DNA of 64,000 nucleotides from an uncultured Desulfovibrionaceae bacterium. Its GTDB lineage: Bacteria > Bacillota > Dethiobacteria > DTU022 > UBA8154. The stretch covers positions 46,922 to 110,921 of the forward strand of contig CAZOOA010000001.1 of assembly GCA_964581355.1 (NCBI GenBank), given 5' to 3'. Positions 1 through 64,000 of this stretch are shown here, piece after piece (the stretch's first letter is position 1; every line of letters starts with the position of its first letter). A program made the translations under genes and the position numbers. The notes below the pieces were generated by a model. That model did no database searches, had not been told where the DNA came from, and worked only from the letters and a program-made list of their open reading frames with translations.

Positions 1-451
1 CTCCTTTAAAAAATATGTAGGGAAAAAAGGATAGGCTTGCTACGAAAAGCTGGTTCATTCATCAGGGTTTCTCCGTAATTTTTATTAATTCTATTTAACC
101 TTATCCAGTTAAAAAAATCCATCCTTCGAAAGTATGATTTTGCAGCAAAACAGCAGCAAAATAGCAGGAAAATAGAGTTTTAACCTTAGATATATCAGTT
201 CCGGTTAGGTGAGTAGCGCAGAAAACCATCGCTTGAATCTAAAGGAAGGTTTTTCATCTTCTGTTGGCCCGTAAGGGTTGTGGCGGACAGTATAAGCTTT
301 CCCCGGCCGGTCTGCAAAGGTGTGCCTTCTGCTGCAGTGCAAGTGGCAGGCATTCACGCCTATCGGGAAGCATAAAAAAGATGATACATTTTAAGGACCG
401 AATAGCTTATAATAGATTATAGAAAACACCTGATTATTTGTAGAGGGGCCT

Positions 452-2527
452 GTGATGACGGATATTTTGGAAAGAGCAAAAGAGCTATTGGACGTGCTGT
501 TTGCAAAAGTGGTTGACCTGGATTTGCTGGAAACTATGGGAAGTTTCTTTTTGCAATTCCAATTACTGGCGGAAATATATACGCTGGTCGTCAGGTGGGT
601 TTTCCCCCTGCTGGCTCTAATCATTTTTATTCGTTGTCTCCGGCCCCTGCTGCAGGAACGCAGGGGCAGCGCTGTATGGGGATACCTGCAGATGAAGGAT
701 GGGACCCGTTTACCCCTTCGGCACTGGGAAAACTCTATCGGGCGGAGCAGGCTTTCCGATCTTGTGTTAGACTTTCCCTTTATCTCCAGGAGCCATGCTG
801 TGCTTACCTTTCGCCAGGGTGCTTGGTCGGTTGCCGACCTGAATTCAAAAAATGGGGTGAAGGTAAACGGGGTGGAGGTGGAGCAGGCGGAGACCGTGGA
901 GCACGGGGACACAATTTCCCTGGGGGGTCTGGAGCTGGAGCTGGACTTGACCAACAAAAAATCGTCCGGGAACCGGCAGCAAAATGACAGGTCCAAGCCT
1001 GAATCCATGCCTGCGCCGCCGCAGTCATCTCCGGCGCCACCACTGCCATCTCCAAGAGCCGTGCCCGGTTCCGACCCTGCAGAAAGTTCCATGCGCCCAA
1101 CCAAGCCGGGAGTCCATGGATCCCCTAGCGAAAAGAACAAATCTGCCGGAAGATCTGAAGTAGATGCTATGGGAAAATCTGCCGCCCGCGGCGAAGCAAG
1201 GGGGCAGGGCAAGCCTGGTAGCCGGGGTAAAACCGGCAGAGGGATCCGACCCGGCAAAAAGTTTAATGCTGCTTCAACATTGCTGCTGATCCTGCTTTTT
1301 CAGCTCCTGGGAGCTCTTCAGCTCTGTTTTTCCATGGGCGACGAAGTTAATCCAGCAGTACCCTTGACTTTTTGCCTGTTCATTCTTGCCCAAATTTTGC
1401 ATTACGGGATTATGCGCTTGATCAGCCGTAATTATATCGAGTTTGAATTGCTCTGCTATTTTCTCTGCGGCTTAAGCTTGTTCGTTGTGGCCTCGGCAGC
1501 ACCCGGTGCCCTGTTTAAACAATTGGGTGCTATTGTGGGTGGAATGACGGTGTATACGGTGCTGGGGCTGATGCTGCGCGATCTGGGGCAGGCCGGCAGG
1601 CTAAAATATCTCTTTATTGCGGTTGCCCTTGTCCTCCTGGTTTTAAACCTGGTTATGGGAGAGACACGTTTTGGGGCGAAACGCTGGATTGACCTGGGCC
1701 TGATCACCTTTCAGCCTTCGGAGTTTGTAAAAATTGCTTTTGTCCTGGCTGGCACGGCAACCCTGGATAAACTGCTGACAACCCGGGATATGACCGCATT
1801 TATTGTTTTTGCCAGTGTATGCATCGGTGTCATGGTCCTGATCCGGGATTTTGGCACTGTGTTGGTCTTTTTTGGTGCCTTTATCGTGATCGCTTTTATG
1901 CGCTCGGGCGATCTGCGGACCATTGCCTTTGCCCTGGCCGGGGCTGCCCTGGGAAGTGTAGCTGCGGTGTCTTTTATGCCCTATATTGCTTCCCGCATTG
2001 CCACCTGGGGCAATGTTTGGGAGTATGCCAGCACTTCGGGCTACCAGCAGACGCGCACATTGATTGCCGCTGCCAGCGGCGGCCTCTTGGGTGTCGGTGG
2101 CGGACATGGCTACCTGGCTCAGATAGCAGCAGCCGATACCGATTTAATCTTCGGCATCCTCTGCGAGGAGTGGGGATTGGTCGTTGCGCTGACGGCAGTT
2201 TCAATCATGGTATTTTACGCTTTTTATGCTGTATTGCTTACTAGAAACTGCCGTTCCTCTTTCTATGCGATTGCCTCCTGCGGGGCGGCAGCTATCTTTT
2301 TGCTGCAGACAGCATTGAATGTCCTGGGTTCCGTCGATATTCTCCCCTTTACGGGATTAACGGTGCCCTTTATCTCCAGGGGAGGTTCTTCCATGGTGGC
2401 CTCCTGGGGACTGTTGGCCCTGATTCAATCGGCTGATGAGCGCGGCAGGCCGGGTAAAGCGGGCTTTTCCGGCAAGAAGAAAAAAAAGGTTAAAAAGATA
2501 ATCCATGAAGAAGGTGATCGAGGGTGA
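452..2527 (+). CDS. FHA-domain::SEDS (FtsW/RodA/SpoVE family) fusion; peptidoglycan polymerase with N-terminal phosphothreonine-binding module
   Basis: The 691-aa ORF has an N-terminal FHA signature (GRS...SRSHAVL...NSKNGVKVNG). This is followed by a Pro/Ser/Gly-rich linker and then a roughly 10-TM SEDS domain (ITFQPSEFVKIAFVLAG...). An RBS (AGAGGGG) lies 7 nt before the ATG at 452. An alternative internal start at 692 (MKDG) is possible. Confidence 0.75.
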   Translation: MMTDILERAKELLDVLFAKVVDLDLLETMGSFFLQFQLLAEIYTLVVRWVFPLLALIIFIRCLRPLLQERRGSAVWGYLQMKDGTRLPLRHWENSIGRSRLSDLVLDFPFISRSHAVLTFRQGAWSVADLNSKNGVKVNGVEVEQAETVEHGDTISLGGLELELDLTNKKSSGNRQQNDRSKPESMPAPPQSSPAPPLPSPRAVPGSDPAESSMRPTKPGVHGSPSEKNKSAGRSEVDAMGKSAARGEARGQGKPGSRGKTGRGIRPGKKFNAASTLLLILLFQLLGALQLCFSMGDEVNPAVPLTFCLFILAQILHYGIMRLISRNYIEFELLCYFLCGLSLFVVASAAPGALFKQLGAIVGGMTVYTVLGLMLRDLGQAGRLKYLFIAVALVLLVLNLVMGETRFGAKRWIDLGLITFQPSEFVKIAFVLAGTATLDKLLTTRDMTAFIVFASVCIGVMVLIRDFGTVLVFFGAFIVIAFMRSGDLRTIAFALAGAALGSVAAVSFMPYIASRIATWGNVWEYASTSGYQQTRTLIAAASGGLLGVGGGHGYLAQIAAADTDLIFGILCEEWGLVVALTAVSIMVFYAFYAVLLTRNCRSSFYAIASCGAAAIFLLQTALNVLGSVDILPFTGLTVPFISRGGSSMVASWGLLALIQSADERGRPGKAGFSGKKKKKVKKIIHEEGDRG

Positions 2528-3897
2528 AACTGATCTCCAGCCGTGCTTTTGTCTTGCTGATACTTTCCCTGCTGCTGGTTACGGGTCTTTTGGCCTTTAC
2601 CCTGGAGTTCTTCAGTAATGCCTCTACATGGGCACTGCATCCAGCCAACAGGCACCTGTATGCCAATGGGAAACTGGCCAGCTCAGGGACCATTTATGAC
2701 CGGAGAGGCGAGGTTCTCATGCAGACGGTGGACGGGGAAATAAGCTACCATGAGGATAAGACGGTGCGCACAGCCCTGATGCATGCCACGGGGGACCCGG
2801 GCAGCAATGTGGCTACCGGCGCCCAAGTCGTTTTCCGGGACCGGCTCAGCGGTTGGAATGTTTTTAAGGGCGCCTACCGCTTTGGGGGCTGGGCAAGCTC
2901 CGGAAAGGACCTGACCTTAACCCTCGATGCTGATTTATCCGCCGTAGCCTACCGCGCTTTGGATGGGCGCCGGGGCACGGTTGGTGTCTATAACTACAGG
3001 ACGGGGGAGATCCTCTGCATGGTCAGTTCGCCTTCTTTTGATCCGGCAAGCCCTTCCGATGTGCAGGCTCATCCCCAGCGCTACGAAGGGGTTTACCTGA
3101 ACCGGTTTCTTTCGGCCAGGTATACCCCGGGGTCCATCTTCAAGCTGGTTACAGCGGCAGCCGCTATTGACCGGTTCGGCGACCTGGATCAGGTGCACTA
3201 TCACTGTGAGGGTAAAATACCTGTTGGTGAAGACATGGTTACCTGCATGTCGGCCCATGGTGATGTAGACCTGGGGCAATCCTTGGCCGATTCGTGCAAC
3301 GTGGCCTTTGCTGAGATCACCCTTGAACTGGGGGCGAATACGTTGCAGAAGTATGCGGACCGGACCGGCTTTAACTCGGCTGTGCTGGTTGACGGTATTC
3401 AGACGGCTACAGGTCATGTGGATGTCTCCCGGGCGAAGGGAGCCAACCTGGCCTGGGCGGGTATTGGGCAGTACACCAATACGGTTAATCCGTTAAATTT
3501 TATGGTTTTTATGGGGGCCATCGGCAACGACGGGGTGGGTATTACACCAAGCATTTTGCGAAACGAAGGGCCTCTTTCGCCTCTTCGAAATCTTTTCCAG
3601 GAAAAAAATCGGATGCTCCCGGCAGAAACTGCCGCCATACTGGGGGAGATGATGCGCAATAACACCATCAGTGCTTATGGTGAAGAGCGTTTCCAGGGCC
3701 TGGAGCTCTGCGCCAAATCCGGGACTGCTGAAGTGGGTGGCGGGAAAACGCCTCACGCCTGGTTCGCGGGTTTTTTGGACCGGGATGATTATCCCCTGGC
3801 TTTTGTTGTCATCGTTGAAAACGGCGGTTCCGGGAACCGGGTTGCCGGTCCCGTGGCGGCAACCGTCCTGAAGGCGGCGGTAGAAAGTGAATTGTAA
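2524..3897 (+). CDS. class B penicillin-binding protein (PBP2-type transpeptidase)
   Basis: The 457-aa ORF has an N-terminal TM segment and an SxxK active-site motif (GSIFK), in a PbpA/MrdA-like fold. Its ATG overlaps the stop of the upstream SEDS gene (ATGA), indicating translational coupling. Confidence 0.8.
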   Translation: MKLISSRAFVLLILSLLLVTGLLAFTLEFFSNASTWALHPANRHLYANGKLASSGTIYDRRGEVLMQTVDGEISYHEDKTVRTALMHATGDPGSNVATGAQVVFRDRLSGWNVFKGAYRFGGWASSGKDLTLTLDADLSAVAYRALDGRRGTVGVYNYRTGEILCMVSSPSFDPASPSDVQAHPQRYEGVYLNRFLSARYTPGSIFKLVTAAAAIDRFGDLDQVHYHCEGKIPVGEDMVTCMSAHGDVDLGQSLADSCNVAFAEITLELGANTLQKYADRTGFNSAVLVDGIQTATGHVDVSRAKGANLAWAGIGQYTNTVNPLNFMVFMGAIGNDGVGITPSILRNEGPLSPLRNLFQEKNRMLPAETAAILGEMMRNNTISAYGEERFQGLELCAKSGTAEVGGGKTPHAWFAGFLDRDDYPLAFVVIVENGGSGNRVAGPVAATVLKAAVESEL

Positions 3898-4036
3898 GAT
3901 GTTAGGTGACGGCGAAAAGCGCTTGGTGAAGTGGAGGCTTTTAAGCCTGCCTGCTTCAATGTTTTCTTGATTTTTAAAGGGTAAATCTCTATACTATTAG
4001 GTAGAGAAAAGTAATAATCTAGTAGCAAAAAGGGAT

Positions 4037-4561
4037 GTGAATGGTGAAATGGAGCAATACGGGCAGGTTGTGGATTTAACCAGCGATAAAAAAGCCCTGG
4101 TCAAGGTCAGGCAGCATCTGTCCTGTGAAAATTGCGGACGCTGTGGGGCGGCGACATTTTTCGGTGATCCCAGCAAGCGCAAGCTGGAAAACCTGGTAGA
4201 AGTATTAAACCCCATCGGTGCAGGACGGGGAGAGTTGGTGCGCCTGGAAGCACGGGCCAGTGAAATGCTCCTGGCTGCGTTCCTTCTGTATATTGTCCCC
4301 TTGTTGGCCCTGTTAGGCGGCCTTTTCGGTGGCAGGAGTATTGCTATCAGTCAGGAGCTTTCAGGCAGTCCCGACCTTTGGGGGGCCTTGATCGGGTTGG
4401 TGGTCATGGTTGCAGTTTTCCTGGTATTACGGGCCAAAGATGCCCAGTTTGCCAGTGGGACCCGCTTCAAGGCAGTCATTACAGCTGTGGTGGATGAATC
4501 GGAGATCCCCGAGGAAGCACGCCTGGTGGAACAAGAAGGGGACGAAGAGTGCGCTGAATAA
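4037..4561 (+). CDS. RseC/MucC-family protein (SoxR-reducing system component-like)
   Basis: The 174-aa ORF has an N-terminal CxxCxxC-containing domain (SCENCGRCGAATFF) followed by two TM helices, as in the RseC/MucC architecture. Confidence 0.6.
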   Translation: MNGEMEQYGQVVDLTSDKKALVKVRQHLSCENCGRCGAATFFGDPSKRKLENLVEVLNPIGAGRGELVRLEARASEMLLAAFLLYIVPLLALLGGLFGGRSIAISQELSGSPDLWGALIGLVVMVAVFLVLRAKDAQFASGTRFKAVITAVVDESEIPEEARLVEQEGDEECAE

Positions 4562-4582
4562 ACAACAGTACGGTACGATACC

Positions 4583-4680
4583 TATGGTCAGGGGAGCGTA
4601 GGAAACGTGGAAAAGGAAGCAAGAGAACCGTCCCCATGCTGCCCCTTCCCTGCTTCCCCATACTTCCATGTTTCCGGGCT
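4583..4680 (+). repeat. degenerate copy or fragment of the dispersed hairpin-repeat family (arm-2-like segment ...AGAGAACCGTCCCCATGCTGCC...)
   Basis: Matches the conserved arm (GCGCCAGAACCGTCCCCCTGCTTCGC) of the copies at 20870, 25912, 36416, 36829 and 46178. A second related fragment in inverted orientation lies around 4800-4870. Confidence 0.4.
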
Positions 4681-4918
4681 GTAGGAGCCGGATGAGGCGA
4701 GAGTTTCTCCTCTGATTCCTGGAGGGAGTGGGGATGAAACTCCCGCGCTCTACCGTCACTATCCTTCCACATGCTTTTGTCCATGCTGCCGGGGAGATCT
4801 CCGGAGCCCACCGGGTCTCACCGGGGACAGCGAAGCGTAGCGCGTTTCGCAAGCTCCAGCCCTCTTGACTGATAACAGCTGTCCAAAAACGGTTTTCATC
4901 ATGTGGAAAGAACTGTTG

Positions 4919-4947
4919 TTGCAAAAAGTGAATGGTTGTGTTAAAAT
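4919..4947 (+). promoter_or_regulatory. sigma-A type promoter (TTGCAA-17 bp-TAAAAT) driving the lysine-riboswitch/lysA transcript
   Basis: The -35 hexamer TTGCAA (4919-4924), a 17-bp spacer and the -10 hexamer TAAAAT (4942-4947) are visible directly in the sequence. Confidence 0.5.
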
Positions 4948-4974
4948 ACCTTGCAAATTAAAATTACCTCATCT

Positions 4975-5262
4975 CTTCGAGCCGGGGTGGGGTAGAGGTG
5001 CGGCTGGCAAAGAGTATGTTCGAGAAAAGACGGTCCTTGATGAAACGGACAGAAAGGTGCCGCCGCCGAAGTTTTTGGTCCAAGGCCGGAGGCCAGAAGC
5101 TGGTTTGCCAGTGAATAACTGGCAAACTGTCACCCGTTCGAAAGGCCCTTTTCCCGGGTGGAGCGCTATCTCGCTGTGGGCATTTTTGAGGTTGCTTCTT
5201 GCGGTTTAAAGCGGCTACGGGTTTATCGTTGGTCGCTTTTTTGTTTTAAAATTTCCCTGAGG
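4975..5262 (+). promoter_or_regulatory. lysine riboswitch (L-box) with expression platform upstream of lysA
   Basis: The conserved L-box blocks are present in order: AGAGGTGCG, AAAGAGTATG, GAGAAAAGA, GAAAGGTGCCGCCGCCGAAG and GAGCGCTATCTCGCTG. They are collinear with the B. subtilis lysC leader and lie immediately 5' of lysA. Confidence 0.8.
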
Positions 5263-5272
5263 GGGTGGATGT

Positions 5273-6577
5273 ATGATCATGTCCGGTTCGATGGAAATCA
5301 ATGCAAAAGGGAACCTGGAAATCGGGGGTTGCGATACGGTAGAACTGGCTAAACAGTTCGGGACGCCCCTGTTCGTGATGGATGAAGAACAGATCCGAAA
5401 TAACTGCAGGCAGTATGTGAATGCCTTGAAAAAGCACTACCCGAAGGGGATGGTATTGTTTGCCGGTAAGGCTTTCTTAACCCTGGCCATGACCCGCCTG
5501 GTACACGAGGAAGAAATGGGGTTGGACGTGGTTTCCGGGGGCGAACTTTTTACGGCAGTGAACGCCGGTTTTCCCGTGGAGCGGATTTATTACCACGGAA
5601 ACAACAAGTCGACCCGTGAGTTAGTCGACGCCATTAAGTCCGGGGTGGGCCGGATCGTTGTGGACAGTATCCCGGAACTGGAAGAAATTAAAGAACTGTC
5701 GGCCCAGTTTGCAGAGGGCAAGGTCTCGGTGCTCCTGCGCCTCAAGCCCGGTGTGGAAGCCCATACCCATGAATATATTTCTACAGGGCAGGAGGACTCC
5801 AAGTTCGGCTTTGGCCTAGCGGACGACAGTGCCATGGAGGCGGTGGAGTCCTGCCTGAAAGCTTCAGATTTGATTGACCTGAGAGGATTTCACTGTCATA
5901 TCGGCTCGATGATCTTCCAGCTGGAACCTTTTTCCGTTGCCACCCGGGTGATGGTGGAGTTTATGGACCGGGTCCGGGACAAAACCGGTTTTGTGGCCGA
6001 AGAACTGGATATGGGCGGTGGCTTGGGTATCCGCCACAAGCAGGAAGACGACCCTCCTTCCATTGAGAGGTTCGTGGAAAATATTGCCCTGACGTTGAAA
6101 AGCGCCTGCCAGAAACAGGATTTTCCCCTGCCCGAGTTGATGCTGGAGCCCGGGCGTTCCATTACGGGGGAAGCCGGAGCAACACTTTATACGGTAGGTG
6201 TGATTAAGGATATTCCGGGGATCCGGCGCTATGTTTCCGTTGACGGGGGCATGATGGACAATATCCGGCCGGCTCTTTACAGCGCGAAATATGAAGCAGC
6301 TATCTGCAACAAAATAGGCCAGGAGTCCGGGGAGCTGGTTACGCTGGCCGGGAAAGCCTGCGAGTCCGGGGATATTTTGATCCGGGATATTTATCTGCCG
6401 CCCCTGGAAAGCGGTGATATTGTTGCTGTATTCAGCACAGGCGCCTACTGTTATTCCATGTCCAGCAATTACAACCGGAATCCCCGCCCGGCTGTCGTTT
6501 TTGTCCGTAACGGTGAGCCGAGGATTGTTGTGCGCAGGGAATCGTACGAGGATTTGATTGCGCTGGATGTATTGTAG
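5273..6577 (+). CDS. lysA: diaminopimelate decarboxylase
   Basis: The 434-aa ORF is a PLP-dependent group IV decarboxylase and sits downstream of the L-box. Confidence 0.9.
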   Translation: MIMSGSMEINAKGNLEIGGCDTVELAKQFGTPLFVMDEEQIRNNCRQYVNALKKHYPKGMVLFAGKAFLTLAMTRLVHEEEMGLDVVSGGELFTAVNAGFPVERIYYHGNNKSTRELVDAIKSGVGRIVVDSIPELEEIKELSAQFAEGKVSVLLRLKPGVEAHTHEYISTGQEDSKFGFGLADDSAMEAVESCLKASDLIDLRGFHCHIGSMIFQLEPFSVATRVMVEFMDRVRDKTGFVAEELDMGGGLGIRHKQEDDPPSIERFVENIALTLKSACQKQDFPLPELMLEPGRSITGEAGATLYTVGVIKDIPGIRRYVSVDGGMMDNIRPALYSAKYEAAICNKIGQESGELVTLAGKACESGDILIRDIYLPPLESGDIVAVFSTGAYCYSMSSNYNRNPRPAVVFVRNGEPRIVVRRESYEDLIALDVL

Positions 6578-6630
6578 CGGCCTCTTGGGTTGTGGAGGTT
6601 GGTATTTTTTGACGGAAGGGCGGTAAAAAG

Positions 6631-7479
6631 ATGATATTTACCAAGATGCACGGCCTGGGCAACGATTTTATTGTTGTAGATAACCTGGAAGGGCAGCACA
6701 GTCCGGAAGAGATGGCGAAAAAAGCTCCATCACTCTGCCACAGGCATTTTGGTATCGGTGCAGACGGCCTGGTCCTGCTGAACACTTCACGGGAAGCTCC
6801 TTTTGCCATGCAGATCTTTAACCCCGACGGTAGTGAGGCGGAGATGTGCGGTAATGCCATCCGCTGCCTGGGCAAGTATGTCTGGGACCGGAAGATGATT
6901 AACGGGGACAGGGTTTCCATCCAGACCGGTGCCGGGATTATGGAGTTGGCATTGAATATCCAGGGTTCGGAGGTAAAAGGGATCCGGGTGAACATGGGAC
7001 AGCCGATCCTGGACAGCCAGCAGATTCCCGTAGCAGGTCCTGAGCGAAAAGTGATCGATGAGCCCATTACCGCCGGGGACAAGACCTTTAAGTGCACCGC
7101 AGTAAGTATGGGCAACCCCCACTGCATCATTTTTGTGGACTCCCTGGAAGATATCCCCTGGAAAACATGGGGCCCTTTGCTGGAGAACCATAGCATGTTT
7201 CCCCGGCGGACCAACGTGGAATTTGTAGAAATCCTTGGGCCAGGCGAAGTCCGGGTCAATGTTTGGGAGAGAGGGGCAGGCCCAACTTTGGCCTGCGGTA
7301 CCGGGGCCTGCGCTACAACTGTGGCGGGTGTTATTACAGGGCGCCTGGAAGAAAATGTTGTAGTCCACCTTCCCGGGGGCACCCTGACTATTCAATGGAA
7401 GCAAGGGCAGCCTGTTTATATGGAGGGTCCTGCTGAGGAAGTATACCGGGGGGAAGTCTCTTTGGAGCGCATACAGTAA
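6631..7479 (+). CDS. dapF: diaminopimelate epimerase
   Basis: The 282-aa ORF has the N-terminal MIFTKMHGLGNDF motif and catalytic Cys motifs (CGNA, CGTGACA). Confidence 0.9.
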   Translation: MIFTKMHGLGNDFIVVDNLEGQHSPEEMAKKAPSLCHRHFGIGADGLVLLNTSREAPFAMQIFNPDGSEAEMCGNAIRCLGKYVWDRKMINGDRVSIQTGAGIMELALNIQGSEVKGIRVNMGQPILDSQQIPVAGPERKVIDEPITAGDKTFKCTAVSMGNPHCIIFVDSLEDIPWKTWGPLLENHSMFPRRTNVEFVEILGPGEVRVNVWERGAGPTLACGTGACATTVAGVITGRLEENVVVHLPGGTLTIQWKQGQPVYMEGPAEEVYRGEVSLERIQ

Positions 7480-7706
7480 AAAGACTGTTCTTTCTAATTG
7501 CACTTTGCCCTGGAATAGCGCTTAAATGTTTTGATCCATTAGATATTGAAGCTCGGGCTTCATTGATGTTTGCCCAGAACATAACTTTTGTTGTATATAA
7601 TTCCGCGCGCTTCAGATCACTTTTTTCATCTTTCTGCTGGTAAAGCGGAACATCATAGATGTCTTATGGGTTATTGAAATTATCTTTCTTTAGGAGGGCA
7701 TGCTCT

Positions 7707-8885
7707 ATGAACGAACAAACATCAGAAAGAATTCGCCAGCTACCCCGGTATTTGTTTGCTGAGATCGACAAGAAGATTAAAGAGGCCATGAACAAGGGAG
7801 TCGATGTGATCAAGCTGGGTATCGGCGATCCCGACACCCCGACGCCAGACTATATCATCGAGCGCATGAAGGAAGAAGTGGCCAAGCCCCGCAATCATAC
7901 CTATCCTCCCGATGAAGGGTTGCAGGAATTCAGGGAAGCGGTGGCTGCTTATTACCAGAAAAGGCACAAAGTGGACCTGGACCCCGAGACCGAGGTCCTT
8001 CCCTTAATCGGTTCCAAGGAGGGTATTGCTCACATTGCCTTTTGCTTTACCGATCCCGGTGATGTGAACCTGGTGCCTGATCCCGGGTATCCTGTATATG
8101 GTATCGGGACCAAGTTTGCCGGGGGAGCTCCTCACCTGATGCCCCTGGTCAAAGAAAATGATTTTCTGCCCGTTTTTGACCATATCCCGGAAGAGGCCGC
8201 TCAAAAAAGCAAGCTTTTGTTTTTAAACTACCCCAACAACCCCACTGGCGCTGTTGCCTCCCCGGAGTTTTTCCAGGAAGCGGTGCAGTATGCCAAAAAA
8301 CATAACCTGGTTGTCTGCCATGATGCCGCCTACAGCGAGGTGGCCTTTGACGATTACGAGCCCTTAAGCTTCCTCGAGGTGGACGGGGGCAAGGATGTAG
8401 CCATCGAGTTTGGCTCCCTGGCCAAGACATTTAACATGACCGGGTGGCGGATTGGGTATGCCGTGGGCTGCCGGCAGGCCGTGGAAGCCCTGTACCGGTT
8501 TAAAACCAATGTAGATTCCGGGCTATTCAAGGCCATTCAGTACACAGGGGTGGAGGCGTTGAGCAATCCCAAAATGGAGCCCTTTATCAAGGAACTGCGG
8601 GAAATGTACCGTGAAAGGCGTGATGTGGTGGTCGATGCACTTCAGGAAGCGGGTTGGCCCATTGAAGCGCCCCGGGGCACTTTTTATGTCTGGGCACCTG
8701 TCCCCAAGGGCTACACCTCCCAGGATTTTGTAGCCCACCTGCTGGAAGAGACGGGGGTTGTAGTCACCCCGGGCAAAGGATTTGGTGAGCACGGTGAAGG
8801 ATATTTCCGCATTGCCCTGACCGTGGACAAGAACAGGATGCGTGAAGCCATGGAGCGGATTAAAAACACGGTTCAGTTTCGCTAA
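7707..8885 (+). CDS. dapL: LL-diaminopimelate aminotransferase (DapL-type class I aminotransferase)
   Basis: The N-terminus reads RYLFAEIDKKI...KLGIGDPD and the fold is aminotransferase class I/II. It is flanked by dapF/lysA upstream and asd/lysC downstream. The start was moved to the ATG at 7707, which has a GGAGGG RBS; the ORF-track start is 7659. Confidence 0.7.
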   Translation: MNEQTSERIRQLPRYLFAEIDKKIKEAMNKGVDVIKLGIGDPDTPTPDYIIERMKEEVAKPRNHTYPPDEGLQEFREAVAAYYQKRHKVDLDPETEVLPLIGSKEGIAHIAFCFTDPGDVNLVPDPGYPVYGIGTKFAGGAPHLMPLVKENDFLPVFDHIPEEAAQKSKLLFLNYPNNPTGAVASPEFFQEAVQYAKKHNLVVCHDAAYSEVAFDDYEPLSFLEVDGGKDVAIEFGSLAKTFNMTGWRIGYAVGCRQAVEALYRFKTNVDSGLFKAIQYTGVEALSNPKMEPFIKELREMYRERRDVVVDALQEAGWPIEAPRGTFYVWAPVPKGYTSQDFVAHLLEETGVVVTPGKGFGEHGEGYFRIALTVDKNRMREAMERIKNTVQFR

Positions 8886-8926
8886 AATACGCATAGAATG
8901 AAATATGATCAAAGGGGATGATTTTT

Positions 8927-9946
8927 ATGGCAGGATACAATGTGGCTATCGTCGGCGTAACGGGTAACGTCGGCCAGGTCCTGATTGAAGTGTTGCGGGA
9001 AAGAAACTTTCCCGTGAAGGAATGGAAATTGTTGGCTTCGGCCCGGTCGGCCAACAAGGTGATCAACATTGGCGGGAAGGACTATCCCGTAGAAGAGGCC
9101 AAGCCCGAAGCCTTTGCCGGTGTGGATTTTGCCTTTTTCAGTGCCGGGGGCGATATCAGCAAGGAGTTGGCGCCCGAAGCGGTTAAACAAGGTGCTGTAG
9201 TTGTTGACAACAGCAGTGCTTTCCGCATGGACCCAGAAGTGCCGCTGGTGGTTCCTGAAGTGAACCCTGATGCGGCCCGGAAGCACAAAGGGTTAATCGC
9301 CAACCCCAACTGTTCCACCATCCAGATGGTTGTGGCGCTGCAGCCCCTTCAACAGGCTGCCGGGTTGAAGCGCGTCGTTGTGGCTACGTACCAGTCTGTT
9401 TCCGGTGCCGGGAAGGAAGCCGTGGACGAACTGACAGACCAGAGCCGGGCCATCCTGGATGACCAGGAAGTTGTCAAGGAGCGGATTCCGTTCAAGGGCG
9501 CGCCTAAAAATCACCAGATTGCCTTTAACATGGTTCCACATATTGATGTATTCGAGGAAGACGACTATACCAAGGAAGAAATGAAAATGATCCGGGAAAC
9601 GCGTAAAATCATGGGGCTTCCTGAACTGCCTATCACTGCCACCACGGTGCGGGTCCCGGTGTTTAACGGCCACAGCGAGGCGGTGAACGTGGAGCTGAAT
9701 GCAGCGCTATCGCCGGAAAAAGCCCGGGAACTTTTTTCCTCGGCCCCCGGAATTCTTGTTTGGGATAACCCGGAAGAACTGCTTTATCCCATGCCCATTG
9801 ACACAGAAAACCGGGATGAAGTTTTCATCGGGCGCATTCGCGTTGACCGCTCTGTTCAGCATGGGCTCAATATGTGGGTTGTTTCGGACAATATTCGTAA
9901 AGGTGCAGCCACAAATTCCATCCAAATCGCGGAACTGTTAATTTAA
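8927..9946 (+). CDS. asd: aspartate-semialdehyde dehydrogenase
   Basis: The N-terminus has an NAD-binding motif (VAIVGVTGNVG) and an active-site Cys region (NPNCSTI). The probable start is the ATG at 8927 after an AAAGGGGA RBS. Confidence 0.9.
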   Translation: MAGYNVAIVGVTGNVGQVLIEVLRERNFPVKEWKLLASARSANKVINIGGKDYPVEEAKPEAFAGVDFAFFSAGGDISKELAPEAVKQGAVVVDNSSAFRMDPEVPLVVPEVNPDAARKHKGLIANPNCSTIQMVVALQPLQQAAGLKRVVVATYQSVSGAGKEAVDELTDQSRAILDDQEVVKERIPFKGAPKNHQIAFNMVPHIDVFEEDDYTKEEMKMIRETRKIMGLPELPITATTVRVPVFNGHSEAVNVELNAALSPEKARELFSSAPGILVWDNPEELLYPMPIDTENRDEVFIGRIRVDRSVQHGLNMWVVSDNIRKGAATNSIQIAELLI

Positions 9947-10001
9947 GCTTATATCCAGCAAGGAATAATCGAATTTTTTGGGAGACTGGGGTGACGTAAA
10001 C

Positions 10002-11228
10002 TTGAAAATTGTTGTTCAAAAATTTGGAGGAACTTCTGTATCGACCCCTGAGAAAAGAGAAAAAGTAATAAAATGTGTCCAGGAAGCCCTTGACCAGGGC
10101 TACAGCGTGGTTCTGGTTGTCTCGGCCATGGGCCGCCATGGCGATCCGTACGCCACCGATACTCTGAAATCCCTGGGATTGGACTCATACCCCGATATCG
10201 CCTTGCGGGAGCTTGACCTGGTCATGTCCTGCGGAGAAACGATTTCTGCCGTGGTGATGGCGGCGACCCTCTCCAATAATGGGGTTGCTTCCTGTGCCAT
10301 GACAGGCATCCAGGCCGGTTTTATTACCGATGGCCATTACAGTGAAGCTGAAGTTGTTGACTGCCAGCCCTCCAGGGTGAAAGACATGCTGCGGGAGGGG
10401 CATGTCCCGGTGGTGGCAGGTTTTCAGGGTGCCGACGTCAGCGGGGAGGTGAACACCCTGGGACGGGGCGGAAGCGATACGTCGGCAGTAATTCTCGGCG
10501 CTGCGCTGGACGCTGAAAAGGTGGAGATTTTTACTGACGTTTCAGGGATCATGACCGCGGATCCCGGGCTGTTAAAGGAAGCCCGGGTCATTCAACAAAT
10601 CACCTACGGCGAAGTCTGCCAGCTGGCCTATGAGGGGGCGCGGGTGATTCACCCCCGGGCCGTGGAAGTGGCCATGAGAAATAATGTATCTGTAGTGGTA
10701 AAAAACCCGGATGACTCAGGTTCCGGGACGCTAATAACGGGGGAATCTTCTTTGAGAGATGGCAGTTACAGTACCCGCGGCCGACGGGCCGTTACCGGCA
10801 TCGCGCATTCTACTGACCTGGTCCAGTTTGTCATTCGCTTCGAGAAACCGGATCCGTCTCAGGAACTGGAAGTATTTCAATCCATTGGTGAGGCAGGTGT
10901 GAACATTGACCTGATCACTGTCTTCCCGGAAATGAATGCGTTTATCGTTAAAAAAGAGCACAGCTACAAAGTGGAAAACATATTGCATAGCCTGGGAGTC
11001 TCGTATCATATGGAGACGGACTGCGCCAAGGTTTCTGTTGTCGGAGTGGGCATGCACAGCATGCCCGGGGTTATGGCCCGGGTGGTCAAGGCGTTGAACG
11101 AGCAAAACGTGGAAATACTGCAGTCAGGTGACTCCAATATTACCATCTCTTTGCTGATGAAGCAGAAGGATCTGGCCTTGGCGGTAAAAACCCTGCACGA
11201 CAACTTCCACCTGTCAGAGCAGAGTTGA
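10002..11228 (+). CDS. lysC: aspartate kinase with C-terminal ACT domains
   Basis: Contains the KIVVQKFGGTSV kinase motif and C-terminal ACT repeats. A TTG start at 10002 gives the canonical MKIVVQKFGG N-terminus. The ORF-track ATG at 9978 is the alternative. Confidence 0.85.
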   Translation: MKIVVQKFGGTSVSTPEKREKVIKCVQEALDQGYSVVLVVSAMGRHGDPYATDTLKSLGLDSYPDIALRELDLVMSCGETISAVVMAATLSNNGVASCAMTGIQAGFITDGHYSEAEVVDCQPSRVKDMLREGHVPVVAGFQGADVSGEVNTLGRGGSDTSAVILGAALDAEKVEIFTDVSGIMTADPGLLKEARVIQQITYGEVCQLAYEGARVIHPRAVEVAMRNNVSVVVKNPDDSGSGTLITGESSLRDGSYSTRGRRAVTGIAHSTDLVQFVIRFEKPDPSQELEVFQSIGEAGVNIDLITVFPEMNAFIVKKEHSYKVENILHSLGVSYHMETDCAKVSVVGVGMHSMPGVMARVVKALNEQNVEILQSGDSNITISLLMKQKDLALAVKTLHDNFHLSEQS

Positions 11229-11250
11229 TCCAAGCGCGCGAAAATAATGC

Positions 11251-11280
11251 TTGACAAAAGCTTACAGTACAGTTTACAAT
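11251..11280 (+). promoter_or_regulatory. sigma-A promoter (TTGACA-18 bp-TACAAT) for the T-box leader/aro operon
   Basis: TTGACA at 11251-11256 and TACAAT at 11275-11280. Confidence 0.55.
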
Positions 11281-11282
11281 GT

Positions 11283-11622
11283 TTGTTACATTAGATAGTG
11301 TGACTTCCATGATGGGGAGAAGTAAGTAGCCCTGGATGGCTGCAGAGAGCCGGGCAAGCTGCGAACCGGTGCTTTCCAGCTACCGAAATACACCCCGAAG
11401 AAGCAGACCGAAAGCACGCATTGCAGGCAGCATTTCCTGTGTTTGCGGCCAGTAGGCTCTGACGGGAACTCCAGCCGTTAAAATGGAGGGGATATAAGGC
11501 CTGGGAGGCTCAGGTCCGTATCCTGAAACGAGGTGGGGCAGGCAATGAACGTTGGCTGCTCAACCAGGGTGGTACCGCGTGAAGCTAAAGCTTCCGTCCC
11601 TGAGGGACGGAAGCTTTTTTGG
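11283..11622 (+). promoter_or_regulatory. T-box riboswitch leader; candidate Tyr (UAC) specifier
   Basis: The invariant T-box sequence AGGGTGGTACCGCG is at 11566-11579. It is immediately followed by an intrinsic terminator (AAAGCTTCCGTCCC-TGA-GGGACGGAAGCTTTTTTGG). The specifier assignment UAC (GAAATACACC, around 11383) is an inference only. Confidence 0.75.
11587..11622 (+). terminator. T-box leader intrinsic terminator (attenuator)
   Basis: A perfect 14-bp inverted repeat (AAGCTTCCGTCCC / GGGACGGAAGCTT) is followed by a U-run. Confidence 0.8.
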
Positions 11623-11816
11623 TTCTGCGCCCGACATGGGCACGTCTGCCGGGAGTGGCACCATCTCCGCTGGGAAGGTGCCGGGTGCTGAAAACCGGTA
11701 TTTTGAAGGGAAGCAATTTTTTTCATCTCTGTTATGGCTTGTTCGTGTTATGGCTTGTCCATCGTAATGAATTGTCTTCAAAGGGGTAAAATTATACAAC
11801 TGGGAGGTTTTTTAAA

Positions 11817-12830
11817 ATGATCGTCGTTTTGAATCCGGGCGTTGAAGAGATTGAAATCAAAGAGGTTGAAGACAGGTTGAAGAGGTTGGGTTTTGGTGTG
11901 CACCGCTCCACGGGGGAAAACCGGACCATTTTAGGTGCTCTTGGAGCGCCCAAGGAAGACGCCAGGGATGCTCTTCAGGTGATGCCCTGCGTGGAAAAGG
12001 TGGTGATTATTTCCCAGCCCTTTAAGCTGGTCAGCAAGGAATACCGGAAGGAAAGGACCGAGTTTGAAGTTGGAGGCACTTTAATCGGCGGTGACAGGCT
12101 GGTCCTTGTGGCAGGCCCCTGTGCTGTGGAAGGTCGGGATGAGTTCCTGGAAGCCGCCAAGCTGGCCAAGGAAGCCGGGGCCCATTTCTTGAGAGGAGGC
12201 GCCTACAAACCCCGCACTTCTCCCTACAGTTTTCAGGGCCTGGAAGAAGAAGGGTTGAAAATTATGGCTGAAGCCAGGGACCAGACCGGCCTGCCAATCA
12301 TCACCGAGGTTCTTGACCAGCATTCCGTGGAAGTGGTCGCCCGGTACGCTGACATTGTCCAGGTAGGGACCCGGAACATGCAGAACTTCAGGTTGTTAAG
12401 TGAATTGGGTCAAATTAACCGACCGGTTTTGCTTAAACGGGGCATGTCGGCTACCATAGAAGAATGGTTGATGGCGGCGGAATACATTGTCAGCGGGGGG
12501 AATTCCAGGGTGATACTTTGTGAGCGGGGAATCAGGACCTTTGAAACTATGACCCGCAATACCCTGGATATCAGTGCTGTCCCCATCGCCAAAGAATTGA
12601 GCCACCTGCCTGTTTTTGTCGACCCCAGCCACGGGACTGGCGACTGGCGCTGGGTTACGCCCATGAGCCTGGCCGCGGTGGCTGCAGGGGCTGACGGCCT
12701 GATGGTTGAAATGCACCCCAGGCCCCAGGAAGCGCTTTCTGACGGTTCGCAGTCATTGACTCCCGATAAGTTTCTCGAAATGAAGACGATGGTGGAAAGG
12801 GTGGCACAAAGCATTGGAAGAACGCTCTAA
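11817..12830 (+). CDS. aroF: 3-deoxy-7-phosphoheptulonate (DAHP) synthase, type I-beta with N-terminal regulatory domain
   Basis: The 337-aa ORF has a short N-terminal ferredoxin-like regulatory extension followed by a KDSA/DAHPS TIM-barrel core (GPCAVEG...). Confidence 0.85.
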   Translation: MIVVLNPGVEEIEIKEVEDRLKRLGFGVHRSTGENRTILGALGAPKEDARDALQVMPCVEKVVIISQPFKLVSKEYRKERTEFEVGGTLIGGDRLVLVAGPCAVEGRDEFLEAAKLAKEAGAHFLRGGAYKPRTSPYSFQGLEEEGLKIMAEARDQTGLPIITEVLDQHSVEVVARYADIVQVGTRNMQNFRLLSELGQINRPVLLKRGMSATIEEWLMAAEYIVSGGNSRVILCERGIRTFETMTRNTLDISAVPIAKELSHLPVFVDPSHGTGDWRWVTPMSLAAVAAGADGLMVEMHPRPQEALSDGSQSLTPDKFLEMKTMVERVAQSIGRTL

Positions 12831-13935
12831 CAACCCCCTGTTTGACAAGTGCTGCATCATTGGGCTGGGCCTGATGGGTGGTTCCCTGGGTATTTCCATG
12901 AAGCGTTACGGGGTGGCCCGGGAATGCTGGGGGTTTGATCAAAACATGTCGGCGATGCAGGAAGCCCGGTCCCGAGGCGCTGTTGACCGGGCAGAAGATC
13001 TGGAGCAGGCCCTTGATAGTGCAGACCTGGTGGTCCTGGCTCTGCCCATTCGTCAAACAATTGAAATGTTAAAAAAGATTGGACCCCACTTGAGGGCAGG
13101 CGCTGTGGTCACCGATGTGGGAAGCACGAAAGAGAGCATTGTCCAGGCCATGGAAACATACCTTCCCACCGGCATATCAGCCGTTGGGGGCCATCCCATG
13201 GCTGGTTCAGAAAAAACGGGTATTGAAGCTGCAGATCCCCTGCTGCTGGAGAATGCCGTTTACCTGCTGACGCCGGCAAGTAATGTGTCCCGTGATGTAG
13301 TTGAAAAAATGGAACAAATGGTTTACGCTATGAAAGCGTACCCCGTGGTGCTCCAGGCGGAAAGCCATGATCACCTGGTTGCCCTGGTCAGCCACTTGCC
13401 TCACCTGCTTGCTGTGGCCCTGGTCAATACATTGCGCTGCTCTCCAGGGGAAAGAGAACTCCTGCCGGCATTGGCCGGGGGAGGTTTCCGGGATACCACG
13501 CGCATTGCCATGGGAGACGCTTCCCTTTGGTATGATATTTTCTCCACCAACAGCCGCTCCTTAAAGGAAGCTCTCCAGGCTTTCCAGGTGCAAGTGGACC
13601 AGCTCTGGTCCCTGTTGGAAAATGAACAGGAACAAGAAGCCCGGGATGAGCTGGAACAAGCCAGGAAATACCGCAGGGCACTGCCTTACCGCGGCAAAGG
13701 GCTCATGCCTGAAGTATTTGAACTGATTATCATGCTTCCCGATGTGCCGGGGGTCATTGGAAAAGTGGCCACACTGGTGGGTGAAGCCGGGTTAAATATC
13801 AGTGAAGTTGAAATGCTGAAAAACCGGGAAAATGAAGGCGGCAGCATCCGCCTGGGGTTCGGCCGGCTGGCAGAACGTGATGAGGCGCTTTTAGTCCTGG
13901 AAGAAGCAGGCTACCGCTGCTGGAAACGGGGCTAA
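12814..13935 (+). CDS. tyrA: prephenate dehydrogenase with C-terminal ACT domain
   Basis: Contains an NAD-binding motif (IIGLGLMGGSLG) and a C-terminal ACT domain. It overlaps the aroF stop by 17 nt. Confidence 0.85.
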   Translation: MEERSNNPLFDKCCIIGLGLMGGSLGISMKRYGVARECWGFDQNMSAMQEARSRGAVDRAEDLEQALDSADLVVLALPIRQTIEMLKKIGPHLRAGAVVTDVGSTKESIVQAMETYLPTGISAVGGHPMAGSEKTGIEAADPLLLENAVYLLTPASNVSRDVVEKMEQMVYAMKAYPVVLQAESHDHLVALVSHLPHLLAVALVNTLRCSPGERELLPALAGGGFRDTTRIAMGDASLWYDIFSTNSRSLKEALQAFQVQVDQLWSLLENEQEQEARDELEQARKYRRALPYRGKGLMPEVFELIIMLPDVPGVIGKVATLVGEAGLNISEVEMLKNRENEGGSIRLGFGRLAERDEALLVLEEAGYRCWKRG

Positions 13936-14076
13936 CGAGGCTAACGAGATCTAATAAAGAATAGAAAAAGAGTTGGCGGCCTCCTCCCGGGGGAGAATAC
14001 GGGGTTTCTATGTGTAAACGCTGGTTTTTAGGGTCTAAGGATAAAGGAAACCAGCAGATTATAATCTAGGGGGAAC

Positions 14077-15408
14077 TTGATCATGCAGATAACTATAGAG
14101 CCCGCAGGGCGGTGCCGGGGAACCATCTCGGTGCCCGGGGATAAGTCCATCTCCCACAGGGCAGCGATTTTTTCTTCCCTGGCAAATGGTCAGGTGGAGA
14201 TTGAAGGGTTTCTCAATGCCGAGGATCCCAGGGCAACCCTGGAATGCATGAAAATGCTGGGTGTTGAAGTGAACGAGACAGGGGATCAGGAACAAGGAAA
14301 AGAGCAAAAAGTTAAGCAAACCCTGCGTATCCGGGGCCGGGGCCTTAAGGGGCTGGAAGAAGCTCCCGATATCCTTGATGCCGGCAATTCAGGCACTACG
14401 GCCAGGCTGTTGGTGGGGCTTTTGTCTGCCCAGCCTTTTTATACGGTTTTGACCGGGGATGCTTCGCTAAGAAAACGCCCCATGGGCCGGATCAGCGAAC
14501 CCTTGCGGCAGATGGGAGCACAGATCGATGGGCGTAAAGAAGGCACTCTTTTGCCTTTGACCATCCGGGGGCAAGATCTGTCCTCGATCAACTTCAATTC
14601 CCCTGTAGCCAGTGCTCAGGTAAAATCTGCCCTGCTCCTGGCAGCGCTGCAGGCCGGGGGGACAACAACCATTACAGAGCCAGGGTTGTCCAGGGACCAT
14701 ACAGAAAGGATGCTGCTCCATTTTGGAGTCCCGCTTAAATGGGGCCCCAGGGGGGAAATCATCCTGGAAGGCCCGGTGAGCAAACTGGCCGCCGATCATG
14801 TCAAGGTCCCGGGAGATATCTCCTCGGCGGCATTTTTTATGGTCGCTGCGGCCCTGGCTCCCCGGGGTGACCTGTTGATCCGGGATGTGGGTTTAAATCC
14901 TACCCGCACCGGAATACTGGATGTGTTAAATCAAATGGATGCCCAAATAAGGGTGATAAATCAGAGGGAACACAACCGGGAACCGGTGGGGGACCTCCAT
15001 GTAAAAGGGGGTAAAAGTCTCCGGGGTGTGGAAGTGCCAGGCGAAATAATTCCCCGCCTGATTGATGAAATCCCCATTCTGGCTGTGGCAGCAGCTTTTG
15101 CCGAGGGAGAAACCCGGATCAAGGGGGCAGGGGAATTAAGGGTAAAGGAAAGCGACCGGCTGCAGGCTTTAAGCCGGGAACTGAAAAAAATGGGGGTCCC
15201 TGTGGAAGAGTTCCCTGACGGACTCTCTATTCAGGGTAGCAAGACGATTTCAGGCGGCCGCGTGTTTAGCCATGGGGATCACCGCATCGCTATGTCCCTG
15301 GCTATTGCAGGACTTTTTGCTGAACAGGAAACCGTGATTGACGGAGTGGACTCCGTCCCGGTGTCGTTTCCCGGGTTTTTTGATCGGTTAAAAGAAATTG
15401 ACGGATAA
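14077..15408 (+). CDS. aroA: 3-phosphoshikimate 1-carboxyvinyltransferase (EPSP synthase)
   Basis: The 443-aa ORF has the EPSPS motifs LGNSGTTARLL and the PGDKSISHR region. Confidence 0.9.
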   Translation: MIMQITIEPAGRCRGTISVPGDKSISHRAAIFSSLANGQVEIEGFLNAEDPRATLECMKMLGVEVNETGDQEQGKEQKVKQTLRIRGRGLKGLEEAPDILDAGNSGTTARLLVGLLSAQPFYTVLTGDASLRKRPMGRISEPLRQMGAQIDGRKEGTLLPLTIRGQDLSSINFNSPVASAQVKSALLLAALQAGGTTTITEPGLSRDHTERMLLHFGVPLKWGPRGEIILEGPVSKLAADHVKVPGDISSAAFFMVAAALAPRGDLLIRDVGLNPTRTGILDVLNQMDAQIRVINQREHNREPVGDLHVKGGKSLRGVEVPGEIIPRLIDEIPILAVAAAFAEGETRIKGAGELRVKESDRLQALSRELKKMGVPVEEFPDGLSIQGSKTISGGRVFSHGDHRIAMSLAIAGLFAEQETVIDGVDSVPVSFPGFFDRLKEIDG

Positions 15409-15503
15409 AATTGCATTTGAAAGAGGATTTTTCCTGGAAAAGAAGAATAATTAACTTATCAAACCCAGGAAAGATATGGATAGGTTAAAGGTGGGGGAAG
15501 GCT

Positions 15504-16151
15504 TTGTGCAGGCAGGTATTGCTTGGGGGAGTGTTTGCTCTTCTTTTTCTTTTAAGCGGTTTTTTTCTAGGCCAACATACGGATTTCACCCGGTATAACT
15601 GGCAATCCCTGTGGCAGCGCCTGGTTTTTTACAATCCCCTGGATATGGAGCAGGTAAACCAGGCTGAGCCGAACAATAGTCAACCTGCAGGCCTGGATGT
15701 AAGCCCGGTCGGTGAGCCTGAAGCAGTCCGGGTGGCGGGGGATGATTTGTCTTTCCCTTCTTATATCGGTCATTTTACCCTGGAAAAACTCTTGTCGGGG
15801 GAAGAAGCTCTGGAGTTATCCCAAAGGATTCACGGTGACGAAGCGCCTTTAACTCATGTCAATGTGGCCTTTTACCGGCACAGGGAAGAACAGGTGATTC
15901 TCTGGGTTTTTGAGCTGGAAAGCCTGGAAGATGCGGCAAGCCACCTGGAGAAAATGAACATTCGCCTGAAAGAAGAGGGGCGAAATGGTGGAAGAGCGAA
16001 CTCATTTTACCTGAAGGACGAAAAAATATATCATGCCCAGCAGTTGAGCATGGATAATTATTACTATAAAAAAGATCGGATGATCTTCTGGCTCTCCCTG
16101 GCCTCTCATGACCCTGTTTCCCGATTTTTAACCTTTTACCAGCACTTTTAA
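15504..16151 (+). CDS. hypothetical membrane-anchored protein (N-terminal TM or signal anchor, no recognisable domain)
   Basis: The 215-aa ORF starts at a TTG after a GGTGGGGGAAGG RBS. It has a hydrophobic N-terminus (LLGGVFALLFLLSGFFLG) and no motif I recognise. Confidence 0.4.
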   Translation: MCRQVLLGGVFALLFLLSGFFLGQHTDFTRYNWQSLWQRLVFYNPLDMEQVNQAEPNNSQPAGLDVSPVGEPEAVRVAGDDLSFPSYIGHFTLEKLLSGEEALELSQRIHGDEAPLTHVNVAFYRHREEQVILWVFELESLEDAASHLEKMNIRLKEEGRNGGRANSFYLKDEKIYHAQQLSMDNYYYKKDRMIFWLSLASHDPVSRFLTFYQHF

Positions 16152-16172
16152 TTATTAGGAGAACTGAGATAT

Positions 16173-17612
16173 ATGTTTGAACAGGTTGAGGATCTGGGGA
16201 TACTTTATCCCTCCTTGTTTGCCCGTTATGTGCAAAAAGATCCCGAAGTACTGTCTTGTTTTGCTGTTCCGTACCAGGAGATGGGCGTTTATCGACAACT
16301 GGCGGCAAGGCTTGCTGAAAGTCCCCCCTGGCAGCTGCCGAAAAAGCTTGTGGCGAAACAAAATGAAGGGATTTTAAAAAACCAGTCCAGGCTGTCCAGG
16401 TTGCTGAAGAAAAAAATTTTGGATGAAAACACGCTATTTGTCATCACCGGTCAGCAGCCGGGTCTGCTGACCGGTCCTGTTTACGGAATTTATAAAGCAA
16501 TGACAGCGGTGAAGCTGGCTGCCCGCCTGGAGGAACAGCTGCAAAGGCCTGTCCAGCCCCTGTTTTGGATCGCCGGCGAAGACCATAATGTTTTCGATTT
16601 AGTCCGGTTGTTCTTGCTGGATTCCCAGGGCAAACTGGCCCGGGTCCGCCTGAATTTTCCCGGATTTGGCCCTCCTGTAGGGGAAATTTGCCTGGACCAG
16701 GATGACATGCTGGCTGTGTTGAAACGCCTGGAAGAATTAACCCCGCAAAGTCCGTACAAAAATGAAGTGCTGCAAAGCTTACGGGAAATAACGATTCACT
16801 CCAGCACCATGACGGACTGGTTTGCAGGGCTGATGCAACTTCTTTTTCATCAGCACAAACTGGCCCTTTTGGATCCTTTGGATCTGTCCAAAAACGGTGC
16901 ATATATTCCTTTGCTGCTCAAAACGGTGGAACTGGGGCCGCAAATACACCAGTGCCTGGACTCAGCCGAGAAAAGCTTGGCCCAAAAAGGCTTTTCTCCC
17001 CAGGTTGACAGAACTGGACAGGAGTCTTTTCTCATGATAGTCTGGGAAGGACGACGGTACGCCCTGTACAGGGATGGAGACACTTTTTTTACGGCAAAAG
17101 GGGAGCTTTCCCTGACCCGCTACGAGCTGATCTCCATGTTCCAGTCAGAACCGTGGCGCTTTAGCCCCAATGTCTTGCTCCGCCCCCTGTTCCAGGACAG
17201 CCTATTCCCCAACCTGGCGTATATCCCCGGCCCTGGAGAACTGGCTTATTTTACGCAGTTGCAAGAAGTGTACCGGCTGTTTGGTCTGGAAATGCCTGTT
17301 TTATTTCCCCGCCTGGGGGTTACCTTGTTGGAAGCCTGGCAAAAGGAGCTGCAGCAGAAACATGGGTTTTCCTTTGCCGATGCCCTGACCTATGCCAGCT
17401 CTGCCTGTGAGGATCCGGCAAAAAAAGAAGGAGAACCGGTGGAAAAGGAAATGATCCGTCACTATGTCTGGCCCCGGTGCAGACCCCAGGAAAGAGTATT
17501 CAACCTGTTTCCTTTTTTGCTCCGGCACGGCTGGCCTTTTTGGGAAGATTTCTCGCGGAACTTTCCGGAACAGGAAGGACACTATCTGTATTCCTTGGGG
17601 AGTGAAAGATGA
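16173..17612 (+). CDS. bshC: bacillithiol biosynthesis cysteine-adding enzyme BshC
   Basis: Contains the diagnostic BshC motifs VITGQQPGLLTGPVYGIYKA and FWIAGEDHN. The product is 479 aa, somewhat short for BshC, and its stop is directly coupled to the bshB start. Confidence 0.75.
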   Translation: MFEQVEDLGILYPSLFARYVQKDPEVLSCFAVPYQEMGVYRQLAARLAESPPWQLPKKLVAKQNEGILKNQSRLSRLLKKKILDENTLFVITGQQPGLLTGPVYGIYKAMTAVKLAARLEEQLQRPVQPLFWIAGEDHNVFDLVRLFLLDSQGKLARVRLNFPGFGPPVGEICLDQDDMLAVLKRLEELTPQSPYKNEVLQSLREITIHSSTMTDWFAGLMQLLFHQHKLALLDPLDLSKNGAYIPLLLKTVELGPQIHQCLDSAEKSLAQKGFSPQVDRTGQESFLMIVWEGRRYALYRDGDTFFTAKGELSLTRYELISMFQSEPWRFSPNVLLRPLFQDSLFPNLAYIPGPGELAYFTQLQEVYRLFGLEMPVLFPRLGVTLLEAWQKELQQKHGFSFADALTYASSACEDPAKKEGEPVEKEMIRHYVWPRCRPQERVFNLFPFLLRHGWPFWEDFSRNFPEQEGHYLYSLGSER

Positions 17613-18325
17613 TGAAGCTGGACCTGCTGGCTTTTGGCCCGCACCCCGATGATGTGGAAATTGGCGCCGGTGGAACCTTGGCCCTTCATGCGGAGTTGGG
17701 TTATCGCTGTGGTATTGTTGACCTGACTGCAGGTGAAATGGCCAGTAACGGGACCGTGGAAGAGCGCCGGCATGAAGCCTGGCAGGCCCAACAAGCTCTG
17801 GGCTGCCTGAGCCGGGAATGTCTTCAACTCCCTGATGCCCACCTGGAAGTAAACCAGGAAGGCATTTACAAGGTAGTTTCCGCCTTGCGAAAATACCAGC
17901 CCGCAGTTGTCCTGGCCCCTTATTACAGGGATGACAGGCACCCTGACCACAGTGCCACCGGTGAGCTGGTCCGCCGTGCCGCATACCTTTCGGGACTGCG
18001 CCGGTTTCCTGTGGAAGGCGAACCTTTTCGCCCGCAAAAACTGCTGTTTTTCCTCTTATCGGTGCAGCGGGAGCCGGACCTGATCCTGGATGTTTCGTCT
18101 GTTTACGACAAAAAAGAAGAAGCGATTAAGGCCCACCAGAGCCAGTTTTTTCTACAACGTTCTGACCAGGAACCCACCATGGTAAATATACCCATTTTTT
18201 TGCGTTATATCAGGAGCAGGGATAGTTATTTCGGAACGCTTATCGGCGCTCTTTGGGGAGAGGGAATGGTGGTCAATGAAAAACCGGCAATTCCAGATCT
18301 TGTTGAGTGGAGTGGGTCAAGATGA
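17609..18325 (+). CDS. bshB: N-acetyl-alpha-D-glucosaminyl L-malate deacetylase (LmbE/PIG-L family)
   Basis: Contains the FGPHPDDVEIGAGGT motif typical of BshB1/LmbE. It overlaps bshC by 4 nt. Confidence 0.8.
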   Translation: MMKLDLLAFGPHPDDVEIGAGGTLALHAELGYRCGIVDLTAGEMASNGTVEERRHEAWQAQQALGCLSRECLQLPDAHLEVNQEGIYKVVSALRKYQPAVVLAPYYRDDRHPDHSATGELVRRAAYLSGLRRFPVEGEPFRPQKLLFFLLSVQREPDLILDVSSVYDKKEEAIKAHQSQFFLQRSDQEPTMVNIPIFLRYIRSRDSYFGTLIGALWGEGMVVNEKPAIPDLVEWSGSR

Positions 18326-19443
18326 AAATTGGTCAATTGTGCTTTCCGACCCCTGGTGGGAGCGGAGTGGTAGCAACCGAACTGGGAAAAGAACTGGCGC
18401 GAAAAGGACATGAAATTCATATCATTTCCTATGATTTGCCCTTTCGCCTGGGAGCTCAAGAAAATATCTACTACCATAAAGTGAACCTGCGCCAGTATCC
18501 TCTTTTTCCGCACCCTTTCCTGACAGTGGAAATAACAGCCAAGATTGTGGAGGTAATCAAAACGTATTCCCTGGATATCATTCACGTCCATTATGCGCTT
18601 CCCAATGTCCTTTCCGCTGTCCTGGCTCGGGAGATCGCCGGGGATGTCCGTATTGTTACCACAGTCCACGGCACGGACGTGACGGTTTGGGGTAAGGACC
18701 CTTCCATTAAACCGGTTATTCGTTACGGGTTGGAGCAAAGTGACGCTGTCAGCGCGGTATCCCGCAGCTTGAAAAGCGATGTCCGGGCCAACCTGGAACT
18801 GGAGAACCCGGTCCAGGTGATCTATAATTTCGTGGACACCCATTTTTATCAGCGGCTTCCTCAAAGTCCTGCAAGGAAATCCCTGGCTCGAGACGACGAA
18901 AAGATTATTCTTCATATCTCCAATTTCCGCCCGGTTAAAAGAATTGATGATCTTCTCCTGGCTTTCTCCCGCCTGGGCAAGACCTTTAAAAAAGCAGTGC
19001 TGGTTTTGGCCGGGGACGGGGAAGAGCGGGGCAATATCGAAGAGATGGCTGTAAGGTTGGGAATCAAATCCCGTGTAGTTTTCCTGGGAACCCAGGTGGA
19101 TCTGGTCCCCTTACTTTCTGCTGCGGACCTGTTCCTCCTCCCCTCGGAGAAAGAAAGCTTTGGGCTGGCAGCCCTGGAGGCGATGGCCTGCAGTGTTCCC
19201 GTTGTGGCTACAGAGACAGGGGGGATCCCGGAAATCGTCGAGCACGGGAAAACCGGGCTTTTGGTCCCTGTGGGCGATGTCAACGCCCTGGCGGGGGCTA
19301 TGCAGTCCATTTTGGACAACCCGGAGCTGCACCATCAAATGGGACTTTTGTCCCGGAAGAAAGCGGAAAATTTCTCTGTGGAGAGGATTATCCCCCAGTA
19401 TGAAGAATTTTATCAAAGTGGTTTTGTTCATGTCGGTTTCTGA
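18307..19443 (+). CDS. bshA: N-acetyl-alpha-D-glucosaminyl L-malate synthase (GT4 glycosyltransferase)
   Basis: The N-terminus [33 protein letters not shown] closely matches the BshA consensus. It overlaps bshB. Confidence 0.8.
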   Translation: [378 protein letters not shown]

Positions 19444-19526
19444 CAGTAACGAAAGGCACTGGTTTATACTTTAATCCGGCTCATCTATGACGATAGAGCT
19501 TGACCAGAAGGAGGCCGTAAAAAACG

Positions 19527-20153
19527 TTGATTGCAGTGGTAGACTACGGGATGGGAAATGTAACCAGTGTGCGCAATGGTTTCGAACTTTTAGGCATTGA
19601 AACGGTTTTGACCCATGATACCCTGGTTATGGACCGTTGTAAAGGCATTGTTGTGCCTGGAGTGGGGGCTTTTGGGTGTGCTGCTGATGACCTGGAACAG
19701 AAAGGGTTGATGGAGTACTTACAACACCGGGAAAGGCAGGGAACGTTTATCCTGGGTATTTGCCTGGGACTGCAGTTGTTCTTTGATGAGAGTGAAGAAG
19801 ACCCGGGCTTTGAAGGGATGCACCTTTTGCCCGGCCGGGTCATTCGCTTCCCCCACGGGGTGAAGGTCCCCCATATGGGCTGGAACCGGGTCTATTTTAC
19901 AAGAGAAGATCCTCTTTTTAACCAGGTCCCGGGGGAAAGCCATTTTTACTTTGCCCATTCTTTTTTTGCCAGCCCGGAAAACAAAGAACACGCCCTGGCC
20001 CATTGCAACTACGGTGCATCGTTTGCTGCTGCAGTAAAGAAAAACTCGGTATACGGCTTGCAGTTTCATCCGGAAAAAAGTGGCAGGTTGGGGCTGACGA
20101 TTTTGAAAAATTTTGAAAGGATGGTAGCCGATGCAGATCATTCCAGCAGTTGA
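19527..20153 (+). CDS. hisH: imidazole glycerol phosphate synthase, glutamine amidotransferase subunit
   Basis: The N-terminus (TTG start) reads IAVVDYGMGNV. A GAAGGAGG RBS lies upstream. Confidence 0.9.
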   Translation: MIAVVDYGMGNVTSVRNGFELLGIETVLTHDTLVMDRCKGIVVPGVGAFGCAADDLEQKGLMEYLQHRERQGTFILGICLGLQLFFDESEEDPGFEGMHLLPGRVIRFPHGVKVPHMGWNRVYFTREDPLFNQVPGESHFYFAHSFFASPENKEHALAHCNYGASFAAAVKKNSVYGLQFHPEKSGRLGLTILKNFERMVADADHSSS

Positions 20154-20856
20154 TCTCCATGGGGGCAAGTGTGTCCGCCTTTTGATGGGGGAAAGAGACC
20201 AGGAAACTGTCTACAGCGATAAACCGGCCCAGGTGGCATTGCAGTGGCAGCGGGCAGGAGCCCATCGCCTGCACCTGGTAGACCTGGACGGGGCTTTTGA
20301 CGGTGCCCCGGTAAATACGCCTGTTATTGAAGAGATTGTTTCCAACCTGTCTATCCCTGTTCAGCTTGGGGGGGGTATCCGTAGCGGGGAGATTGCTGCC
20401 AAGGCCCTGGAGTTGGGTGTTCAGCGGGTCATCCTGGGAACGGCTGCAGTGGAAAATCCCCACCTGGTTCGGGAACTGACCCAGGAATACGGGGATAGAA
20501 TTATTGTCGGCATCGATGCCCGGGATGGGATCGTGGCCATAAAGGGCTGGGTGAAAGGTTCGGGCTTTGATGCGGTGGGATTTGCCCTGACCATGCAGGA
20601 TTATGGTGTCAAAGAAATCATTTATACGGATATTTCCCGGGATGGCACACTGCAGGGGCCCAACCTTGCTGCCCTGGAGAATATGGCTGCACAATTAACC
20701 ATCCCCATTATTGCTTCCGGGGGGATCTCTTCCCTGGAAGACTTGAAAAACGTTCAAAAGCTAAAATCTGAGGGAGTCCACGGCATTATTATCGGTCAGG
20801 CCCTGTATGCTGGGCAGTTCACCTTGCAGGAAGCCCTGGCCGCTGTACAGAATTAA
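20131..20856 (+). CDS. hisA: 1-(5-phosphoribosyl)-5-[(5-phosphoribosylamino)methylideneamino]imidazole-4-carboxamide isomerase
   Basis: The N-terminus [17 protein letters not shown] begins a HisA TIM-barrel. Confidence 0.9.
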
Positions 20857-20869
20857 TATTTTATCATTT

Positions 20870-21015
20870 GTAATTGCTCAGCACTATTTTAAGCGAAGCT
20901 TTGGGGACTGTTTTGGTACTCCCGGAGTGAAGAGGAGGACCGACAGGAAAAGCTCCAGGACCATCCACCTGCTTCGCGGCAAGTCACACAATCAGATCAA
21001 GGCTGAGCCAGATGC
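20870..21015 (+). mobile_element. MITE-like hairpin element copy B (146 bp) inserted between hisA and hisF; flanked by a perfect 8-bp direct repeat TATCATTT
   Basis: The termini GTAATTGCTCAGC...GGCTGAGCCAGATGC form imperfect TIRs. The internal arms ...GGGGACTGTTTTGG... and ...GGACCATCCACCTGCTTCGCGG flank the conserved core GGAGGACCGACAGGAAAAGC. TATCATTT occurs at 20862-20869 and again at 21016-21023. Confidence 0.65.
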
Positions 21016-21091
21016 TATCATTTTCAACTATACTTGCTGGTTTACCGCAAGGCTTTTCAAGATCATATTTGTTTACTGGAGGGAGGATCTG

Positions 21092-21868
21092 TTGTTGGCA
21101 AAGCGTATAGTTCCCTGCCTGGATGTGAAAGATGGAAGAGTGGTGAAAGGGGTTCAATTTGTTGACCTGAGAGATGCAGGCGATCCAGTGGAACTGGCCC
21201 GGTTTTATGACAGTTCAGGGGCAGATGAACTGGTGTTTTTGGACATAACTGCATCCTACGAAAAGCGTGAGACCATGGTTGATGTGGCTCGCAGGACGGC
21301 CCGGGAGGTTTTCATCCCCTTTATTGTCGGTGGGGGGATCGATAACCTGGAACATATTCGGGCCATACTCAAAGCGGGGGCCGATAAGATCTCGCTAAAT
21401 ACCTCTGCTGTAAAAACTCCCCAGTTGATCCGGGAAGGAGCTCATACCTTTGGAAGCCAGTGTATCGTGGTAGCCATTGACGCCTGCTGGAACGAAGAGC
21501 TGGATGATTGGGAGGTTTACACCCACGGGGGGCGGACCCCAACGGGAATGTTAGCATTAAAATGGGCGGAAGAGGTGGAAAGCCTGGGCGCGGGAGAAAT
21601 CCTGCTGACCAGCATGAATGCCGACGGGGGGCAGGACGGATTTGATCTTCCATTAAACCGGGCAGTGGCGGAACGGGTAAACATACCCGTAATTGCTTCA
21701 GGCGGTGCAGGCAAAATAGAACATTTTGCCCAGGTATTGACCGAAGGAAAGGCAGATGCAGCCCTGGCGGCCTCGGTCTTTCACTTCCGCCAGTTTTCTG
21801 TTATGGAAGTAAAGAACTACTTACAGCAACAGGGTGTGGAGGTGCGTATGACCCATGAGCAGGGATAA
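21092..21868 (+). CDS. hisF: imidazole glycerol phosphate synthase, cyclase subunit
   Basis: Reads [20 protein letters not shown]... The start is placed at the TTG at 21092/21095 after a GGGAGG RBS. The ORF-track upstream extension (from 20807) reads through the repeat element and is unlikely to be translated. Confidence 0.9.
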
Positions 21869-22574
21869 TAGAGAGAAGAAAACCGATAAAATCGAAGAAA
21901 TCGCTTTTGAAAAACATGAATTGATCCCCGCCGTTGTCCAGGATGTTGAAAACGGTGAGGTGCTCATGCTGGCCTATATGAACAGGCAGTCCCTGGAAAA
22001 AACCCTGGAGACGGGACTGACCTGGTTCTGGAGCCGCAGCCGGCAAAAATACTGGCAAAAAGGGGAATCCTCGGGACATATCCAGGAAGTAAAAGCCATC
22101 CACTATGATTGTGATGCCGATACGTTGCTGATCCAGGTCAAGCAAACGGGTCCGGCGTGTCATACGGGGGAGCGAACCTGCTTTTTTAATCTTTTGTTCC
22201 AGGAAGGATGGCCAGAAGAGGGGTTACCGGAAGAAAAAAAGTCTGCAGCGATAAGTGAACATGAACATGAACTGCTGCCCTGGCTGACAGAACTGATCCG
22301 GGAAAGAGCGCGCAGCCAACCGGAAGGTTCTTATGTTGCTTCTTTGTTGCAGGAAGGTAAAGACGGGATGTTGAAGAAAGTGGTGGAGGAAGCGGCTGAG
22401 GTGGTAATTGCTTCCAAGAACGACTCCAGGGAAGAGCTGGTTTATGAAACGGCCGATCTGCTCTTTCATCTACTGGTCCTGTTGGAAGCTTCAGGGGTCC
22501 GCAGCGGTGAAGTGGTCAGTGAACTTATTTCCAGGAAGGGGGGAAATCATGCTAAAGATGTCGACTCGGGGTGA
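21855..22574 (+). CDS. hisI: bifunctional phosphoribosyl-AMP cyclohydrolase / phosphoribosyl-ATP pyrophosphatase
   Basis: The HisI core ([10 protein letters not shown]) is followed by a C-terminal HisE helical domain. Confidence 0.9.
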
Positions 22575-23001
22575 ATATGGCGTTCGAGCCATGATCGAGT
22601 TGGGCCTGATGAAAAGCGGTTCCTTGACAGTCCAGGAGATATCCACCCGGCAGGGCATCTCTGCCAAATACCTGGAACACCTGCTGGCTTTACTGAAAAA
22701 AGCTGAACTGGTCCAGAGCGTAAGGGGTCCCAGGGGAGGCTACTTCCTGGCACGACCGTCCGGGGAGATCAACTTGGCTGAAATCCTGGTTGCCCTGGAG
22801 GGTAACAGTGCGCCGGTGGGATGCTTGCGCGATGATGCCGTTGAAACGGAGACGTGTATCTGGCAGGAAAAATGTGCACTGCAAACAGTTTGGCTTGATG
22901 TTCATGAAAGCATCATGCAGACGCTAAGGGAAATTATCCTGGAAGATATCTGTGAAAAACAGAAGGACATTCAGGACGATACAATAATGTATCATATCTA
23001 A
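22549..23001 (+). CDS. Rrf2-family transcriptional regulator (IscR/CymR-like)
   Basis: Reads [19 protein letters not shown]... with an Rrf2 HTH and Cys residues (CLRDD...C...C). The start at 22549 follows an AGGAAGGGGGG RBS and overlaps the hisIE end. Confidence 0.75.
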
Positions 23002-23020
23002 CAAAAGGGAAGCGAGCAAG

Positions 23021-23518
23021 ATGGAGTATTCTCAGATCGAAACACAGCTGGGCCCAGTAGTTATCTACTTTACCCGGGATCAAATTAAGCGGATAACCCT
23101 GGGACAGGAAAGCGATGACCTGCTCCTGTCAAGGGCGAGCCCTGCTGAGTGTCTGCCGTGGCCGGACCTGGAGACCGAACTGGCAAATTATTTTCGGGGC
23201 ATGCCGATAGTAAATAAATATCCGGTTTGCCTGGAAGAATACAGCGACTGGACCCGCAGGGTGCTGCTGATTGCATCTGCCATCCCTTACGGGGAGGTCT
23301 GCTCTTACAAGCAGGTTGCGGCCAACGCCGGTTCTCCCGGGGGAGCACGGGCAGCTGGACAGGCGCTTTCCCGTAACCGGACTCCCTTGTTAATTCCCTG
23401 CCACCGGGTGGTGGGGCAAAAGAGAAACCTGGTGGGATTCGGTTCGGGCCTGACCTGGAAAAAAGGGTTGCTGGAACTGGAAAGGGGAACAAAGGATGCG
23501 CTATTTAACCGCGGGTGA
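23021..23518 (+). CDS. ogt: methylated-DNA--protein-cysteine methyltransferase
   Basis: Contains the PCHRVV active-site motif and the PYGEV...Y motif. Confidence 0.8.
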
Positions 23519-24719
23519 ATCCCACGGGCCTGCACTGACAGGTATTATTGAAGGCCTGCCGTCCGGTTTGCTGCTGGACGAAGGGTTCATTTCTGCCCAA
23601 CTTGCCCGCAGGCAGGGTGGTTACGGCCGGGGGGGGCGTATGGCCCTGGAAAAGGACCGGGTCCGTTTTTTGGCCGGTGTGCGCTTTGGCCGGACTTTAG
23701 GCAGCCCCGTGACCCTGTTGATTGAAAACAAGGATTGGGTAAACTGGCAGGATATAATGTCACCTTCACCCCTTCCTGAGCAGGCGGGGGATGCTGAAAA
23801 TGATCAGTCAAGGCTGAACAAAGAAGGCGAAAGCAGGGCTGTTACCAGTCCCCGCCCCGGGCATGCCGACCTGGCCGGGGGATTGAAATACGGGCACCGG
23901 GATCTGCGCAATGTCCTGGAACGGGCCAGCGCCCGGGAGACAGCCATGCGGGTAGCTATCGGTGCCGTGGCCGGCCTGCTGCTGCGCCACTTTCAAATCG
24001 ACCTGGCCGCCTTTGTCCTCTCCGTAGGCGATGTAGAGGCGGAGGTCCCGGAGCGAGATTTCCCTTTGGCTGAACTCCGGGGGGCTGTGGCGGAGTCGGA
24101 GTTATATTGTCCTGACCTGTCGGCTACCAGGGAGATGATCCAGGCGATTTTGCAGACCCGGGAAGAAGGGGATACCCTGGGCGGTATTTTTGAGGTTCGG
24201 GTAGACGGCCTGCCTCCAGGCCTGGGAAGTCATGTTCAGGCGGACAGGCGCCTGGATGGACGCATTGCAGCAGCATTGATGAGTATCCCCGGGATCAAGG
24301 GGGTCGAAGTGGGTCTGGGGTTTGAAGCGGCCCGGCGGAAGGGCTCCAGGGTCCACGATGCCATCTTAACTGATGAAAAAGCCGGCTTTGTCCGGGAGAC
24401 AAACCGGGCCGGCGGGCTGGAAGGCGGAATCACTAACGGTGAGCAGCTGGTGGTCCGGGCAGCCATGAAACCGATTCCCACGCTGCTTAATGCTCTGCCC
24501 AGCGTTGACTTGCGCACCATGGAACCGGTGAAGGCGGCCGTTGAGCGGTCCGATGTTTGTGCCGTGCCTGCTGCTTCTGTTGTAGGTGAAGCAGTTGTAG
24601 CCTGGGAGCTGGCCCGTGCCTTTTGCGAGAAATTTGGCGGGGATTCCATGACCGAACTGGAACAGTCCTTTCAACATTACCAGGAAATAATGAAAAACTT
24701 GTACGTGGAGAAAGAATAA
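23496..24719 (+). CDS. aroC: chorismate synthase
   Basis: The N-terminus reads [14 protein letters not shown]. Confidence 0.9.
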
Positions 24720-25837
24720 TGATATTTAAAATTCCAATAAAAACTGGAAGTGACCGGTACCCCGTTTATATCGGGTGTCAGTTCCTGGACAGGTTAGGCC
24801 CGGTGCTTAAAAATCATGTAAAGGCCCGGGCCATTCTACTTGTAAGCGATGCAGGGGTGACCCCCTTGTATGCCCGGGAATGCAGGATTGCTCTTGAAGC
24901 CGGGGGATTCTCAGTCAAGTTGGCGGAAATTCAGGGCGGGGAGACCCATAAATCCCTGGAGACAGCCTCTGCCTTGTATGACCGGGCCATTGAAGTGGGC
25001 CTGGATCGGTCCGATGCTGTCCTGGCTCTGGGGGGAGGTATTACCGGTGACCTGGCTGGATTTGTTGCCGCTACGTACCTGCGCGGTATTGGCTTCATCC
25101 AGGTTCCCACCACTTTGCTGGCCATGATCGACAGCAGCGTGGGGGGGAAGGTGGCTGTAAACCATCCCCGGGGTAAAAACCTGATCGGGGCTTTTTATCA
25201 GCCCAATTTAGTATGTGCCGATACAGCTTTGCTCCAGTCGTTACCGGAACGAGAGTTCAATGCCGGCCTGGCTGAAATGGTCAAGTCCGGCCTTATCGGC
25301 GATGAAAGGCTCTTTGAGCGTATGGAAGCGCTGAGCCCGGATGGAGGGGTGAGTAAAATAGAGGCCCTGAGACCCTCCAGCCTGATGCTGAAAAAGCTCA
25401 TTGCCCGGTCGGTCCTGCTGAAAAAGAAGGTGGTCCAGGAAGACGAAAAGGAACTGGGTTTGCGCCGGGTGTTGAACCTGGGACATACCTTTGGCCATGC
25501 CCTGGAAGCATCGACGGGTTATACCTATTTCCTGCATGGTGAAGCGGTAGCCTGGGGTATGGCCCTGGCGGCCCGCCTGTCCCGTTATTTAGGGCTTTTA
25601 AGCCTGGAGCGAGAAAGGCGGATTATCCGGGTCGTCCGTTGGTTGAACCCGCCTGAGCCTCCCGGATTTATAACCGGCGAAAGCCTGGAACAAGCCCTGC
25701 AGTACGATAAAAAGCGGGAGCAGGAGACCCTGATTTTTATCTTGCCCGTTGAAGCGGGCGGCGTGACTGTTTGCCGTTCTCCTTCCAGGAAGCTCCTAAA
25801 AAAAACCCTGGATGATTTTCTTCTAGGAAACATATGA
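24719..25837 (+). CDS. aroB: 3-dehydroquinate synthase
   Basis: Reads [10 protein letters not shown]... with the GGGITGDLAGF motif. The ATG at 24719 overlaps the aroC stop (TAATG) after a GGAGAAAGA RBS. The ORF-track start is 24623. Confidence 0.85.
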   Translation: MIFKIPIKTGSDRYPVYIGCQFLDRLGPVLKNHVKARAILLVSDAGVTPLYARECRIALEAGGFSVKLAEIQGGETHKSLETASALYDRAIEVGLDRSDAVLALGGGITGDLAGFVAATYLRGIGFIQVPTTLLAMIDSSVGGKVAVNHPRGKNLIGAFYQPNLVCADTALLQSLPEREFNAGLAEMVKSGLIGDERLFERMEALSPDGGVSKIEALRPSSLMLKKLIARSVLLKKKVVQEDEKELGLRRVLNLGHTFGHALEASTGYTYFLHGEAVAWGMALAARLSRYLGLLSLERERRIIRVVRWLNPPEPPGFITGESLEQALQYDKKREQETLIFILPVEAGGVTVCRSPSRKLLKKTLDDFLLGNI

Positions 25838-25911
25838 GTATTCCCGGAAGATTGTATATTTTTCCTTTGCACCGGGCAAAAAAAAGGATAAAATAAATGT
25901 AAGGTTTTATC

Positions 25912-26020
25912 CAACTGCTCAGGGCTTTTGTAAGCGAGGTTGTGGAACAGTTCGGTCGCTCCCAAGGAAGCAGGGAAGCATGAGAACCGTCCCCTTGCTT
26001 CCTGTGTGCAGTTGTGTTAC
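25912..26020 (+). repeat. hairpin-repeat family copy C (short variant, about 109 bp) between aroB and the HD-domain gene
   Basis: Runs CAACTGCTCAGGGCTTTTGTAAGCGAGG...GAGAACCGTCCCCTTGCTTCC...GCAGTTGTGTTAC. It aligns with copies B, E and F but has a shorter loop. The flanking TTTT-rich direct repeats are only weak. Confidence 0.55.
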
Positions 26021-26035
26021 TTTTTGACAAAGCAG

Positions 26036-26731
26036 GTGTTGATCTTGGCACAGGAGCAGGTTTCGAAAAAACTATTGACGCTGGACGATATCCAGAATCA
26101 CCAGGCTGTTGTGGCCTATATCCGAAAAGCCAATGCCAATATGGGTTCCCTGGGTTATACGGAGCACGGGTTTCGGCATACGGATATGGTGGCCAATACG
26201 GCCTACAGGGTGATGAAAGACCTGGACTTCAAGCAAAGGGATGCAGAGTTGGCGGCCATAGCCGGCTACCTGCACGATATCGGCAACGTAGTGGAACGCA
26301 GCCACCATTATTACACAGGCGCCCTGATCGCCATGGGGCTGTTGAAAGAGATGGGTATGGATGAACTGGAGATTGCCGAGGTAGCTGCTGCCATCGGAAA
26401 TCACGACGAGGCCAACGGGCGGCCGGTCAGCAATGTTTCCGCGGCGGTGATCCTGGCCGACAAGGCGGATGTGCACCGCTCGCGGGTCCAAAACCGGGAC
26501 TATTCCACTTTTGATATCCATGACAGGGTTAATTATGCCGTGGAAGAGTCTATGCTGGATTTGGATCCTGAAGAACGGATCATCACGCTCAAGCTGAAAA
26601 TTGACACTAATATCAGCAGGGTTATGGAATACTTTGAAATCTTCCTGACGCGCATGTTGTTATGCCGTCGCGCGGCGGACTTTTTGTCCACCCGCTTTTC
26701 CCTGGTGATCAATGAGGCACAGCTGCTTTAA
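26036..26731 (+). CDS. HD/HDIG-domain metal-dependent phosphohydrolase
   Basis: Contains an HD motif (GFRHTDMV...GYLHDIGN). The start is uncertain: GTG 26036, TTG 26039 or TTG 26045. Confidence 0.6.
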   Translation: MLILAQEQVSKKLLTLDDIQNHQAVVAYIRKANANMGSLGYTEHGFRHTDMVANTAYRVMKDLDFKQRDAELAAIAGYLHDIGNVVERSHHYYTGALIAMGLLKEMGMDELEIAEVAAAIGNHDEANGRPVSNVSAAVILADKADVHRSRVQNRDYSTFDIHDRVNYAVEESMLDLDPEERIITLKLKIDTNISRVMEYFEIFLTRMLLCRRAADFLSTRFSLVINEAQLL

Positions 26732-26752
26732 TACAAAGATAGAGGGGGATGA

Positions 26753-27991
26753 TTGGATTTGCCTCGAAAAAAACGAACCAGGACCGGCCTGGTCATCTTT
26801 ACAATCATATCTTTAATACTTGTATCCGGGTCGGCCTTTTTTTTGGCCAACTGGGAGGACTACCTGGGTAAAGGCCTGGATTTGGAGGGCGGTGTTTATG
26901 TCCTCCTGGAGGCGGAGGCCGTGGATGACGAGGACTTGGACCATGATGCCATCCAGAGGGCCATAACTGTCATCCGCAGCCGGATTGACGAACTGGGAGT
27001 AGCCGAACCCGTCCTGCAGCGGGAAGGGGACCGGCGGTTGCGGATCGAGCTTCCCGGGATTGAAGATCAGGCCCAGGCCATGGAAGTGATCGGCCGGACA
27101 GCCCGGTTAACTTTTGTCAGCCCGGAGGAGGAAGAGCTGTTAACCGGGGCCAACCTGGATACGGCCTACTTTACCCGGGGGCAGATGAACGAGCCCCTGG
27201 TCGCCCTGGAGTTTGATGCGGAAGGGGCCGAGAAGTTTGCCCAGGCGACCCGGGAGTACCTGGGCCAACCCATTTATATATACCTGGACGATGAACTTGT
27301 TTCGGCGCCGTCAGTGGAAAATATCATTACCGATGGCAATGCCGTAATTACCGGCATTGATTCCTCGGACGAGGCGCGGGATATCGCTATTATGCTTCGT
27401 TCCGGGGCTTTGCCTGTAAACCTGGTGGAACTGGAAACCCGTTCCGTGGGCCCTGTCCTGGGCGAAAATGCGCTCCAGTTGAGCTTTTCTGCCGGCCTGG
27501 TAGGGCTGGGTATCGTCATGGTTTATATGCTCATTTACTACCGCTTTGCCGGGTTGATCGCCGATATCAGCCTGGTGGTCTACCTGGCCCTGGTATTTTT
27601 AATCCTGTCGGCTTTTAACGCCACCCTGACGCTGCCCGGGATAGCCGGACTGATCCTGTCCATCGGTATGGCAGTGGATGCCAACATCCTGATTTTTGAA
27701 CGGGTTAAAGAAGAACTTGATGTTGGAAAAACAACCCTGGTAGCGATTAATTCCGGTTTTGAGCGGGCCTTTCGGGCGATTATCGATGCCAATGTGACGA
27801 CGGTTATCGCTGCAGTGGTGCTGTTTGTTGTCGCCAGCGGTCCGGTCCGGGGTTTTGCTTTAGTCCTGCTGGTGGGGATTGTTTGCAGTGTCTTCTCTGC
27901 CATATTTTTAACCCGTCTTTTACTGCGTTTTGCTGCCCGTTACAGGATTATTCCCAGCCCGGCTTACCTGGGTTACAAGGAGGGCAATTAA
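26753..27991 (+). CDS. secD: protein translocase subunit SecD
   Basis: The 412-aa ORF has a SecD periplasmic domain followed by 6 TM helices. Confidence 0.9.
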   Translation: MDLPRKKRTRTGLVIFTIISLILVSGSAFFLANWEDYLGKGLDLEGGVYVLLEAEAVDDEDLDHDAIQRAITVIRSRIDELGVAEPVLQREGDRRLRIELPGIEDQAQAMEVIGRTARLTFVSPEEEELLTGANLDTAYFTRGQMNEPLVALEFDAEGAEKFAQATREYLGQPIYIYLDDELVSAPSVENIITDGNAVITGIDSSDEARDIAIMLRSGALPVNLVELETRSVGPVLGENALQLSFSAGLVGLGIVMVYMLIYYRFAGLIADISLVVYLALVFLILSAFNATLTLPGIAGLILSIGMAVDANILIFERVKEELDVGKTTLVAINSGFERAFRAIIDANVTTVIAAVVLFVVASGPVRGFALVLLVGIVCSVFSAIFLTRLLLRFAARYRIIPSPAYLGYKEGN

Positions 27992-27994
27992 ATC

Positions 27995-28915
27995 ATGCTG
28001 CGACCAAAAGTTGATTTTTTACAATATCGTTCCAAGGGATTTCTTTTTTCCGGGATCTTGATTCTTATCGGGATTGTTTCCCTGCTGCTCAATGGCTTGA
28101 ACCTGGGCATTGATTTTACCGGGGGCACCATTTTGCACCTGCGCCTGGCTGGTGGATACCAGATGGAGGAGGTCCGGGATGTTCTTGAACCGTACGGGCT
28201 GGACGGAGTTCCGCTGCAGCGCGTGGGACGGGAAGGCGAACCTACCGGTGAGGAAGTGATCATCAAGACACCGCCTCTGGAGGAAGAGACCCGGACCGAG
28301 ATTGTCTCTACCTTCCAGGAGCGCTGGACGGAAATGACAACGGAAGACATTTTACGAGTTGATAACGTAGGGGCAGTTATCGGACAGGAGTTGACCCGGG
28401 AGGCTTTCCTTGCCCTGGCCTTGGCCGCGGCGGGAATGATCATTTATATTACCTTCCGGTTTGAGTTCAAATTTGCCCTGGCCGGTATTATTGCCCTGCT
28501 TCATGATGCCTTTATTATCATCGCTTTTTTCTCTGTTTTCCAGCTGGAAATTAACAGTCCCTTTATCGCTGCCGTGCTGACCATTATCGGCTATTCCATT
28601 AACGACACCATCGTGGTTTTTGACCGGGTCCGGGAAAACTTGAAATTCCGCCGCAAACGGACTTTGAAAGAGGTGGTCAACGACAGTATCAATGAAAACC
28701 TGGTCCGTTCGGTAAACACCTCCGTAACAACGTTGATTGTTTTGCTTTCTCTTTTTGTTGCTTTCAATTATTTCGTCGGGGGGATGGATTTACGTGTGTT
28801 TGCCCTGGCCCTGTTGGTAGGGGTATTAAGCGGCACATATTCATCTATCTTTATTGCCAGCCCTACCTGGTTTTCCTGGCGCAATAAAGATGAAAAGCAA
28901 AAAGCTGCAGCTTGA
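27995..28915 (+). CDS. secF: protein translocase subunit SecF
   Basis: The 306-aa ORF has the SecF motif GIDFTGGT. Confidence 0.9.
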   Translation: MLRPKVDFLQYRSKGFLFSGILILIGIVSLLLNGLNLGIDFTGGTILHLRLAGGYQMEEVRDVLEPYGLDGVPLQRVGREGEPTGEEVIIKTPPLEEETRTEIVSTFQERWTEMTTEDILRVDNVGAVIGQELTREAFLALALAAAGMIIYITFRFEFKFALAGIIALLHDAFIIIAFFSVFQLEINSPFIAAVLTIIGYSINDTIVVFDRVRENLKFRRKRTLKEVVNDSINENLVRSVNTSVTTLIVLLSLFVAFNYFVGGMDLRVFALALLVGVLSGTYSSIFIASPTWFSWRNKDEKQKAAA

Positions 28916-29094
28916 ACCGCTGCCAAACAGGAAAAAAAGGTTGCCGTGGCGAATTATGACACTTGAGGAAGTTTTTTTCGGCCCAGGCTCAATTTAGCTT
29001 TGCGCTAAGGCTTTGAGGCTCAGCTTTAAGGCTCAGTTGAAGCTTTTGGCCCGGGTGGGGTTTAGAAATTAGCACACTTTGGGAGGTGATCTAG

Positions 29095-29628
29095 TTGAGC
29101 CAGTTTGGAGTTATCTTGGCCCTTATTTTCAGTTTAATCATCGCCATCTTTGCCATAGCCAATAACCAGTTGATTGAAGTGAACTACCTCTACGGCAAAG
29201 CGGAAGTTTCTGCAATTGTTGTTATTTTAGGCGCTGCGATCCTGGGAGCGTTAGTGATCTTTCTGTTAAGCATGTTCCGCCAAATTCGCATGAGCTTTCA
29301 GATCCGCAGTTTGCGCAATGAATTGGAAAGCTACAAGAACAAAACCCAGGAACTGGAAAAAGAGCGGGAAAGACTTGTCACACAGGCAGACCAGTCTGTT
29401 GAGGCATCGGCCGGTGGACAGGCCGCCGTTGCACTGGGACAAGACAAGGCAGTTTCGCCGCCCCGGGAAGAGGAGACAAAGGCAGATGCTGCCGAAGAAA
29501 AATCACGGGAAGAAGGTCTCGCTTTCCAGGAGCAGTCCGAAGAAGAAGCACAGGAGGACGATCTGCCTTCTACAGAAGAAGAGGGTGCGGGCAACGATAT
29601 AGAAATTGATGACGACAAAAGATCTTGA
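29095..29628 (+). CDS. LapA-domain (DUF1049-like) small membrane protein with C-terminal coiled-coil and acidic tail
   Basis: Has two N-terminal TM helices followed by the coiled-coil RSLRNELESYKNKTQELEKERERL. Its position mirrors B. subtilis yrvD between secDF and recJ. TTG start after a GGGAGGTGA RBS. Confidence 0.5.
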   Translation: MSQFGVILALIFSLIIAIFAIANNQLIEVNYLYGKAEVSAIVVILGAAILGALVIFLLSMFRQIRMSFQIRSLRNELESYKNKTQELEKERERLVTQADQSVEASAGGQAAVALGQDKAVSPPREEETKADAAEEKSREEGLAFQEQSEEEAQEDDLPSTEEEGAGNDIEIDDDKRS

Positions 29629-29654
29629 GCAGGAAAGCGGGTTGGAAAAAGAAC

Positions 29655-32117
29655 ATGGCTGCAAGAAGACAAATTAATAAAAGCTGGTACCTGTATCCCC
29701 AGCAAAAAGAAATCAGCAACAAGTTGGCCAGGGAATTGAATGTACCGGCACCTGTAGCCCAGGTTTTAGTTAACAGGGGAATTCACACCGTCGAAGAAGG
29801 TATTGAATTTTTCAATCCCAGTCTTTCACGGCTTCATTCCCCTTTTTCCATTAAAGATATGGAGCGGGCCGTTTCCATCATCCAGGATCACCTGCAGCGA
29901 GGCTTGAAAATAGCTGTATACGGTGACTATGACGTGGACGGCATAACGTCTACCGCCCTGGTGTATAGCTATTTAAGCCGGTTGGGAGCTGATGTCACGT
30001 ATTATATCCCCAGCCGGCTGTCTGAAGGCTATGGTTTGAACAATTCTGCTCTTGAAGTGTTGAAAAGTAAGGGTGTATCCCTTATCATTACAGTAGATTG
30101 TGGTATCAGTTCAAAGGAAGAAGTTGCTTTGGCGAAAGAAATGGGTATGGAAGTGATCATTACCGATCACCATCATCCCCCGGCAAGCCTTCCCGGGGCG
30201 GGGGCCATTGTAAGCCCTCTTCAACCGGAATGCGCGTATCCTTTTAAGCACCTTAGCGGAGTTGGGGTTGCATTTAAGCTGGCCCAGGCTTTGGAAGAGA
30301 GGGTGGGCAGCACCTGTAAAGCCTGGGATTACCTGGACCTGGTTGCCCTGGGAACTGTTGCCGATGTCTGCCCGCTAATTGGCGAAAATCGAGTACTTGT
30401 CACCTTTGGGCTGAAAAAGATGGAAGAGATTCTCCGGCCGGGACTGCAGGCTCTCTGCAGCGCTGCCGGCCTGGACAGAGATACATTTACCGTTGAGGAT
30501 TTGGCCTTTATCTTTTCTCCCAGGCTTAATGTTGCAGGCCGCCTGGGGGATGCAGGCAATGCGCTGAAATTACTCCTGGCTGAATATATCGAAGAGGCTT
30601 TACCTGCAGCCCAATACCTGCACGCGGAAAATAGTCGAAGGCAAAAGCTGGAAGCAGGGATTGCTGCTGAAGCCGGTGCCCTGGCCGAAAATATCCTTGC
30701 CAGGGACCCCGAAACAAGATTCATCTTGCTGGCCCGCCAGGGATGGCACCAGGGGGTGTTGGGAATTGTTGCCAACCGTATTGCCGAGAAGTACCGTTTG
30801 CCTGCTTTACTGATAGCCCTGGAAGAAGGGGGGGTCGGCAAGGGGTCAGGGAGAAGCTCCGGTGGTTTCAACCTGGTTGAAGCCCTTGCCGGCTGCCGTT
30901 CTTTGCTGGTAGGTTTTGGAGGACATGCCTCGGCTGCAGGGTTGACGGTTAAAGAGGATCAAATTCGGGAGCTTTATCTATACCTGGATGAACAGGCGCG
31001 TCATTATTTTGCCACGGCTGATCCCGACCCGGAGCTGTTCGTTGATACAGTCATTGAGCCGGAAGAGATCAGTCCAGGGCTGGTCCGGGCCCTGGAAAAA
31101 CTGGCACCGTATGGAAATGGAAACCCTCAACCCTTTTTTTTGGGCAGCCGGTGGTTTTTGGAACAGAAAAGAGAAGTGGGAAAGGCAAAAAATCACCTGC
31201 AGTTAAAAGTGAAAAAAGGGGACCGGCTGTTTCAGGCAATTTGTTTTAATGGGAAGACCAAGCTTCAGCATGCCGACCTGCTCAGGGAGATGGACCTGGT
31301 TTTTTCCCTTACTTTCGACCGGTGGCGGGGAAATGAGGCCTTGCAGTTAGAGGTTCACCAGAGTACCTACAATGACGAATTTTCCAGTGCAACCTTTACC
31401 CTGGTGGACCGTCGGAGGGTAAAGGAGAAAAACCGTTATCTGGAAAACCTGCTGCAAAAAGAGAATACCGTTATTGTCGTGGTTAATACGAAACAAAAAC
31501 AAGAGCGGTTGGAAAAACAATTAAGCCGGTGGCCCGGACTTTATTTCAGCCACCAGGGCACAGTCCCCCCGCACTTAGTAAAGGCCGGACCGCTGCACCT
31601 GGTGCTTTATGATCTCCCTTTGCGGGAAGAAAAACTGCGCCAGTTACTTGAATATCTTCATCAACAGCGGGAACAAGAATTATTGCACATACATTTATTG
31701 TATGATGAAGAGGATTTCCAGGAAAATTTAAAACTGTTTGCTGCCACTATCCCGTCCCCGGGCTCCATTGAGCAGGTGTTTCATCTGCTTCATGAAACGG
31801 CGGGCGGTCGCTGCGTTGATCTCCAGGAAGTGAAAAGCAGCTTGAAAAAAAACCCTGTTCTTGCCGTGACTTCCTATCTATTGGACCGGTGCCTCTCTAT
31901 CCTGCAACAAACTACATATCTCGAGCAAAATGGAGATAAATATATCAATATAAGGCCAACAGAGCCAGAAGAATACTGCCAGATGTTAAAAGAAGTGGCA
32001 GCGGCGGAAAGTTTTCAGCAAGAAAGAAAGCGCTGGAAACAGTTCGTCCGATGGCAGGGATATCTCCTGGAAACTCCAGGAGCAGAAATCGCTGCTTATC
32101 TGGAGCAACAGGTATGA
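29655..32117 (+). CDS. recJ: single-stranded-DNA-specific exonuclease RecJ
   Basis: Contains DHH motifs (VYGDYDVDGITS, ITDHHHP) and a DHHA1 domain, with a long C-terminal extension typical of Firmicutes. Confidence 0.85.
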   Translation: MAARRQINKSWYLYPQQKEISNKLARELNVPAPVAQVLVNRGIHTVEEGIEFFNPSLSRLHSPFSIKDMERAVSIIQDHLQRGLKIAVYGDYDVDGITSTALVYSYLSRLGADVTYYIPSRLSEGYGLNNSALEVLKSKGVSLIITVDCGISSKEEVALAKEMGMEVIITDHHHPPASLPGAGAIVSPLQPECAYPFKHLSGVGVAFKLAQALEERVGSTCKAWDYLDLVALGTVADVCPLIGENRVLVTFGLKKMEEILRPGLQALCSAAGLDRDTFTVEDLAFIFSPRLNVAGRLGDAGNALKLLLAEYIEEALPAAQYLHAENSRRQKLEAGIAAEAGALAENILARDPETRFILLARQGWHQGVLGIVANRIAEKYRLPALLIALEEGGVGKGSGRSSGGFNLVEALAGCRSLLVGFGGHASAAGLTVKEDQIRELYLYLDEQARHYFATADPDPELFVDTVIEPEEISPGLVRALEKLAPYGNGNPQPFFLGSRWFLEQKREVGKAKNHLQLKVKKGDRLFQAICFNGKTKLQHADLLREMDLVFSLTFDRWRGNEALQLEVHQSTYNDEFSSATFTLVDRRRVKEKNRYLENLLQKENTVIVVVNTKQKQERLEKQLSRWPGLYFSHQGTVPPHLVKAGPLHLVLYDLPLREEKLRQLLEYLHQQREQELLHIHLLYDEEDFQENLKLFAATIPSPGSIEQVFHLLHETAGGRCVDLQEVKSSLKKNPVLAVTSYLLDRCLSILQQTTYLEQNGDKYINIRPTEPEEYCQMLKEVAAAESFQQERKRWKQFVRWQGYLLETPGAEIAAYLEQQV

Positions 32118-32145
32118 GCTCTTTGAGACAGAGGGGGGGTGCTTG

Positions 32146-34353
32146 ATGAGCCTGCAGCTGCTGAAAGACCGTTTTACCAACTACAACAACCGAAAAGAAG
32201 ACTGGGCACTGGTGCGTAAAGCCTATGATTTTGCGCTTAAGGCTCATTCAGGCCAAACCAGGGTCTCAGGGGACTCTTATATTATACATCCCCTGGGGGT
32301 CGCTTTGATTTTAACTGAACTGGAGCTGGATGTGGTTACGATTATTACCGGCTTGTTGCACGACGTCCTGGAGGATTCCTCGTTCACATACGATGAAATT
32401 GAACAGGAATTCGGGGAGGAAACCGCGTACCTGGTTGATGGGGTCACGAAGTTGAGCCGGATGGAGTTTCGCTCAAAGGAAGAGCACCAGGCGGAAACAT
32501 GGAGAAAGATGTTTGTGGCCATGGCCAGGGATATCAGGGTGATCCTGGTTAAGTTGGCTGACCGGACCCACAACATGCGCACCCTCAGGCACCTCAGCAT
32601 CCACAAGCAAAAGGAGATTGCCAGGGAAACCCTGGAGATTTATGCGCCTTTAGCCCATCGCCTGGGGATTTATAAGGTGAAGTGGGAGCTGGAGGACCTG
32701 GCTTTTCGCTACTTGAATACAAAAGACTATTACAACCTGGTGGAAAAGCTGGCCAAAAAGCGCAAAGAGCGGGAAGAGTTTATTAGCGAAGCCATCTCTA
32801 TTTTAAACCAACAGTTGGGTGATGCCGGAATTGATGCGGAAATTACGGGCCGTCCCAAGCATTTATACAGCATTTATACCAAAATGAAGGAGCAGGGCAA
32901 GGACTTTAACGAGATCTACGACCTGACGGCCATCCGCATTATTGTCAATACCATCAAAGATTGTTATGCAGCTCTGGGTATTGTCCACACCTTATGGAAA
33001 CCGATCCCCGGTCATTTTAATGATTATATTGCCATGCCCAAGTCCAACATGTATCAATCCCTGCACACCACTGTTGTTTTTGCAGAAAATGAGCTTTTAG
33101 AAGTACAGATCCGGACCTGGGATATGCATCGGACAGCAGAATACGGGATTGCCGCTCACTGGCGTTACAAGGAAAAAACCAGGGATGACATCGAGTTTGA
33201 AGAAAAGCTTTCCTGGTTAAGACAGCTCTTGGAGTGGCAGCAGGAATTAAAAGATGCCCACGAATTTATGGAGCATGTTAAGATTGACCTGTTCACCGAT
33301 GAAGTGTTTGTTTTTACCCCCCGGGGTGACGTGATCGATCTCCCGGCCGGCTCCATACCCCTTGACTTTGCCTACAAAATTCATACCGATATCGGAAACC
33401 ACTGTGTTGGCGCTAAGGCTAACGGCCGCATTGTTTCCCTGGATTATCAGCTCCAAACCGGGGATATTATCGAAGTTATTACCAGTAAAAGCGGGACGCC
33501 GAGCCGTGATTGGTTGAAGATGGTCAAGAGTTCCCAGGCTAAAAGCAAGATCCGGTCCTGGTTCAAGAAAGAACGCCGGGAAGAAAACATTGCCAAAGGG
33601 AAGGAAAGCCTGGATAGGGAAATTCGGCGCCTGCATCTGGATCCCAAGCTGCTGCTAAAAGAGCAGCTCTTGGAGGAAGTGGGTAAGCGCTTTAACCTGC
33701 TCTCCGTGGATGATGTTTACGCTGCTGTGGGTTATGGAGGGGTATCCGTGCAGCAGGTTATATCCAAGCTGCGAGATGAATACAAGAAGCAATACGGTGA
33801 AGAAGAGCAGCCCAAGCCGGTGGAAATCAAGCCCTGGCAGGGGGCCGCCAAGGCTGCCCATGGCGTCAAGGTCCAGGGCGTGGACAATCTGCTGGTACGT
33901 TTCTCCAAGTGCTGTAACCCCCTGCCTGGTGATGATATTGTAGGCTTTATCACCCGGGGGCGTGGCGTTTCCATTCACCGAAAAGATTGTTCCAACATCC
34001 AGGGTGTCAGCGGTGACAAGGATCGCTATATCAATGTATTTTGGGAGAGTGACAGCGACCTTTCCTATCCAGTGGAAATAGAGATAACTGCCATGGACCG
34101 GTCTAATCTTCTGGCAGAATTAATGCAGGTGGTCAGTGAAAGCAAGGTGAATATTACCGCCGTGAACGGCAGGACCACCAAGGATAAAATTGCCATTGTT
34201 CACCTGACATTCATTGTAAAAGACCTGGACCACCTGGAGTTTATCATGAACCGGGTCAAGCGGGTCAAGGATGTTTTTTCCGTCAGGCGGCATACAAGTG
34301 CTGTTTCTGACAAGGAAAAAACTTCGCGGAACAAATACCGGAAAGGTGGTTAA
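32146..34353 (+). CDS. relA: bifunctional (p)ppGpp synthetase/hydrolase Rel
   Basis: Has an HD hydrolase domain, a synthetase domain, and TGS and C-terminal ACT domains (about 735 aa). Confidence 0.9.
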
Positions 34354-34361
34354 TTTTAGCA

Positions 34362-34811
34362 ATGCGGGCCGTTGTGCAGCGAGCAAAACAATCCAGTGTA
34401 TATGTCCATGATGAGGCCGTGGGGAGTATCGAGCAAGGAGTGGTGGTTTTTGCCGGTGTGGGGCAGGACGATACCGAAAAAGACTGCAGTTATCTGGCAG
34501 AAAAAATTGCCGGGCTCAGGGTTTTTGAAGATGCCGAGGGAAAAATGAACCGTTCCCTTCTGGATATCCAAGGCGAAGTGCTTTGCATCTCCCAGTTTAC
34601 CCTTTATGGCGATGCCCGCAAAGGGCGCAGGCCCAGCTTTATCCAGGCCGCTGAGCCGGAGCGGGCTACAGAGCTGTACAACCTGCTCTGTGAAAATCTT
34701 CGTGAAAAAGGAATCCGGGTCGCAACCGGGGTCTTCCAGGCGGAAATGAGGGTTGTGGTAGATAACGATGGCCCTGTAACCATCCTGTTGGATAGTAAGA
34801 AGCAATTCTGA
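34362..34811 (+). CDS. dtd: D-aminoacyl-tRNA deacylase
   Basis: Has the N-terminus MRAVVQRA and the SQFTLYGD motif. Confidence 0.9.
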
Positions 34812-34972
34812 GCCAGCCGCCGCGGCCAACAGGCCCCGTGCCGGGGACAGAAACAGGTTTTCCCCCCCTTTTTCTTCTTCTTTGAACAAAGGCCCCTATT
34901 CCCGGTTCCCGGCTTGTAGGGCAAATGCCGTGGTTGCCGGGCGGCTGACCAAGCCCTGGTTCACAATTTAGC

Positions 34973-36364
34973 CTATTCCTGAAAATAGCCCAGGATGGCA
35001 TCTTTTAAAGCGTTGGCTGCCAGTTCGTGGGTCTTTTCTGTTTTAAGTATTTTGGCATCGACTGCATTGGAGAGAAAAGCCAACTCAACCAGTGCAGAAG
35101 GAGTGGTAGACTCTTTTAAGATAGTAAACTCTGCCTCTTTAACACCCAGGCAGGGGAGTTGGAATGATCGGGTTAACTCCTTTTGCAGGCTGGAGGCAAG
35201 CTCGTAGCTTTTTTCACTGTTGGTGTCCCCCGGGTGATAAAAGGTTTCGGTGCCGGAGACAAAATGGTTGGGGTGGGCATTGGCATGGATGCTGACCAAA
35301 ATATCTGCCCCGGCTTCAGACTCGATCTCCAGCCGTTGGTCCATGGATAAGTCTTTGTCCCTATCTCGGGTCAGGACCACCCGGGCGCCTTTTTCCTTTA
35401 GCTTTTCTTCCAGCAGCAGGGACACGGACAGGCACACTTCTTTTTCTTTTAGCCCGTTGATCCCGGTAGCGCCGCCGTCCCTTCCGCCATGTCCCGGGTC
35501 CAGGACAATGGTTTTACCCTGAAGATCCCGGTTTTTGTCCGGGTTTGAGCTTTGATGATCCTCCCGGAAGGAGAGGATTTCTTTTTGTTCCGTGTAATCG
35601 CTGCTGACCCAACCTTCTGCCCCTCCCGGAAGGAGTACATTGTGCCAACCCTTTTCCCGATCCAGGATTAACAGGTGGTTGCCCTGGAAGGCCTGTTCTG
35701 TTTGCTCCCGGTCCAGCCCCGGGCCGGAGCGTACCCGGAGTATTTCTGGCACTACTTTGGCCAGTTGAAAATAGGTTTCCGGTTCGGTTTTTTCTTTTTC
35801 CTGCGGTTTGTCTTTTATAACCCGGATGTATTGTTCAGAGATCCAGCCGCTTTCTTCCCCAGCCTTTACTTTCAACCAGCCTTCTTTTTCTTCTTTAACT
35901 GTTGCTTCTTTTTTTTGCGGCAATGTCCCGATCTGGTCGTAATCTGTCCCCGGTCCTGTCCTCATATTTAACAGGTTGATTTCAACTTCAGCTTCAACTT
36001 CCAAAAGGTCTGGCAGCTTGTCCTTCAGTTCCGTATTATAACTGGTGTAGGAAGCATCGACCCACCCGGAGTGCCCGCCTTCCAGTGCAACCAGGATCCA
36101 ATCCTGGTCATAAGAGTAAACTTCCAAAGACTGTCCTGATGAAACCTGCTTGATTTGCTCATAAGAAGTTGAAGGTCCGGTTCTGACGTTTAACAGGGAA
36201 GCTTCAACCTGGACGGCAGGCTGATCGAAAGTGGCTTCAGCCGACAGCGGGGCCGGGCAGAAAAGTAGCAGCAAAAATGATGTCATCAACAGGCCAATAA
36301 TGAAAGAGGTGCCGCCGGACCTGTTGAATTTCGCCTCTTTTGTATTCCTGGCATACTTGAACAT
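34973..36364 (-). CDS. N-acetylmuramoyl-L-alanine amidase (Amidase_3) with signal peptide and three SH3b domains (YrvJ-like)
   Basis: The C-terminus has the Amidase_3 motifs (DPGHGGRDGGA...HANA) and the N-terminal region has three SH3b repeats. The start at 36364 is preceded by an AGGAGG RBS. The ORF-track extension to 36496 is unlikely to be translated. Confidence 0.8.
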   Translation of the reverse strand: MFKYARNTKEAKFNRSGGTSFIIGLLMTSFLLLLFCPAPLSAEATFDQPAVQVEASLLNVRTGPSTSYEQIKQVSSGQSLEVYSYDQDWILVALEGGHSGWVDASYTSYNTELKDKLPDLLEVEAEVEINLLNMRTGPGTDYDQIGTLPQKKEATVKEEKEGWLKVKAGEESGWISEQYIRVIKDKPQEKEKTEPETYFQLAKVVPEILRVRSGPGLDREQTEQAFQGNHLLILDREKGWHNVLLPGGAEGWVSSDYTEQKEILSFREDHQSSNPDKNRDLQGKTIVLDPGHGGRDGGATGINGLKEKEVCLSVSLLLEEKLKEKGARVVLTRDRDKDLSMDQRLEIESEAGADILVSIHANAHPNHFVSGTETFYHPGDTNSEKSYELASSLQKELTRSFQLPCLGVKEAEFTILKESTTPSALVELAFLSNAVDAKILKTEKTHELAANALKDAILGYFQE

Positions 36365-36415
36365 AATCGCTAGCCTCCTGTTTGGATGAAAAGAAACGGG
36401 GATGAAAAGAATTTT

Positions 36416-36606
36416 TAGCTGATCAGCGCTATTTACAAGCGAACCTGTTGGGACCGTTCCGGCGCCTCTGGGACGCAGCACAGGCTTCAGGGACATTTCT
36501 CTGGTATTTAGCGGTGTTCCTTCATTTTTTGAATAACGGGAAAGCGCCAGTATTGCCCCACTGCTTCGCTGCGTGTCGCGTAATCACACCAGGGCGGAGC
36601 AGTAAC
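36416..36606 (+). repeat. hairpin-repeat family copy D (long-loop variant, about 191 bp) in the amidase/hisS divergent intergenic region
   Basis: Runs TAGCTGATCAGCGCTATTTACAAGCGAACC-TGTTGGGACCGTTCCGGCGCC...GGGAAAGCGCCAGTATTGCCCCACTGCTTCGCTGCG...GGGCGGAGCAGTAAC. It has the same orientation as copy E, which lies 222 bp downstream. Confidence 0.55.
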
Positions 36607-36759
36607 AAGGTTTTTATGCTTGACCTCAAAAAGTTGTCTCTTGGAAACCTGGAGGCGGCCTGCATGAATTTTAGCATATTTTAACTAATTTGCAAAGGCG
36701 ACAATTTGCCAGAAATATAGCTGCTGCGGACAAAAACCTATTCAGGAAAGATTCATAAG

Positions 36760-36789
36760 TTGACAAGGCCTGGTTAATTAGCTTAAAAT
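36760..36789 (+). promoter_or_regulatory. sigma-A promoter (TTGACA-17 bp-TTAAAAT) for hisS-aspS
   Basis: TTGACA at 36760-36765 and TAAAAT at 36784-36789. The transcript would carry repeat copy E in its 5' UTR. Confidence 0.5.
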
Positions 36790-36828
36790 CAACTTGTATC
36801 TGAACAAAAACGAAACGAATCACGGAGG

Positions 36829-36970
36829 TAATTGCTCAGAGCTATTTGCAAGTGAAGCCGTGGGGACGGTTCTGGCGCTTCCGGAGCGTAGCGGAGGACC
36901 GACAGGGAAAGCGACAGAACTGTCCCCCTGCTTCGCGGTGTGTGGTGTAGTAAGTGGGCTGAGCAGTTAC
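36829..36970 (+). mobile_element. MITE-like hairpin element copy E (142 bp) inserted at the hisS ribosome-binding site; flanked by 9-bp direct repeats TCACGGAGG / TCATGGAGG
   Basis: The TIR is TAATTGCTCAG...CTGAGCAGTTAC. The internal 25-bp imperfect stem is GAAGCCGTGGGGACGGTTCTGGCGC / GCGACAGAACTGTCCCCCTGCTTC, around the core GGAGGACCGACAGGGAAAGC. The downstream direct repeat supplies the GGAGG RBS 7 nt before the hisS ATG. Confidence 0.65.
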
Positions 36971-36986
36971 TCATGGAGGCTATCCG

Positions 36987-38267
36987 ATGAAGAATAAAGC
37001 ACCGCGCGGGACAAGAGATGTGCTGCCGGCAGACATGCCTGCCTGGCATTACCTGGAGAACGTGTTTCAAAAGCTTTGCCATGTTTACGGTTATTCCGAG
37101 ATTCGCACACCTATTTTTGAAGACGTGGAAGTTTTTACGCGAAGTGTGGGTGAGGAGAGCGATGTGGTGGCAAAAGAGATGTATACCTTCACCGATCGGG
37201 GCGGGAGGCATTTGGCTTTAAGGCCTGAGTGTACAGCCGGAGTGGCCAGGGCCTTTATCGAACATGGTTTTCATAATCAACCCCAGCCGGTAAAGCTCTA
37301 TTACCTGGGACCTATGTTCCGCTATGACCGTCCCCAGGCCGGTAGACAGCGGCAGTTTTACCAGATGGGAATCGAACTTTTTGGGTCAACGGCTCCTGCA
37401 GCCGATGTAGAGGTGATCAAGTTTACTTATGATTTTTTTCGACAGGTCGGGTTTGATCGGTTGGAGTTACATATTAACAGTGTTGGGTGTAGAAGCTGTC
37501 GGCCGACGTACCAGGAGCAGTTAAAAACTGCTATCCAGCCTTTCGCCTCCAAACTGTGTGCCGATTGTCGAAAACGCCTTGAAACCAACCCTCTCCGCTT
37601 GCTGGACTGCAAATCACCCGGCTGCCAGGAAGCATCAACCGATGCTCCCAAGATAGACCAAAGCTTATGCCAGCCCTGCCAGTCTCACTACCAGGAAGTA
37701 AAAAGCAAGCTGGACTTACTGGGCATTGATTACAAACCCGACCCATACCTGGTCAGGGGACTGGATTATTATACCCATACGGCATTTGAATTTGTTTCGA
37801 CCAAGCTGGGGACCCAGAGCTCCCTGGGAGGAGGAGGCCGTTACGATAATTTGGTGGAAGTCTGCGGCGGAAACCCGACCCCGGGCGTAGGGATGGCTGT
37901 CGGTGTGGAGCGCATTTTGCTGGCCATGGGGAAGGAAGGGATCTCCCTGCCGGCAACTGGCCTGGAAGGCGTTTATGTCGCTGCGGGAACTTCTGCCCTG
38001 CAGGAAGAAGGGACAAAGCTTTTATACCGCCTTCGCGGTGCTGGGATCAGGGCGGAAACCGATTATATGGGGCGCAGCCTTAAGTCTATGATGAAAAATG
38101 CCCATCGCGGCAGGTTCCGTTATGTGGTCATCCTGGATCAGGAAACAGAAGACCAGGGGACCTGGAAAATCAGGGATATGGGCAGCGGAGAGCAGCAGAA
38201 GTATCCTCCTGGCGCGGCGGAGCAACTATTGCTGGATGAACGGGAACAGGATGGTGCTTTAAATTAA
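36987..38267 (+). CDS. hisS: histidine--tRNA ligase
   Basis: The 426-aa ORF has class II aaRS motifs and the N-terminus MKNKAPRGTRDVLP. Confidence 0.9.
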   Translation: MKNKAPRGTRDVLPADMPAWHYLENVFQKLCHVYGYSEIRTPIFEDVEVFTRSVGEESDVVAKEMYTFTDRGGRHLALRPECTAGVARAFIEHGFHNQPQPVKLYYLGPMFRYDRPQAGRQRQFYQMGIELFGSTAPAADVEVIKFTYDFFRQVGFDRLELHINSVGCRSCRPTYQEQLKTAIQPFASKLCADCRKRLETNPLRLLDCKSPGCQEASTDAPKIDQSLCQPCQSHYQEVKSKLDLLGIDYKPDPYLVRGLDYYTHTAFEFVSTKLGTQSSLGGGGRYDNLVEVCGGNPTPGVGMAVGVERILLAMGKEGISLPATGLEGVYVAAGTSALQEEGTKLLYRLRGAGIRAETDYMGRSLKSMMKNAHRGRFRYVVILDQETEDQGTWKIRDMGSGEQQKYPPGAAEQLLLDEREQDGALN

Positions 38268-38311
38268 ACAGGGAACATGGAAGGGGGACGCAGCCAAAAG
38301 GCTGGAAACCA

Positions 38312-40099
38312 ATGCGACTAAAAAGAACGTGCTATTGTGGTGAACTAAATAGAGACCATATCGGTGAGCAGGTTGTTGTTGCCGGTTGGGTCCAGGGGCG
38401 CCGGGACCATGGCGGACTTATTTTTATTGACCTGAGGGATCGGCAGGGTATGGTTCAGGTGGTTTTTGACCAGCAAAAAAACGCGAATTTCTTTTCCCAG
38501 GCGGAGAAACTGCGCTCGGAGTATGTGATTGCAGTTCAGGGCGAGGTTGTGGCCCGTTCAGAGGAAACAGTGAATCCCAAGCTTTTCACCGGAGAAATAG
38601 AAATTACCACGGAAGACCTGGAAGTGCTCAGCACGGCAAAAACTCCTCCTTTTTATATTGAAGACGAGTTGGATACAGACGAAAACCTGCGTTTAGCTTA
38701 TCGTTACCTGGATCTAAGGCGGGGAGAAATGCAGAAATCCCTGCAGCTAAGGCACAGGGTAACTATGGCTACCCGGGAATACCTGGATAGAGCAGGTTTT
38801 TGGGAAATCGAGACACCGGTACTGACCCGCAGCACACCGGAAGGTGCCCGGGATTACCTGGTACCCAGCCGAACAGCACACGGCAGTTTTTTCGCCCTGC
38901 CCCAATCTCCCCAGCTGTTCAAGCAATTGTTGATGGTTTCCGGTACAGATAAATACTTCCAGATTGTCCGATGCTTCCGGGACGAAGATTTGCGGGCGGA
39001 CCGCCAGCCTGAATTTACTCAAATAGACCTGGAGATGAGCTTCTGCCAGCGCCAGGAGGTAATGGAACAGGTCGAAGGGTTGATGCAGCACCTGTTTTCC
39101 AGCGTTCTATCCAGGGAAATCAGCCTTCCCTTTAAAGTAATCACCTACGATCAGGCCATGGAAAAATACGGAAGTGACCGGCCCGACACCCGCTTTGGAA
39201 TGGAGATCGTTGACATTTCAGGCATCTCCCTGCAATCGGAATTCAAGGTATTTAAAAAAGTTGTGGAGCAGGGAGGAGCGGTGAAAGGGCTTAAGGTAAA
39301 AGGTGGAGGGACTTTCAGCAGAAAAGAACTGGATGACCTCACGGCCATGGTTCAATCCTGGGGCACCGGAGGACTGGCCTGGATGATTATGACGGAAGAA
39401 GAAGTGAAATCTCCTGTCAGCAAATTTTTTTCCGGGGAGCAGTTGGCCGGGATCAAGGAGCAAATGGAAGCCGCCCCCGGGGATCTGCTGCTTTTTGTAG
39501 CGGATAAAAAGGAGACAGCATTAAAAATATTGGGGCAATTGCGGTTGCACCTGGCCCAGCAGTTAAAGATTATCCCGGATGATGTGGATGATTTCCTCTG
39601 GGTGGTGGATTTTCCCCTGTTTGCTTATGACGAGGTGGAAAAACGGTTTGTTTCCAACCACCATCCCTTTACAGCTCCCCTGGAGGAGGATCTTCCCAGG
39701 CTGGAACAAAATCCCCTGGAAGCTCGCTCGCAGGCTTATGACCTGGTTTACAATGGAATTGAAGTGGCGGGGGGAAGCATCCGTATCCACGATAAAGGGA
39801 TGCAGGAAAGGATTTTTTCCCTCCTGAATATTTCTGCAGAGGAAGCAATGGAGAAATTTGGATTTTTGCTGAAGGCATTCGAATATGGTGCCCCTCCTCA
39901 CGGGGGGATTGCTTTTGGCCTGGACAGGTTAATTATGCTAATGGCTGGCAAAAAGAGCATCCGGGATGTGATTCCCTTTCCCAAAACGGCTTCGGGTAAT
40001 TGTTTAATGACCGGTGCGCCTACGCCGGTTGCGCCGGAGCAGCTGAAAGAACTGCATATTTCTCCCGTTTTAAAAGAAACTAATGGTGATAAGGAATAA
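38312..40099 (+). CDS. aspS: aspartate--tRNA ligase
   Basis: The 595-aa ORF has an OB-fold anticodon-binding domain, an insertion domain and a class II core (FRDEDLRADRQPEFTQID). Confidence 0.9.
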   Translation: MRLKRTCYCGELNRDHIGEQVVVAGWVQGRRDHGGLIFIDLRDRQGMVQVVFDQQKNANFFSQAEKLRSEYVIAVQGEVVARSEETVNPKLFTGEIEITTEDLEVLSTAKTPPFYIEDELDTDENLRLAYRYLDLRRGEMQKSLQLRHRVTMATREYLDRAGFWEIETPVLTRSTPEGARDYLVPSRTAHGSFFALPQSPQLFKQLLMVSGTDKYFQIVRCFRDEDLRADRQPEFTQIDLEMSFCQRQEVMEQVEGLMQHLFSSVLSREISLPFKVITYDQAMEKYGSDRPDTRFGMEIVDISGISLQSEFKVFKKVVEQGGAVKGLKVKGGGTFSRKELDDLTAMVQSWGTGGLAWMIMTEEEVKSPVSKFFSGEQLAGIKEQMEAAPGDLLLFVADKKETALKILGQLRLHLAQQLKIIPDDVDDFLWVVDFPLFAYDEVEKRFVSNHHPFTAPLEEDLPRLEQNPLEARSQAYDLVYNGIEVAGGSIRIHDKGMQERIFSLLNISAEEAMEKFGFLLKAFEYGAPPHGGIAFGLDRLIMLMAGKKSIRDVIPFPKTASGNCLMTGAPTPVAPEQLKELHISPVLKETNGDKE

Positions 40100-40156
40100 A
40101 CAGGCTGTGGGAGCAGGGATGGCGCTGCAGGAAATGATTCCAAGTATTATTTCCCC

Positions 40157-40185
40157 TTGCATCAATGCGGAAAGTGTGCTATCAT
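40157..40185 (+). promoter_or_regulatory. sigma-A promoter (TTGCAT-17 bp-TGcTATCAT) for a roughly 330-nt mgtE leader
   Basis: The -35 hexamer is at 40157-40162 and an extended -10 is at 40177-40185. Confidence 0.45.
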
Positions 40186-40515
40186 AAAATTGCGAAAAAT
40201 GCAAGGGATATTCCCTACTGTGTGCGTGTAAAATCGCGAATGTTTTGAGCTAACACTAACGAAATGGGAGCCTGGACTTTACATGCGGCGCAGAAGCCTT
40301 GGTCGGAACGAGGACCTGCAAAGCATGTAAGAGGGCACCCACCTTGAGAGAGGGCGTTCAAAACAAGCGGTCCACGGCACAGTGGGGTTATTTTATTTGT
40401 GCCTGTTTTTACGATCAAGCCAGCAGAAAGCCCACGGCTTTAGCCGAGGGATGAATACTTAATAGACAGTTGACTTGATGGTTGAGTCGGGTATTTTGTT
40501 GCCGGGGGTGAGGAA

Positions 40516-41844
40516 GTGGCTGCACGACCCATTCGGGAAACATTAACGGAAATATTATGGCAGGTAAAAGAAGGGACTCATCCCAGCGACCTGGCAGAAC
40601 TGGTGGATGAGTTGGGCGATGAACAGAAAAAAGAACTGTTTGGCCTTCTTTCCGATGAAGATGCCGCTTTAATCATCCAGGAGATGGAGGATTTTGACCA
40701 GGTTTCTCTTCTGCGGCTTTTAACCCGACACAGGGCATCAGCAATTTTAAGGGAAATGTCTGCTGACGACGCCACAGACCTGGTGGGGGAGCTGCCGGAA
40801 GAAGAAGCCAGGGAGCTTCTTGCCTTGATTGATGAGGAAGCAGAAGAAATCAAGGGGCTGTTAAAATACCCCGAAGATACAGCCGGCGGACTCATGACAA
40901 CGGAATTTATTGCCCTGCCGGAAGACATACCTGTAGAGGAAGCTATTGCCCGGCTTCGTGAAGTCGCTCCGGATGCGGAAATTGTTTATTATGTTTATGT
41001 GGTCGATGTCCAGACCAAGCTTAGCGGGGTCCTTTCCTTGAGAGATCTGATTGCCGCAGACGATGGAACACTGCTTCGCGATATAATGTTCCGTAACATT
41101 ATCAGCGTCCAGGTTGAGATGGACCAGGAAGAAGTGGCCCGGGTTGTCTCCCGTTATGACCTGTTGGCTGTCCCCGTGGTTGACGGGGATAACCGCCTGC
41201 TGGGGATCATTACTGTAGACGATATCCTCGATGTTATTGAAGAAGAGGCTACGGAAGACATTTATAGATTGACCGGGACCGGCGAAGTAACCGGGGTGGA
41301 CATCCTGCAGGCCTCTGTCTTTGGGCTGGCTCGCAAAAGGATGCCCTGGTTGTTAATCAGCTTAATGGGGGGGTTACTATCCGGGAGTGTTATCGGTGCT
41401 TTTGAAAACACCCTGGAGACCATAGTGATTCTGGCGGTGTTTATCCCTGTTATTATGGATATGGGCGGAAACGTGGGGACCCAGTCTTCCACTCTGTTTG
41501 TCCGGGGCCTGGCTACGGGAGAAATTGGGCCTGCCGAGGTCTGGCGCTACTTTTTCCGGGAGACCCGGGTAGGGTTGACGATTGGACTTGTAAACGGTAT
41601 TTTTGTCTCTGTGGTCGCTACCCTTTGGCAGGGAATGCCCCTACTGGGGGTAGTTGTGGGTGTAGCCATGTTCAGCACCATTACCCTGGCAGCGTTGATC
41701 GGCACCCTGGTGCCCATGTTTTTCAATCATTACGGTATTGACCCGGCCATTACAGCAGGTCCTTTTGTGACTACGATCAAAGATGTGACAGGTCTGCTTA
41801 TATATTTCTGGATAGCCACGGCCTTCATGGAACACCTGATTTAA
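40516..41844 (+). CDS. mgtE: magnesium transporter MgtE
   Basis: Has an MgtE N-domain, tandem CBS domains and a C-terminal 5-TM MgtE domain. GTG start after a GGGGGTGAGGAA RBS. Confidence 0.85.
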   Translation: MAARPIRETLTEILWQVKEGTHPSDLAELVDELGDEQKKELFGLLSDEDAALIIQEMEDFDQVSLLRLLTRHRASAILREMSADDATDLVGELPEEEARELLALIDEEAEEIKGLLKYPEDTAGGLMTTEFIALPEDIPVEEAIARLREVAPDAEIVYYVYVVDVQTKLSGVLSLRDLIAADDGTLLRDIMFRNIISVQVEMDQEEVARVVSRYDLLAVPVVDGDNRLLGIITVDDILDVIEEEATEDIYRLTGTGEVTGVDILQASVFGLARKRMPWLLISLMGGLLSGSVIGAFENTLETIVILAVFIPVIMDMGGNVGTQSSTLFVRGLATGEIGPAEVWRYFFRETRVGLTIGLVNGIFVSVVATLWQGMPLLGVVVGVAMFSTITLAALIGTLVPMFFNHYGIDPAITAGPFVTTIKDVTGLLIYFWIATAFMEHLI

Positions 41845-41946
41845 CCCGGTCTAACCAACCGATATTTTGTTGTAAACAGGCGGTTCATGGTTCCTGATGA
41901 GGCGGGATTTCTTTTTTTCCCCCTCTTTTCGAAAAAAAAGATAAAA

Positions 41947-41990
41947 AGAGAAAGGTTGTAACAAAAACCTTTCTCTTTTTTTTTTATTTT
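41947..41990 (+). terminator. intrinsic terminator downstream of mgtE
   Basis: AGAGAAAGGTT-GTAACAAAA-AACCTTTCTCT is followed by a run of more than 10 T residues. Confidence 0.75.
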
Positions 41991-42111
41991 TTTAATTTTT
42001 TAGTGGCAGGAATTTTAAAAATGGGGTAGAATAAATATAAAAAGTGGTTTAAAGTGGTTTGAAGTGGAGAAGCAGGCTGGCCAATTCATTGCGAAGTGGA
42101 GTTAAGCTGTT

Positions 42112-42543
42112 ATGTTGATGGGAGAATACGTACATACTTTGGACAAGAAAGGACGGGTGATTGTCCCGTCCCGCTTTCGCGATGAACTGGGTGAGCGCTT
42201 TGTGATCACCCGGGGGCTGGATCGCTGTCTTTTCCTTTATCCACGCAGGGAATGGGCTAACCTGGAAAACCGGTTAAAAGAACTTCCGCTGGCCAAAGCC
42301 GAGGCCCGAAAGTTCATGCGCTTCTTTTTTTCCGGCGCTTCAGAAGTGGAAATCGATAAACAGGGCCGTATTTTAATTCCCCCACAGCTGCGCGAACACG
42401 CCCATGTGCAGAAAGAAGTTGTTATTATCGGGGTTTCCAACCGGGCCGAGATTTGGAGCAAGGAAAACTGGGAAGAGTACAGCAATGAATCGGATCTCTC
42501 TTTTGAACAGGTAGCTGAAAAAATGATTGATTTCCAGTTTTAA
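42112..42543 (+). CDS. mraZ: division/cell wall cluster transcriptional regulator MraZ
   Basis: The 143-aa ORF has tandem MraZ repeats ([26 protein letters not shown]). Confidence 0.9.
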
Positions 42544-42564
42544 ACTTGCATGAGGAGGCAGGAA

Positions 42565-43560
42565 ATGGGTCCGGGAAACCAGGGAGAACGTTTTCAGCAT
42601 GTCCCGGTATTGTTAACTAAAGTGCTCAGGATTTTAGACCCAACTCCTGGAGATATCATCCTGGATGCGACCTTGGGCGGGGGAGGGCACTCGGAAGCAA
42701 TCCTGGAAAAGGTGACCCCAGGCGGCAAAGTAATCGGCCTGGACCTGGACAAGGATGCCATCGAAGCAGCCAAAGAGCGTCTTAAACCCTTTGGCAGTGC
42801 TTTTATCGCCATCCAGGATAACTTTGCCAACCTGCAAAAAATCTTACCGGACCTGGAGTTGGACGGTGTTGATGGGGTTTTAATGGACCTTGGAGTATCT
42901 TCTTATCAACTGGATAGCTCCCAGCGGGGATTTTCTTACCAGAGAGATGTTTTTCTCGACATGCGTATGAGCGGCGAGGCCCAGCAGACCGCTTCCGATC
43001 TTTTGAATACTTTATCCAGGCAGAAGCTTGCCCGAATTTTTAAACAATATGGAGAAGAGAAGTGGGCGGACAGGATTGCCGCTTTCGTGGAAAAGTATCG
43101 TACACAAAAAGGTTCGCTGACCCACAGCGGGCAGTTGGTGGAAGTCATTAAAAATGCCATACCTGCTGCTTCGCGCAGAAAGGGTGGACATCCGGCAAAA
43201 CGTGTTTTCCAGGCTTTAAGGATTGCCGTAAACCGGGAACTGGAAAACCTGGAAGCCGGCCTGGAGCAGGGCATTGAATGGTTAAAACCCGGTGGTCGGA
43301 TTGTGGTGATTTCTTACCATTCCCTGGAAGATGAAATTGTAAAAAAAAGGTTGCAGGAACGAGCGAACCCGTGTAACTGCCCAGCAAAATTCCCGGTTTG
43401 CCAGTGCGGCCTTACGCCGGTGATTAAGCTGACAGCCCCAAAAGTTATTTTTCCTGGAGACGAAGAAGTCAAAATCAACCCCAGGGCACGAAGTGCCAGG
43501 TTGAGAGCTGCTGAAAAGCTTGAGAACAGAGGAAAAAGTTCTAATACGATCGGCAGGTGA
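42565..43560 (+). CDS. rsmH: 16S rRNA (cytosine1402-N4)-methyltransferase
   Basis: Has FQHVPVLL and SAM-binding motifs. The start at 42565 follows a GAGGAGG RBS. Confidence 0.9.
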   Translation: MGPGNQGERFQHVPVLLTKVLRILDPTPGDIILDATLGGGGHSEAILEKVTPGGKVIGLDLDKDAIEAAKERLKPFGSAFIAIQDNFANLQKILPDLELDGVDGVLMDLGVSSYQLDSSQRGFSYQRDVFLDMRMSGEAQQTASDLLNTLSRQKLARIFKQYGEEKWADRIAAFVEKYRTQKGSLTHSGQLVEVIKNAIPAASRRKGGHPAKRVFQALRIAVNRELENLEAGLEQGIEWLKPGGRIVVISYHSLEDEIVKKRLQERANPCNCPAKFPVCQCGLTPVIKLTAPKVIFPGDEEVKINPRARSARLRAAEKLENRGKSSNTIGR

Positions 43561-43967
43561 ATAAGGTGTTAGCAACAAAGGAAAAACCAAAAGCAGGATT
43601 TGTCCCCCAACAAAGACCGTCCCAGGATCGCAATAGCCGCACCGGGGGAAAGGTTTCTTCCACTCCACGGTATTCATTTGCAGGAAATCCTGCGGAGAGC
43701 CTGCTGCTGTGTGTTTTAATCTTTTTTTTAATCGCTGTAAGTATCGGTCTTATTGCTCAATACAGCCGGGTTATTGCTGTGAACTACCAGGTTCAGCAGG
43801 TAGACCGGGAAATCTCTCAGCTGCAAGAAGAAAAAGAGCGCCTGGCCCTGGAAGTGCGGAGTTTAAGTTCCCTGGAACGGATTGAAACCATTGCAGTAAA
43901 CGAGTTGGGGTTACAGTACCCGGAACAAAAACAATGGCTGAGATTATCAGCCAGGGAAGAGCAATAG
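43557..43967 (+). CDS. ftsL: cell division protein FtsL
   Basis: Has a single TM helix followed by a coiled-coil (ISQLQEEKERLALEV). Its GTG start overlaps the rsmH stop. Confidence 0.7.
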   Translation: MNKVLATKEKPKAGFVPQQRPSQDRNSRTGGKVSSTPRYSFAGNPAESLLLCVLIFFLIAVSIGLIAQYSRVIAVNYQVQQVDREISQLQEEKERLALEVRSLSSLERIETIAVNELGLQYPEQKQWLRLSAREEQ

Positions 43968-43979
43968 CCAGGTGAGAAT

Positions 43980-46094
43980 ATGGCAAAACGAAAAGTTTCC
44001 AGTATGCAATTGAAAAAACGTCTTCTTTTTGTGTTTTTCTTTACGGTTATTTTGATGCTGGCCCTGGTATTACGTTTGGGTTGGATTCAATTCGTGATGG
44101 CAGAAGAGTTACAAGCCAAAGCGTGGGAGCAATGGAATCGCAGCATTCCGGCTCCTTCTTCCAGGGGTGATATTTATGACAGAGACGGTCAACTTCTGGC
44201 CGGCAGCGCGACAGTAGAAACCGTTGTAGCCATTCCCCCCCAGGTGAATGACCCGGCTTTTACAGCCAGAACTCTGGCTCCTGTGCTGGATATGAGCCAG
44301 GAGCGAATTTTTGAGCTGTTAACCCAGGAAAGAGCTGCTGTTTACCTGAAACGCAGGGTTGATGAAGAGGTGGCTGACGAAGTCCGAATACTCAACCTGC
44401 CCGGTATCACTTTTACCCAGGAGCCGAAGCGGTATTACCCTAATAGCAATTTGCTTTCGCAACTGCTGGGCTTTGTAGGGACGGACCAGGGTTGGGCCGG
44501 GCTGGAAGTATATTATGAAGAAGTTCTGGAAGGTCGAGACGGGAGTATCATGTACCCCACGGATAACAGGGGACGGGAAATACCCGGGGTTCGCCGTTTT
44601 ATCCCTCCCAAAGAAGGCAAGGACCTCCATCTTACGATTGATGAAACCATTCAATTCATCGTGGAAAGGGAGTTATCCCGGGCTATGGTGGAGTATGATC
44701 CCAAGCGGGTGATGGCCCTGGCTGTCAACCCCCAGTCGGGAGAAGTCCTGGCATCTGCCTCAAAACCGGATTTCGATCCCAACCGCTACAATGAATACAA
44801 CAATGACTACTGGCGCCTTTTTCCTGTCACAGATACGTTCGAACCCGGGTCAACCTTTAAACTCATTACCCTGGCAGCTGCCATGGAAGAGAATCTTTTT
44901 GACGAAAACGAACCTTTTTACTGCTCCGGTTCTGTCAAAGTGGCGGGACAGACTATCCGCTGCTGGACCTCCCATAAGGGAGGGCATGGTTCCATCGATT
45001 TTGCAGAAAGTGTCTATCATTCCTGCAACCCCGCTTTTATTGAACTGGGAGAGAAGCTGGGTGCGGAGCAATTGTTCGACTACATAAGAGCGTTTGGTTT
45101 TGGCTTGCCTACCGGTGTTGATTATCCCGGAGAAGGGCAGGGCCAAATATTCCGGCCGGAACAAATCGGTCCAGTTGAGCTGGCTACCTCTTCTTTTGGG
45201 CAGGGTCTTTCTGTTACACCCCTGCAGCAGGTGATGGCTGTATCCGCATTTGCCAACGGCGGTCGTTTGGTGCGTCCTTATTTTGTCCAGGAAATCACTG
45301 ATGGTGAAGGGGAAACCTTGTTTCAGCGGGAGCCGGAAGTTATCCGCCAGGTAATCTCAGCAAAAACAGCTGAGCGGGTGACCCGGACCATGGAAGGAGT
45401 TGTTGAAGAGGGAAGCGGAGTCAATGCCGGAATTGAAGGGTACCGGGTTGCCGGTAAAACAGGGACGGCGCAAAAAGTGTCTGAAGGAAGCTACGTGGCG
45501 GGTGAATATGTCCTTTCTTTTATTGGCTTCGCGCCTGTTGAAGATCCACAGGTTTTACTCTATGTGGCCATAGATGGGGCGAAGCGCGGACCCCAGTGGG
45601 GCTCCCAGGTTAGTGCGCCGCTTTTCCATTCAATTATGAAAGATGCGCTTTCATACCTGGAGATCCCTCCTTCCCAGATTCCGGAAGAAGATAATGACCA
45701 GGAGCCAGAGCGATTGGTAAACGTCCCTGATTTAAAAGGGCTTACGATGGATGAAGCCGGGGCGCTTTTGGATACCAAGGGGCTGCTGGTGCGACTGGTA
45801 GGCAATGATGGCGTGATCGTGGATCAAACCCCAAAAGCAGGGGCTCGTGTTCCCATGCAAACAAACATCGTCATTTACCTGGATGACCTGTTCAGGGAAG
45901 AGGCCGCAAATCAAATCGTTTTACCGGATTTGAAAGGGATGACGGTAAAAGAGGCCGGTGAAATCCTGGGTCATATCGGGTTAAAGATGGAACGGAAAGG
46001 ATCAGGAATTGTTTTTGACCAGGAACCTGCGCCAGGGACGTTAATTGAGCAGGATTCTGTGGTTCAGGTTCGCTTTTCGTCGCCCCTGGACTAA
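43980..46094 (+). CDS. class B penicillin-binding protein of the FtsI/PBP2B/SpoVD family with two C-terminal PASTA domains
   Basis: The 704-aa ORF has an N-terminal TM helix, a dimerisation domain, a transpeptidase domain (STFK, SCN, KTGT) and two C-terminal PASTA repeats. Confidence 0.85.
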   Translation: MAKRKVSSMQLKKRLLFVFFFTVILMLALVLRLGWIQFVMAEELQAKAWEQWNRSIPAPSSRGDIYDRDGQLLAGSATVETVVAIPPQVNDPAFTARTLAPVLDMSQERIFELLTQERAAVYLKRRVDEEVADEVRILNLPGITFTQEPKRYYPNSNLLSQLLGFVGTDQGWAGLEVYYEEVLEGRDGSIMYPTDNRGREIPGVRRFIPPKEGKDLHLTIDETIQFIVERELSRAMVEYDPKRVMALAVNPQSGEVLASASKPDFDPNRYNEYNNDYWRLFPVTDTFEPGSTFKLITLAAAMEENLFDENEPFYCSGSVKVAGQTIRCWTSHKGGHGSIDFAESVYHSCNPAFIELGEKLGAEQLFDYIRAFGFGLPTGVDYPGEGQGQIFRPEQIGPVELATSSFGQGLSVTPLQQVMAVSAFANGGRLVRPYFVQEITDGEGETLFQREPEVIRQVISAKTAERVTRTMEGVVEEGSGVNAGIEGYRVAGKTGTAQKVSEGSYVAGEYVLSFIGFAPVEDPQVLLYVAIDGAKRGPQWGSQVSAPLFHSIMKDALSYLEIPPSQIPEEDNDQEPERLVNVPDLKGLTMDEAGALLDTKGLLVRLVGNDGVIVDQTPKAGARVPMQTNIVIYLDDLFREEAANQIVLPDLKGMTVKEAGEILGHIGLKMERKGSGIVFDQEPAPGTLIEQDSVVQVRFSSPLD

Positions 46095-46177
46095 ACTTCT
46101 TTGGTTAAACCGGTATTTGTATCCTGCTTGGTGTAAATACTAGTAGCCTGTGAAGGAGAAAAAAGATACAATGAATG

Positions 46178-46335
46178 TAATTGCTCAGGAGATGTATTGT
46201 TCAGATCTATTTATAAGCTAGGCTGTGAGGACTGTTCGTGCGTTTCCTGAGTAAAGCGAAGGACCAAATGGGAAAGCGCCAGAACCGTCCCCCTGCTTCG
46301 CAAGGTATGAAGCAAAGTTGGGCTGAAAGCTATTG
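46178..46335 (+). mobile_element. MITE-like hairpin element copy F (about 158 bp) between the class B PBP gene and murE in the dcw cluster
   Basis: Runs TAATTGCTCAGG...(internal partial duplication TTGTTCAGATCTATTTATAAGC)...GGGAAAGCGCCAGAACCGTCCCCCTGCTTCGC...GGGCTGAAAGCTATTG. It is flanked by ATGAAT / ATGAAC direct repeats (imperfect). Confidence 0.55.
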
Positions 46336-46380
46336 ATGAACAAACAAAAGCAAACATAGGACACGGGAAAGGAGAGCTAC

Positions 46381-47883
46381 ATGGAAGCGATCAGAAAGCT
46401 GGATGATTTATTACAGTTCGTCCATGTTGACCAGGTCAAGGGAAACACCGGGCTTGTTTTGCGAGGCATGGCATATCATACCGAACGCCTGGAACAGGGA
46501 TTTTTGTTTTTTTGCCTGGCAGGAAGCCGCCTTGATGGTCACGATTTTATCCCCGCAGCGGTCAAGGCAGGGGCTTCAGCCGTTGTCCTGGAAAAAGACA
46601 GGGAAGTGGAAGGGGCAACAAAAATTCGTGTTCCCGATGTTCGTATGGCCATGGCTGCTTTTTCTCAGCTGTTTTATGGAAACCCCTCTGAAAAGCTGCG
46701 CCTGATTGGGGTTACAGGCACAAATGGGAAAACGACAACCACTCACCTGATAGAGGCTATTTTATCAACTCACGGTTCCAGGACCGGGCTTTTAGGGACT
46801 ATTCGCTACCAGGTAGGCCCGGAAAAGCTACCCGTGTTGGCTACAACTCCTGAAGCCCCGGACCTGCAAAAAATTTTAAAAACCATGGTTAATAAGGAGG
46901 TTGCCTATGCGGTCATGGAGGTTTCCTCCCACGCCCTGGAGCTGAACCGGGTTTCCGGTTGTGATTTTGATGTAGCTGTTTTCACGAATGTGACAGAAGA
47001 CCACCTGGATTTTCACGGTGAGTTTGAACGCTACCTTGCAGCCAAAGGGAAGTTGTTTTCTCAACTGGGGGGTAGTTTTATCAAAAATAATAAACCCCGC
47101 TATGCAGTTATCAATGCTGACGACCGAAACGCGTTTTATTTCCAGCGACAGGCAACCACCCAGTGGATTACATACGGTATCGACAATCCGGCGACTGTCT
47201 CGGCTAAAAATATTTCTGTCAAAGATGAAGGTGTCAGCTTTGAACTTGTTTCCCCCTGGGGCGTGAAAAGTTTTTCCCTGCGCCTGACCGGAACATTCAG
47301 CGTGTATAACGCCCTGGCAGCAACCACCGTAGCCTTGCTGGAAGGAGTACCCCTAAAGACTATCAAGCAGGCTTTGGAAAACATTGCAGGAATTCCAGGC
47401 CGGTTTGAAAAAATAGCACTGGGCCAGGATTTTACTGTTATTGTTGATTACGCGCATACGCCCGACGGGCTGGAAAATGTTCTCCAGGCAGTCAAAGGTT
47501 TTGCCGAAGGCAAAATCATTACCATCTTTGGGTGCGGAGGGGAAAGGGACAGGACCAAACGCCCTGTTATGGGCCGTATTGCCGGACATTACAGCGACTA
47601 CTGCATCTTGACTTCGGATAACCCCCGCGGTGAAGACCCCTGGCAGATCATTGAAGAGGTCAAGGCAGGATTGCAGGAGAAAAAGTCTTTCGGCAGCGGT
47701 TATTCGGTGCAGGCCGACCGGCGTGAGGCCATCAAGCTGGGTGTGGAGCTGGCCCGTCCGGGGGACATTGTAATTATTGCAGGAAAAGGGCATGAAGACT
47801 ATCAAATTTTTGCCGATCGCACCATACCTTTTAGCGATAAGGAAGTTGCCAGTAAATTTATAGAACAAAGAGTGAAAACATGA
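46381..47883 (+). CDS. murE: UDP-N-acetylmuramoyl-L-alanyl-D-glutamate--2,6-diaminopimelate ligase
   Basis: Has the Mur ligase motifs plus the DNPR motif (SDNPRGEDP) diagnostic for meso-DAP-adding MurE. Confidence 0.9.
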   Translation: MEAIRKLDDLLQFVHVDQVKGNTGLVLRGMAYHTERLEQGFLFFCLAGSRLDGHDFIPAAVKAGASAVVLEKDREVEGATKIRVPDVRMAMAAFSQLFYGNPSEKLRLIGVTGTNGKTTTTHLIEAILSTHGSRTGLLGTIRYQVGPEKLPVLATTPEAPDLQKILKTMVNKEVAYAVMEVSSHALELNRVSGCDFDVAVFTNVTEDHLDFHGEFERYLAAKGKLFSQLGGSFIKNNKPRYAVINADDRNAFYFQRQATTQWITYGIDNPATVSAKNISVKDEGVSFELVSPWGVKSFSLRLTGTFSVYNALAATTVALLEGVPLKTIKQALENIAGIPGRFEKIALGQDFTVIVDYAHTPDGLENVLQAVKGFAEGKIITIFGCGGERDRTKRPVMGRIAGHYSDYCILTSDNPRGEDPWQIIEEVKAGLQEKKSFGSGYSVQADRREAIKLGVELARPGDIVIIAGKGHEDYQIFADRTIPFSDKEVASKFIEQRVKT

Positions 47884-47899
47884 CATGAAGGGATAAACG

Positions 47900-49306
47900 A
47901 TGATTTTTACTGTAAAAGAAGTGTTGGAAATAACAGGCGGGCGACTCCTGGCCGGATCGGAAAAAACTACTATTTCCAGGGCGGTTATTGATTCACGGGA
48001 AGCCAGGGAGGGAGATCTATTTTTCCCTCTGGCGGGAGAAAAAACCGATGGCCATCATTACATATTGGATGCCCTGGAGCGGGGAGCTGCCGGTGCGCTG
48101 GCAGAAAACTGGGCCCTGGAACATTTTAAAGACAGCGTTTTCCCCGAAGGTAAAACCGTTGTGGTGGTGGAAGACAGCCTCCGTTGTCTGCAGGAGCTGG
48201 CCCGGTATCACCGTAACAGGTTCAATATCCACCTGGTCGCAGTGACAGGGAGTAATGGCAAAACAACAACGAAAGACTTTATCGCTGCGGTATTGGCTCA
48301 GCGGTATCATGTTCTGAAAACGGAAGGCAACCTGAACAACCATATCGGCCTTCCATTAATGCTGCTCCGTTTAACTGCGGAACACCAGGCAGTGGTCCTG
48401 GAAATGGGCATGAGCGGTTACGGGGAAATTGCTCTTTTAGCTTCCTTATCCAGGCCGACGGCAGGTGTAATTACCAATATCGGTGAAGCGCACCTGGAGA
48501 TGCTGGGTTCCCGGGAAAATATCGCCCGGGCCAAAGGGGAGTTGCTGGAGTTTATGGGCCCGGATGATCCGGTATATTTAAATGTGGATGACCTGTCCTT
48601 GCGCTTGATGGGTGAGAGGTTTAACGGACGGGTCTTTTTCTATGGTTTTGCTGAAAAGGCCCATCTCCGTGCCCTTAAATACTGGCCCAGTGAGCCTGGA
48701 TACTGCTTTGAAGCCCTTCTGCCTGGAGGGGGAAGCGAAACGTTCTGGATCCCCCTGCCGGGACAACATAATGTTTACAATGCCCTGGCCGCCACGGCTG
48801 TGGGAAACGGGCTCGGACTTACCGGCCGGGAAATCAGGGCAGGCCTTGCGGCGGCGGAGTTTTCAGGAATGAGAATGGAACGCACCCTGACAAATGGCGG
48901 TTACTGGATCATAAATGATGCTTATAATGCCAGTCCTACCTCGGTTAAGTCTGTCCTAAACTTCCTGGAAGAGTGGTCCGGCCCCAAGAAAAAAATTGCC
49001 GTTTTAGGAGATATGCTGGAGCTGGGCAAAGATTCCCAGGAATTACACCTGGAGGTGGGGCGATATGTACAGGCAAAAGGAATTGACTTCCTTGTGACAG
49101 TTGGGGAACAGGCACGGTTTATTGCCCGGGGTGCTGTTCAGGCAGGCTTTCCCCGGGAGTTAGTGTTCTGTTGCCCGGACGTGGAAGAGGCTGTTTCGTG
49201 CCTGGATGTTTTGCTGGAGAAAGAAGCGGTACTATTAATCAAAGGATCCAGGGGAATGAGGCTGGAGAGGATTGCGGAATCGTTGATTGGCCAGTATAAT
49301 GGTTAA
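47900..49306 (+). CDS. murF: UDP-N-acetylmuramoyl-tripeptide--D-alanyl-D-alanine ligase
   Basis: The 468-aa ORF has the Mur ligase P-loop GSNGKTTTKD. Confidence 0.9.
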   Translation: MIFTVKEVLEITGGRLLAGSEKTTISRAVIDSREAREGDLFFPLAGEKTDGHHYILDALERGAAGALAENWALEHFKDSVFPEGKTVVVVEDSLRCLQELARYHRNRFNIHLVAVTGSNGKTTTKDFIAAVLAQRYHVLKTEGNLNNHIGLPLMLLRLTAEHQAVVLEMGMSGYGEIALLASLSRPTAGVITNIGEAHLEMLGSRENIARAKGELLEFMGPDDPVYLNVDDLSLRLMGERFNGRVFFYGFAEKAHLRALKYWPSEPGYCFEALLPGGGSETFWIPLPGQHNVYNALAATAVGNGLGLTGREIRAGLAAAEFSGMRMERTLTNGGYWIINDAYNASPTSVKSVLNFLEEWSGPKKKIAVLGDMLELGKDSQELHLEVGRYVQAKGIDFLVTVGEQARFIARGAVQAGFPRELVFCCPDVEEAVSCLDVLLEKEAVLLIKGSRGMRLERIAESLIGQYNG

Positions 49307-49365
49307 GTGGGTTTCGTTTTATTGAAAAAAAATTAACAGGATAACTATCAACCAGGGAGGGTATT

Positions 49366-50325
49366 ATGGGACCTGTTTATCTGGCAGCTATATTTGCCTT
49401 TTTAATCAGTTTAGCCATCGCGCCAATTTATATCCGGCTTTCAAAAAAGTATCAGTTTGGGCAGCAGATCAGGCTGGATGGTCCCAGGCAGCACCTGCAA
49501 AAAGCGGGAACCCCAACCATGGGTGGCATCATTTTTCTCGGTTCTTTTTTCATTACAACCATTTGGTTTGCCCCGGGCTCACCGATGGTCATTCTTGCTG
49601 TGCTGCTGATCATGATCAGTGCCTTTTTGGGATTTCTTGATGACTTCCGAAAAGTGGTCCGCAATCATTCCCTGGGACTCAAGGCCCGGCAGAAGCTTTT
49701 CGGGCAGCTTTTGTTTTCCATCGGCTTTTACCTGGCACTTGCCTACCTGGGACACTCCACAGCCGTTTCCATCCCTTTCACAGCTATCCAGGTGGAACTG
49801 GGTCTTTTTTACCCGGTCCTGATATTTTTAATGATTACCGGGACGTCTAATGCCGTAAACCTGACAGATGGAATCGATGGACTGGCTGCGGGAACGGCCA
49901 TTTTGGCTTTTTTGGCTTTTCTGTTTATTGCCGCCAGCCAGGGAGCTATTGAGGTGGCTTATCTCTGTGGCATCCTGCTGGGAGCTTGCTTTGGATTCTT
50001 ACTGTTTAATATGCACCCCGCCCGGGTTTTTATGGGGGATGTAGGTTCCCTTTCCCTGGGGACAGCCCTGGCGGTGATCGCCATTATTTTAAAAGCGGAA
50101 CTCACCCTGGTAATTATTGGCGGAGTTTTCGTTCTGGAGACTCTCTCTGTGATTATCCAGGTGGTTTCTTTTCGGCTGACCAGGAAAAGGATTTTTTTAA
50201 TGAGTCCGCTGCATCACCACTTTGAATTAAAAGGATGGTCTGAGTGGCAGGTGGTAACGGGCTTTTGGGGGCTGGCTTTTGGTTTTGCGCTGCTGGGCCT
50301 GCTGGAATTTACACCATTGTTTTAA
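49366..50325 (+). CDS. mraY: phospho-N-acetylmuramoyl-pentapeptide transferase
   Basis: The 319-aa ORF has 10 TM helices and MraY motifs. Confidence 0.9.
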   Translation: MGPVYLAAIFAFLISLAIAPIYIRLSKKYQFGQQIRLDGPRQHLQKAGTPTMGGIIFLGSFFITTIWFAPGSPMVILAVLLIMISAFLGFLDDFRKVVRNHSLGLKARQKLFGQLLFSIGFYLALAYLGHSTAVSIPFTAIQVELGLFYPVLIFLMITGTSNAVNLTDGIDGLAAGTAILAFLAFLFIAASQGAIEVAYLCGILLGACFGFLLFNMHPARVFMGDVGSLSLGTALAVIAIILKAELTLVIIGGVFVLETLSVIIQVVSFRLTRKRIFLMSPLHHHFELKGWSEWQVVTGFWGLAFGFALLGLLEFTPLF

Positions 50326-50404
50326 ATTTGAGCAGGGAAAGCAGGCTGCTTCCCGGGTTTTTATGGCTTGTTTTTTGTACTTGGCAAAACTGGAGGTGTA
50401 ACCT

Positions 50405-51811
50405 GTGAAGTCCCTGGTTGAGGGAAAAAAGATCCTGGTCTTAGGGTTGGCGAGAAGCGGCTTGGCAGCGGTTCATTTGTTATTGAAAGCAGGCGCATCA
50501 CACGTTATCGCCAATGACTATAAAAGCTTGGAACTGCTCCAGGATGCAGTTGATTCCTGGCGCGATGAAACAAGGGTTACCCTGGTTGGGGGAGGGCACC
50601 CCGTGCATCTCCTGGACGGGGTGGCCATGGTGGTCAAAAGCCCGGGAATCAGGCCGGATCTACCGATCCTGAAAAAAGCATACCGGCGTTCTATTCCTGT
50701 ATACTCTGAGGTTGAACTGGCTTCCTGGTTCAGCCCGGCAGTGATCCTCGGCATTACCGGAACCAATGGAAAAACAACGACCACGTCCCTGGTGGGGGAA
50801 ATATGTAAAAAACAATTCCCTACAGTTCATGTGGCTGGAAATATAGGCCATCCCCTTTGCGAGGCTGTCCTTGCTGCATGCCGGGAAGACCTGATTGTGG
50901 CCGAATTAAGCAGTTTTCAGCTGGAAAATACTGAAACATTCCGGGCTCCAGTTGCTGCTATCCTGAACATCACCTCTGATCATCTGGATTACCATGGTTC
51001 AATGGAGCGGTATGTTGAGGCCAAGGCCAGGATTTTAGACAATCAATGCTTGCATGACACAGCCATTTTAAACTATGATGATCCCAACGTGCGAAGGCTT
51101 GCTCCCCGGGTGAAAGGGAAACGATTGTTTTTCAGCCGGGCGGCTGAACTGGATGCAGGGGTTTTTTTGCGCCAGGACCGCATAGTAATAGTAGAAGACG
51201 GAAAGGAAGCTCTTGTTTGCCTGAAAAAGGATTTAAAGTTACCCGGTCCTCATAACCTGGAGAACGCATTAGCTGCTGCGGGTATTGCCTGGTCCGGGGG
51301 AGTTAAAATAGAGCATATCGGCCAGGTTTTGAGCAAGTTTAAAGGGGTTCCTCACCGCCTGGAGTTTGTAGGAGAAAAACAGGGCGTTGCCTTCATCAAT
51401 GATTCCAAGGGAACAAATCCCGAGGCAACTTTAATGGCTCTCGGCTCTTTTGCAGGGAAAAAAATCCTGATCGCCGGAGGCCTGGATAAAGGGGCCATGT
51501 TCCAACAACTGGCTGAAAAGCTCCAGGATGAAAATGTTTCTAGCCTTATCCTGCTGGGTGAAACAGCGCCTTTGATTCAAAGGGCAGCACATAAACAAGG
51601 TTTTGTCAACATTTTCATGGTTTCCACCATGCAGGAGGCAGTTGAGCAGGCTTTTCAACAGGCTTCGGCAGGGGATACAGTTCTGCTTTCGCCGGCCTGT
51701 GCCAGCTGGGATATGTTTGCCAGCTTTGAAGAGCGGGGAGATGCTTTTAAAAGGGCAGTTTCACAAATAGAGGAGAGCTTTCATGATGAAAAAAGCCCCT
51801 ACAAAGCATGA
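50405..51811 (+). CDS. murD: UDP-N-acetylmuramoylalanine--D-glutamate ligase
   Basis: Has the P-loop GTNGKTTTTS. GTG start. Confidence 0.9.
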   Translation: MKSLVEGKKILVLGLARSGLAAVHLLLKAGASHVIANDYKSLELLQDAVDSWRDETRVTLVGGGHPVHLLDGVAMVVKSPGIRPDLPILKKAYRRSIPVYSEVELASWFSPAVILGITGTNGKTTTTSLVGEICKKQFPTVHVAGNIGHPLCEAVLAACREDLIVAELSSFQLENTETFRAPVAAILNITSDHLDYHGSMERYVEAKARILDNQCLHDTAILNYDDPNVRRLAPRVKGKRLFFSRAAELDAGVFLRQDRIVIVEDGKEALVCLKKDLKLPGPHNLENALAAAGIAWSGGVKIEHIGQVLSKFKGVPHRLEFVGEKQGVAFINDSKGTNPEATLMALGSFAGKKILIAGGLDKGAMFQQLAEKLQDENVSSLILLGETAPLIQRAAHKQGFVNIFMVSTMQEAVEQAFQQASAGDTVLLSPACASWDMFASFEERGDAFKRAVSQIEESFHDEKSPYKA

Positions 51812-52901
51812 AGAAAAAAAATCACCGGATTTCTCTATCTTTTTTACCGTGTTAATTTTAACCGGGTTCGGACTGGTGATGGTTTTTAGCGCCAGCTATA
51901 TTACTTCCCTTGAATCCCGGGGGGACGCCTTCTTTTTTCTTCGTCGCCAGGCGTTCTGGTTGATTCTGGGCCTGGTGGGTATGCTGGCAGCTTCCAGTTT
52001 TGATTATTGGAAGTGGCGTAAACTGTTACCTCTTTTGCTTCTTTTAAACTTTGTGCTGCTGCTGCTGATTTTTGTGCCTGGTGTCGGGATCGAAGTCAAC
52101 CAGGCCAGGCGCTGGATCGGTTTGGGCGCTTTTAATGTTCAGCCGGCTGAGTTTAGCAAGCTGGTCATGATAATTTTTTCAGCGGCTTTTTTAAGCAAAA
52201 AGAACCTGGATATGCAAAATTTTTGGCACAGCAGTTTTGTGCCGCTGGCATTTATGGGCGCTTCTTTCCTGTTAATCCTGCTACAGCCCGACCTGGGGAC
52301 GGCCCTGGCACTGGCCCTGGTGACTTTGACGATTATTTTTTCCGCGGGTATTCCCTGGAAACATTTAACGGCACTGATGGCAGCAGGTGTTCCCTTTGTG
52401 TTTTACCTGATGTTGAGTGAACCATATCGCATCCGGCGGATCTTTTCCTTCCTGGATCCCTGGGCTGATCCACTGCATTCCGGTTACCATATTATCCAAT
52501 CTCTTTATGCCTTGGGTCCCGGTGGGCTGTTTGGAGTGGGTCTGGGAAGAAGCAGGCAGAAGCTTTATTACCTGCCGGAGCCACAAAATGACTTTATTTT
52601 TGCTATTATCGGTGAAGAACTGGGTTTTCTGGGCGCTGTAACCATTATGCTGCTCTTTTTTATTCTGATCTGGAGAGGGTTTAAAACCTCTCTGCTGGCA
52701 CCTGATAACTTTGGCAGTCTTTTGGCTGTAGGAATTACTACCATGGTTGCCGTCCAGGTGCTGATTAATGTCGGTGTAGTCACAGGGTCCATCCCCATCA
52801 CAGGCATAAACCTTCCCTTTATCAGTGCCGGGGGCAGTTCCCTGTTTTTCACCATGGTTGCCATGGGAATTCTGATGAATATTTCCAGGCATTCCCGGTA
52901 A
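51783..52901 (+). CDS. SEDS-family peptidoglycan polymerase FtsW/SpoVE
   Basis: The 372-aa ORF has 10 TM helices and FtsW/RodA/SpoVE motifs. Its position between murD and murG is consistent with ftsW (spoVE in sporeformers). Confidence 0.85.
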   Translation: MMKKAPTKHEEKKSPDFSIFFTVLILTGFGLVMVFSASYITSLESRGDAFFFLRRQAFWLILGLVGMLAASSFDYWKWRKLLPLLLLLNFVLLLLIFVPGVGIEVNQARRWIGLGAFNVQPAEFSKLVMIIFSAAFLSKKNLDMQNFWHSSFVPLAFMGASFLLILLQPDLGTALALALVTLTIIFSAGIPWKHLTALMAAGVPFVFYLMLSEPYRIRRIFSFLDPWADPLHSGYHIIQSLYALGPGGLFGVGLGRSRQKLYYLPEPQNDFIFAIIGEELGFLGAVTIMLLFFILIWRGFKTSLLAPDNFGSLLAVGITTMVAVQVLINVGVVTGSIPITGINLPFISAGGSSLFFTMVAMGILMNISRHSR

Positions 52902-52910
52902 TTTTTAACT

Positions 52911-54026
52911 TTGAGGTGGACAGTTGTGCGCATCATTTTTTCTGGTGGTGGTACGGGGGGGCATATTTACCCGGCCCTGTCCATGGCCAGATATGTGAAA
53001 AAAAAAGTTCCCCAGGCCGCAATTTTGTTTATCGGGGCCGACGGGGGAATGGAAGAAAATATTATTCCGGAAGCAGGGTTTGATTTGGAAACACTGGCCG
53101 TGAAAGGTTTTTCCCGTAAGAAGCTGATTCATGCCCCTGCTACTATTTTCAGGCTCGGCAGTTCCTGTGCGCGGGCCAGGAGAATCATAGAAAAGTTTAA
53201 GCCTGATGTGGTAATGGGGACAGGTGGCTATGCTTCGGCTCCCACTTTACTTGCCGCATTGCTGGGGCGGAAAAAAACCATCATTCATGAACAGAATATT
53301 ATTCCTGGCATGACAAATCGTTTTCTGTCTCCCTGGGTAGATAAGGTGTGTGTTTCTTTTGATGCTTCCAGGGACTATTATAAAAATAAAAGTAATGTGT
53401 TGGTCACGGGCAATCCCAGGTCCAGCGACATGAAACTGCTAAGCAAAGAGTCAGCCAGAGAATCTCTGCGCATGGACAATAAATTGCCTCTGCTGCTGGT
53501 ATTTGGTGGAAGCAGGGGAGCAGCGAGAATTAATCAGTGTATGGTGGATTACCTGGAAAAATTAACGGAAAAAGGCAAGATGCAGGTATTGTATATTACA
53601 GGGGAAATATACTATGATGAGATTACTTCCCGGTTAGAAAAAAAACAGGTCTTTGACCGCCTGGGCGATCGGTTAAAGGTTAAGGCATACCAGCGGGAAA
53701 TGCCGTCCGCTATGGCTGCAGCCGATTTAATGATCAGCCGTGCCGGGGCGACAACTTTAGCGGAAATAACGGCCCTGGGTGTTCCATCTATCCTGATCCC
53801 CTCTCCCAATGTGGTAAATGACCATCAAAGAAAAAATGCCCTTTCCCTGGTCCGGGAGGAGGCAGCTGTTATGATCGAGGAAGATAATTTGACAGCACCT
53901 GCCTTGAAAGATAAAATTGAAGATCTGCTGGGCAGCCCGGTAAAGTTGAAGATGCTAAGCAAAAACAGCCGAAAGCTGGGCAAGCCGGATGCGGCTGAAA
54001 ACATTTTTAAGCTGATTGCTCTTTAA
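52911..54026 (+). CDS. murG: UDP-N-acetylglucosamine--N-acetylmuramyl-(pentapeptide) pyrophosphoryl-undecaprenol GlcNAc transferase
   Basis: Has the RIIFSGGGTGGHIYPAL motif. The start is TTG 52911 or GTG 52926. Confidence 0.9.
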   Translation: MRWTVVRIIFSGGGTGGHIYPALSMARYVKKKVPQAAILFIGADGGMEENIIPEAGFDLETLAVKGFSRKKLIHAPATIFRLGSSCARARRIIEKFKPDVVMGTGGYASAPTLLAALLGRKKTIIHEQNIIPGMTNRFLSPWVDKVCVSFDASRDYYKNKSNVLVTGNPRSSDMKLLSKESARESLRMDNKLPLLLVFGGSRGAARINQCMVDYLEKLTEKGKMQVLYITGEIYYDEITSRLEKKQVFDRLGDRLKVKAYQREMPSAMAAADLMISRAGATTLAEITALGVPSILIPSPNVVNDHQRKNALSLVREEAAVMIEEDNLTAPALKDKIEDLLGSPVKLKMLSKNSRKLGKPDAAENIFKLIAL

Positions 54027-54148
54027 CGGAAATTCGTTGGGACAAGTAATCTCCTGGGAACTTCATTTTCTCCTTGTGCATAACATGTAATATGGAAATG
54101 AGATTCTCTTCAGGGCGGCCGACTGTAAGATAATAGAGGTGAAAATCA

Positions 54149-55057
54149 TTGGACTGGAAAAAACAAATGGCGCAGGTTTTAAATACACCTCCTTTACTTG
54201 ATGAACCGATGCGTTTTCATACTTCCCTGCGAATTGGCGGTCCTGCTGAAGTGCTGGCTTTTCCGTCAAACCAGGATGAACTAAAGGCATTACTGGATAT
54301 TGCCCGGGGTGAGGATGTACCTTTTTTTCTTATCGGCCAGGGCACGAATCTCCTGGTTAAAGATGAAGGCATCAGAGGGTTGGTGATCAACCTGGCCCGA
54401 TTCAGCCCGGAGATCACGTTTTCCGACAGCACCGTTCGGGCCGGGCCGGGAGTTCCGGTTGTTAAGTTGGCGCGTCAGGCAATTAACAAAGGCTTGGGTG
54501 GGTTGGAATTCGCTATCGGTATCCCTGGAAGCCTGGGGGGAGCCCTTTACATGAATGCGGGTGCATATGGCCGCTGTATTGGAGACCTGGTCGAAGAAGT
54601 AACCACCATGGATTACCAGGGAAATAAAACAAAACGCAGCAGGAAAGAACTCAACTTTGCTTACAGGAAAAGTACTTTCCAGGAAGAAGGAAGCATTATT
54701 ATTGAGGCAGCCCTGGGGCTAGAGGCAGCAGACAAGGAAGAAATGTTAAATAAAGTTGCAGAAATACAAAAAACGCGCAAAAACAAGCAGCCTCAAAAAC
54801 CCAGTGCCGGTAGTGTTTTCAGGAACCCTTACGGTCAGGCGGCAGGTTTTTTGATTGAAAAGGCCGGCATGAAAGGGCATACTGTTGGAGGTGCGCAGGT
54901 CTCCACGCTCCACGCCAATTTTATTGTAAATCGAGGCGGAGCAACAGCAGGTGATGTCCTGGATTTAATAGAATATGTGAGGGAAAGGGTCCGAGCAAGC
55001 CGGGGTGTTGAGCTGGAACTGGAAATCAAGATTGTGGGAAAAGATGGTATTGAATAG
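54149..55057 (+). CDS. murB: UDP-N-acetylenolpyruvoylglucosamine reductase
   Basis: The 302-aa ORF has an FAD-binding domain and a MurB C-terminal domain. Confidence 0.9.
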   Translation: MDWKKQMAQVLNTPPLLDEPMRFHTSLRIGGPAEVLAFPSNQDELKALLDIARGEDVPFFLIGQGTNLLVKDEGIRGLVINLARFSPEITFSDSTVRAGPGVPVVKLARQAINKGLGGLEFAIGIPGSLGGALYMNAGAYGRCIGDLVEEVTTMDYQGNKTKRSRKELNFAYRKSTFQEEGSIIIEAALGLEAADKEEMLNKVAEIQKTRKNKQPQKPSAGSVFRNPYGQAAGFLIEKAGMKGHTVGGAQVSTLHANFIVNRGGATAGDVLDLIEYVRERVRASRGVELELEIKIVGKDGIE

Positions 55058-55068
55058 GGGAGATTAAA

Positions 55069-56352
55069 ATGGAGCGGTTTATCATTGAAGGAGGAAGCAA
55101 GCTTCATGGTTCGCTGAACATCAAGGGAGCCAAAAACTCCATGCTTCCGATCATGGCCGCCACTGTCTTGAACAGCAGCAGTGACAGTGTGGAACTGTAC
55201 AATATCCCAAACATCTACGACATGCATGTCATGAAGAAAATCCTGCAATCCCTTGGATATACAGTGGAATTTCAAAACAACTCTTTACTCATATCCCCGG
55301 GTAAAGCATTAAATTACTCGATACCCGATGAGCTAATGAGGGAGATGCGGTCATCCATTTTTCTGATGGGGCCGCTGCTGGCCCGTATCGGTCGGGTGAA
55401 GTTGACTTACCCGGGCGGTTGTTCTATCGGCCCCCGGCCCATTGATCTGCATTTCAAAGGGCTGGAAGCTTTAGGAGCTTCGATCCGTGAAGAAAACGGG
55501 TATATTGAAGCTTCTGCTTCCGAACTGACTGGAACGGAGATCCACCTGGATTATCCCAGTGTTGGAGCGACAGAGAACCTGATGATGGCTTCGGTTTTGG
55601 CCAAGGGGAAAACAGTAATTCATAATGCAGCCAAAGAACCTGAAATTGTGGACCTGCAAAACTTCTTGAATGCAATAGGATGTCAGATAAAAGGTGCCGG
55701 GACGGAGAAGCTTCGCATTGATGGAGTAAAGTCTGCTTCTGCATGCAGTTATCGGATTATTCCTGACCGTATAGTTGCCGGGACTTACCTGATGGCGGCG
55801 GCCATAACCCGTGGCGATATTACCCTGAAGGAAATTATCCCTTCTCACCTGGATGCTGTTGTGGCCAAGTTAAAAGAGGCCGGCGTTGAGGTTGAGGCTA
55901 CAGAAGACAGTTTGTCTGTACACAATGGTCAGTTAAAGGCTGTCGAAACTTTGCGGACACTACCTTATCCCGGCTTCCCTACAGACCTCCAGGCTCCCAT
56001 GATGGCCCTGCTAACAAAAGCGAGAGGGGATAGTTTAATTGTGGAAAGTATTTTTGAGGCCCGCTTTAAACATGTAGAAGAGTTTGTTAAAATGAATGCC
56101 CAGGTAACGGTCCGGGAACGAAATGCCTTAATCACTGGTGTAGATCGCCTGGTTGGGGCAGAGGTTGACGCCACGGACTTGCGGGCTGGCGCATCTCTTG
56201 TCCTGGCAGGTCTGGCAGCCGAAGGCACTACGGTTATTAACAATGTCTGGCATATTGACCGGGGTTACGAAGCAATGGAAAAAGAGTTAAATCAGCTGGG
56301 AGCACGCATCAGCAGGGTTAACGGCCCTGCTGGCAGTGTAGAGAATTTTTAA
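55069..56352 (+). CDS. murA: UDP-N-acetylglucosamine 1-carboxyvinyltransferase
   Basis: The 427-aa ORF has the EPT fold, with the active-site Cys in LTYPGGCSIG. Confidence 0.9.
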   Translation: MERFIIEGGSKLHGSLNIKGAKNSMLPIMAATVLNSSSDSVELYNIPNIYDMHVMKKILQSLGYTVEFQNNSLLISPGKALNYSIPDELMREMRSSIFLMGPLLARIGRVKLTYPGGCSIGPRPIDLHFKGLEALGASIREENGYIEASASELTGTEIHLDYPSVGATENLMMASVLAKGKTVIHNAAKEPEIVDLQNFLNAIGCQIKGAGTEKLRIDGVKSASACSYRIIPDRIVAGTYLMAAAITRGDITLKEIIPSHLDAVVAKLKEAGVEVEATEDSLSVHNGQLKAVETLRTLPYPGFPTDLQAPMMALLTKARGDSLIVESIFEARFKHVEEFVKMNAQVTVRERNALITGVDRLVGAEVDATDLRAGASLVLAGLAAEGTTVINNVWHIDRGYEAMEKELNQLGARISRVNGPAGSVENF

Positions 56353-56608
56353 AGATTACGTAACCTTCCACCTCTTTTACGAAATCTATTTGGCTGTTAA
56401 ATTAAGAATAAGATGCGGTTTCTGGCAGGACTTTTCTGCCTGGAAAAAGAATCTATGGTATATGGTAGTTTCCCTGATAGCCAAGCGCACAAGACGGCTT
56501 GTGGCGATTTTTCAGGAAAAAAAAGGCAAGGGTGCTTTTTGAAGATACTGAAGCGGAATCATCATTTCAGGAACGAAAAGAAAGCGACCGTTTGGCCGGG
56601 GGTGTTGG

Positions 56609-57412
56609 TTGGTGAACATGCAGCGGCAGTTGCCCAAAAGCAGCAGCTCCTATGGTCAACATACTTACATAGTTGAGCAGAAGGAAAAAAAAAGACTAAA
56701 AAATACTCTTTTATTTGTATTGCTGTTTGTCGCCTGTAATGTTTTTTTAATTCTTTTTTTGCGTTCGTCCCTTTTTGTAATTGAAACAATAGATATTCGC
56801 GGTTTGGAAAAGGTTTCATCCGGTGAAGTGAAAAATGCTGCCAGAATCCAGGAAGGGATGAATCTTTGGAAAATAAGCCCACCGGAATTGCGGGAAAGAG
56901 TTCTGTCGATTCCCCGGGTGAAAACGGTTGAGGTGGACCGGGTTTTGCCTTCAACTATAGTTTTCAAGATTGAAGAAAAACATCCCATCGCCCTGGTTTC
57001 ATATCACGGCTATTACCTGGAGCTGGCACCCGATGGCACTTTTATCGGCTTAAAGGATGGTTACCGGGGTGAACTCCCGTTGATCAGCGGCCTGCTCTGG
57101 GGGCAGATGGAGGTTGGCACATCGATTCCAGACCAGACCAGGGGGAAAATTATTGAAGTATTCTTGGCTGTCCTTAAAGAAAACCCATCTCTTCCCCTGG
57201 CGGAAATTAATGTAGAAAACCCGCAGAGAATTATTGTATATACTGGAGAGGGAATGGAAGTATGGTTAGGCAGCAAGGAAGACTTGTCGAAAAAGCTGGA
57301 TGTTTTGCAGTCGATTCACAACAGGCTCTTACAGGCCGGTGACGAGCCTTTTTCCGGCTACCTTGATTTGCGTGTGGCGGAAACTCCAGTTTTCAAACCA
57401 TTTGAAAAATAA
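56609..57412 (+). CDS. divIB: cell division protein FtsQ/DivIB (POTRA domain)
   Basis: The 267-aa ORF has a short cytoplasmic N-terminus, one TM helix, and POTRA plus FtsQ beta domains. It lies between murA and ftsA. Confidence 0.7.
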   Translation: MVNMQRQLPKSSSSYGQHTYIVEQKEKKRLKNTLLFVLLFVACNVFLILFLRSSLFVIETIDIRGLEKVSSGEVKNAARIQEGMNLWKISPPELRERVLSIPRVKTVEVDRVLPSTIVFKIEEKHPIALVSYHGYYLELAPDGTFIGLKDGYRGELPLISGLLWGQMEVGTSIPDQTRGKIIEVFLAVLKENPSLPLAEINVENPQRIIVYTGEGMEVWLGSKEDLSKKLDVLQSIHNRLLQAGDEPFSGYLDLRVAETPVFKPFEK

Positions 57413-57499
57413 TTTTTAGTGAAAAAGGAAATATATTATAAATGTGGAATATGTAAAAAGAATGGGGTTTTTGAAGGCCGTTACTTAGGGGGTGTCAGG

Positions 57500-58729
57500 T
57501 TGACTAGACGAGAAATCGTAGCAGGAATAGATATTGGAACATCAAATGTACGGGTCATTGTCGGGGAAATCGTTACAGACCGGGCAGTTAACATTGTCGG
57601 TGTTGGGACAAGTCCCTCAGAAGGAATTCGCAAAGGTGTGATTATTGACCTGGAAAGGACTGTCGAGTCGATTTCCAAGGCAACTGCTGAAGCTGAGAGA
57701 ATGGTCGGCACCAAGATTGAAGCAGTTAATGTGGGTATTGTTGGCTCTAATATAGGTTTGATTAATAACCGGGGCGTTGTAGCTGTATCCCGAGATGATA
57801 AAGAAATCACAGAACAGGATGTAGAAAGAGTCTTGCAAGCCGCTAAGGTTATTGCACTGCCGCAGGATCGTGAAATAGTTGACGTAATCCCTCGGGAGTT
57901 CATAGTCGATGGGTATGATGGGATCAGGGATCCCGTTGGAATGCTGGGTGTCAGGCTGGAAGTTGAAGCTATGATTATTACTGGCGCCATGACATCTTTA
58001 AGAAATCTTTTAAGGTGTTTGAGCATGTCCGGGCACGAAGTGAATTCCTTGATCCTCAGTGCCCTGGCTAACGGTGAAGTTTGTCTGTCCAGGGATGAAA
58101 AGGAATTGGGTGTTTTTTTAATTGACCTTGGTGGGGGAACAACGGAAGTGGCACTGTTTAAAGATGGGGTGTTAAAAGATATATCTGTTCTCCCTGTAGG
58201 TGGAGATCATGTTACCAATGATATGGCCGTAGGGATGAAAACCAATTTTGATGTGGCTGAAAAGGTAAAGACAGAATATGGATTTGCCGATGCCAGCATT
58301 GTAACAGATGAGCGGGAAATTGAAATTGATAGCATCAGCGGTAAAGAAAAGCACACCATTTCTGTAAAAGAGCTCTCAACTTTTATTGAGCCCCGTATCC
58401 AGGAAATCATGCAGTTGTGTAAAGGCGAAATGGCCAAGATGGGCTATAACCAACTGCCTCCCGGCGGAGTTGTATTGACCGGGGGTGTTTCTCTTATGCA
58501 GGGAATTACCGAGCTGGCTGAACACTACTTTGATAGCTCAGTACGGGTGGCCCAACCGGAATACCTGGGAGTAAAAAGCCCAATCTACTCTACAGCTGTA
58601 GGAATTATTCATTATGTCATTCGCAATCAGGGTAGCAGCGGATTTTACAGTAAGCAGGATGGCAAAGTGAGCTTTTTTGGTAACTTATGGAAAAGGGTGA
58701 AAACCTTCCTGGCTGATATTTGGGAGTAA
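57500..58729 (+). CDS. ftsA: cell division protein FtsA
   Basis: Has an actin-like ATPase fold (GIDIGTSNVRVIVGE). A TTG start at 57500 follows an AGGGGG RBS. The ORF-track start is 57419. Confidence 0.85.
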   Translation: MTRREIVAGIDIGTSNVRVIVGEIVTDRAVNIVGVGTSPSEGIRKGVIIDLERTVESISKATAEAERMVGTKIEAVNVGIVGSNIGLINNRGVVAVSRDDKEITEQDVERVLQAAKVIALPQDREIVDVIPREFIVDGYDGIRDPVGMLGVRLEVEAMIITGAMTSLRNLLRCLSMSGHEVNSLILSALANGEVCLSRDEKELGVFLIDLGGGTTEVALFKDGVLKDISVLPVGGDHVTNDMAVGMKTNFDVAEKVKTEYGFADASIVTDEREIEIDSISGKEKHTISVKELSTFIEPRIQEIMQLCKGEMAKMGYNQLPPGGVVLTGGVSLMQGITELAEHYFDSSVRVAQPEYLGVKSPIYSTAVGIIHYVIRNQGSSGFYSKQDGKVSFFGNLWKRVKTFLADIWE

Positions 58730-58792
58730 TCTTGCAGGTTCCGGCATCTATTTTTTGTGGTTTAATGTAAACGAAGGGGAGGTCTGGAAGCC

Positions 58793-59851
58793 ATGATCGA
58801 ATTTGAAATTGAAATGGAACTTTATGCTCAGATAAAAGTCATTGGTGTTGGGGGCGGAGGAAATAACGCCGTCAACAGGATGATCGCTGCAGGACTGAAA
58901 GGTGTGGACTTTATTTCTGTTAATACCGATGCGCAAGCCCTGGAACTGGCCAAAGCAGGTACCAAGCTTCAAATCGGCACAAAACTGACCAAAGGGTTGG
59001 GCTCTGGAGGCAATCCTGATATCGGCTGCCAGGCGGCAGAGGAAAGCAGGGAAGAGATTGAATCTGTTTTGAAAAGTTCCGATATGGTTTTTATCACTGC
59101 TGGCATGGGGGGAGGAACCGGCACCGGTGCTGCCCCTATTATTGCAGAAGCTGCCAAAAGCCTGGGTGCATTAACAGTGGGAGTGGTAACGCGTCCCTTT
59201 ACTTTTGAAGGACGCAAACGGATGAACCAGGCAGAGGAAGGCATTAAGCAGATGAAAGAAAAAGTGGATACGTTGATTATTATCCCCAATGATAAGCTTC
59301 TGCAGGTAGTGGATAAGCGTACTCCCCTGGTCGAGGCTTTCCGGATCGCCGATGATGTTCTCAGGCAGGGTGTTCAGGGTATATCTGATCTGATTGCCAT
59401 TCCTGGTCTGATCAATCTCGACTTTGCCGATGTGAGGACGATTATGCAGGAAACCGGGACTGCCTTGATGGGTGTGGGAAGTTCCAGTGGTGAAAACAGC
59501 GCCGTGGATGCGGCGAAAAATGCAATTTACAGCCCCTTACTGGAAACCTCAATAGATGGGGCCCGCGGTGTGCTGATTAATGTAACCGGGGGGAGCAATC
59601 TAAGCCTCTTTGAAGCCAATGAGGCGGCAGAAACCATTATAGATGCTGCTGATGATGATGCCAATATTATCTTTGGGGCTGTTATTGATGAAAATTTCCA
59701 GGAAGAAGCACGGGTTACTGTCATTGCCACCGGGTTTGACAAGGCTGCTCCAACTTCCCGGACGAAAGAAGAAGTGGCAGCGGAAGAACCCGTTAGCGAT
59801 TCAGATATTGATATTCCGGCATTTCTAAGGCGGCGCCGTTCCAGCCAGTAA
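58793..59851 (+). CDS. ftsZ: cell division GTPase FtsZ
   Basis: Has the tubulin signature GGGTGTG and the [16 protein letters not shown] motif. Confidence 0.95.
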
Positions 59852-59901
59852 TATACTGTTGGCGTTTTCGTTTTATTGACAACAATAGGGTTGATTCCCC
59901 A

Positions 59902-59935
59902 AAAGGCATGGTAAATACCGTGCCTTTTTTTATTT
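59902..59935 (+). terminator. intrinsic terminator downstream of ftsZ
   Basis: AAAGGCATGG-TAAATA-CCGTGCCTTT (10-bp stem with one G-U pair) is followed by a TTTTTTTATTT run. Confidence 0.7.
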
Positions 59936-60037
59936 CCAAAGCCAGATTGTAACAAAATTTTAAAGGCCTGGCCTTTATAATGATAATTAGATGGAATCTT
60001 GATTTTGGTCCGCTGGTGGCAGGCAGGTGACCATTGT

Positions 60038-60955
60038 ATGTACCTGGACCTGGTAATCATTTTGAACATTATTGTGAACACCTTTTTACTTGCCCTGACC
60101 GGTTTTATCGCTCGTCAAAGAACCACTTCCTTAAGGGTGCTGTCCGGCGGTATTCTGGGAGCCTCCTGCTTGCTTTTCTTATACGAGCCTGGGATTGTGC
60201 CGTTTGTGTCGGTGTTTCGCTTCCTGCTGCCATTTTTAATGCTTTGGGTTGCTTTCCGTCCCCGTTGTTGGGAACATTTTTTGTTGTTGTTTTTCGTTTT
60301 TACCCTGACCACCTTTCTCTTCGGTGGTATTATAATCTCCTTCAGCGCTGTAATTGCCCATTCCCAGCAAAATATTGCGGAAAGCAGCCTTTATGCCGTG
60401 CCGTCTGTACCATTTTTTATAATTGCCGCTTCCGGGCTTTACCTGTTCCTTCGCTTCCTGGTTTACCCACTGTTGTCCCGGCGGCTTCGTTTTCGCCTGC
60501 CTTCATCAACATTGGCACTGGAACTTGTTTTTCAAGGCAAAAAGAAAACGATGCATGCTTACCTGGATACAGGAAATATGCTCAAGGAACCCTTTACCGG
60601 CATGCCAGTAGCCGTGGCAGCGTATTCTGCGGTGCAGGATTTGCTGCCCCGAGGGGTTTGTGAACTTATCCGCCAATCCCCTGGTCTGGACTGGATGAAA
60701 ATGGAGAATGTCTATAAACAGCTGGACCAACCGGAAATATTTACCTGGGTTCCTTACCATAGCATTGGTGGCAGTGGTTTCCTGCTGGCGTTCAAACCTG
60801 AACAGGTAAGTGTTTGGAATGGAACACAGTGGACCGCAGTGTCCAACACGCTGCTGGTTGCCATTAAAGAAAAGCCTGGTGTAGTTTCAGGAGAGGATTT
60901 TGAAATTCTTTTGCCTCTGGAAATATGGTTGCAAGTGGAGGCCGGGGAGTGTTGA
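60038..60955 (+). CDS. spoIIGA: sporulation sigma-E factor-processing peptidase SpoIIGA
   Basis: Has a 5-TM N-terminal domain and a C-terminal aspartic protease motif (YLDTGN). The start at 60038 follows an AGGCAGGTGA RBS. Confidence 0.85.
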
Positions 60956-60960
60956 ACAAA

Positions 60961-61692
60961 ATGGAAAAAATGAAACGTCGTTACTGGAATGTAAGGCTTA
61001 AGCTGCTTCATTTAACCCGAAAGTTTGGTTTAAGCTATGGGAAAATTATTTACTATGTCAGCAACAACAAAGCGTTGCCACCGCCACTTACACGGGAAGA
61101 GGAGTCTTCACTGCTGGAACAATTAAAGACAGGCGATGAGCAGGTTCGCACCTCATTAATCGAAAGGAACCTCCGGTTGGTAGTCTATATTGCAAGAAAG
61201 TTTGAAAATACGGGACTGGCAGTGGACGATCTGGTGTCTATTGGGACCATTGGACTGATTAAAGCGGTTAATACATTTGATCCTCATAAGAACATTAAGC
61301 TGGCCACTTACGCTTCAAAATGTATTGAAAATGAAATATTAATGTATTTGAGGCGGAACAACAAACTTAAAGCGGAAATATCTTTCGATGAACCCTTGAA
61401 TGTGGACTGGGACGGAAACGAATTGCTCCTTTCTGATGTGCTGGGTACGGAAGATGATCTGGTTATTCGCAACCTTGAAGAGGAAGTGGATAGGAAACTT
61501 CTCTACATGGCTATTGACAAGCTTTCCGCCAGGGAAAAAAAGATTATGCAATTACGATTTGGTTTACACAACAGGCAGGAAAAAACACAGAAAGAAGTCG
61601 CTGAGCTGTTAGGTATTTCTCAGTCTTATATTTCCCGACTGGAAAAAAGAATCATCAAAAGGTTGAAAAAAGAGATAAAAAAAATGGAATAA
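60961..61692 (+). CDS. sigE: RNA polymerase sporulation sigma factor SigE (pro-sigma-E)
   Basis: Has a pro-sequence followed by [11 protein letters not shown], and sigma-70 regions 2-4. The start is 60961 or 60970. Confidence 0.9.
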
Positions 61693-61775
61693 TAACATCT
61701 GGAATAAAAACAGATTTGGGAGGAAATAATTTAAATGTAAATAAAGTCAATGTTCAACAGGGAGAGGATCGATCA

Positions 61776-62546
61776 GTGAACAAGGTTGAAATATGTGGAG
61801 TGAATACTGCCAAACTTCCCGTGTTGACCAATAATGAGATGCGCCAGTTATTTGTTCAGGTTCAGGAGGGAAACAGCAAGGCCAGGGAAAAACTGATCAG
61901 TGGCAACTTAAGGCTGGTTTTGAGTGTCATCCAGCGTTTTCATAACCGGGGTGAGCTGGTAGATGACCTTTTCCAGGTAGGTTGTATCGGGTTAATTAAG
62001 GCGATCGACAATTTTGACCTGGAACAAAATGTCAAGTTTTCCACTTATGCAGTTCCGATGATTATCGGTGAAATCCGCCGCTATCTTCGTGATAACACTC
62101 CTGTAAGGGTAAGTCGTTCCCTGCGGGATATTGCCTACAAGGTTTTGCAGGTCAGGGATCACATGGCCCATAAAATGTCCCGAGAACCCAGCCTGGAAGA
62201 AATAGCCAGGGAACTGGATTTCAGCAGGGAAGAAATAATTCTGGCCCTGGATTCCATCCAGGAACCGGTTTCTTTATTTGAGCCTATCTATCATGACGGT
62301 GGAGATCCTATTTTTGTCATGGATCAAATAAGCGATGAAAAAAATTGCGATGAAAAATGGCTGGAAGTATTATCGATCAAAGATGCCTTACACCAGCTGA
62401 ACGACAGGGAAAAGAACATTTTAATGCTGCGATTTTTTCGGGGCAAAACACAAATGGAGGTTGCTGAAGAAATAGGTATTTCCCAGGCCCAGGTATCCAG
62501 GCTGGAAAAATCAGCATTAACTCAAATTCGGAAAAATATTCAATGA
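61776..62546 (+). CDS. sigG: RNA polymerase sporulation sigma factor SigG
   Basis: Reads VNKVEICGVNTAKLPVLTNNEMRQLF... with sigma-70 regions 2-4. The GTG start at 61776 follows an AGGGAGAGG RBS. The ORF-track start is 61716. Confidence 0.9.
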   Translation: MNKVEICGVNTAKLPVLTNNEMRQLFVQVQEGNSKAREKLISGNLRLVLSVIQRFHNRGELVDDLFQVGCIGLIKAIDNFDLEQNVKFSTYAVPMIIGEIRRYLRDNTPVRVSRSLRDIAYKVLQVRDHMAHKMSREPSLEEIARELDFSREEIILALDSIQEPVSLFEPIYHDGGDPIFVMDQISDEKNCDEKWLEVLSIKDALHQLNDREKNILMLRFFRGKTQMEVAEEIGISQAQVSRLEKSALTQIRKNIQ

Positions 62547-62613
62547 AACCGTTTTTCTTTTCACGGCTGTCTCGGACAAAATAATTCTAACCGCTTGTAA
62601 AGGAGGGGATATA

Positions 62614-62841
62614 ATGTGGAAGCAGCCCAGCAATAACAAAAAACCTGCAATGGCCATGCTGGTTGCTGCATGCTGCACCTTTCTCTTGCCCCCGGTTGTT
62701 GATCACAACGAGGCCGTGTTTGCTTATAACTTGCAAAATTTGGCCGGAATGACGCAGCTTGAACAGGTATTAACGGACCGGGAAGAAGAGAACTTAAGCC
62801 CAGGCACCGGGAACAGCATTGCTCCAAGAAGCAGGATGTAA
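62614..62841 (+). CDS. hypothetical small membrane protein (75 aa)
   Basis: It has a strong RBS AAAGGAGGGGA 7 nt upstream of the ATG and one predicted TM segment (AMAMLVAACCTFLLPPVV). No family was recognised. Confidence 0.3.
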   Translation: MWKQPSNNKKPAMAMLVAACCTFLLPPVVDHNEAVFAYNLQNLAGMTQLEQVLTDREEENLSPGTGNSIAPRSRM

Positions 62842-62923
62842 AATATACTGGCAGAGATGAAACAAAGGTCAAGCAAGACAACAAAGACAAGAAAGTGGAC
62901 AGAAAAAGATAGAGTGTGATAAC

Positions 62924-62948
62924 GCCGGGTTCCCGGCGAGTTTTATTG
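62924..62948 (+). terminator. intrinsic terminator
   Basis: CGCCGGG-TTC-CCGGCG is followed by AGTTTTATTGTT. Confidence 0.6.
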
Positions 62949-63030
62949 TTGGGCCTATGCATGGTCTTGGATTTGTAATATAATGAAGGAAGATAAAACC
63001 TGGGAAAACCGGGAAAGAGGAGGCGCAGTT

Positions 63031-63282
63031 ATGGCTCGAATCAACGATCTTAGAGACAGGGATGTTGTAAATGTCAATGATGGCAAAAGATTGGGTGTTA
63101 TCAGTGACGTCGACCTGGATATAGAAAATGGTACGGTAAAAGCAATTGTCATTCCGGGGGCCGGTGGCTTCATGGGGGTGCTGGGTAAAAAGGCAGACCT
63201 GGTTATCCCCTGGGATAAGATTGTAAAAGTAGGTGTGGATACAATTTTGGTAGACTATCCCGTGGAAACAGAAGAGGCATAA
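63031..63282 (+). CDS. YlmC/YmxH-family sporulation protein (PRC-barrel)
   Basis: Reads MARINDLRDRDVVNVNDGKRLGVISDVDLDIENGTVKAIVIPG. The ATG at 63031 follows a GAGGAGG RBS. Confidence 0.75.
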   Translation: MARINDLRDRDVVNVNDGKRLGVISDVDLDIENGTVKAIVIPGAGGFMGVLGKKADLVIPWDKIVKVGVDTILVDYPVETEEA

Positions 63283-63355
63283 CTGGACACTGACCGTACG
63301 GTTGTTATATAATGAAATTACTTGAGTAAGAGAGGGAGAAGAGGAGGGCTGCGAC

Positions 63356-63835
63356 ATGATGAGATGTCCTTATTGTGGTGAATATGAAAGCAAAGCAGTA
63401 GATACTCGTTCTTATGATGAAGGCGAATCCATCCGTAGGCGCCGGGAATGTTTGCAGTGCGGGAAACATTTTACCACCTTTGAAAAAATGGAAGAGGTTC
63501 CGATTTTTGTCATGAAACGGGATGGGTTTAAACAAATTTTTGACCGCAATAAAATTATGGAAGGCTTAATCAGGGCCGGTGAAAAGCGCCAGATTTCCAT
63601 GCAGACGTTCCAAAATATCGTTGATGAAGTTGAAAGAGAACTGAGAAATGAAGAGATCCAGGAGATTAATTCGGAAGTGATCGGCAACATGGTCCTGGAT
63701 AAACTGCTTCAAATTGACGAAGTTGCCTATGTTCGTTACGCATCGGTATTCCATCGCTACCAGGATATCGAAGAATTTAAAGAGGAGCTGGATAAGGTCA
63801 TATCAATGCGCAAGCAAAGCCCTGGTTCCGAGTAA
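63356..63835 (+). CDS. nrdR: transcriptional repressor NrdR
   Basis: Has an N-terminal zinc ribbon (CPYCG...CLQCG) and an ATP-cone domain. Confidence 0.9.
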   Translation: MMRCPYCGEYESKAVDTRSYDEGESIRRRRECLQCGKHFTTFEKMEEVPIFVMKRDGFKQIFDRNKIMEGLIRAGEKRQISMQTFQNIVDEVERELRNEEIQEINSEVIGNMVLDKLLQIDEVAYVRYASVFHRYQDIEEFKEELDKVISMRKQSPGSE

Positions 63836-64000
63836 ATGACTTTCTGGGCAAAGACTGCTAACAAGCCGGTTTGTTTTCCAACAAAAATGATTATTTAAAG
63901 TAAAAAGCTATCTGGCAAAGAAAAGGTGATCACTTGACAGAAGAAACCTTCCCTTTCAGGGAAATTAAAAAAAGGGATGGACGAATTGTCGAGTTTTGTC

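Follow-up and report, generated by a model that had tools for sequence, protein, structure and literature searches.

In Actinobacteria, FHA readers, a SEDS protein and a short PbpA-type transpeptidase are encoded together with a PP2C phosphatase and a PASTA kinase in the fhaA-fhaB-pstP-rodA-pbpA-pknA-pknB locus, Rv0014c–Rv0020c of Mycobacterium tuberculosis (PMC6554272; bioRxiv 10.1101/2024.08.13.607006). FhaA binds the phosphorylated PknB substrates MviN and CwlM (bioRxiv 10.1101/2024.08.13.607006), as well as the phosphorylated juxtamembrane domain of PknB (PMC12077195), while the main paper on the function of FhaB/FipA (PMC2797604) has been retracted. A subset of Firmicutes conserves a pknB-fhaA cluster (PMC6554272). 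The route from Ser/Thr kinases to peptidoglycan polymerases is still unclear, and in Actinobacteria cause and effect are hard to disentangle, because the readers, RodA, PbpA, kinases and phosphatase are distinct proteins that have many partners.

Canonical SEDS–class B PBP pairs, such as RodA–PBP2 of Thermus thermophilus (6pl5) and FtsW–FtsI of Pseudomonas aeruginosa (8bh1), have no FHA domain and no extra membrane helix before the SEDS core, and their PBPs carry a pedestal domain. A survey published in Microlife in 2025 described class B PBPs of the pedestal-less PBPA_dimer type in Actinomycetota and Bacillota, as well as chimeric SEDS fusions; the latter are PBP–SEDS chimeras rather than FHA–SEDS proteins, and the words "FHA" and "forkhead" are absent from its text (PMC12516126).

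The window considered here, i.e., the whole 64-kb stretch of DNA analyzed, contains a locus that shares with the actinobacterial one FHA, SEDS and short PbpA-type transpeptidase modules in the order FHA-SEDS-PbpA, a comparison that the sequence-only reading of this DNA had drawn correctly (PMC6554272). Unlike in Actinobacteria, the FHA domain is covalently fused to the SEDS protein, with a membrane helix (TM0) and a linker; neither in the window nor in about 80 relatives does a phosphatase or kinase gene adjoin the locus, and the host belongs to the endospore-former type of Bacillota. The locus appears to be best read as the Clostridial equivalent of the actinobacterial FhaB/RodA/PbpA module, fused and without linkage to kinase genes. 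Nt 455–3897 constitute a two-gene operon for a SEDS–class B PBP peptidoglycan synthase of the RodA/PbpA type, in which a membrane-anchored FHA reader would, with a probability of roughly 60%, dock the synthase onto a partner.

Gene organization and topology of the FHA-SEDS protein

The features of the locus are listed in Table 1. The start at GTG452 only defines the longest open reading frame and lies 3 nt from the Shine-Dalgarno sequence. ATG455 is the likelier start since its spacing is 6 nt and public gene calls give a product of 690 aa; an exactly matching 690-aa protein was called in the NCBI assembly GCA_003555305.1 and in Logan assemblies. The overlap with the PBP gene noticed in the sequence-only reading is real, but its sequence is GTGA rather than ATGA.

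Table 1. Features of the FHA-SEDS/PBP locus and related genes in the window (residues of the FHA-SEDS protein are counted from GTG452)
Feature	Position (nt)	Strand	Basis or remarks
Shine-Dalgarno GAGGGG, FHA-SEDS gene	443..448	+	read from sequence
FHA-SEDS fusion gene	455..2527	+	ORF; 690 aa from ATG455, 691 aa from GTG452
N-tail, aa 1-41, acidic, predicted helical and extracytoplasmic	452..574	+	3 K/R vs 8 D/E
TM0, aa 42-60, extra membrane helix anchoring FHA	575..631	+	Kyte-Doolittle 2.33; pLDDT ~85-94
FHA domain, aa 77-165 (Pfam core aa 95-158)	680..946	+	PF00498, AF2, Foldseek
Linker, aa 166-272, Pro/Ser/Gly/Arg-rich, disordered, cytoplasmic	947..1267	+	pLDDT <50 for aa 171-266
SEDS glycosyltransferase core, aa 273-660	1268..2431	+	PF01098; catalytic Asp564 at nt 2141-2143; Q421-P-S-E424-F-V-K427
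C-tail, aa 661-691, basic, cytoplasmic	2432..2524	+	11 K/R vs 5 D/E, no Thr
Shine-Dalgarno AAGGTGA, PBP gene, within 3' end of SEDS gene	2511..2517	+	read from sequence
GTGA start/stop overlap	2524..2527	+	GTG 2524-2526, TGA 2525-2527; translational coupling
Class B PBP, PbpA-type, 457 aa	2524..3897	+	Pfam Transpeptidase
PBP N-terminal TM, aa 9-27	2548-2604	+	
PBP Transpeptidase domain, aa 151-449	2974-3870	+	PF00905, 148.8 bits, E=2.6e-43
RseC_MucC ORF	4037..4561		Pfam
dcw SEDS–class B PBP pair	43980-46094 and 51783-52901		

The FHA-SEDS protein consists of five parts: an acidic N-tail, TM0, the FHA domain, a disordered linker and the SEDS core. Pfam finds both domains within one ORF, which bears out the single polypeptide with a Pro/Ser/Gly linker proposed earlier, and the AF2 model is confident for the FHA and SEDS parts. 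Near the N-terminus it contains helices at residues 2–22 and 26–67. Residues Y43, T44, R48, W49 and P52 of TM0 are conserved in at least 90% of 119 homologues. The N-tail is net negative in 109 of the 119, and the segment following TM0 is net positive in 114, indicating an N-out/C-in orientation of TM0. Therefore, the FHA domain and the linker are cytoplasmic, in keeping with the side on which the SEDS N-terminus must lie. The hydrophobic stretch before the FHA domain was thus correctly recognized, but the topology, earlier called non-trivial, resolves simply by charge.

With 107 aa (including 16 Ser, 16 Pro, 14 Gly and 10 Arg), the linker of the window protein is an outlier, the family median being 26 aa. 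In most family members, the FHA domain is anchored to the membrane at either end, by about 16 aa to TM0 and by the short linker to TM1. These tethers place it at the inner membrane face, beside the polymerase.

FHA domain

The Pfam FHA match scored 64.4 bits against a gathering threshold of 20.7 (E=1.3e-17) and fell within residues ~85–170, where such a domain had been expected. The phosphothreonine-binding set GR...SxxH...NG (G97, R98, S112, H115 and N139) is invariant in 119 sequences, and the domain most likely binds phosphothreonine since all residues contacting it are preserved. In the AF2 model, the strands of the beta-sandwich have pLDDT values of 81–95. According to Foldseek, the closest structure is the FHA domain of M. 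tuberculosis FhaA (3poa/3oun; rmsd 1.6 Å, 34% identity), with about 91 residues superimposed on 3po8/3poa at the same rmsd; 3oun was solved with the intracellular domain of MviN bound. The nearest structures include the phosphothreonine-binding FHA domains of FhaA, GarA/OdhI and EmbR.

Among NCBIfam FHA families, the best match of this region was FhaB/FipA (NF049868, Rv0019c), with 55.6 bits, below the cut-off of 125, and only the FHA part was aligned (profile positions 76–158). The order of a membrane helix followed by FHA may be regarded as analogous to that of FhaB/FipA, with the alignment covering the FHA part only.

The M. tuberculosis ABC transporter Rv1747 likewise carries N-terminal FHA domains on a polytopic membrane protein via a disordered linker. 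Both the FHA domains and phosphorylation of the linker serve to regulate Rv1747. Its FHA structures 6cah and 6ccd were among the sequence matches of the window domain. However, Rv1747 is an exporter without an extra membrane helix before FHA, whereas the FHA-SEDS protein is a peptidoglycan polymerase with TM0, and its linker has no conserved Thr.

SEDS core and its partner transpeptidase

The SEDS core matched Pfam FTSW_RODA_SPOVE at aa 357–662 with 191.9 bits (cut-off 26.4, E=2.1e-56), and its pLDDT values are mostly high. It shares the fold, catalytic motifs and a class B PBP partner with the canonical pairs: target-normalized Foldseek TM-scores were 0.76 to FtsW (8bh1) and 0.78 to RodA (6bas), and, in the alignment with T. 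thermophilus RodA and P. aeruginosa FtsW, D564 pairs with the Asp of their HTDFVF motif and QPSEFVK with QPLELAK and QPSEIAK. Residues D564, Q421, P422, E424 and K427 are invariant in 119 homologues. The catalytic motifs are intact, and the protein is a predicted lipid II glycosyltransferase.

The NCBIfam scores were below the equivalog cut-offs for both RodA (TIGR02210, 163.7 vs 336.7 bits) and FtsW (TIGR02614, 192.5 vs 337.5 bits), as was also the case for FhaB. Therefore, the SEDS core cannot be assigned specifically to RodA or FtsW. With the FtsW model, the dcw SEDS protein encoded in the same window reached 407 bits and the FHA-SEDS core 192 bits, which identifies the latter as a divergent paralogue.

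The downstream gene had been taken for a PBP2-type transpeptidase and is actually of the PbpA type. Its active-site motifs S204-I-F-K, S257-C-N and K398-S-G are intact. No Pfam match to the PBP_dimer pedestal (PF03717) was found in the 457-aa protein, which has a short N-terminal module in its place and thereby differs from the canonical partners. The nearest PDB relatives are 4mnr (aligned over aa 38–454), 4jbf, 4ra7 and 4n1x, followed by M. tuberculosis PbpA (3un7/3lo7); thus, the best solved relatives are PbpA-like proteins of Coriobacteriia and PbpA of M. tuberculosis. PBPA_dimer (PF21922/IPR054120) was not matched by Pfam at E≤0.01; nonetheless, the alignment of the N-terminal region with 4mnr begins at residue 38. 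The gene that follows the pair is RseC-like, as had been stated.

Distribution and probable origin of the fusion

Relatives of the FHA-SEDS protein were found in 293 GTDB species genomes, and the 80 kept are all Bacillota. Both domains were present in all 120 best database homologues, and the same continuous frame occurred in about 70 independently assembled genomes. The fusion is common in Clostridia/Bacillota and is neither rare nor an artefact. Its implied unusualness was thus overstated: this is a large Bacillota family with a generic RefSeq name, "FtsW/RodA/SpoVE family cell cycle protein." For one homologue, JGI already lists both parts, FtsW and FHA, in the annotation. Cultured carriers include Anaerovorax odorimutans DSM 5092 and Sinanaerobacter chloroacetimidivorans. 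No paper describing or testing this architecture was found in full-text literature searches.

The pairing with PbpA is likewise conserved. A PbpA-like gene overlaps or lies within 30 nt downstream of the SEDS gene at 66 of 69 related loci, with 27 overlaps (25 of them by 4 nt) and 39 gaps of 0–30 nt.

Two Acutalibacteraceae MAG loci (L076 and L082) and two metagenome loci (L089 and L090) contain an unfused trio encoding TM-FHA-FHA, SEDS and PbpA. The modules of the trio follow one another in the order seen in the window, its genes are closely spaced, and its first protein begins with TM0 followed by FHA, as in the window protein (33% identity). Unlike in the window, the FHA protein is encoded by a separate gene and has two FHA domains with a Thr/Gln-rich linker between them, and the SEDS protein, of 427–430 aa, has its own start. 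Many proteins of 155–400 aa likewise begin with the TM0-FHA module. The origin of the fusion, the joining of a TM-FHA gene to a downstream SEDS gene, is partly shown by these distant Clostridia, which keep the three genes unfused.

Possible ligands of the FHA domain

The absence of a kinase or phosphatase gene next to the pair, noted earlier, was confirmed by the motif scan of the window. Among the window's ORFs of 90 aa or more, none has a Hanks-kinase motif; at about 80 related loci, the motif was not found within 10 kb either, and neither Pkinase nor PP2C occurred among the Pfam-annotated neighbors inspected at related loci. A loose DGxGG regular expression matched at three loci (L024, L076 and L083), each time more than 3.5 kb away. 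Since no kinase or PP2C gene is present in the window and none was detected by motif near the relatives, a kinase link has no genomic-context support here. Direct Ser/Thr-kinase control of the SEDS–PBP pair, as put forward in the sequence-only reading, is not supported as stated and derives from domain content.

Through its membrane-tethered FHA domain, the synthase would most likely dock onto a partner near the membrane that is phosphorylated on Thr. The best candidate would be a PASTA-type Ser/Thr kinase with its gene in another part of the genome, bound at the autophosphorylated juxtamembrane segment; a membrane-bound kinase substrate, for example, a MurJ-type flippase, could also serve. 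Binding of phosphothreonine would recruit or activate the synthase where and when the kinase signals.

Alternatively, the FHA domain could bind a phosphothreonine on the same synthase and gate glycosyltransferase activity or the SEDS–PbpA interaction, which we consider unlikely. No conserved Thr was found in the linker, where 28 of 119 homologues have no Thr at all, or in the C-tail, where 59 of 119 have none; the cytoplasmic tail of the PBP consists of 8 aa without Thr. T276 is the sole conserved candidate in cis; it belongs to a T-L-L-L (TxxL) motif at the cytoplasmic end of TM1. It is present in 115 of 119 fused homologues, with Leu or Met at position +3 in 110; its equivalent in the unfused SEDS of L076 is Ile by hand alignment, a comparison covering two unfused sequences, and the short double tether would hold the FHA domain within reach of TM1. 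However, with the TM1 helix predicted to begin at aa 273, T276 falls within its first turn and may be a helix cap poorly accessible to kinases. It is similarly improbable that the FHA domain, pinned between TM0 and TM1, acts as an allosteric phospho-switch turning glycan polymerization on and off, the ligand being either T276 or a PASTA kinase through its juxtamembrane tail. If so, this would be the first SEDS enzyme whose own domain reads Ser/Thr phosphorylation into activity, beyond localization.

The chances are about equally low that the domain is a phosphorylation-independent scaffold, used for protein-protein contacts or oligomerization, as are the FHA-like domains on the cytoplasmic side of T3SS YscD or T7SS EssC. 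A Pfam match to Yop-YscD_cpl (49.3 bits) and the lack of a linked kinase or phosphatase at any locus examined are consistent with such a role, but the FHA score is higher, the five phosphothreonine-binding residues are invariant, and the nearest structures are true phosphothreonine-binding domains.

The merging of two genes by a frameshift, or a downstream true start giving SEDS without FHA, is effectively refuted by the conserved frame (120 of 120 best homologues), the protein-level conservation of N-tail, TM0 and FHA, and the good Shine-Dalgarno sequence before ATG455; within aa 160–290, a Shine-Dalgarno-like motif accompanies a single in-frame start, the non-conserved TTG of aa 166 at the FHA end, no such start lies in the linker, any linker Met occurs in only 32 of 119 homologues, and the split ORFs of a few related contigs are themselves artefacts, with that of L025 ending within FHA (profile position 52 of 67) and the downstream call of L088 beginning after TM1.

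Significance

The gain offered by this family is incremental rather than conceptual, since the way the operons are built already suggested a functional link between FHA and RodA/PbpA, and public annotations display the architecture. The reader-polymerase fusion offers a simpler system than that of Actinobacteria: one polypeptide to mutate, a defined partner PBP and cultured hosts. The division and elongation synthases of spore-forming Clostridia are currently being re-evaluated (PMC10693644), and the FHA-SEDS family adds to these bacteria a third, divergent class of SEDS–class B PBP pairs.

Domain organization of the two-gene operon

The FHA and SEDS parts of the fusion gene lie in one polypeptide, as the sequence-only reading had claimed. 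Pfam search placed an FHA domain at residues 95–158 (64.4 bits, E = 1.3e-17) and a SEDS (FtsW/RodA/SpoVE) domain at residues 357–662 (191.9 bits, E = 2.1e-56). Residues are numbered here from GTG452. In public databases the identical sequence (NCBI GCA_003555305.1, contig PWGP01000249.1; Logan SRR9330139 and SRR9330141) is annotated from ATG455, which yields a protein of 690 aa. A start downstream of the FHA domain, which would have left the SEDS protein without it, was not supported, the sole in-frame start with a Shine-Dalgarno-like motif between residues 160 and 290 being a non-conserved TTG at residue 166, where the FHA domain ends.

The downstream gene encodes a transpeptidase domain (residues 151–449, Pfam) and a single N-terminal transmembrane helix (residues 9–27), and the motifs S204xxK, S257xN, and K398SG are all intact. 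The closest solved structures are the Coriobacteriia PbpA-like proteins 4mnr (aligned over residues 38–454), 4jbf, 4ra7, and 4n1x, as well as M. tuberculosis PbpA (3un7 and 3lo7). Since Pfam found no match to the pedestal (PBP_dimer) in the 457-aa protein and the nearest structures are PbpA-like, its sequence assigns the transpeptidase to the PbpA type rather than the PBP2 type proposed earlier. The stop/start overlap of the two genes, previously read as ATGA, is GTGA. An Rfam scan revealed no RNA elements upstream of or inside the operon, and a sigma-70 scan upstream of position 455 yielded only one weak site on the + strand (109–138). Sporulation-sigma motifs read by eye in the same region were unconvincing, and therefore no claim is made on the timing of expression.

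Features of the operon and of the surrounding window
Feature	Position	Strand	Remarks
Shine-Dalgarno GAGGGG	443-448	+	6 nt from ATG455, only 3 nt from GTG452
FHA-SEDS ORF	452-2527	+	uninterrupted reading frame
Inter-domain linker	947-1267	+	107 aa, Pro/Ser/Gly/Arg-rich
Shine-Dalgarno AAGGTGA	2511-2517	+	ahead of PBP start
GTGA start/stop overlap (2524-2527)	GTG 2524-2526, stop TGA 2525-2527	+	SEDS end / PBP start
Class B PBP, predicted PbpA-type	2524-3897	+	457 aa
RseC_MucC gene	4037-4561		next gene after PBP; Pfam
Lysine riboswitch	4985-5176	+	Rfam RF00168, 106.8 bits; directly 5' of lysA
lysA	5273-6577		
dapF	6631-7479		
LL-diaminopimelate aminotransferase	7659-8885		
6S RNA	40209-40392	+	Rfam RF00013, 96.9 bits; gap after ORF ending 40099
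SpoVD-like class B PBP	43980-46094	+	673 bits (cut-off 688); dcw cluster
FtsW/SpoVE-like SEDS	51783-52901	+	above the FtsW cut-off (407 bits), slightly under that of SpoVE (443 bits)
SpoIIGA-like, SigE, SigG genes	59999-62546	+	after dcw synthase pair

Distribution and conservation of the fusion

The fusion is real and conserved. Both PF00498 and PF01098 were present in all of the best 120 of 775 significant homologues. When one genome per GTDB species was scanned, 293 genomes proved to encode a relative, and the 80 retained were all Bacillota (Syntrophomonadaceae, Dethiobacteria, Anaerovoracaceae, and Oscillospiraceae). Cultured or named carriers include Anaerovorax odorimutans DSM 5092, Sinanaerobacter chloroacetimidivorans, and Ca. 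Contubernalis alkaliaceticus; a relative is also present in a MAG classified as Dethiobacter alkaliphilus. In the related loci, wherever the contig is long enough, a gene for a PbpA-like protein of about 455 aa follows the fused ORF. Among 69 SEDS/PbpA pairs, the two genes overlap in 27 (by 4 nt in 25 of these) and lie 0–30 nt apart in 39. Invariant among 119 homologues were the FHA residues G97, R98, S112, H115, and N139 and the SEDS residues D564, Q421, P422, E424, and K427, while Y43, T44, R48, W49, and P52 of TM0, the extra membrane helix before the FHA domain, were at least 90% conserved. Two loci considered as natural split single-FHA versions were rejected: in L025 the ORF stops within the FHA domain and in L088 the downstream call starts past TM1, the first SEDS helix, and both cases resemble artefacts of a frameshift or of low coverage.

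Membrane topology and structure model

The hydrophobic stretch reported earlier ahead of the FHA domain was recovered by hydropathy analysis as a single helix (TM0, residues 42–60), with the SEDS helices starting at residue 277. The N-terminal tail (residues 1–41) has 3 K/R versus 8 D/E, and the 20 residues following TM0 have 4 K/R versus 1 D/E; the tail is net negative in 109 of 119 homologues and the segment after TM0 net positive in 114. The topology had been regarded as non-trivial; the extra helix stands, and this charge distribution settles the question in favor of a predicted N-out/C-in orientation of TM0 by the positive-inside rule. The FHA domain and the linker would therefore be cytoplasmic, fitting the cytoplasmic N-terminus of the SEDS core.

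An AlphaFold2 model built from the 119-sequence alignment (mean pLDDT 73, pTM 0.76) contained helices at residues 2–22 and 26–67, an FHA beta-sandwich at residues 77–165 (pLDDT 81–95), a disordered linker at residues 171–266 (pLDDT <50), and a helical SEDS core at residues 273–660. Foldseek matched the core to FtsW 8bh1 and RodA 6bas (TM-score 0.76–0.78) and the FHA domain best to that of M. tuberculosis FhaA (3poa, 3po8, 3oun; 34% identity, rmsd 1.6 Å). In the alignment with T. thermophilus RodA and P. aeruginosa FtsW, D564 (in AADTDLIF) pairs with the Asp of HTDFVF, and QPSEFVK pairs with the QPxExxK motif. Both catalytic modules, SEDS and PBP, look intact.

The linker is the variable part of the protein. 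Since its median length in the family is 26 aa versus 107 aa in the window, the long Pro/Ser/Gly stretch is a local peculiarity; the Pro/Ser/Gly/Arg-rich insert is common only to the window protein and its 94%-identical relative. In most family members, short segments on either side of the FHA domain hold it to the membrane.

Genomic context

As the sequence-only reading had noted, no kinase or phosphatase gene adjoins the operon. Regex searches, which could miss divergent kinases, found no Hanks motif ([HY]RD[LIVMF]KPxN) in the 64-kb window or within 10 kb in related loci, and only three loose PP2C-like matches (DG[MVIL]GG), all far from the operon. Pfam-annotated neighbours of the examined loci likewise included no kinase or PP2C. 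The next gene is indeed RseC-like, but beyond the window this neighbour was seen solely in the 94%-identical relative and is absent from all other loci; RseC was therefore rejected as a system component. Because the flanking genes vary, no kinase or PP2C is linked, and RseC is confined to two loci, the conserved unit is the two-gene cassette. On the source contig left of the window (L084/L086, 577–2604, minus strand), genes for Cu_amine_oxidN1/UGSC-domain proteins are divergent from the operon and have no evident tie to the cassette. A lysine/DAP operon, supplying peptidoglycan precursors, sits right after the cassette; ORF 4865–5209 overlies its riboswitch and is probably spurious.

The host has at least two SEDS–class B PBP pairs inside 64 kb, and the SpoIIGA-like, SigE, and SigG genes place it in a lineage of endospore formers. 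With 192 bits for FtsW and 164 bits for RodA, both below cut-off, the FHA-SEDS core is a divergent additional SEDS paralogue.

Origin of the fused gene

Distant relatives (33% identity) from Acutalibacteraceae (L076, L082) and metagenomes (L089, L090) carry the three components as individual genes, arranged in the same order and encoding a 304–330-aa protein with an N-terminal transmembrane helix and two FHA domains, a SEDS protein of 427–430 aa, and a PbpA-like PBP. In the stand-alone TM-FHA-FHA proteins (L076, 10010–10924; L089, 6001–6972) a linker joins both FHA domains; that of L076 has a high Thr, Gln, and Pro content, reminiscent of phospho-regulated FHA linkers like the one in Rv1747. 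A search with residues 2–176 against 1.84 billion cluster representatives returned 2,206 matches at E ≤ 1e-10, and the TM0 and FHA match begins at the N-terminus both of many 155–400-aa proteins and of 580–780-aa fusions. The favored interpretation is that genes fused inside a pre-existing TM-FHA/SEDS/PbpA cassette. This order parallels that of FHA, rodA, and pbpA in the actinobacterial fhaA-fhaB-pstP-rodA-pbpA-pknA-pknB locus, and conservation of the pknB-fhaA cluster has been reported for a subset of Firmicutes (PMC6554272). The family represents a version of the known FHA/RodA/PbpA module in which FHA and SEDS are fused and no kinase is linked.

Possible role of the FHA domain

Every phosphothreonine-contacting FHA residue is strictly conserved, and the domain would bind phosphothreonine on a membrane-proximal partner. 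Known partners of FhaA in M. tuberculosis are the flippase MviN in its phosphorylated form and CwlM (bioRxiv 10.1101/2024.08.13.607006), as well as the juxtamembrane domain of PknB when phosphorylated (PMC12077195). These precedents make the juxtamembrane segment of a PASTA kinase or a membrane-bound kinase substrate the most likely candidate ligand. Ligand binding would recruit or activate the SEDS-PbpA synthase. Counting against this mechanism, a kinase is linked in no locus, the FHA ligand was not found, and no conserved phospho-acceptor Thr was present in the linker or C-terminal tail of the 119 homologues or in the 8-aa tail of the window's PBP. The direct Ser/Thr-kinase control proposed earlier is something we infer.

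Regulation could alternatively occur in cis. A family-specific candidate is T276 (nt 1277–1279), within a TxxL motif at the cytoplasmic mouth of TM1, which is kept in 115 of 119 fused proteins and replaced by Ile in the unfused L076 SEDS in a hand alignment, although it may be merely a helix cap. A phosphorylation-independent scaffold role, suggested by a Pfam match of the FHA region to Yop-YscD_cpl, is unlikely since the GR/SxxH/NG set is invariant.

Novelty and significance

The first observation was right on the identity of the protein and, apart from minor corrections, is confirmed. Full-text literature searches turned up no description of an FHA-SEDS fusion, although older reviews may contain a passing mention. 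FHA goes unmentioned in a 2025 survey of non-canonical SEDS/bPBP architectures (PMC12516126). The main functional paper on FipA/FhaB was retracted (PMC2797604), so little solid knowledge is transferable from FhaB. Relatives are already named "FtsW/RodA/SpoVE family cell cycle protein" in RefSeq, and for one homologue the JGI annotation lists FtsW as well as FHA. The window protein is one member of a large, database-visible, experimentally uncharacterised Clostridial family. FHA-SEDS is no surprise in kind, but the family offers a clean experimental handle on phosphothreonine signalling reaching SEDS polymerases.

Follow-up and report, generated by a model that had tools for sequence, protein, structure and literature searches.

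Five hairpin elements within 64 kb of bacterial DNA are very probably decaying copies of one MITE with ISBst12-type ends and a REPIN-like core

Five short elements (copies B to F), which lie in a contiguous stretch of 64 kb (the window), are very probably decaying copies of a single MITE (non-autonomous DNA transposon). This MITE would descend from the ISBst12 group (IS66 family), with a DDE transposase of that group acting on it in trans. The elements are real and essentially of an ordinary kind, since they combine MITE ends of the IS66 type with a hairpin core of a REP family found across Bacillota. The one unusual feature is that DDE-type ends enclose this REPIN-like core. The terminal inverted repeats of 14–15 bp (GTAAYTGCTCAGnnC) would serve as binding sites for the transposase, and a staggered cut at insertion, followed by repair, would give rise to the 8-bp target-site duplications that we observed. 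The gene-free interior is a REPIN-like module, in which two inverted REP units of 29 nt form the long inner hairpin. As the outer and inner parts are collinear in all copies, the composite probably arose once and then spread as a unit. Copy E appears recent and intact, and B, C, D and F appear mutated.

Fragment A, about 4593–4642, + strand: solo REP-type unit GGAAGCAAGAGAACCGTCCCCATGCTGCC, downstream of an RseC-like gene
Copy B, 20870–21015, + strand: MITE of 146 bp between hisA and hisF (nhmmer E 8e-41); left end GTAATTGCTCAGCAC, right end degenerate, GGCTGAGCCAGATGC
Target-site duplication of B, 20862–20869 (left) and 21016–21023 (right): TATCATTT, identical at 8/8 positions
Copy C, 25911–26020, + strand: MITE of 110 bp between aroB and an HD-domain gene upstream of secDF (E 5e-28); ends degenerate, 3' arm a near-canonical REP unit GGAAGCATGAGAACCGTCCCCTTGCTTCC, flanks matching at 4/8 positions
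Copy D, 36415–36606, + strand: MITE of 192 bp in the divergent spacer between an amidase gene (minus strand) and hisS (E 4e-36)
Flanking 8-mers of D, 36407–36414 AAGAATTT and 36607–36614 AAGGTTTT: 6/8 identical
Copy E, 36828–36970, + strand: MITE of 143 bp in the hisS 5' UTR (E 6e-45), the best-preserved copy
Terminal repeats of E: left 36828–36842 GTAATTGCTCAGAGC, right 36956–36970 GGGCTGAGCAGTTAC
REP arms of E: 5' arm about 36854–36882, 3' arm about 36905–36936
Target-site duplication of E: left 36820–36827 TCACGGAG, right 36971–36978 TCATGGAG, 7/8 identical
Copy F, 46177–46333, + strand: MITE of 157 bp between a PBP gene and murE (E 2e-41); left end intact with a 16-nt internal duplication of that end, right end degenerate

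Copies and insertion sites

An earlier note on this DNA had described five collinear copies, and a profile built from them detected exactly B to F at high score within the window (nhmmer E 6e-45 to 5e-28). All five are on the + strand and share 70–82% pairwise identity. The boundaries of C, D, E and F were refined by 1–2 nt to the coordinates listed above, and the end repeats (TAATTGCTCAG and CTGAGCAGTTAC), the inner stem of about 25 bp and the loop core shared by B and E (GGAGGACCGACAGGRAAAGC) were all present as described. The elements (110–192 bp) have no coding capacity and are overlapped by spurious ORF extensions only. The loop of D is about 50 nt larger. D and E are just 220 nt apart.

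A degenerate 27-nt pattern of the 3' arm matched exactly B to F, and fragment A with two mismatches. These 6 matches compare with 0.00 expected from shuffled sequences, in agreement with the earlier view that the repeats are too frequent for chance. No further copies were detected by a search with the end pattern or in the 7 kb past the right end of the window. A degenerate copy had been suspected at 4583–4870. Of this region, only about 4593–4642 was related to the elements, and to their 3' arm only (24–48 nt; nhmmer E 0.0012, profile positions 71–115); the remainder was unrelated and MITE ends were not recognisable. We also considered region A as a truncated full copy and rejected this, as 24 nt alone aligned with copy E above shuffled controls.

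All copies are intergenic, as had been proposed. The five insertion sites have unrelated flanks and neighbouring genes (his, aroB/HD, amidase, hisS and murE), and homology ends sharply at the edges of the elements. The claim that the copies share the orientation of the surrounding genes applies to four or five of them, because D is located between divergent genes, in front of the minus-strand amidase gene; the bias falls short of significance (two-sided p about 0.06). Copy E is located between a promoter-like site (36760–36789; 11/12 in the promoter scan) and the ribosome-binding site of hisS. We rejected a T-box in the hisS leader; there is none here, though a more distant relative has one.

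The copies end with GTAATTGCTCAG... on the left and ...GGGCTGAGCAGTTAC on the right. In copy E, GTAATTGCTCAG pairs with CTGAGCAGTTAC by 11 Watson–Crick pairs and one G–T pair. Terminal repeats can also be discerned in B, D and F and are degenerate in C; the repeat of D may also be called degenerate. Duplications of 8 bp were present at homologous boundaries. A conservative count gave 26/40 matching positions for B to F; 20,000 resamplings had a mean of 9.9 and reached 22 at most. B, E and D contribute most clearly, and the flanks match poorly in C and F (F 1–5/8, with 5/8 only when the right boundary is set at 46333). The duplication at E is a copy of the hisS Shine–Dalgarno sequence, of which the relative L123 has a single ACGGAGG.

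Empty sites in relatives, which the earlier note had proposed as a check, were indeed found. L123, which has the same gene order and a HisS of 71% identity, shares the TTGACA...TAAAAT promoter in front of hisS. The element is absent there and also in front of murE, where the spacer is about 100 nt long; L123 lacks the amidase gene together with D. L140/L141 (HisF 87% identical) is fully syntenic over 20 kb. Its hisA–hisF spacer comprises 40 nt without an element, and L140 gave no profile match at all, so none at the site of C. The sites of B, C, E and F are thus empty in the syntenic relatives L123 and L140, which are different species, so that loss at individual sites is formally possible. 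Three near-identical strains carry every copy that they cover and showed no polymorphism. Logan contigs from this organism end within E, as would be predicted of a repeat. Of the outcomes named beforehand as arguments against mobile elements, neither segmental duplication of one locus nor conservation at every orthologous site was observed.

Kinship of the ends with the ISBst12 group

The MITE ends agree with the terminal inverted repeats that full-length elements of the ISBst12 group have in Geobacillus, Bacillus and Deinococcus. They start with GTAA and share the group consensus, as judged by comparison with four plasmid-borne elements that we delimited and with the published ISDge4. Each of the four is about 1.6 kb long, has one IS66-family transposase gene and is flanked by a perfect 8-bp duplication (8/8):

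pHTA426 element (ISGka4 family): ends GTATCTATTCAGCCC and GTAACTATTCAGCCC, duplication GACGAGTT
Geobacillus thermoleovorans pLDW-1 element, 1613 bp: end GTAACTATTCAGCC, duplication ATTTTCAT
Bacillus thuringiensis element: end GTAACTACTCAGCT, duplication AATTTATC
Bacillus cereus element: duplication AAAAATAT

ISDge4 of Deinococcus geothermalis has the terminal repeat GTAACTGCTCAGCA and an 8-bp direct repeat CCTCGATG (PMC12898284). The right end of E, which reads GTAACTGCTCAGCCC inward, is identical to the ISDge4 repeat at 13/14 positions and to that of the pHTA426 element at 13/15.

The elements contain no ORF for an IS66-type transposase, and tblastn gave no match to such a protein in the window. 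They are therefore derivatives (MITEs) and not insertion sequences. Neither an ISBst12-type transposase gene nor a RAYT gene was present in the window or in the 7 kb past its right end, so the cognate autonomous element is not within the 71 kb read. BLAST of copy E against 72,556 plasmids and 50,697 phages gave no match, and the outer ends were not encountered in any other genome scanned. A scan of viral contigs yielded 0 matches with the REP arm and 4 with the left-end 20-mer, where about 3–4 are estimated by chance; these 4 had no further similarity and no transposase. Our literature search found no publication on an IS66/ISBst12-derived MITE.

The REP core and its relatives in Bacillota

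A conserved REP unit of 29 nt, GGAAGCAnG-AGAACCGTCCC-CnTGCTTCC, makes up the inner hairpin as an inverted pair; the arms of copy E read GAAGCCGTGGGGACGGTTCTGGCGCTTCC and GGGAAAGCGACAGAACTGTCCCCCTGCTTC. Among the matches listed, the 27-nt arm pattern occurred at more than 117 loci across many Bacillota. REP units outside the window, likewise among the matches listed, were mostly intergenic (216 versus 11 genic) and reached a density of 17 core motifs per 8 kb. Canonical units in other Bacillota were mostly paired with a spacing of 43–44 nt. The window harbored only six REP-type units, five of them within MITEs; apart from these, the genome region and its relatives had hardly any such units.

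Y1_Tnp/RAYT-like genes in other Bacillota have GGGACGGTTC upstream and GAACCGTCCC directly past the stop codon. Bracketed genes of this kind were seen in loci retrieved by the DNA pattern and also in loci retrieved by protein homology alone; RAYT-like genes flanked by REP units are present at loci L018 (two genes), L025, L068, L115, L147, L149 and L151. The REP-flanked gene encodes a single-domain HUH/Y1 protein, which scores on the NCBIfam model 'REP-associated tyrosine transposase' and has 4ER8 as its only PDB relative. Solo REP units showed no orientation bias with respect to flanking genes (43 versus 32) and were in excess downstream of genes or between convergent genes. The sole variable pair in the stem of the unit was complementary in just 49% of distinct units, which argues for conservation of sequence rather than fold. 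The REP core sequence gave chance primer matches only in the full-text literature, and we found no publication on REP/RAYT in Bacillota.

These data allow a more far-reaching reading, which we put forward tentatively. The element could be a chimera and a potential substrate of two unrelated machineries, in that its outer ends would serve an ISBst12 (IS66) DDE transposase and its inner REPIN a tyrosine transposase of the RAYT type. The core would then reveal a REP/REPIN–RAYT system on which nothing seems to have been published. This system, with its almost invariant unit of 29 nt (core GGGACGGTTC), would extend over Bacilli, Clostridia, Peptococcaceae, Syntrophomonadaceae, Dethiobacter and Desulfosporosinus. 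REPIN–RAYT, so far studied almost only in Proteobacteria, would in that case gain a large, sequence-conserved Gram-positive branch, which could also hitch-hike on DDE-type MITEs. The conserved unit with its RAYT genes also provides a defined DNA substrate (core GGGACGGTTC/GAACCGTCCC) for the biochemistry of Gram-positive RAYTs.

It is improbable that the elements are simply REPINs copied by a single-strand tyrosine transposase of the RAYT type, with outer ends that are merely lineage-specific REPIN flanks. The core does belong to the REP family found on both sides of RAYT genes in other Bacillota, but the outer ends match IS66/ISBst12 terminal repeats, and the 8-bp duplications lie exactly outside these ends and not beside the REP arms. 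Although the 3' arm is near-canonical in C and F and the window contains the solo unit A, no RAYT gene is present in 71 kb and the region and its relatives are otherwise nearly free of REP units. It is established that Y1 enzymes of the IS200/IS605 type make no target duplications. The duplications outside DDE-type ends thus indicate that the mobile unit in the window is the composite MITE and not the REPIN.

RNA structure and comparison with known elements

The earlier note had stated that each copy can fold into a single hairpin. This applied to B, C and E and partly to F, and not to D. Only the hairpin of E was more stable than those of shuffled sequences (-72.6 kcal/mol, z -6.6); z values for B, C, D and F were between -1.2 and +0.6. 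Rfam searches covered the window at the gathering threshold and element E and six REP-rich loci at a relaxed threshold. They detected only a lysine riboswitch and 6S RNA elsewhere in the window, a c-di-AMP riboswitch elsewhere and chance matches to miRNA-like hairpins. The covariation term of RNAalifold was unfavourable (+5.4), with a double change in only 4/43 pairs and many pairs broken. Nothing supported a conserved structured RNA.

We therefore regard it as very improbable that the elements are cis-acting RNAs (leader, riboswitch, processing site or stabiliser) under RNA-level selection in operon-internal or 5' UTR positions. All copies are on the coding strand of transcription units, and the very stable hairpin in the hisS 5' UTR folds better on the + strand than on the - strand (-72.6 versus -54.3 kcal/mol). 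However, the downstream genes are functionally unrelated, orthologous spacers of relatives lack the element, canonical units in other genomes show no bias for the direction of transcription, and the results of folding, covariation and Rfam searches given above all speak against such a function. Segmental duplication of one locus, for which the short distance between D and E might speak, or chance low-complexity palindromes are hardly credible in view of the sharp stop of homology at the element ends, the unrelated flanks, the excess of pattern matches and the elements' own duplications and terminal repeats.

The earlier note had left the choice between MITEs and a REP/BOX-like structured-RNA family. 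Duplications at the boundaries, ISBst12-group termini and empty orthologous sites decide for the MITE; of the second option, the REP part survives in the inner hairpin, a pair of genuine units of the Bacillota REP/RAYT family, and the structured-RNA part does not. The MITE copies sit in intergenic spacers within transcription units and are therefore probably transcribed together with the genes. Should they influence mRNA stability or translation, this would be a side effect without a selected RNA function. Copy E is a possible case, as its hairpin of -72 kcal/mol lies 1 nt upstream of the duplicated ribosome-binding site of hisS. The insertion of E duplicated this site and added a very stable hairpin, which makes the hisS leader a natural test case of insertion tolerance. 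The five 'hairpins' (his operon, hisS leader and mur cluster) are best annotated as MITE insertions and not treated as candidates for riboswitches or sRNAs.

Classical bacterial MITEs that are transcribed as hairpins include Correia (Neisseria), RUP/BOX (Streptococcus pneumoniae) and bcr1 (Bacillus cereus group). Like the window elements, they comprise 100–200 bp, have terminal inverted repeats and target duplications, are non-coding, intergenic or co-transcribed, and can form long RNA hairpins. They differ in the parent insertion-sequence family and in the length of the duplication (e.g., TA for Correia and RUP), so that kinship in sequence is not to be expected, and no Correia, RUP/BOX or bcr1 element is known to contain a REP pair.

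With the ISBst12 group, which includes ISBst12 (Geobacillus stearothermophilus), the ISGka4-family element of pHTA426 and ISDge4 (D. geothermalis), the window elements share the terminal inverted repeats GTAAYTRYTCAGCY and the 8-bp target-site duplications. While these insertion sequences have about 1.6 kb and one DDE transposase ORF, the window elements have 110–192 bp and no transposase gene, and their subterminal sequence is unrelated. They are a clear non-autonomous derivative of this little-studied group.

The REPIN/REP and RAYT systems (E. coli TnpA-REP, PDB 4ER8; Pseudomonas REPINs) resemble the core, since in both two inverted short palindromic units make up a long hairpin. As in those systems, the Bacillota units are extragenic and multicopy and flank a Y1 gene in inverted orientation. 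The most conserved part of the Bacillota unit lies in its loop, and the unit is unrelated to the catalogued REPs headed by GTAG or CGTC; a survey of the latter does not mention Firmicutes (PMC3733652). Unlike REPIN/RAYT, the copies in the window sit between DDE-type ends and carry target duplications.

Copies, boundaries and empty sites

The claim of an earlier note that five related copies (B–F) exist was borne out: in a MAFFT alignment they were collinear, sharing the blocks TTGCTCAG, CTATTT and AAGCGAAGC, two arms, and GGGCTGAGCAGTTAC as the last block. Pairwise identity between the copies was 70–82%. When the five-copy alignment profile was run on the 64-kb window, B–F were the sole strong matches (E 6e-45 to 5e-28), with an additional weak match at 4593-4640. 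A degenerate pattern of 27 nt, taken from the 3' arm, was matched exactly by B–F and with two mismatches by fragment A (0.00 matches expected from shuffles). The genes adjoining A–F had no relation from site to site. The boundaries of all copies were set by alignment on E, with GTAATTGCTCAG... at the 5' end and ...GGGCTGAGCAGTTAC at the 3' end, and with these boundaries the 8 nt on either side formed direct repeats.

Elements of the window, their locations and their flanking 8 nt (left, right, matching positions)
A, about 4593-4642: solo REP-type fragment between an RseC-like gene and lysine riboswitch-lysA
B, 20870-21015, + strand: between hisA and hisF; TATCATTT, TATCATTT, 8/8
C, 25911-26020, + strand: between aroB and HD-domain gene-secDF; GGTTTTAT, TTTTTGAC, 4/8
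D, 36415-36606, + strand: amidase/hisS spacer; AAGAATTT, AAGGTTTT, 6/8
E, 36828-36970, + strand: amidase/hisS spacer; TCACGGAG, TCATGGAG, 7/8
F, 46177-46333, + strand: between a PBP gene and murE; CAATGAAT, TGATGAAC, 5/8 if the right boundary is placed at 46333, scored as 1/8 in the total

Counted conservatively, 26/40 positions matched; in 20,000 resamplings the null averaged 9.9 and never exceeded 22. At its right end E has, read inward, GTAACTGCTCAGCCC, and at its left end GTAATTGCTCAGAGC; we take ends starting with GTAA together with an 8-bp duplication to be the signature of the IS66 family (ISfinder family descriptions). The copies are at different stages of decay: E is intact, B has a perfect duplication and a mutated right end, and C, D and F are degraded further. 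In F, moreover, part of the left end is repeated in tandem at 46177-46205 (GTAATTGCTCAG-GAGATG-TATTGTTCAG). The stretch from the solo REP unit to the lysine riboswitch (4643-4870), which makes up the remainder of the degenerate region of the earlier note, bore no resemblance to the elements.

The window is identical to the ENA contig k141_877533 (163 kb) and 99.9% identical to contigs of the NCBI MAG GCA_003555305.1 and of another ENA assembly, and each copy covered by these contigs was present. Two short Logan contigs (L121, L122), from separate short-read assemblies of this organism, begin within E, at position 36898. Contig starts inside repeats are typical assembly breaks, which suggests more near-identical copies elsewhere in the genome.

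The earlier note had named the same sequence at all orthologous sites as evidence against insertion; more distant relatives proved to lack the elements. In the syntenic locus L123, which encodes a HisS of 71% identity and has the gene order of the window from relA to murE, nothing like E, D or F was found at the hisS and murE sites, and the PBP-murE spacer measures about 100 nt. L123 retains the TTGACA-N17/18-TAAAAT promoter and has one ACGGAGG, six bases 5' of the hisS start codon. Since this motif occurs twice in the window, flanking E on the left and right, the insertion of E duplicated the hisS Shine-Dalgarno sequence. The loci L140 and L141 (HisF 87% identical, synteny across 20 kb) have a hisA-hisF spacer of 40 nt, compared to about 235 nt in the window, and gave zero profile matches anywhere, even at E 10.

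Other features of the hisS region were also recorded. An SH3-repeat N-acetylmuramoyl-L-alanine amidase gene (34973-36364, minus strand) lies between dtd and hisS and is missing at the corresponding position in L123; D falls within the upstream region of this gene and is antisense to it. The hisS genes of this genome (36700-36990) and of L123 (3900-4045) lack a T-box leader, and a T-box precedes hisS in a more distant relative (54% identity; L128 9691-9932).

The REP unit and its transposase in other Bacillota

Only the inner part of the element, about profile positions 37–117, is common to other genomes. A scan with the 3'-arm pattern, using one genome per species, returned at least 117 stretches, with an estimated 2 or so expected by chance. 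Among the matches listed were Pelotomaculum and other Peptococcaceae, Syntrophomonadaceae, Desulfosporosinus, Dethiobacter, Oscillospiraceae, Ruminiclostridium and numerous Bacillaceae, e.g., Neobacillus, Niallia, Rossellomorea and Mesobacillus; this spread is a lower bound from a sample selected by the pattern. The REP unit, G-GAAGCA-N-G-A-GAACCGTCCCC-N-TGCTTC-C, is near-invariant across 233 distinct copies and occurs solo or in inverted pairs, most commonly spaced by 43–44 nt. REP units are strongly extragenic (216 intergenic versus 11 genic), many Bacillaceae and Peptococcaceae carry them in multiple copies, core motifs reach up to 17 per 8 kb, and the scanned loci showed no bias in orientation relative to transcription. 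The hits at L019 4406-4554, L030 1085-1191 and L093 comprise genuine-looking pairs on contigs assigned to an Actinomycetota MAG and a single pattern match in a Desulfovibrio MAG; contamination during binning, horizontal transfer or chance may account for them.

An all-against-all comparison of the ORFs at REP loci revealed one recurrent non-housekeeping family, which has a Y1_Tnp (IS200-like) domain. Its members scored 78–84.5 bits on the NCBIfam model "REP-associated tyrosine transposase" (RAYT; cut-off 80). In the PDB they are related only to E. coli TnpA-REP (4ER8), and the aligned part takes in the HUH motif and the catalytic-tyrosine region. Inverted REP units stand on both sides of these genes, ...GGGACGGTTC... 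upstream and ...GAACCGTCCC... 1–25 nt past the stop codon, at L018, L025, L068, L103, L115, L147, L149 and L151 (for example, L018 196-1200 and 3897-4706, L147 5001-5780). In a reciprocal test, three homologues picked solely for their protein similarity (Geosporobacter ferrireducens, Alkaliphilus peptidifermentans, Peptococcaceae BICA1-8) all had the bracket. The Bacillota units and the Y1 genes have a REP/RAYT ("REPtron") organisation. The proteins are already named RayT in databases, and no description of their cognate REP was found in Rfam or the searched literature. The two RAYT copies of Anaerobacterium chartisolvens (L018) lie 3.7 kb apart, are 99.6% identical across 227 residues and look like a recent duplication in the style of insertion sequences, unlike the usual single-copy RAYTs.

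Folding of the copies

The view that every copy forms one hairpin held for E (full hairpin, -72.6 kcal/mol, z -6.6 versus shuffles) and, in architecture, for B and C, whose energies were no different from shuffled sequence; it held partially for F and failed for D. RNAalifold on the five copies gave an unfavourable covariation term (+5.4), with double changes of any sort in 4 of 43 pairs and many pairs broken. Such a pattern is that of a palindromic DNA element in mutational decay and not of an RNA fold under selection. The elements matched no Rfam family, and at a relaxed threshold only chance miRNA-type hairpins appeared; together with the covariation and the broken pairs, this led us to reject a catalogued or conserved structured RNA.

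Across the whole window, Rfam identified nothing except a lysine riboswitch (4985-5176, 106.8 bits) upstream of lysA and a 6S RNA (40209-40392, 96.9 bits) downstream of aspS, the position of which is kept in L123, L125, L126 and L128.

B, within the his operon, and E are almost certainly transcribed. E is preceded by a strong promoter-like site (36760-36789, 11/12 matches) and followed by the hisS ribosome-binding site; a regulatory effect of B or E is speculative.

Mobility and relation to the ISBst12 group

These elements constitute a new ISBst12/IS66-type MITE family with a REPIN-like core (an inverted REP pair). The MITE reading of the earlier note is supported and made sharper by the ends, the 8-bp duplications and the empty sites in relatives. 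Outer ends, short linkers and the REP pair follow one order in all five copies; the composite therefore had a single origin and was multiplied as a whole. As the duplications lie outside the IS66-type ends, those ends set the mobile unit. Y1 enzymes leave no target duplication, and for this reason we infer a DDE transposase rather than a Y1 transposase. An ISBst12-group DDE transposase would mobilise the elements in trans, and their partner element would be about 1.6 kb long, with an IS66-family gene and the ends GTAATTGCTCAG...CTGAGCAGTTAC. No ISBst12-group transposase or RAYT gene was present in the 64 kb or in the 7 kb beyond the right end. The family is relevant chiefly for mobile-element specialists.

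ISDge4 of Deinococcus geothermalis, a member of the ISBst12 group, has the terminal repeats GTGACTACTCAGCA / GTAACTGCTCAGCA and an 8-bp direct repeat, CCTCGATG (PMC12898284). A 1.6-kb element of pHTA426, in which an "IS66-like element ISGka4 family transposase" gene is annotated, has the ends GTATCTATTCAGCCC / GTAACTATTCAGCCC and GACGAGTT on either flank. Three further full-length elements of about 1.6 kb each were obtained by tblastn.

Further full-length ISBst12-group elements
Geobacillus thermoleovorans pLDW-1: end GTAACTATTCAGCC, duplication ATTTTCAT, 1613 bp
Bacillus thuringiensis pBMB0231: end GTAACTACTCAGCT, duplication AATTTATC
Bacillus cereus pMLY1.2: duplication AAAAATAT

The window elements have the terminal repeats and the duplication length in common with the ISBst12 group. 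Inside the terminal repeats they are unrelated to the compared insertion sequences and, unlike these, contain no gene; with ISBst12-group ends and duplication length but no gene, they are MITEs.

Follow-up and report, generated by a model that had tools for sequence, protein, structure and literature searches.

A probable MITE copy with IS66-type ends, flanked by a perfect 8-bp duplication, lengthens the hisA-hisF spacer

The spacer between hisA and hisF in the window (the whole 64,000-nucleotide stretch of DNA that was analysed) contains a 146-bp insert, here called copy B, which is very probably an old and decayed MITE copy with ends of the IS66 family (ISBst12 group) and an intact 8-bp target duplication. 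Direct reading bore out what had been noted from the letters alone, namely that two TATCATTT octamers flank a 146-bp element inside a spacer of 235 bp (20857-21091). The accompanying claim that this is the mark of a transposition event now has the support of family copies, repeat-defined boundaries, 8-bp flanks, IS66-type ends, and empty sites. As for the junction of hisA and hisF, which the sequence-only reading had supposed to be near-abutting before the insertion, its lengthening by an insert stands, and the term near-abutting is slightly overstated, there being 40 bp in the relatives.

At the left of the spacer, the stop codon of hisA (TAA) occupies 20854-20856, and the intervening 146 bp begin at the 5' end with GTAATTGCTCAGC and finish at the 3' end with GCTGAGCCAGATGC. 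To the right, hisF has its Shine-Dalgarno sequence GGAGGGAGG at 21079-21087 and a TTG start codon at 21092, with a second TTG at 21095. The right terminal repeat of copy B was placed by aligning it with the right end of the best-preserved copy, C2 (GTAACTGCTCAGC), as well as by an arm-versus-arm alignment. The coordinates of these features and of the other family copies, together with the flanking octamers, are collected in Table 1.

Table 1. Features of the hisA-hisF spacer, copies of the repeat family in the window, and agreement between the octamers on either side of each copy
Feature	Positions	Strand	Basis	Flanks, left / right	Matches
Solo inner-arm fragment AAGGAAGCAAGAGAACCGTCCCCATGCTGC, same repeat superfamily	4613..4643	+
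hisA, intact upstream neighbour	20131..20856	+	NCBIfam TIGR00007, 4e-84
Left target-site duplication of copy B, TATCATTT	20862..20869		read directly; same as 21016-21023
Copy B, probable 146-bp MITE, decayed palindrome, hisA-hisF spacer	20870..21015	+	nhmmer E 2.8e-37	TATCATTT / TATCATTT	8/8
Copy B left terminal inverted repeat, GTAATTGCTCAGC	20870..20882	+	exact match to GTAAYTGCTCAGC
Copy B right terminal inverted repeat, degenerate, reverse complement GCATCTGGCTCAGC	21002..21015	-	alignment to C2
Right target-site duplication of copy B, TATCATTT	21016..21023		direct reading
hisF, true extent	21092..21868	+	NCBIfam TIGR00735, 3.6e-115, profile positions 1-254 covered
Copy E, shortened and degenerate, between aroB and HD-domain gene	25899..26020	+	nhmmer E 5.4e-9; both ends GTAA	AAATAAAT / TTTTTGAC	~1/8, no detectable duplication
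Copy C1, ~46-nt apical insertion, upstream of hisS promoter	36415..36606	+	nhmmer E 2.8e-34	AAGAATTT / AAGGTTTT	6/8
Copy C2, best-preserved, hisS 5' UTR	36828..36970	+	nhmmer E 7e-43; 12-bp perfect terminal repeats	TCACGGAG (36820-36827) / TCATGGAG (36971-36978)	7/8
Copy D, between spoVD and murE	46177..46333	+	nhmmer E 6e-36	CAATGAAT / TGATGAAC	5/8

Several other aspects of the locus may be recorded here. Between the right duplication of copy B and the conserved hisF upstream region TCAACTATACTTGCTGGTTTACCGCAAGGCTTTTCAAGATCA lie ~41 bp (21024-21066) that are absent from both groups of relatives, and within them we noticed a small hairpin, CTTGC-N9-GCAAG followed by GCTTTTC, which the terminator scan did not flag. 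Directly upstream of hisH-hisA-hisF-hisIE are the bacillithiol genes bshC, bshB1, and bshA (window 16173-19443), an order that is kept in all relatives examined, and hisG, hisD, hisC, and hisB are not adjacent to this gene group.

Copy B is one member of a repeat family represented in the window by at least five copies and one solo fragment; the five copies are all on the plus strand, as are almost all of the window genes. A blastn search of the window with the copy B region returned related plus-strand sequences near 36828, 46196, and 36411, and a hidden Markov model (HMM) built from the copies found in this way added, by nhmmer, a shorter one at 25908-26031 (E 5.4e-9). Copy coordinates were then refined by means of the terminal repeats, and the neighbouring genes were identified by profile matches. 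Pairwise identity among the five copies is 68-79% (74-78% for copy B against the others), and members of the family are 110-192 bp long and lack coding capacity for a transposase, the only ORF across copy B being a spurious extension of hisF. The interior of C2 is near-palindromic (AAGYGAAGC/GCTTCGC and GGGGACGGTTCTGGCGC/GCGACAGAACTGTCCCC, arranged around an asymmetric apical segment). In C1, the right repeat lies at 36594-36606 and the apical insertion roughly at 36486-36531, and the left end of copy D is partly duplicated in tandem (GTAATTGCTCAGGAGATGTATTGTTCAG, window 46177-46210). Outside the window, a 5'-truncated family copy that is 92% identical to C2 was found on a metagenome contig (L014, Ga0207421_10001512, 7730-7866, minus strand), where it occupies an unrelated intergenic region just after a terminator-like hairpin and is co-oriented with the flanking genes; this copy alone suggests that the family was active comparatively recently. 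Among metagenome contigs, a scan with the pattern GRAAAGCNNCAGNANNNNCCNNCTGCTTCGC gave this one true copy and one chance match, and among genome contigs it gave only a chance match, in Granulicella; the pattern was probably too strict for contig scans. Taken together, we find short non-coding sequences with terminal repeats, 8-bp duplications, dispersed copies, and empty sites at three loci, and we regard the family of copy B as a new one among MITEs, a well-known kind of element.

The ends of each copy were fixed by alignment to the terminal repeats of C2, and the flanking 8-mers were compared afterwards. Here, the null was provided by 200,000 random draws of 8-mer pairs lying 100-200 bp apart in this window, from whose empirical tail the single-test probabilities of 8/8, 7/8, 6/8, and 5/8 matches are 1.5e-5, 5.8e-4, 5.9e-3, and 0.033, respectively, and the flank matches of copies B, C2, C1, and D are jointly far beyond chance. 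Since the octamers of copy B stand exactly at the ends predicted from the C2 terminal repeats, they are not part of the element; the sequence-only reading, in treating them as external flanks, was therefore right, the repeat-defined boundaries and the octamer boundaries being exactly coincident. The copies are only ~75% identical, yet the copy B duplication is perfect, and by our own estimate about two mismatches would be expected, with P(0) ~0.13, which counts against the MITE reading.

The terminal inverted repeats of C2 are perfect over 12 bp (GTAATTGCTCAG...CTGAGCAGTTAC, 12/12 complementary), and recognisable degenerate versions of them terminate copies B, C1, and D. With up to two mismatches allowed, GTAAYTGCTCAGC occurs 10 times in the window against an expected 1.9. 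A GTAA start is seen at the left ends of B, C2, and D (each GTAATTGC), at the right end of C2 (GTAACTGC), and at both ends of E. Terminal repeats of IS66 elements begin with GTAAGCG, and these elements have 8-bp direct repeats (PMC11946415). ISDge4, a member of the ISBst12 group of the IS66 family with a single 449-aa transposase, has the repeats GTGACTACTCAGCA/GTAACTGCTCAGCA and the 8-bp direct repeat CCTCGATG (PMC12898284). In fact, the left end of copy B (GTAATTGCTCAGCA) agrees with the ISDge4 repeat GTAACTGCTCAGCA at 13/14 positions. Similarly, we looked at Geobacillus kaustophilus pHTA426 (NC_006509), where a single-ORF insertion sequence (IS) encodes a 485-aa protein annotated as 'IS66-like element ISGka4 family transposase', with matches to PF03050 DDE_Tnp_IS66 (1.9e-64) and to zf-IS66. 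The ends of this IS are GTATCTATTCAGCCC/GTAACTATTCAGCCC and its 8-bp duplication GACGAGTT is perfect; the C2 right end, read on the reverse strand (GTAACTGCTCAGCCC), matches its repeat at 13/15 positions. Judged by their GTAA ends, 8-bp duplication, and extended repeat similarity to family members, the window copies would thus have IS66/ISBst12 termini. Both the type of end and the length of the duplication are those of IS66/ISBst12, which fits with a transposase of this group acting in trans, and we infer that such an enzyme exists in the source organism. None of the window ORFs that we examined stood out as a transposase gene, and no autonomous IS66/ISBst12 element with these ends was found within the 64 kb, which counts against the MITE reading.

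HisF homologues led us to syntenic loci, arranged bshCBA-hisHAF-IE-rrf2-aroC-aroB, in soda-lake MAGs and sediment metagenomes, with HisF being 87% identical. The relatives with empty sites at the three loci are distant ones (~70% nucleotide identity), and the nearest named HisF and HisS homologues, at 55-71% identity, are from Dethiobacteria, Dethiobacter, and Ca. Contubernalis. Seven contigs (L005-L008 and L010-L012) have a hisA-hisF spacer of 40 bp (taaGGCAGGCCTATCTTTTTGTATTTATTGGAGGGATGATCAGgtg), in which one TATCTTTT takes the place of the two TATCATTT that enclose the element in the window. Accordingly, an empty site with one octamer, which had been proposed as the thing to look for in related genomes, does exist. 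C2 is absent from L015-L018, in which the ribosome-binding region of hisS is uninterrupted (...TGACGGAGGCATCCCGATG in L017, with equivalents in L015, L016, and L018), and the relatives keep the same hisS promoter (TTGACA-18-TAAAAT, window 36760-36789); it follows that C2 landed in the Shine-Dalgarno region and duplicated TCAYGGAG. Copy D is likewise missing from the spoVD-murE spacer of L020 and L021. For D and E, the spacers are too diverged for an exact empty site to be defined, and what they show is just that the element is missing. Within the source species, copy B is carried with identical sequence by three of three independent Logan assemblies and hence is fixed there.

The relatives also hold sequences related to the family. 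In L009 (GCA_036681025), the hisA-hisF spacer is ~120 bp long, contains GACAGGAAAAGGGAAGCGCCAGGAC and a duplicated GAACCGTCCCCGTGCTTCCAC, and ends with ...GCATGC followed by TCATTTTTATTTACTGGAGGG; this degenerate sequence (L009 3827-3893) belongs, in rearranged form, to the same repeat superfamily. By gene-based distances, the three lineages group as (window,(L009,L006)), with nucleotide identities of 70/71/74%, so that orthology of copy B and the L009 remnant would need a loss in the L006 lineage. There may have been two separate colonisations of the hisA-hisF spacer, or else one ancient insertion that the L006 lineage has since lost, and the presence of related sequence in the same spacer leaves the age and the independence of the copy B insertion ambiguous. 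In L017 (17-115 and 963-1073), there are two palindromes of ~100 nt with perfect 31-bp arms (GGAAGCACGGGGACGGTTCTCTTGCTTCC/GGAAGCAAGAGAACCGTCCCCGTGCTTCC), and one of the two takes the position that C1 has in the window, upstream of the hisS promoter. The palindromes share homology with the window elements in the inner arms, the solo fragment at 4613-4643 matching the 3' arm at ~27/29 positions, and they lack the IS66-type ends GTAAYTGCTCAG. The family may accordingly be composite, with a REPIN-like core placed between IS66 ends. We also noticed that the L017 and L018 contigs begin inside or beside such repeats, which suggests that the repeats break assemblies.

Folding was judged against shuffled sequence. 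For C2, the predicted energy is -71.4 kcal/mol (z -6.3) on the plus strand and -54.1 kcal/mol (z -5.05) on the minus strand, and such good folding on both strands is to be expected of a DNA palindrome; copy B, with z of -0.67 and -1.09, folds no better than shuffled sequence. Across the five copies, RNAalifold gave no covariation, the term of +4.92 kcal/mol being a penalty, with a double change in only 4 of 43 pairs and many pairs broken. Nor did the arm-versus-arm alignments show an excess of G-U (15, as against 14 A-C mismatches), which is how a DNA palindrome in neutral decay, and not a selected plus-strand RNA, would look; RNA-level selection on the element was rejected on this count. Membership of a known RNA family was discarded too, because Rfam, searched at the gathering threshold over the whole window and the copies and at E<=10 over the copies, gave no relevant match, the sub-threshold matches on the copies being only spurious miRNA and frameshift-element ones. 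Elsewhere in the window, the same database identified a lysine riboswitch at 4985-5176 (106.8 bits), upstream of the ORF at 5273-6577, and a 6S RNA at 40209-40392 (96.9 bits), between aspS and mgtE. The suggestion in the sequence-only reading that the hairpin might attenuate read-through into hisF-hisIE was not sustained: no promoter-like or terminator-like site was found in 20857-21091, and given this and the z values of copy B, a hairpin-terminator role was dropped. C2, for its part, has the predicted hisS promoter (36760-36789) on its 5' side and the start codon of hisS (36987) on its 3' side, and its -71 kcal/mol hairpin thus directly precedes the ribosome-binding site of the essential hisS-aspS operon, the duplicated TCAYGGAG being the Shine-Dalgarno sequence itself.

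A consequence of copy B concerns annotation. The 353-aa ORF that runs from ATG 20807 (20807-21868) is the public HisF call (P0001), and it is over-extended by ~95 residues, overlapping the end of hisA and reading through the MITE. HisF homologues have 252-259 aa and align from TTG 21092, with the GTG start of a relative aligning at that very codon, and the TIGR00735 profile is fully covered from residue 1 of the HisF so defined. The in-frame fusion of element and hisF had been taken for an artefact of the ORF track, and both the profile and the homologue lengths agree with this. One exception among the homologues is the L009 HisF call (283 aa), which is over-extended likewise.

On this evidence, copy B would be a 146-bp non-coding element bounded by repeats (GTAAYTGCTCAGC) of the type found in single-ORF IS66-family (ISBst12-group) elements. 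A DDE transposase supplied in trans would have placed it in the AT-rich spacer between hisA and hisF, with staggered cleavage of the target and subsequent repair presumably giving rise to the duplicated octamer TATCATTT, as the signature implies. The spacer would thereby have grown from ~40-80 bp to 235 bp. With its right terminal repeat and internal palindrome decayed, copy B appears to be old and a poor substrate for transposase, and it is presumably a passive passenger within the hisH-hisA-hisF-hisIE transcript. As it has neither promoter nor terminator, copy B is most likely neutral for his expression, and its sole demonstrable consequence is a stop-free frame that misleads gene callers to a 353-aa 'HisF'.

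Other explanations were weighed against the same observations. One would have it that the two octamers form a direct repeat by chance or as native sequence, and that the 146 bp are ancestral spacer with no insertion at all. The spacer is AT-rich, a TATCWTTT-like sequence is native upstream of hisF in the relatives, and the L009 spacer has its related sequence, all of which would suit such a view; it is nevertheless very improbable, given the probability of an 8/8 match, the abutment of the octamers on boundaries that the terminal repeats of other copies set without reference to them, the recurrence of the flank pattern at C2, C1, and D, and the empty site in L005-L008 and L010-L012. Even harder to credit is a cis-regulatory RNA (a riboswitch, a T-box-like element, or a leader) that senses histidine or tRNA-His. 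The idea draws on the position of three of the five copies beside his genes (B, C1, and C2) and on hisS, for which the Rfam search revealed no T-box leader. It is opposed by the other copies, which precede murE and the HD-domain gene, by the relatives, whose hisS and hisF lack the element and have the same promoter and ribosome-binding site, and by the failure to find any Rfam match, covariation, or terminator/anti-terminator arrangement, and the target duplications point instead to insertion at the DNA level. Altogether, a histidine or tRNA-His leader is effectively refuted by the empty sites, with the murE and HD-domain contexts, the lack of covariation, and the flanking duplications all speaking to the same end.

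Less easily dismissed, but still unlikely, is a palindrome of REP/REPIN or ERIC type that is maintained by the host, serving within operons as an RNA hairpin or protein-binding site that modulates mRNA stability or processing, with the IS66-like ends and flanking repeats being secondary to its present role. All six oriented copies (the five of the window and that of L014) are co-directional with the flanking genes, which would be unpredicted for purely neutral insertions (p about 0.03, small sample) and so counts against the MITE reading. The inner arms (GGGGACGGTTCT.../...AGAACCGTCCCCNTGCTTC) are kept across genus-level divergence, and they are common to the L017 palindromes, perfect 31-bp inverted doublets of ~100 nt without IS66-type ends, which is a further point against the MITE reading and may reflect a composite origin. 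Moreover, related sequences recur in the same spacers across lineages (hisA-hisF in L009, upstream of the hisS promoter in L017), and C2 forms its stable hairpin within the hisS 5' UTR. Set against these points are the lack of covariation, the frequent broken pairs, the equality of G-U and A-C mismatches, the fold of copy B, no better than shuffled, the element's absence from orthologous spacers in relatives, and gene contexts (aroB/HD, hisF, hisS, murE) that are mutually unrelated; this reading would also fail to account for the duplication statistics and for ends that match IS66. Nonetheless, the inner palindrome (GGAAGC..GGGGACGGTTCT / AGAACCGTCCCC..GCTTCC) persists across soda-lake Bacillota lineages, again at genus-level divergence, and it comes in three forms: solo units, REPIN-like doublets, and the core of IS66-ended MITEs. 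Repeatedly found in the hisA-hisF spacer and upstream of hisS, it has in every case the orientation of transcription. Such co-orientation, deep conservation, and same-spacer recurrence leave a small residual chance that the family has been domesticated (to stabilise or process mRNA, for example, or to bind a host protein), or else that it arose by hybrid mobilisation of a REPIN-like unit between IS66 ends.

If copy B is a MITE copy with IS66-type ends, as we favour, its main practical value is that it explains a mis-annotated public HisF of 353 aa in place of ~258 aa. Beyond this, the family documents a MITE with ends of IS66/ISBst12 type. To our knowledge, the mechanism of IS66/ISBst12 transposases is poorly characterised, their non-autonomous derivatives are rarely described, and IS66-derived MITEs are not commonly described as a class. 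The window also illustrates that such elements are tolerated within an operon for amino-acid biosynthesis and, in the case of one copy, 9 bp ahead of the start codon of hisS, an essential gene. The family probably fragments MAGs of this soda-lake Bacillota lineage as well, with contigs of relatives starting inside such repeats. Nothing here suggests new biology of histidine regulation; copy B is ordinary genome litter and not a regulator.

A comparison with known systems places the family closest in its ends to the IS66/ISBst12 insertion sequences (ISDge4 and the ISGka4 family element of pHTA426). Family and insertion sequences alike have GTAA followed by (C/T)T..TCAGC, an 8-bp duplication, and a location in intergenic, AT-rich DNA. 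The window element, however, is only 143-192 bp long and lacks a transposase gene, and the long palindrome that makes up its interior bears no relation to the IS interior. In size (~100-200 bp) and in near full-length hairpin potential, it resembles the Correia/NEMIS elements of Neisseria, the ERIC elements of enterobacteria, and RUP/BOX of Streptococcus pneumoniae, as it does in having terminal inverted repeats with target duplications and multiple copies in spacers and inside operons, where they are co-transcribed with their neighbours. For Correia elements, RNase processing and promoter creation are documented, whereas the present analysis gave no evidence of either for the window family. 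In sequence, however, the window family is unrelated to all of these, and its duplication length and termini indicate a different transposase family from those of Correia, which duplicates TA, and of the IS630-like RUP. The window copies have DDE-type terminal repeats and 8-bp duplications, both of which are lacking in REP/REPIN sequences (RAYT, IS200/IS605-like transposases), and they have no REP head of GTAG type. Similar to REP/REPIN, on the other hand, are the inverted doublets of L017, made up of a 29-31-nt unit repeated 37-51 nt apart, and the occurrence of solo units, as at window 4613-4643.

Follow-up and report, generated by a model that had tools for sequence, protein, structure and literature searches.

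Two copies of a small, transposon-like repeat with IS66/ISBst12-type ends between an amidase gene and hisS of an uncultured Dethiobacteria-like Firmicute

A T-box leader (RF00230) precedes hisS in many Firmicutes. In the 64-kb stretch of DNA analyzed here (hereafter, the window), the 622-bp region between the start of an amidase gene on the minus strand and the ATG of hisS on the plus strand contains two copies of a repeat, D and E, which have the same orientation and are separated by 221 bp. This arrangement raises the question of whether the copies are leader RNAs that act in place of a T-box, the products of an insertion hotspot, or ordinary mobile DNA. The original prediction, which was based on the sequence of the window, described two members of one repeat family in an apparent hotspot, with a plain promoter and no T-box in front of hisS. 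As set out below, D and E are very probably ordinary dead-end copies of a small non-coding transposon and not a new regulatory RNA.

The repeat family in the window and elsewhere

A covariance model of the repeat, R1, was built from eight copies, all taken from other metagenomes and outside the window, so that its application to the window was non-circular. Within the window, R1 detected copies E, F, B, D, and C, all on the plus strand, with E-values from 5e-39 to 2e-5 (Table 1). The significant scores of both E and D bear out the proposal that the two belong to one family and share an orientation, and the predicted coordinates were within 1 nt of ours (for D, a start at 36416, a length of 191 bp, and a gap of 222 bp to E, compared with 36415, 192 bp, and 221 bp). 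The expansion of the loop of D to about 80 nt was also confirmed. Its apex contains a private insertion of 46–52 nt (about 36478–36535), which accounts for 46 extra alignment columns and gives an unpaired top of approximately 75–80 nt. No counterpart of this insert occurred among the other copies examined. A subfamily of D-type, long-loop copies was considered and rejected, because the insert matched nowhere else. The suggestion that the family has structural subtypes is only weakly supported: the insert of D is an indel private to an old copy, and the recurrent variant is an 8-nt insertion, CATACCAG, at the 3′ end, common to three copies from outside the window (L128, L131, and L145). Among the other variants, L128 and L163 have an inverted apex, F has its 5′ end doubled, and L158 carries a deletion.

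Table 1. Features of the amidase–hisS region, family copies in the window, and target-site duplications of copies inside and outside it (bits and E-values refer to R1; fractions are matching positions)
Feature	Position	Strand	Sequence	Details
Copy A	4614..4644	+	GGAAGCAAGAGAACCGTCCCCATGCTGCC	Single REP-like hairpin; core motif alone
Copy B	20870..21015	+		71.5 bits
Duplication, B			TATCATTT / TATCATTT	8/8, perfect
Copy C	25911..26039	+		29.8 bits; short, divergent; MITE-like 5′ arm, REP-type 3′ core
N-acetylmuramoyl-L-alanine amidase gene	34973..36364	-		Amidase_3 and SH3 domains; AGGAGG precedes the start at 36364
Duplication, D	36407..36414 / 36607..36614	+	AAGAATTT / AAGGTTTT	6/8
Copy D	36415..36606	+	TTAGCTGATCAG ... 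CGGAGCAGTAAC	192 bp; 56.1 bits, E=3.6e-12; full-length match (36415-36605)
Candidate amidase promoter	36668..36696	-	TTTGCA-17-TAAAAT	TG extension (extended -10); consensus scan only
Predicted hisS promoter	36760..36789	+	TTGACA-18-TAAAAT	Consensus scan, 11/12; upstream of E
Duplication, E	36820..36827 / 36971..36978	+	TCACGGAG / TCATGGAG	7/8
Copy E	36828..36970	+	GTAATTGCTCAG ... CTGAGCAGTTAC	143 bp, near-consensus; 159.9 bits, E=5e-39
hisS Shine-Dalgarno	36975..36979	+	GGAGG	Overlapped by the downstream duplication copy of E
hisS (histidine-tRNA ligase)	36987..38267	+		ORF list, Pfam domains
aspS	38312..40099	+		Next gene after hisS
Copy F	46177..46334	+		80.8 bits (match 46193-46334); 5′ terminal repeat doubled
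Duplication, L128			ATTTAATT / ATTTAATT	8/8
Duplication, L131			TTTTCTTT / TTTTCTTT	8/8
Duplication, L145			TTTCAATT / TTTCAATT	8/8
Duplication, L135			TAATTTTA / TAATTTTT	7/8
Duplication, L141			ATAACGAT / AAAACGAT	7/8

In addition to the five copies in the window, at least 10 distinct copies were found in other metagenomes and genomes. The copies are 122–192 bp long (typically about 145 bp) and contain only spurious short ORFs. Only a few sources yielded the long form: the genome analyzed here, a MAG of Dethiobacter (L060, whose copy shares 82.6% identity with E over 115 nt), and several metagenomes. A blastn search of 72,556 plasmids with E gave no match. The five window copies all lie on the plus strand, as do nearly all genes there, an arrangement expected by chance in about 1 in 16 cases; some selection on orientation may operate within this genome. 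Outside the window, copies occurred in both orientations relative to their neighbors, according to a crude ORF map.

D lies on the amidase side of two back-to-back predicted promoters and probably occupies the leader of the amidase gene; if the candidate amidase promoter is used, D would be antisense within an amidase leader of approximately 295 nt. On the other side, the sigma-A-type promoter and the repeat were the only elements found before hisS, as had been predicted. Transcription of hisS would start downstream of this promoter, and because the promoter lies upstream of E, the hisS–aspS mRNA should contain E in its 5′ leader. The description of the region as an insertion hotspot did not hold: when five copies were placed at random in about 5 kb of non-coding DNA divided into 30 intervals, two shared an interval in about 46% of the simulations. 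Furthermore, the targets of the family are mostly A/T-rich, so that promoter regions are favored.

Terminal repeats, target-site duplications, and the insertion at the hisS Shine-Dalgarno

The copies are bounded by terminal inverted repeats of 12–15 nt, GTAAYTGCTCAG(C), with the 3′ complement CTGAGCARTTAC. These ends are present in E and in three copies from elsewhere (L060, L135, and L141); the terminal repeats of D are degraded (9/12 and about 10/12). Immediately outside the ends, 8-bp target-site duplications were detected: over 12 copies, 75 of the 96 flank positions matched, compared with 28.4±5.3 (maximum 38) in shifted controls. The duplications of individual copies are listed in Table 1, and most of the duplicated 8-mers are A/T-rich. 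Two clear copies, L060 and L157, had no target duplication. Its terminal repeats, its duplication of fixed length, its small size, the occurrence of multiple copies, and the lack of an ORF together identify the family as a MITE. Thus, we consider it very probable that the family is a MITE and that D and E arose by separate insertions, with the ends and the duplication of an IS66-type element of the ISBst12 group. As far as could be found, this MITE family of the IS66/ISBst12 type is undescribed. The original prediction had not recognized the MITE identity; what it had said of the family, the orientation, the apex, and the absence of a T-box stood, and its hotspot did not.

Four relatives (L177, L179, L180, and L181), whose HisS proteins were 58–74% identical to that of the window and which shared the gene order relA-dtd-hisS-aspS-6S-mgtE, clarified the history of E. 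In all four, the promoter is conserved (TTGACA-17/18-TAAAAT or TACAAT) and is located 45–70 nt before the hisS ATG, leaving a short leader of 45–70 nt without the element; R1 detected no copy in loci L177–L182. When E and the downstream copy of its duplication were removed from the window sequence (...gaatcacGGAGGctatccgATG), the remainder aligned with L177 without a gap from the -35 box to the ATG. The downstream duplication copy overlaps the Shine-Dalgarno of hisS; the GGAGG remains in place, 7 nt ahead of the ATG, and the hairpin of E ends 4 nt upstream of the ribosome-binding site. From this comparison, E can be recognized as an insertion that is specific to this lineage, lies precisely at the hisS Shine-Dalgarno, and duplicated TCAYGGAG. 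In the relatives, both the amidase gene and the DNA around D are missing from this position.

E forms one long hairpin that spans the whole element (-73.7 kcal/mol, z=-5.8). In D, by comparison, the stem pairs are broken and the stable hairpin has been lost, such that its fold was no better than that of shuffled sequence (z=-0.33). With its near-consensus sequence and 7/8 duplication, E appears to be the younger copy; D, with degraded ends, a 6/8 duplication, a lost hairpin, and the private apical insert, appears to be the older. The probable course of events is that a transposase supplied in trans pasted the MITE into mostly A/T-rich 8-bp targets and duplicated them, that D was an earlier insertion that has since decayed, and that E landed later in the 5′ leader of hisS, downstream of the promoter and on the Shine-Dalgarno that precedes the start codon, where the duplication of TCAYGGAG would have regenerated a functional GGAGG. 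The hisS mRNA would then carry a very stable hairpin of 143 nt, which may influence its stability or translation. The operon of an essential aminoacyl-tRNA synthetase thus seems to tolerate a perfect hairpin of 143 nt on its ribosome-binding site, and this tolerance can be attributed to the regeneration of that site by the 8-bp duplication.

Kinship with IS66/ISBst12 elements and with REP sequences

ISDge4 from Deinococcus geothermalis, a member of the ISBst12 group of the IS66 family, has the terminal repeats GTGACTACTCAGCA / GTAACTGCTCAGCA and generates an 8-bp direct repeat, CCTCGATG (PMC12898284). The terminal repeat of the MITE, which begins with GTAACTGCTCAGC, was identical to the published ISDge4 repeat over 12–14 nt. 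When published full text was searched, the terminal repeat led to the ISDge4 paper alone, and the core motif of the MITE interior to nothing relevant. A second point of comparison is a single-ORF element on the Geobacillus kaustophilus plasmid pHTA426, whose protein matches DDE_Tnp_IS66 (218 bits). We read its ends as GTATCTATTCAGCCC / GTAACTATTCAGCCC, with GACGAGTT on both sides. When the MITE is read inward from its 3′ terminus, the sequence is GTAACTGCTCAGCCC, which matches these ends at 13 of 15 positions. In other words, the MITE and the insertion sequences of the ISBst12 group have in common ends that begin with GTAACTGCTCAGC and an 8-bp target-site duplication. They differ in size and content: an insertion sequence of this group has a length of about 1.6 kb and one DDE_Tnp_IS66 ORF, whereas the MITE measures about 145 bp and has no transposase gene; moreover, the interior of the MITE is REP-like and bears no relation to the subterminal region of the pHTA426 element. 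The similarity of the ends and the length of the duplication suggest that the MITE is mobilized in trans by an ISBst12-type enzyme.

Neither the window nor approximately 2.3 Mb of fetched loci contained an IS66-type transposase with MITE ends, and a tblastn search with the Geobacillus IS66 transposase against 183 loci, the window, and 103 viral contigs detected nothing. Pairs of terminal repeats 0.1–4 kb apart, sought in all loci as the marks of a full-length parent, were chance pairs only, as were the matches of the 15-nt terminal repeat in the 103 viral contigs. One locus, L125, was considered as a full-length parent and rejected; it contains genes for PdxS, Ddl, and EF-G but none for a transposase.

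Bacterial MITEs include Correia/NEMIS in Neisseria, RUP in Streptococcus pneumoniae, and ERIC/IRU in enterics; the whole element can form a hairpin, and copies often lie in leaders or between the genes of an operon, where they are co-transcribed. The present MITE resembles bacterial MITEs in general in these respects, in being small, non-coding, and multi-copy, and in having terminal inverted repeats and a target duplication. It differs from them in its parent family (here IS66/ISBst12), its REP-type core, and its host, an uncultured Dethiobacteria-like Firmicute from metagenomes.

The REP/REPIN-like interior is the only mildly unusual feature of the family. It consists of two inverted REP-like cores, ...GAAGC-N3-GGGGACGGTTC... 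and ...GAACCGTCCCC-N-TGCTTC..., around a short apex. An 18-mer of the 3′ arm, GAACYGTCCCCYTGCTTC, occurs in many Firmicutes among the matches listed (one genome per species), including Pelotomaculum, Syntrophomonas, Desulfosporosinus, Dethiobacter, Bacillus, and relatives, where the motif takes the form of a hairpin of about 29 nt, GGAAGCARGA-GAACCGTCCCC-YTGCTTCC, present singly, in inverted pairs, or in arrays. When the ORFs of the fetched loci were clustered, one recurrent family, found in seven loci, matched Y1_Tnp and also the NCBIfam model REP_Tyr_transpos for REP-associated tyrosine transposases (81 bits; cutoff, 80). The 11-nt loop core GAACCGTCCCC, with one mismatch at most, brackets these RAYT genes in inverted orientation in L026 (twice), L118, L130, and L154, which indicates that, in Firmicutes, the core belongs to a RAYT system as its REP. 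Group 1 RAYTs have already been reported from Clostridia (Bertels et al. 2017, PMC5581495). The core thus seems to be common to the RAYT-flanking hairpins of Bacilli and Clostridia and to an IS66-type MITE, which may be of interest for the evolution of REPs and REPINs.

REP and REPIN-RAYT systems, reportedly described by Bertels and Rainey in 2011, share with the MITE the two inverted REP cores and the hairpin architecture, and single REP-like hairpins are present in the window too, as copy A; the MITE is distinguished by its added IS66-type terminal repeats and 8-bp target duplications. The elements could accordingly be read as REPINs, i.e., inverted REP doublets moved as single-stranded hairpins by a RAYT and not by a DDE transposase. 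The wide occurrence of the 18-mer and the inverted cores around Y1_Tnp/REP_Tyr_transpos genes described above would fit, as would the flipped apex of L128 and L163, which is typical of hairpin elements, and the fact that REPs are usually moved by this other class of enzymes (HUH/Y1 RAYT). However, HUH/Y1 transposition (IS200/IS605, RAYT) creates no target duplication, whereas the 8-bp duplications here are strongly supported; the outermost 12–15 nt match IS66/ISBst12 ends and are missing from the RAYT-flanking REPs; and no RAYT or Y1_Tnp gene was seen in the 64-kb window. We regard this reading as very unlikely. A broader proposal combines both kinds of feature: the family would be a chimera in which a REPIN-like doublet was captured between IS66/ISBst12 ends, with C as a recombination intermediate and E as an exapted hairpin of the hisS leader. 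REPIN-like doublets are the usual substrate of the domesticated HUH/Y1 transposase RAYT, and if the proposal were true, REPs would now be spread by DDE cut- or copy-and-paste, or would be movable by either enzyme. Taken as a whole, it is speculative, and we put it forward with considerable doubt.

E in the hisS leader: transposon copy or regulatory RNA

The claim that the region contains no T-box or His leader was upheld. Searched with Rfam at the gathering score, the whole window contained no T-box and gave only a lysine riboswitch (4985-5176) and a 6S RNA (40209-40392); at E<=10, positions 36300-37100 contained neither a T-box nor a His leader and gave only chance matches to mir-621 and sR39. 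The mir-621 match was rejected as that of a generic long hairpin, with 27 bits against a cutoff of 71. The hisS loci of the four relatives were also without a T-box. Because these relatives have neither the repeats nor a T-box, the absence of the T-box is a property of the lineage that is unrelated to the repeats, and neither D nor E substitutes for a T-box. E is like a T-box leader in that it follows the promoter, precedes the hisS start, and has a roughly comparable length, and in nothing else; it is without the specifier or antiterminator architecture, and copies of its family adjoin unrelated genes.

A functional role could still be imagined in which E is a cis-regulatory leader RNA of hisS, a sensor of histidine or tRNA or a stabilizer, that has replaced the T-box, with B as a second copy. 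E has a very stable fold and is placed after the promoter and before the ribosome-binding site, B sits between two His_biosynth genes, which we take to be hisA and hisF, the window copies are all co-oriented with transcription, and seven pairs of the inner stem show compensatory double changes. Nevertheless, such changes are equally expected of a transposon that relies on a DNA hairpin or inverted repeats, and the stem mismatches were divided almost evenly between G-U (18) and A-C (16). This lack of strand asymmetry is expected of a DNA palindrome and not of an RNA selected on one strand; together with the mixed orientation outside the window, it led us to reject selection at the RNA level. 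Moreover, the element is bounded by target duplications, four relatives that share the promoter lack it in front of hisS, and neither a terminator or anti-terminator alternative nor a U-tract occurs in the hisS leader. Nor do the neighbors of the copies point to histidine. In the window, D adjoins the amidase gene, C the aroB/HD-domain genes, and F the pbp/murE genes; elsewhere, copies adjoin 19 unrelated, non-histidine genes, for example, those for EF-G, thiolase, Ldh, SDR, symporters, a germination protease, and DivIVA, and lie in both orientations according to the crude ORF map. A link to histidine, suggested by B in the his operon and E at hisS, was rejected, because the genes next to 10 other copies are unconnected with histidine, and was treated as a coincidence. 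A dedicated regulatory RNA at hisS is, therefore, extremely improbable.

More plausible, and yet unlikely in our estimation, is that E arose as a MITE and was later exapted, so that its hairpin tunes hisS–aspS via mRNA stability, RNase processing, or translation initiation and has been retained for this reason. The leader of an essential operon has tolerated the insertion, with the ribosome-binding site exactly preserved, the hairpin is still present when the predicted hisS leader is folded as a whole (centroid structure), and E has remained intact while D decayed. On the other hand, youth would explain the intactness of E equally well, since no other copy matches the family consensus as well as E does; moreover, only one genome carries E, which counts against a case for its retention.

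With D and E read as transposon copies, the repeat family of the window is explained, and the long hisS leader can be annotated as transposon-derived and not as a riboswitch or T-box. Assemblies from short reads broke inside E in two cases (L123 and L124), as expected for a repeat, and contigs of this lineage should be read with the warning that they break at these hairpins.

REP-associated transposase genes and the hairpin core

The REP-like core GAACCGTCCCC, which is also contained in the MITE (a non-coding hairpin element of ~145 bp), occurred as inverted copies on both sides of Y1_Tnp genes in four loci outside the window (L026, L118, L130, and L154; one mismatch allowed). The RAYT-type genes, listed in the table with their transposase matches, scored 81 bits with NF047646 against a cutoff of 80. 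Furthermore, the full hairpin, GAAGCAnnA-GAACCGTCCCC-nTGCTTC, was present across Bacilli and Clostridia. Given this distribution, the hairpin together with the transposase genes that it flanks is therefore a widespread Firmicute REP/RAYT system.

Positions of transposase matches, hairpin copies, and 6S RNAs
Feature	Locus	Position	Remark
REP-associated tyrosine transposase	L026	174-1222	Y1_Tnp, NF047646
REP-associated tyrosine transposase	L026	3875-4728	Y1_Tnp, NF047646
REP-associated tyrosine transposase	L118	6013-6873	Y1_Tnp, NF047646
REP-associated tyrosine transposase	L130	4188-5059	Y1_Tnp, NF047646
REP-associated tyrosine transposase	L154	58-868	Y1_Tnp, NF047646
Copy A, single REP-like hairpin	window	4614-4644	just past ORF 4037-4561, upstream of lysine riboswitch 4985-5176
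MITE copy B	window	20870-21015	perfect duplication TATCATTT
Copy C, hybrid-looking	window	25911-26039	MITE-type 5' end and arm, REP-type 3' core GGGAAGCATGAGAACCGTCCCCTTGCTTCC
6S RNA	window	40209-40392	
6S RNA	L177	6247-6431	
6S RNA	L179	3340-3523	
6S RNA	L180	6139-6326	
6S RNA	L181	6171-6348	

Sites and variant forms of the MITE

Copy B lies within the histidine-biosynthesis operon, flanked by two His_biosynth genes, one at 20131-20856 and the other with its domain beginning near 21100; a mechanically called ORF (20807-21868) runs across the element. Copy F is located in the cell-wall cluster, with a gene for a PBP transpeptidase on one side and one for a Mur ligase on the other, and its 5' terminal repeat is duplicated and degenerate (GTAATTGCTCAG...GTATTGTTCAG, window 46177-46215). 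Copy C may represent a recombinant or intermediate form. In two copies outside the window (L128, 6508-6661; L163, 5929-6063), the apical segment was reversed relative to the arms, and in L128 the covariance model built from eight non-window copies scored nearly equally on the two strands. In two independent short-read assemblies (L123 and L124), the contig end, position 1, fell inside the apex of copy E, the copy in the hisS leader; contigs of the window's organism evidently break at MITE hairpin repeats.

The hisS neighborhood and other repeats in the window

A 6S RNA was located directly downstream of aspS and ahead of mgtE in the window genome and in all four relatives whose MITE-free hisS loci were compared. 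The SH3-amidase gene (window 34973-36364), which lies between dtd and hisS, was missing from L177, L180, and L181, where hisS directly follows dtd. Just past the ORF at 40516-41844, there is a long A/T- and purine-rich palindrome (41908-41991), possibly a terminator. Elsewhere in the window, a 66-nt direct repeat with 71% identity (61582-61647 and 62445-62510), whose units fall within two adjoining ORFs (60925-61692 and 61716-62546), appears to correspond to the helix-turn-helix region of sigma factor paralogs.
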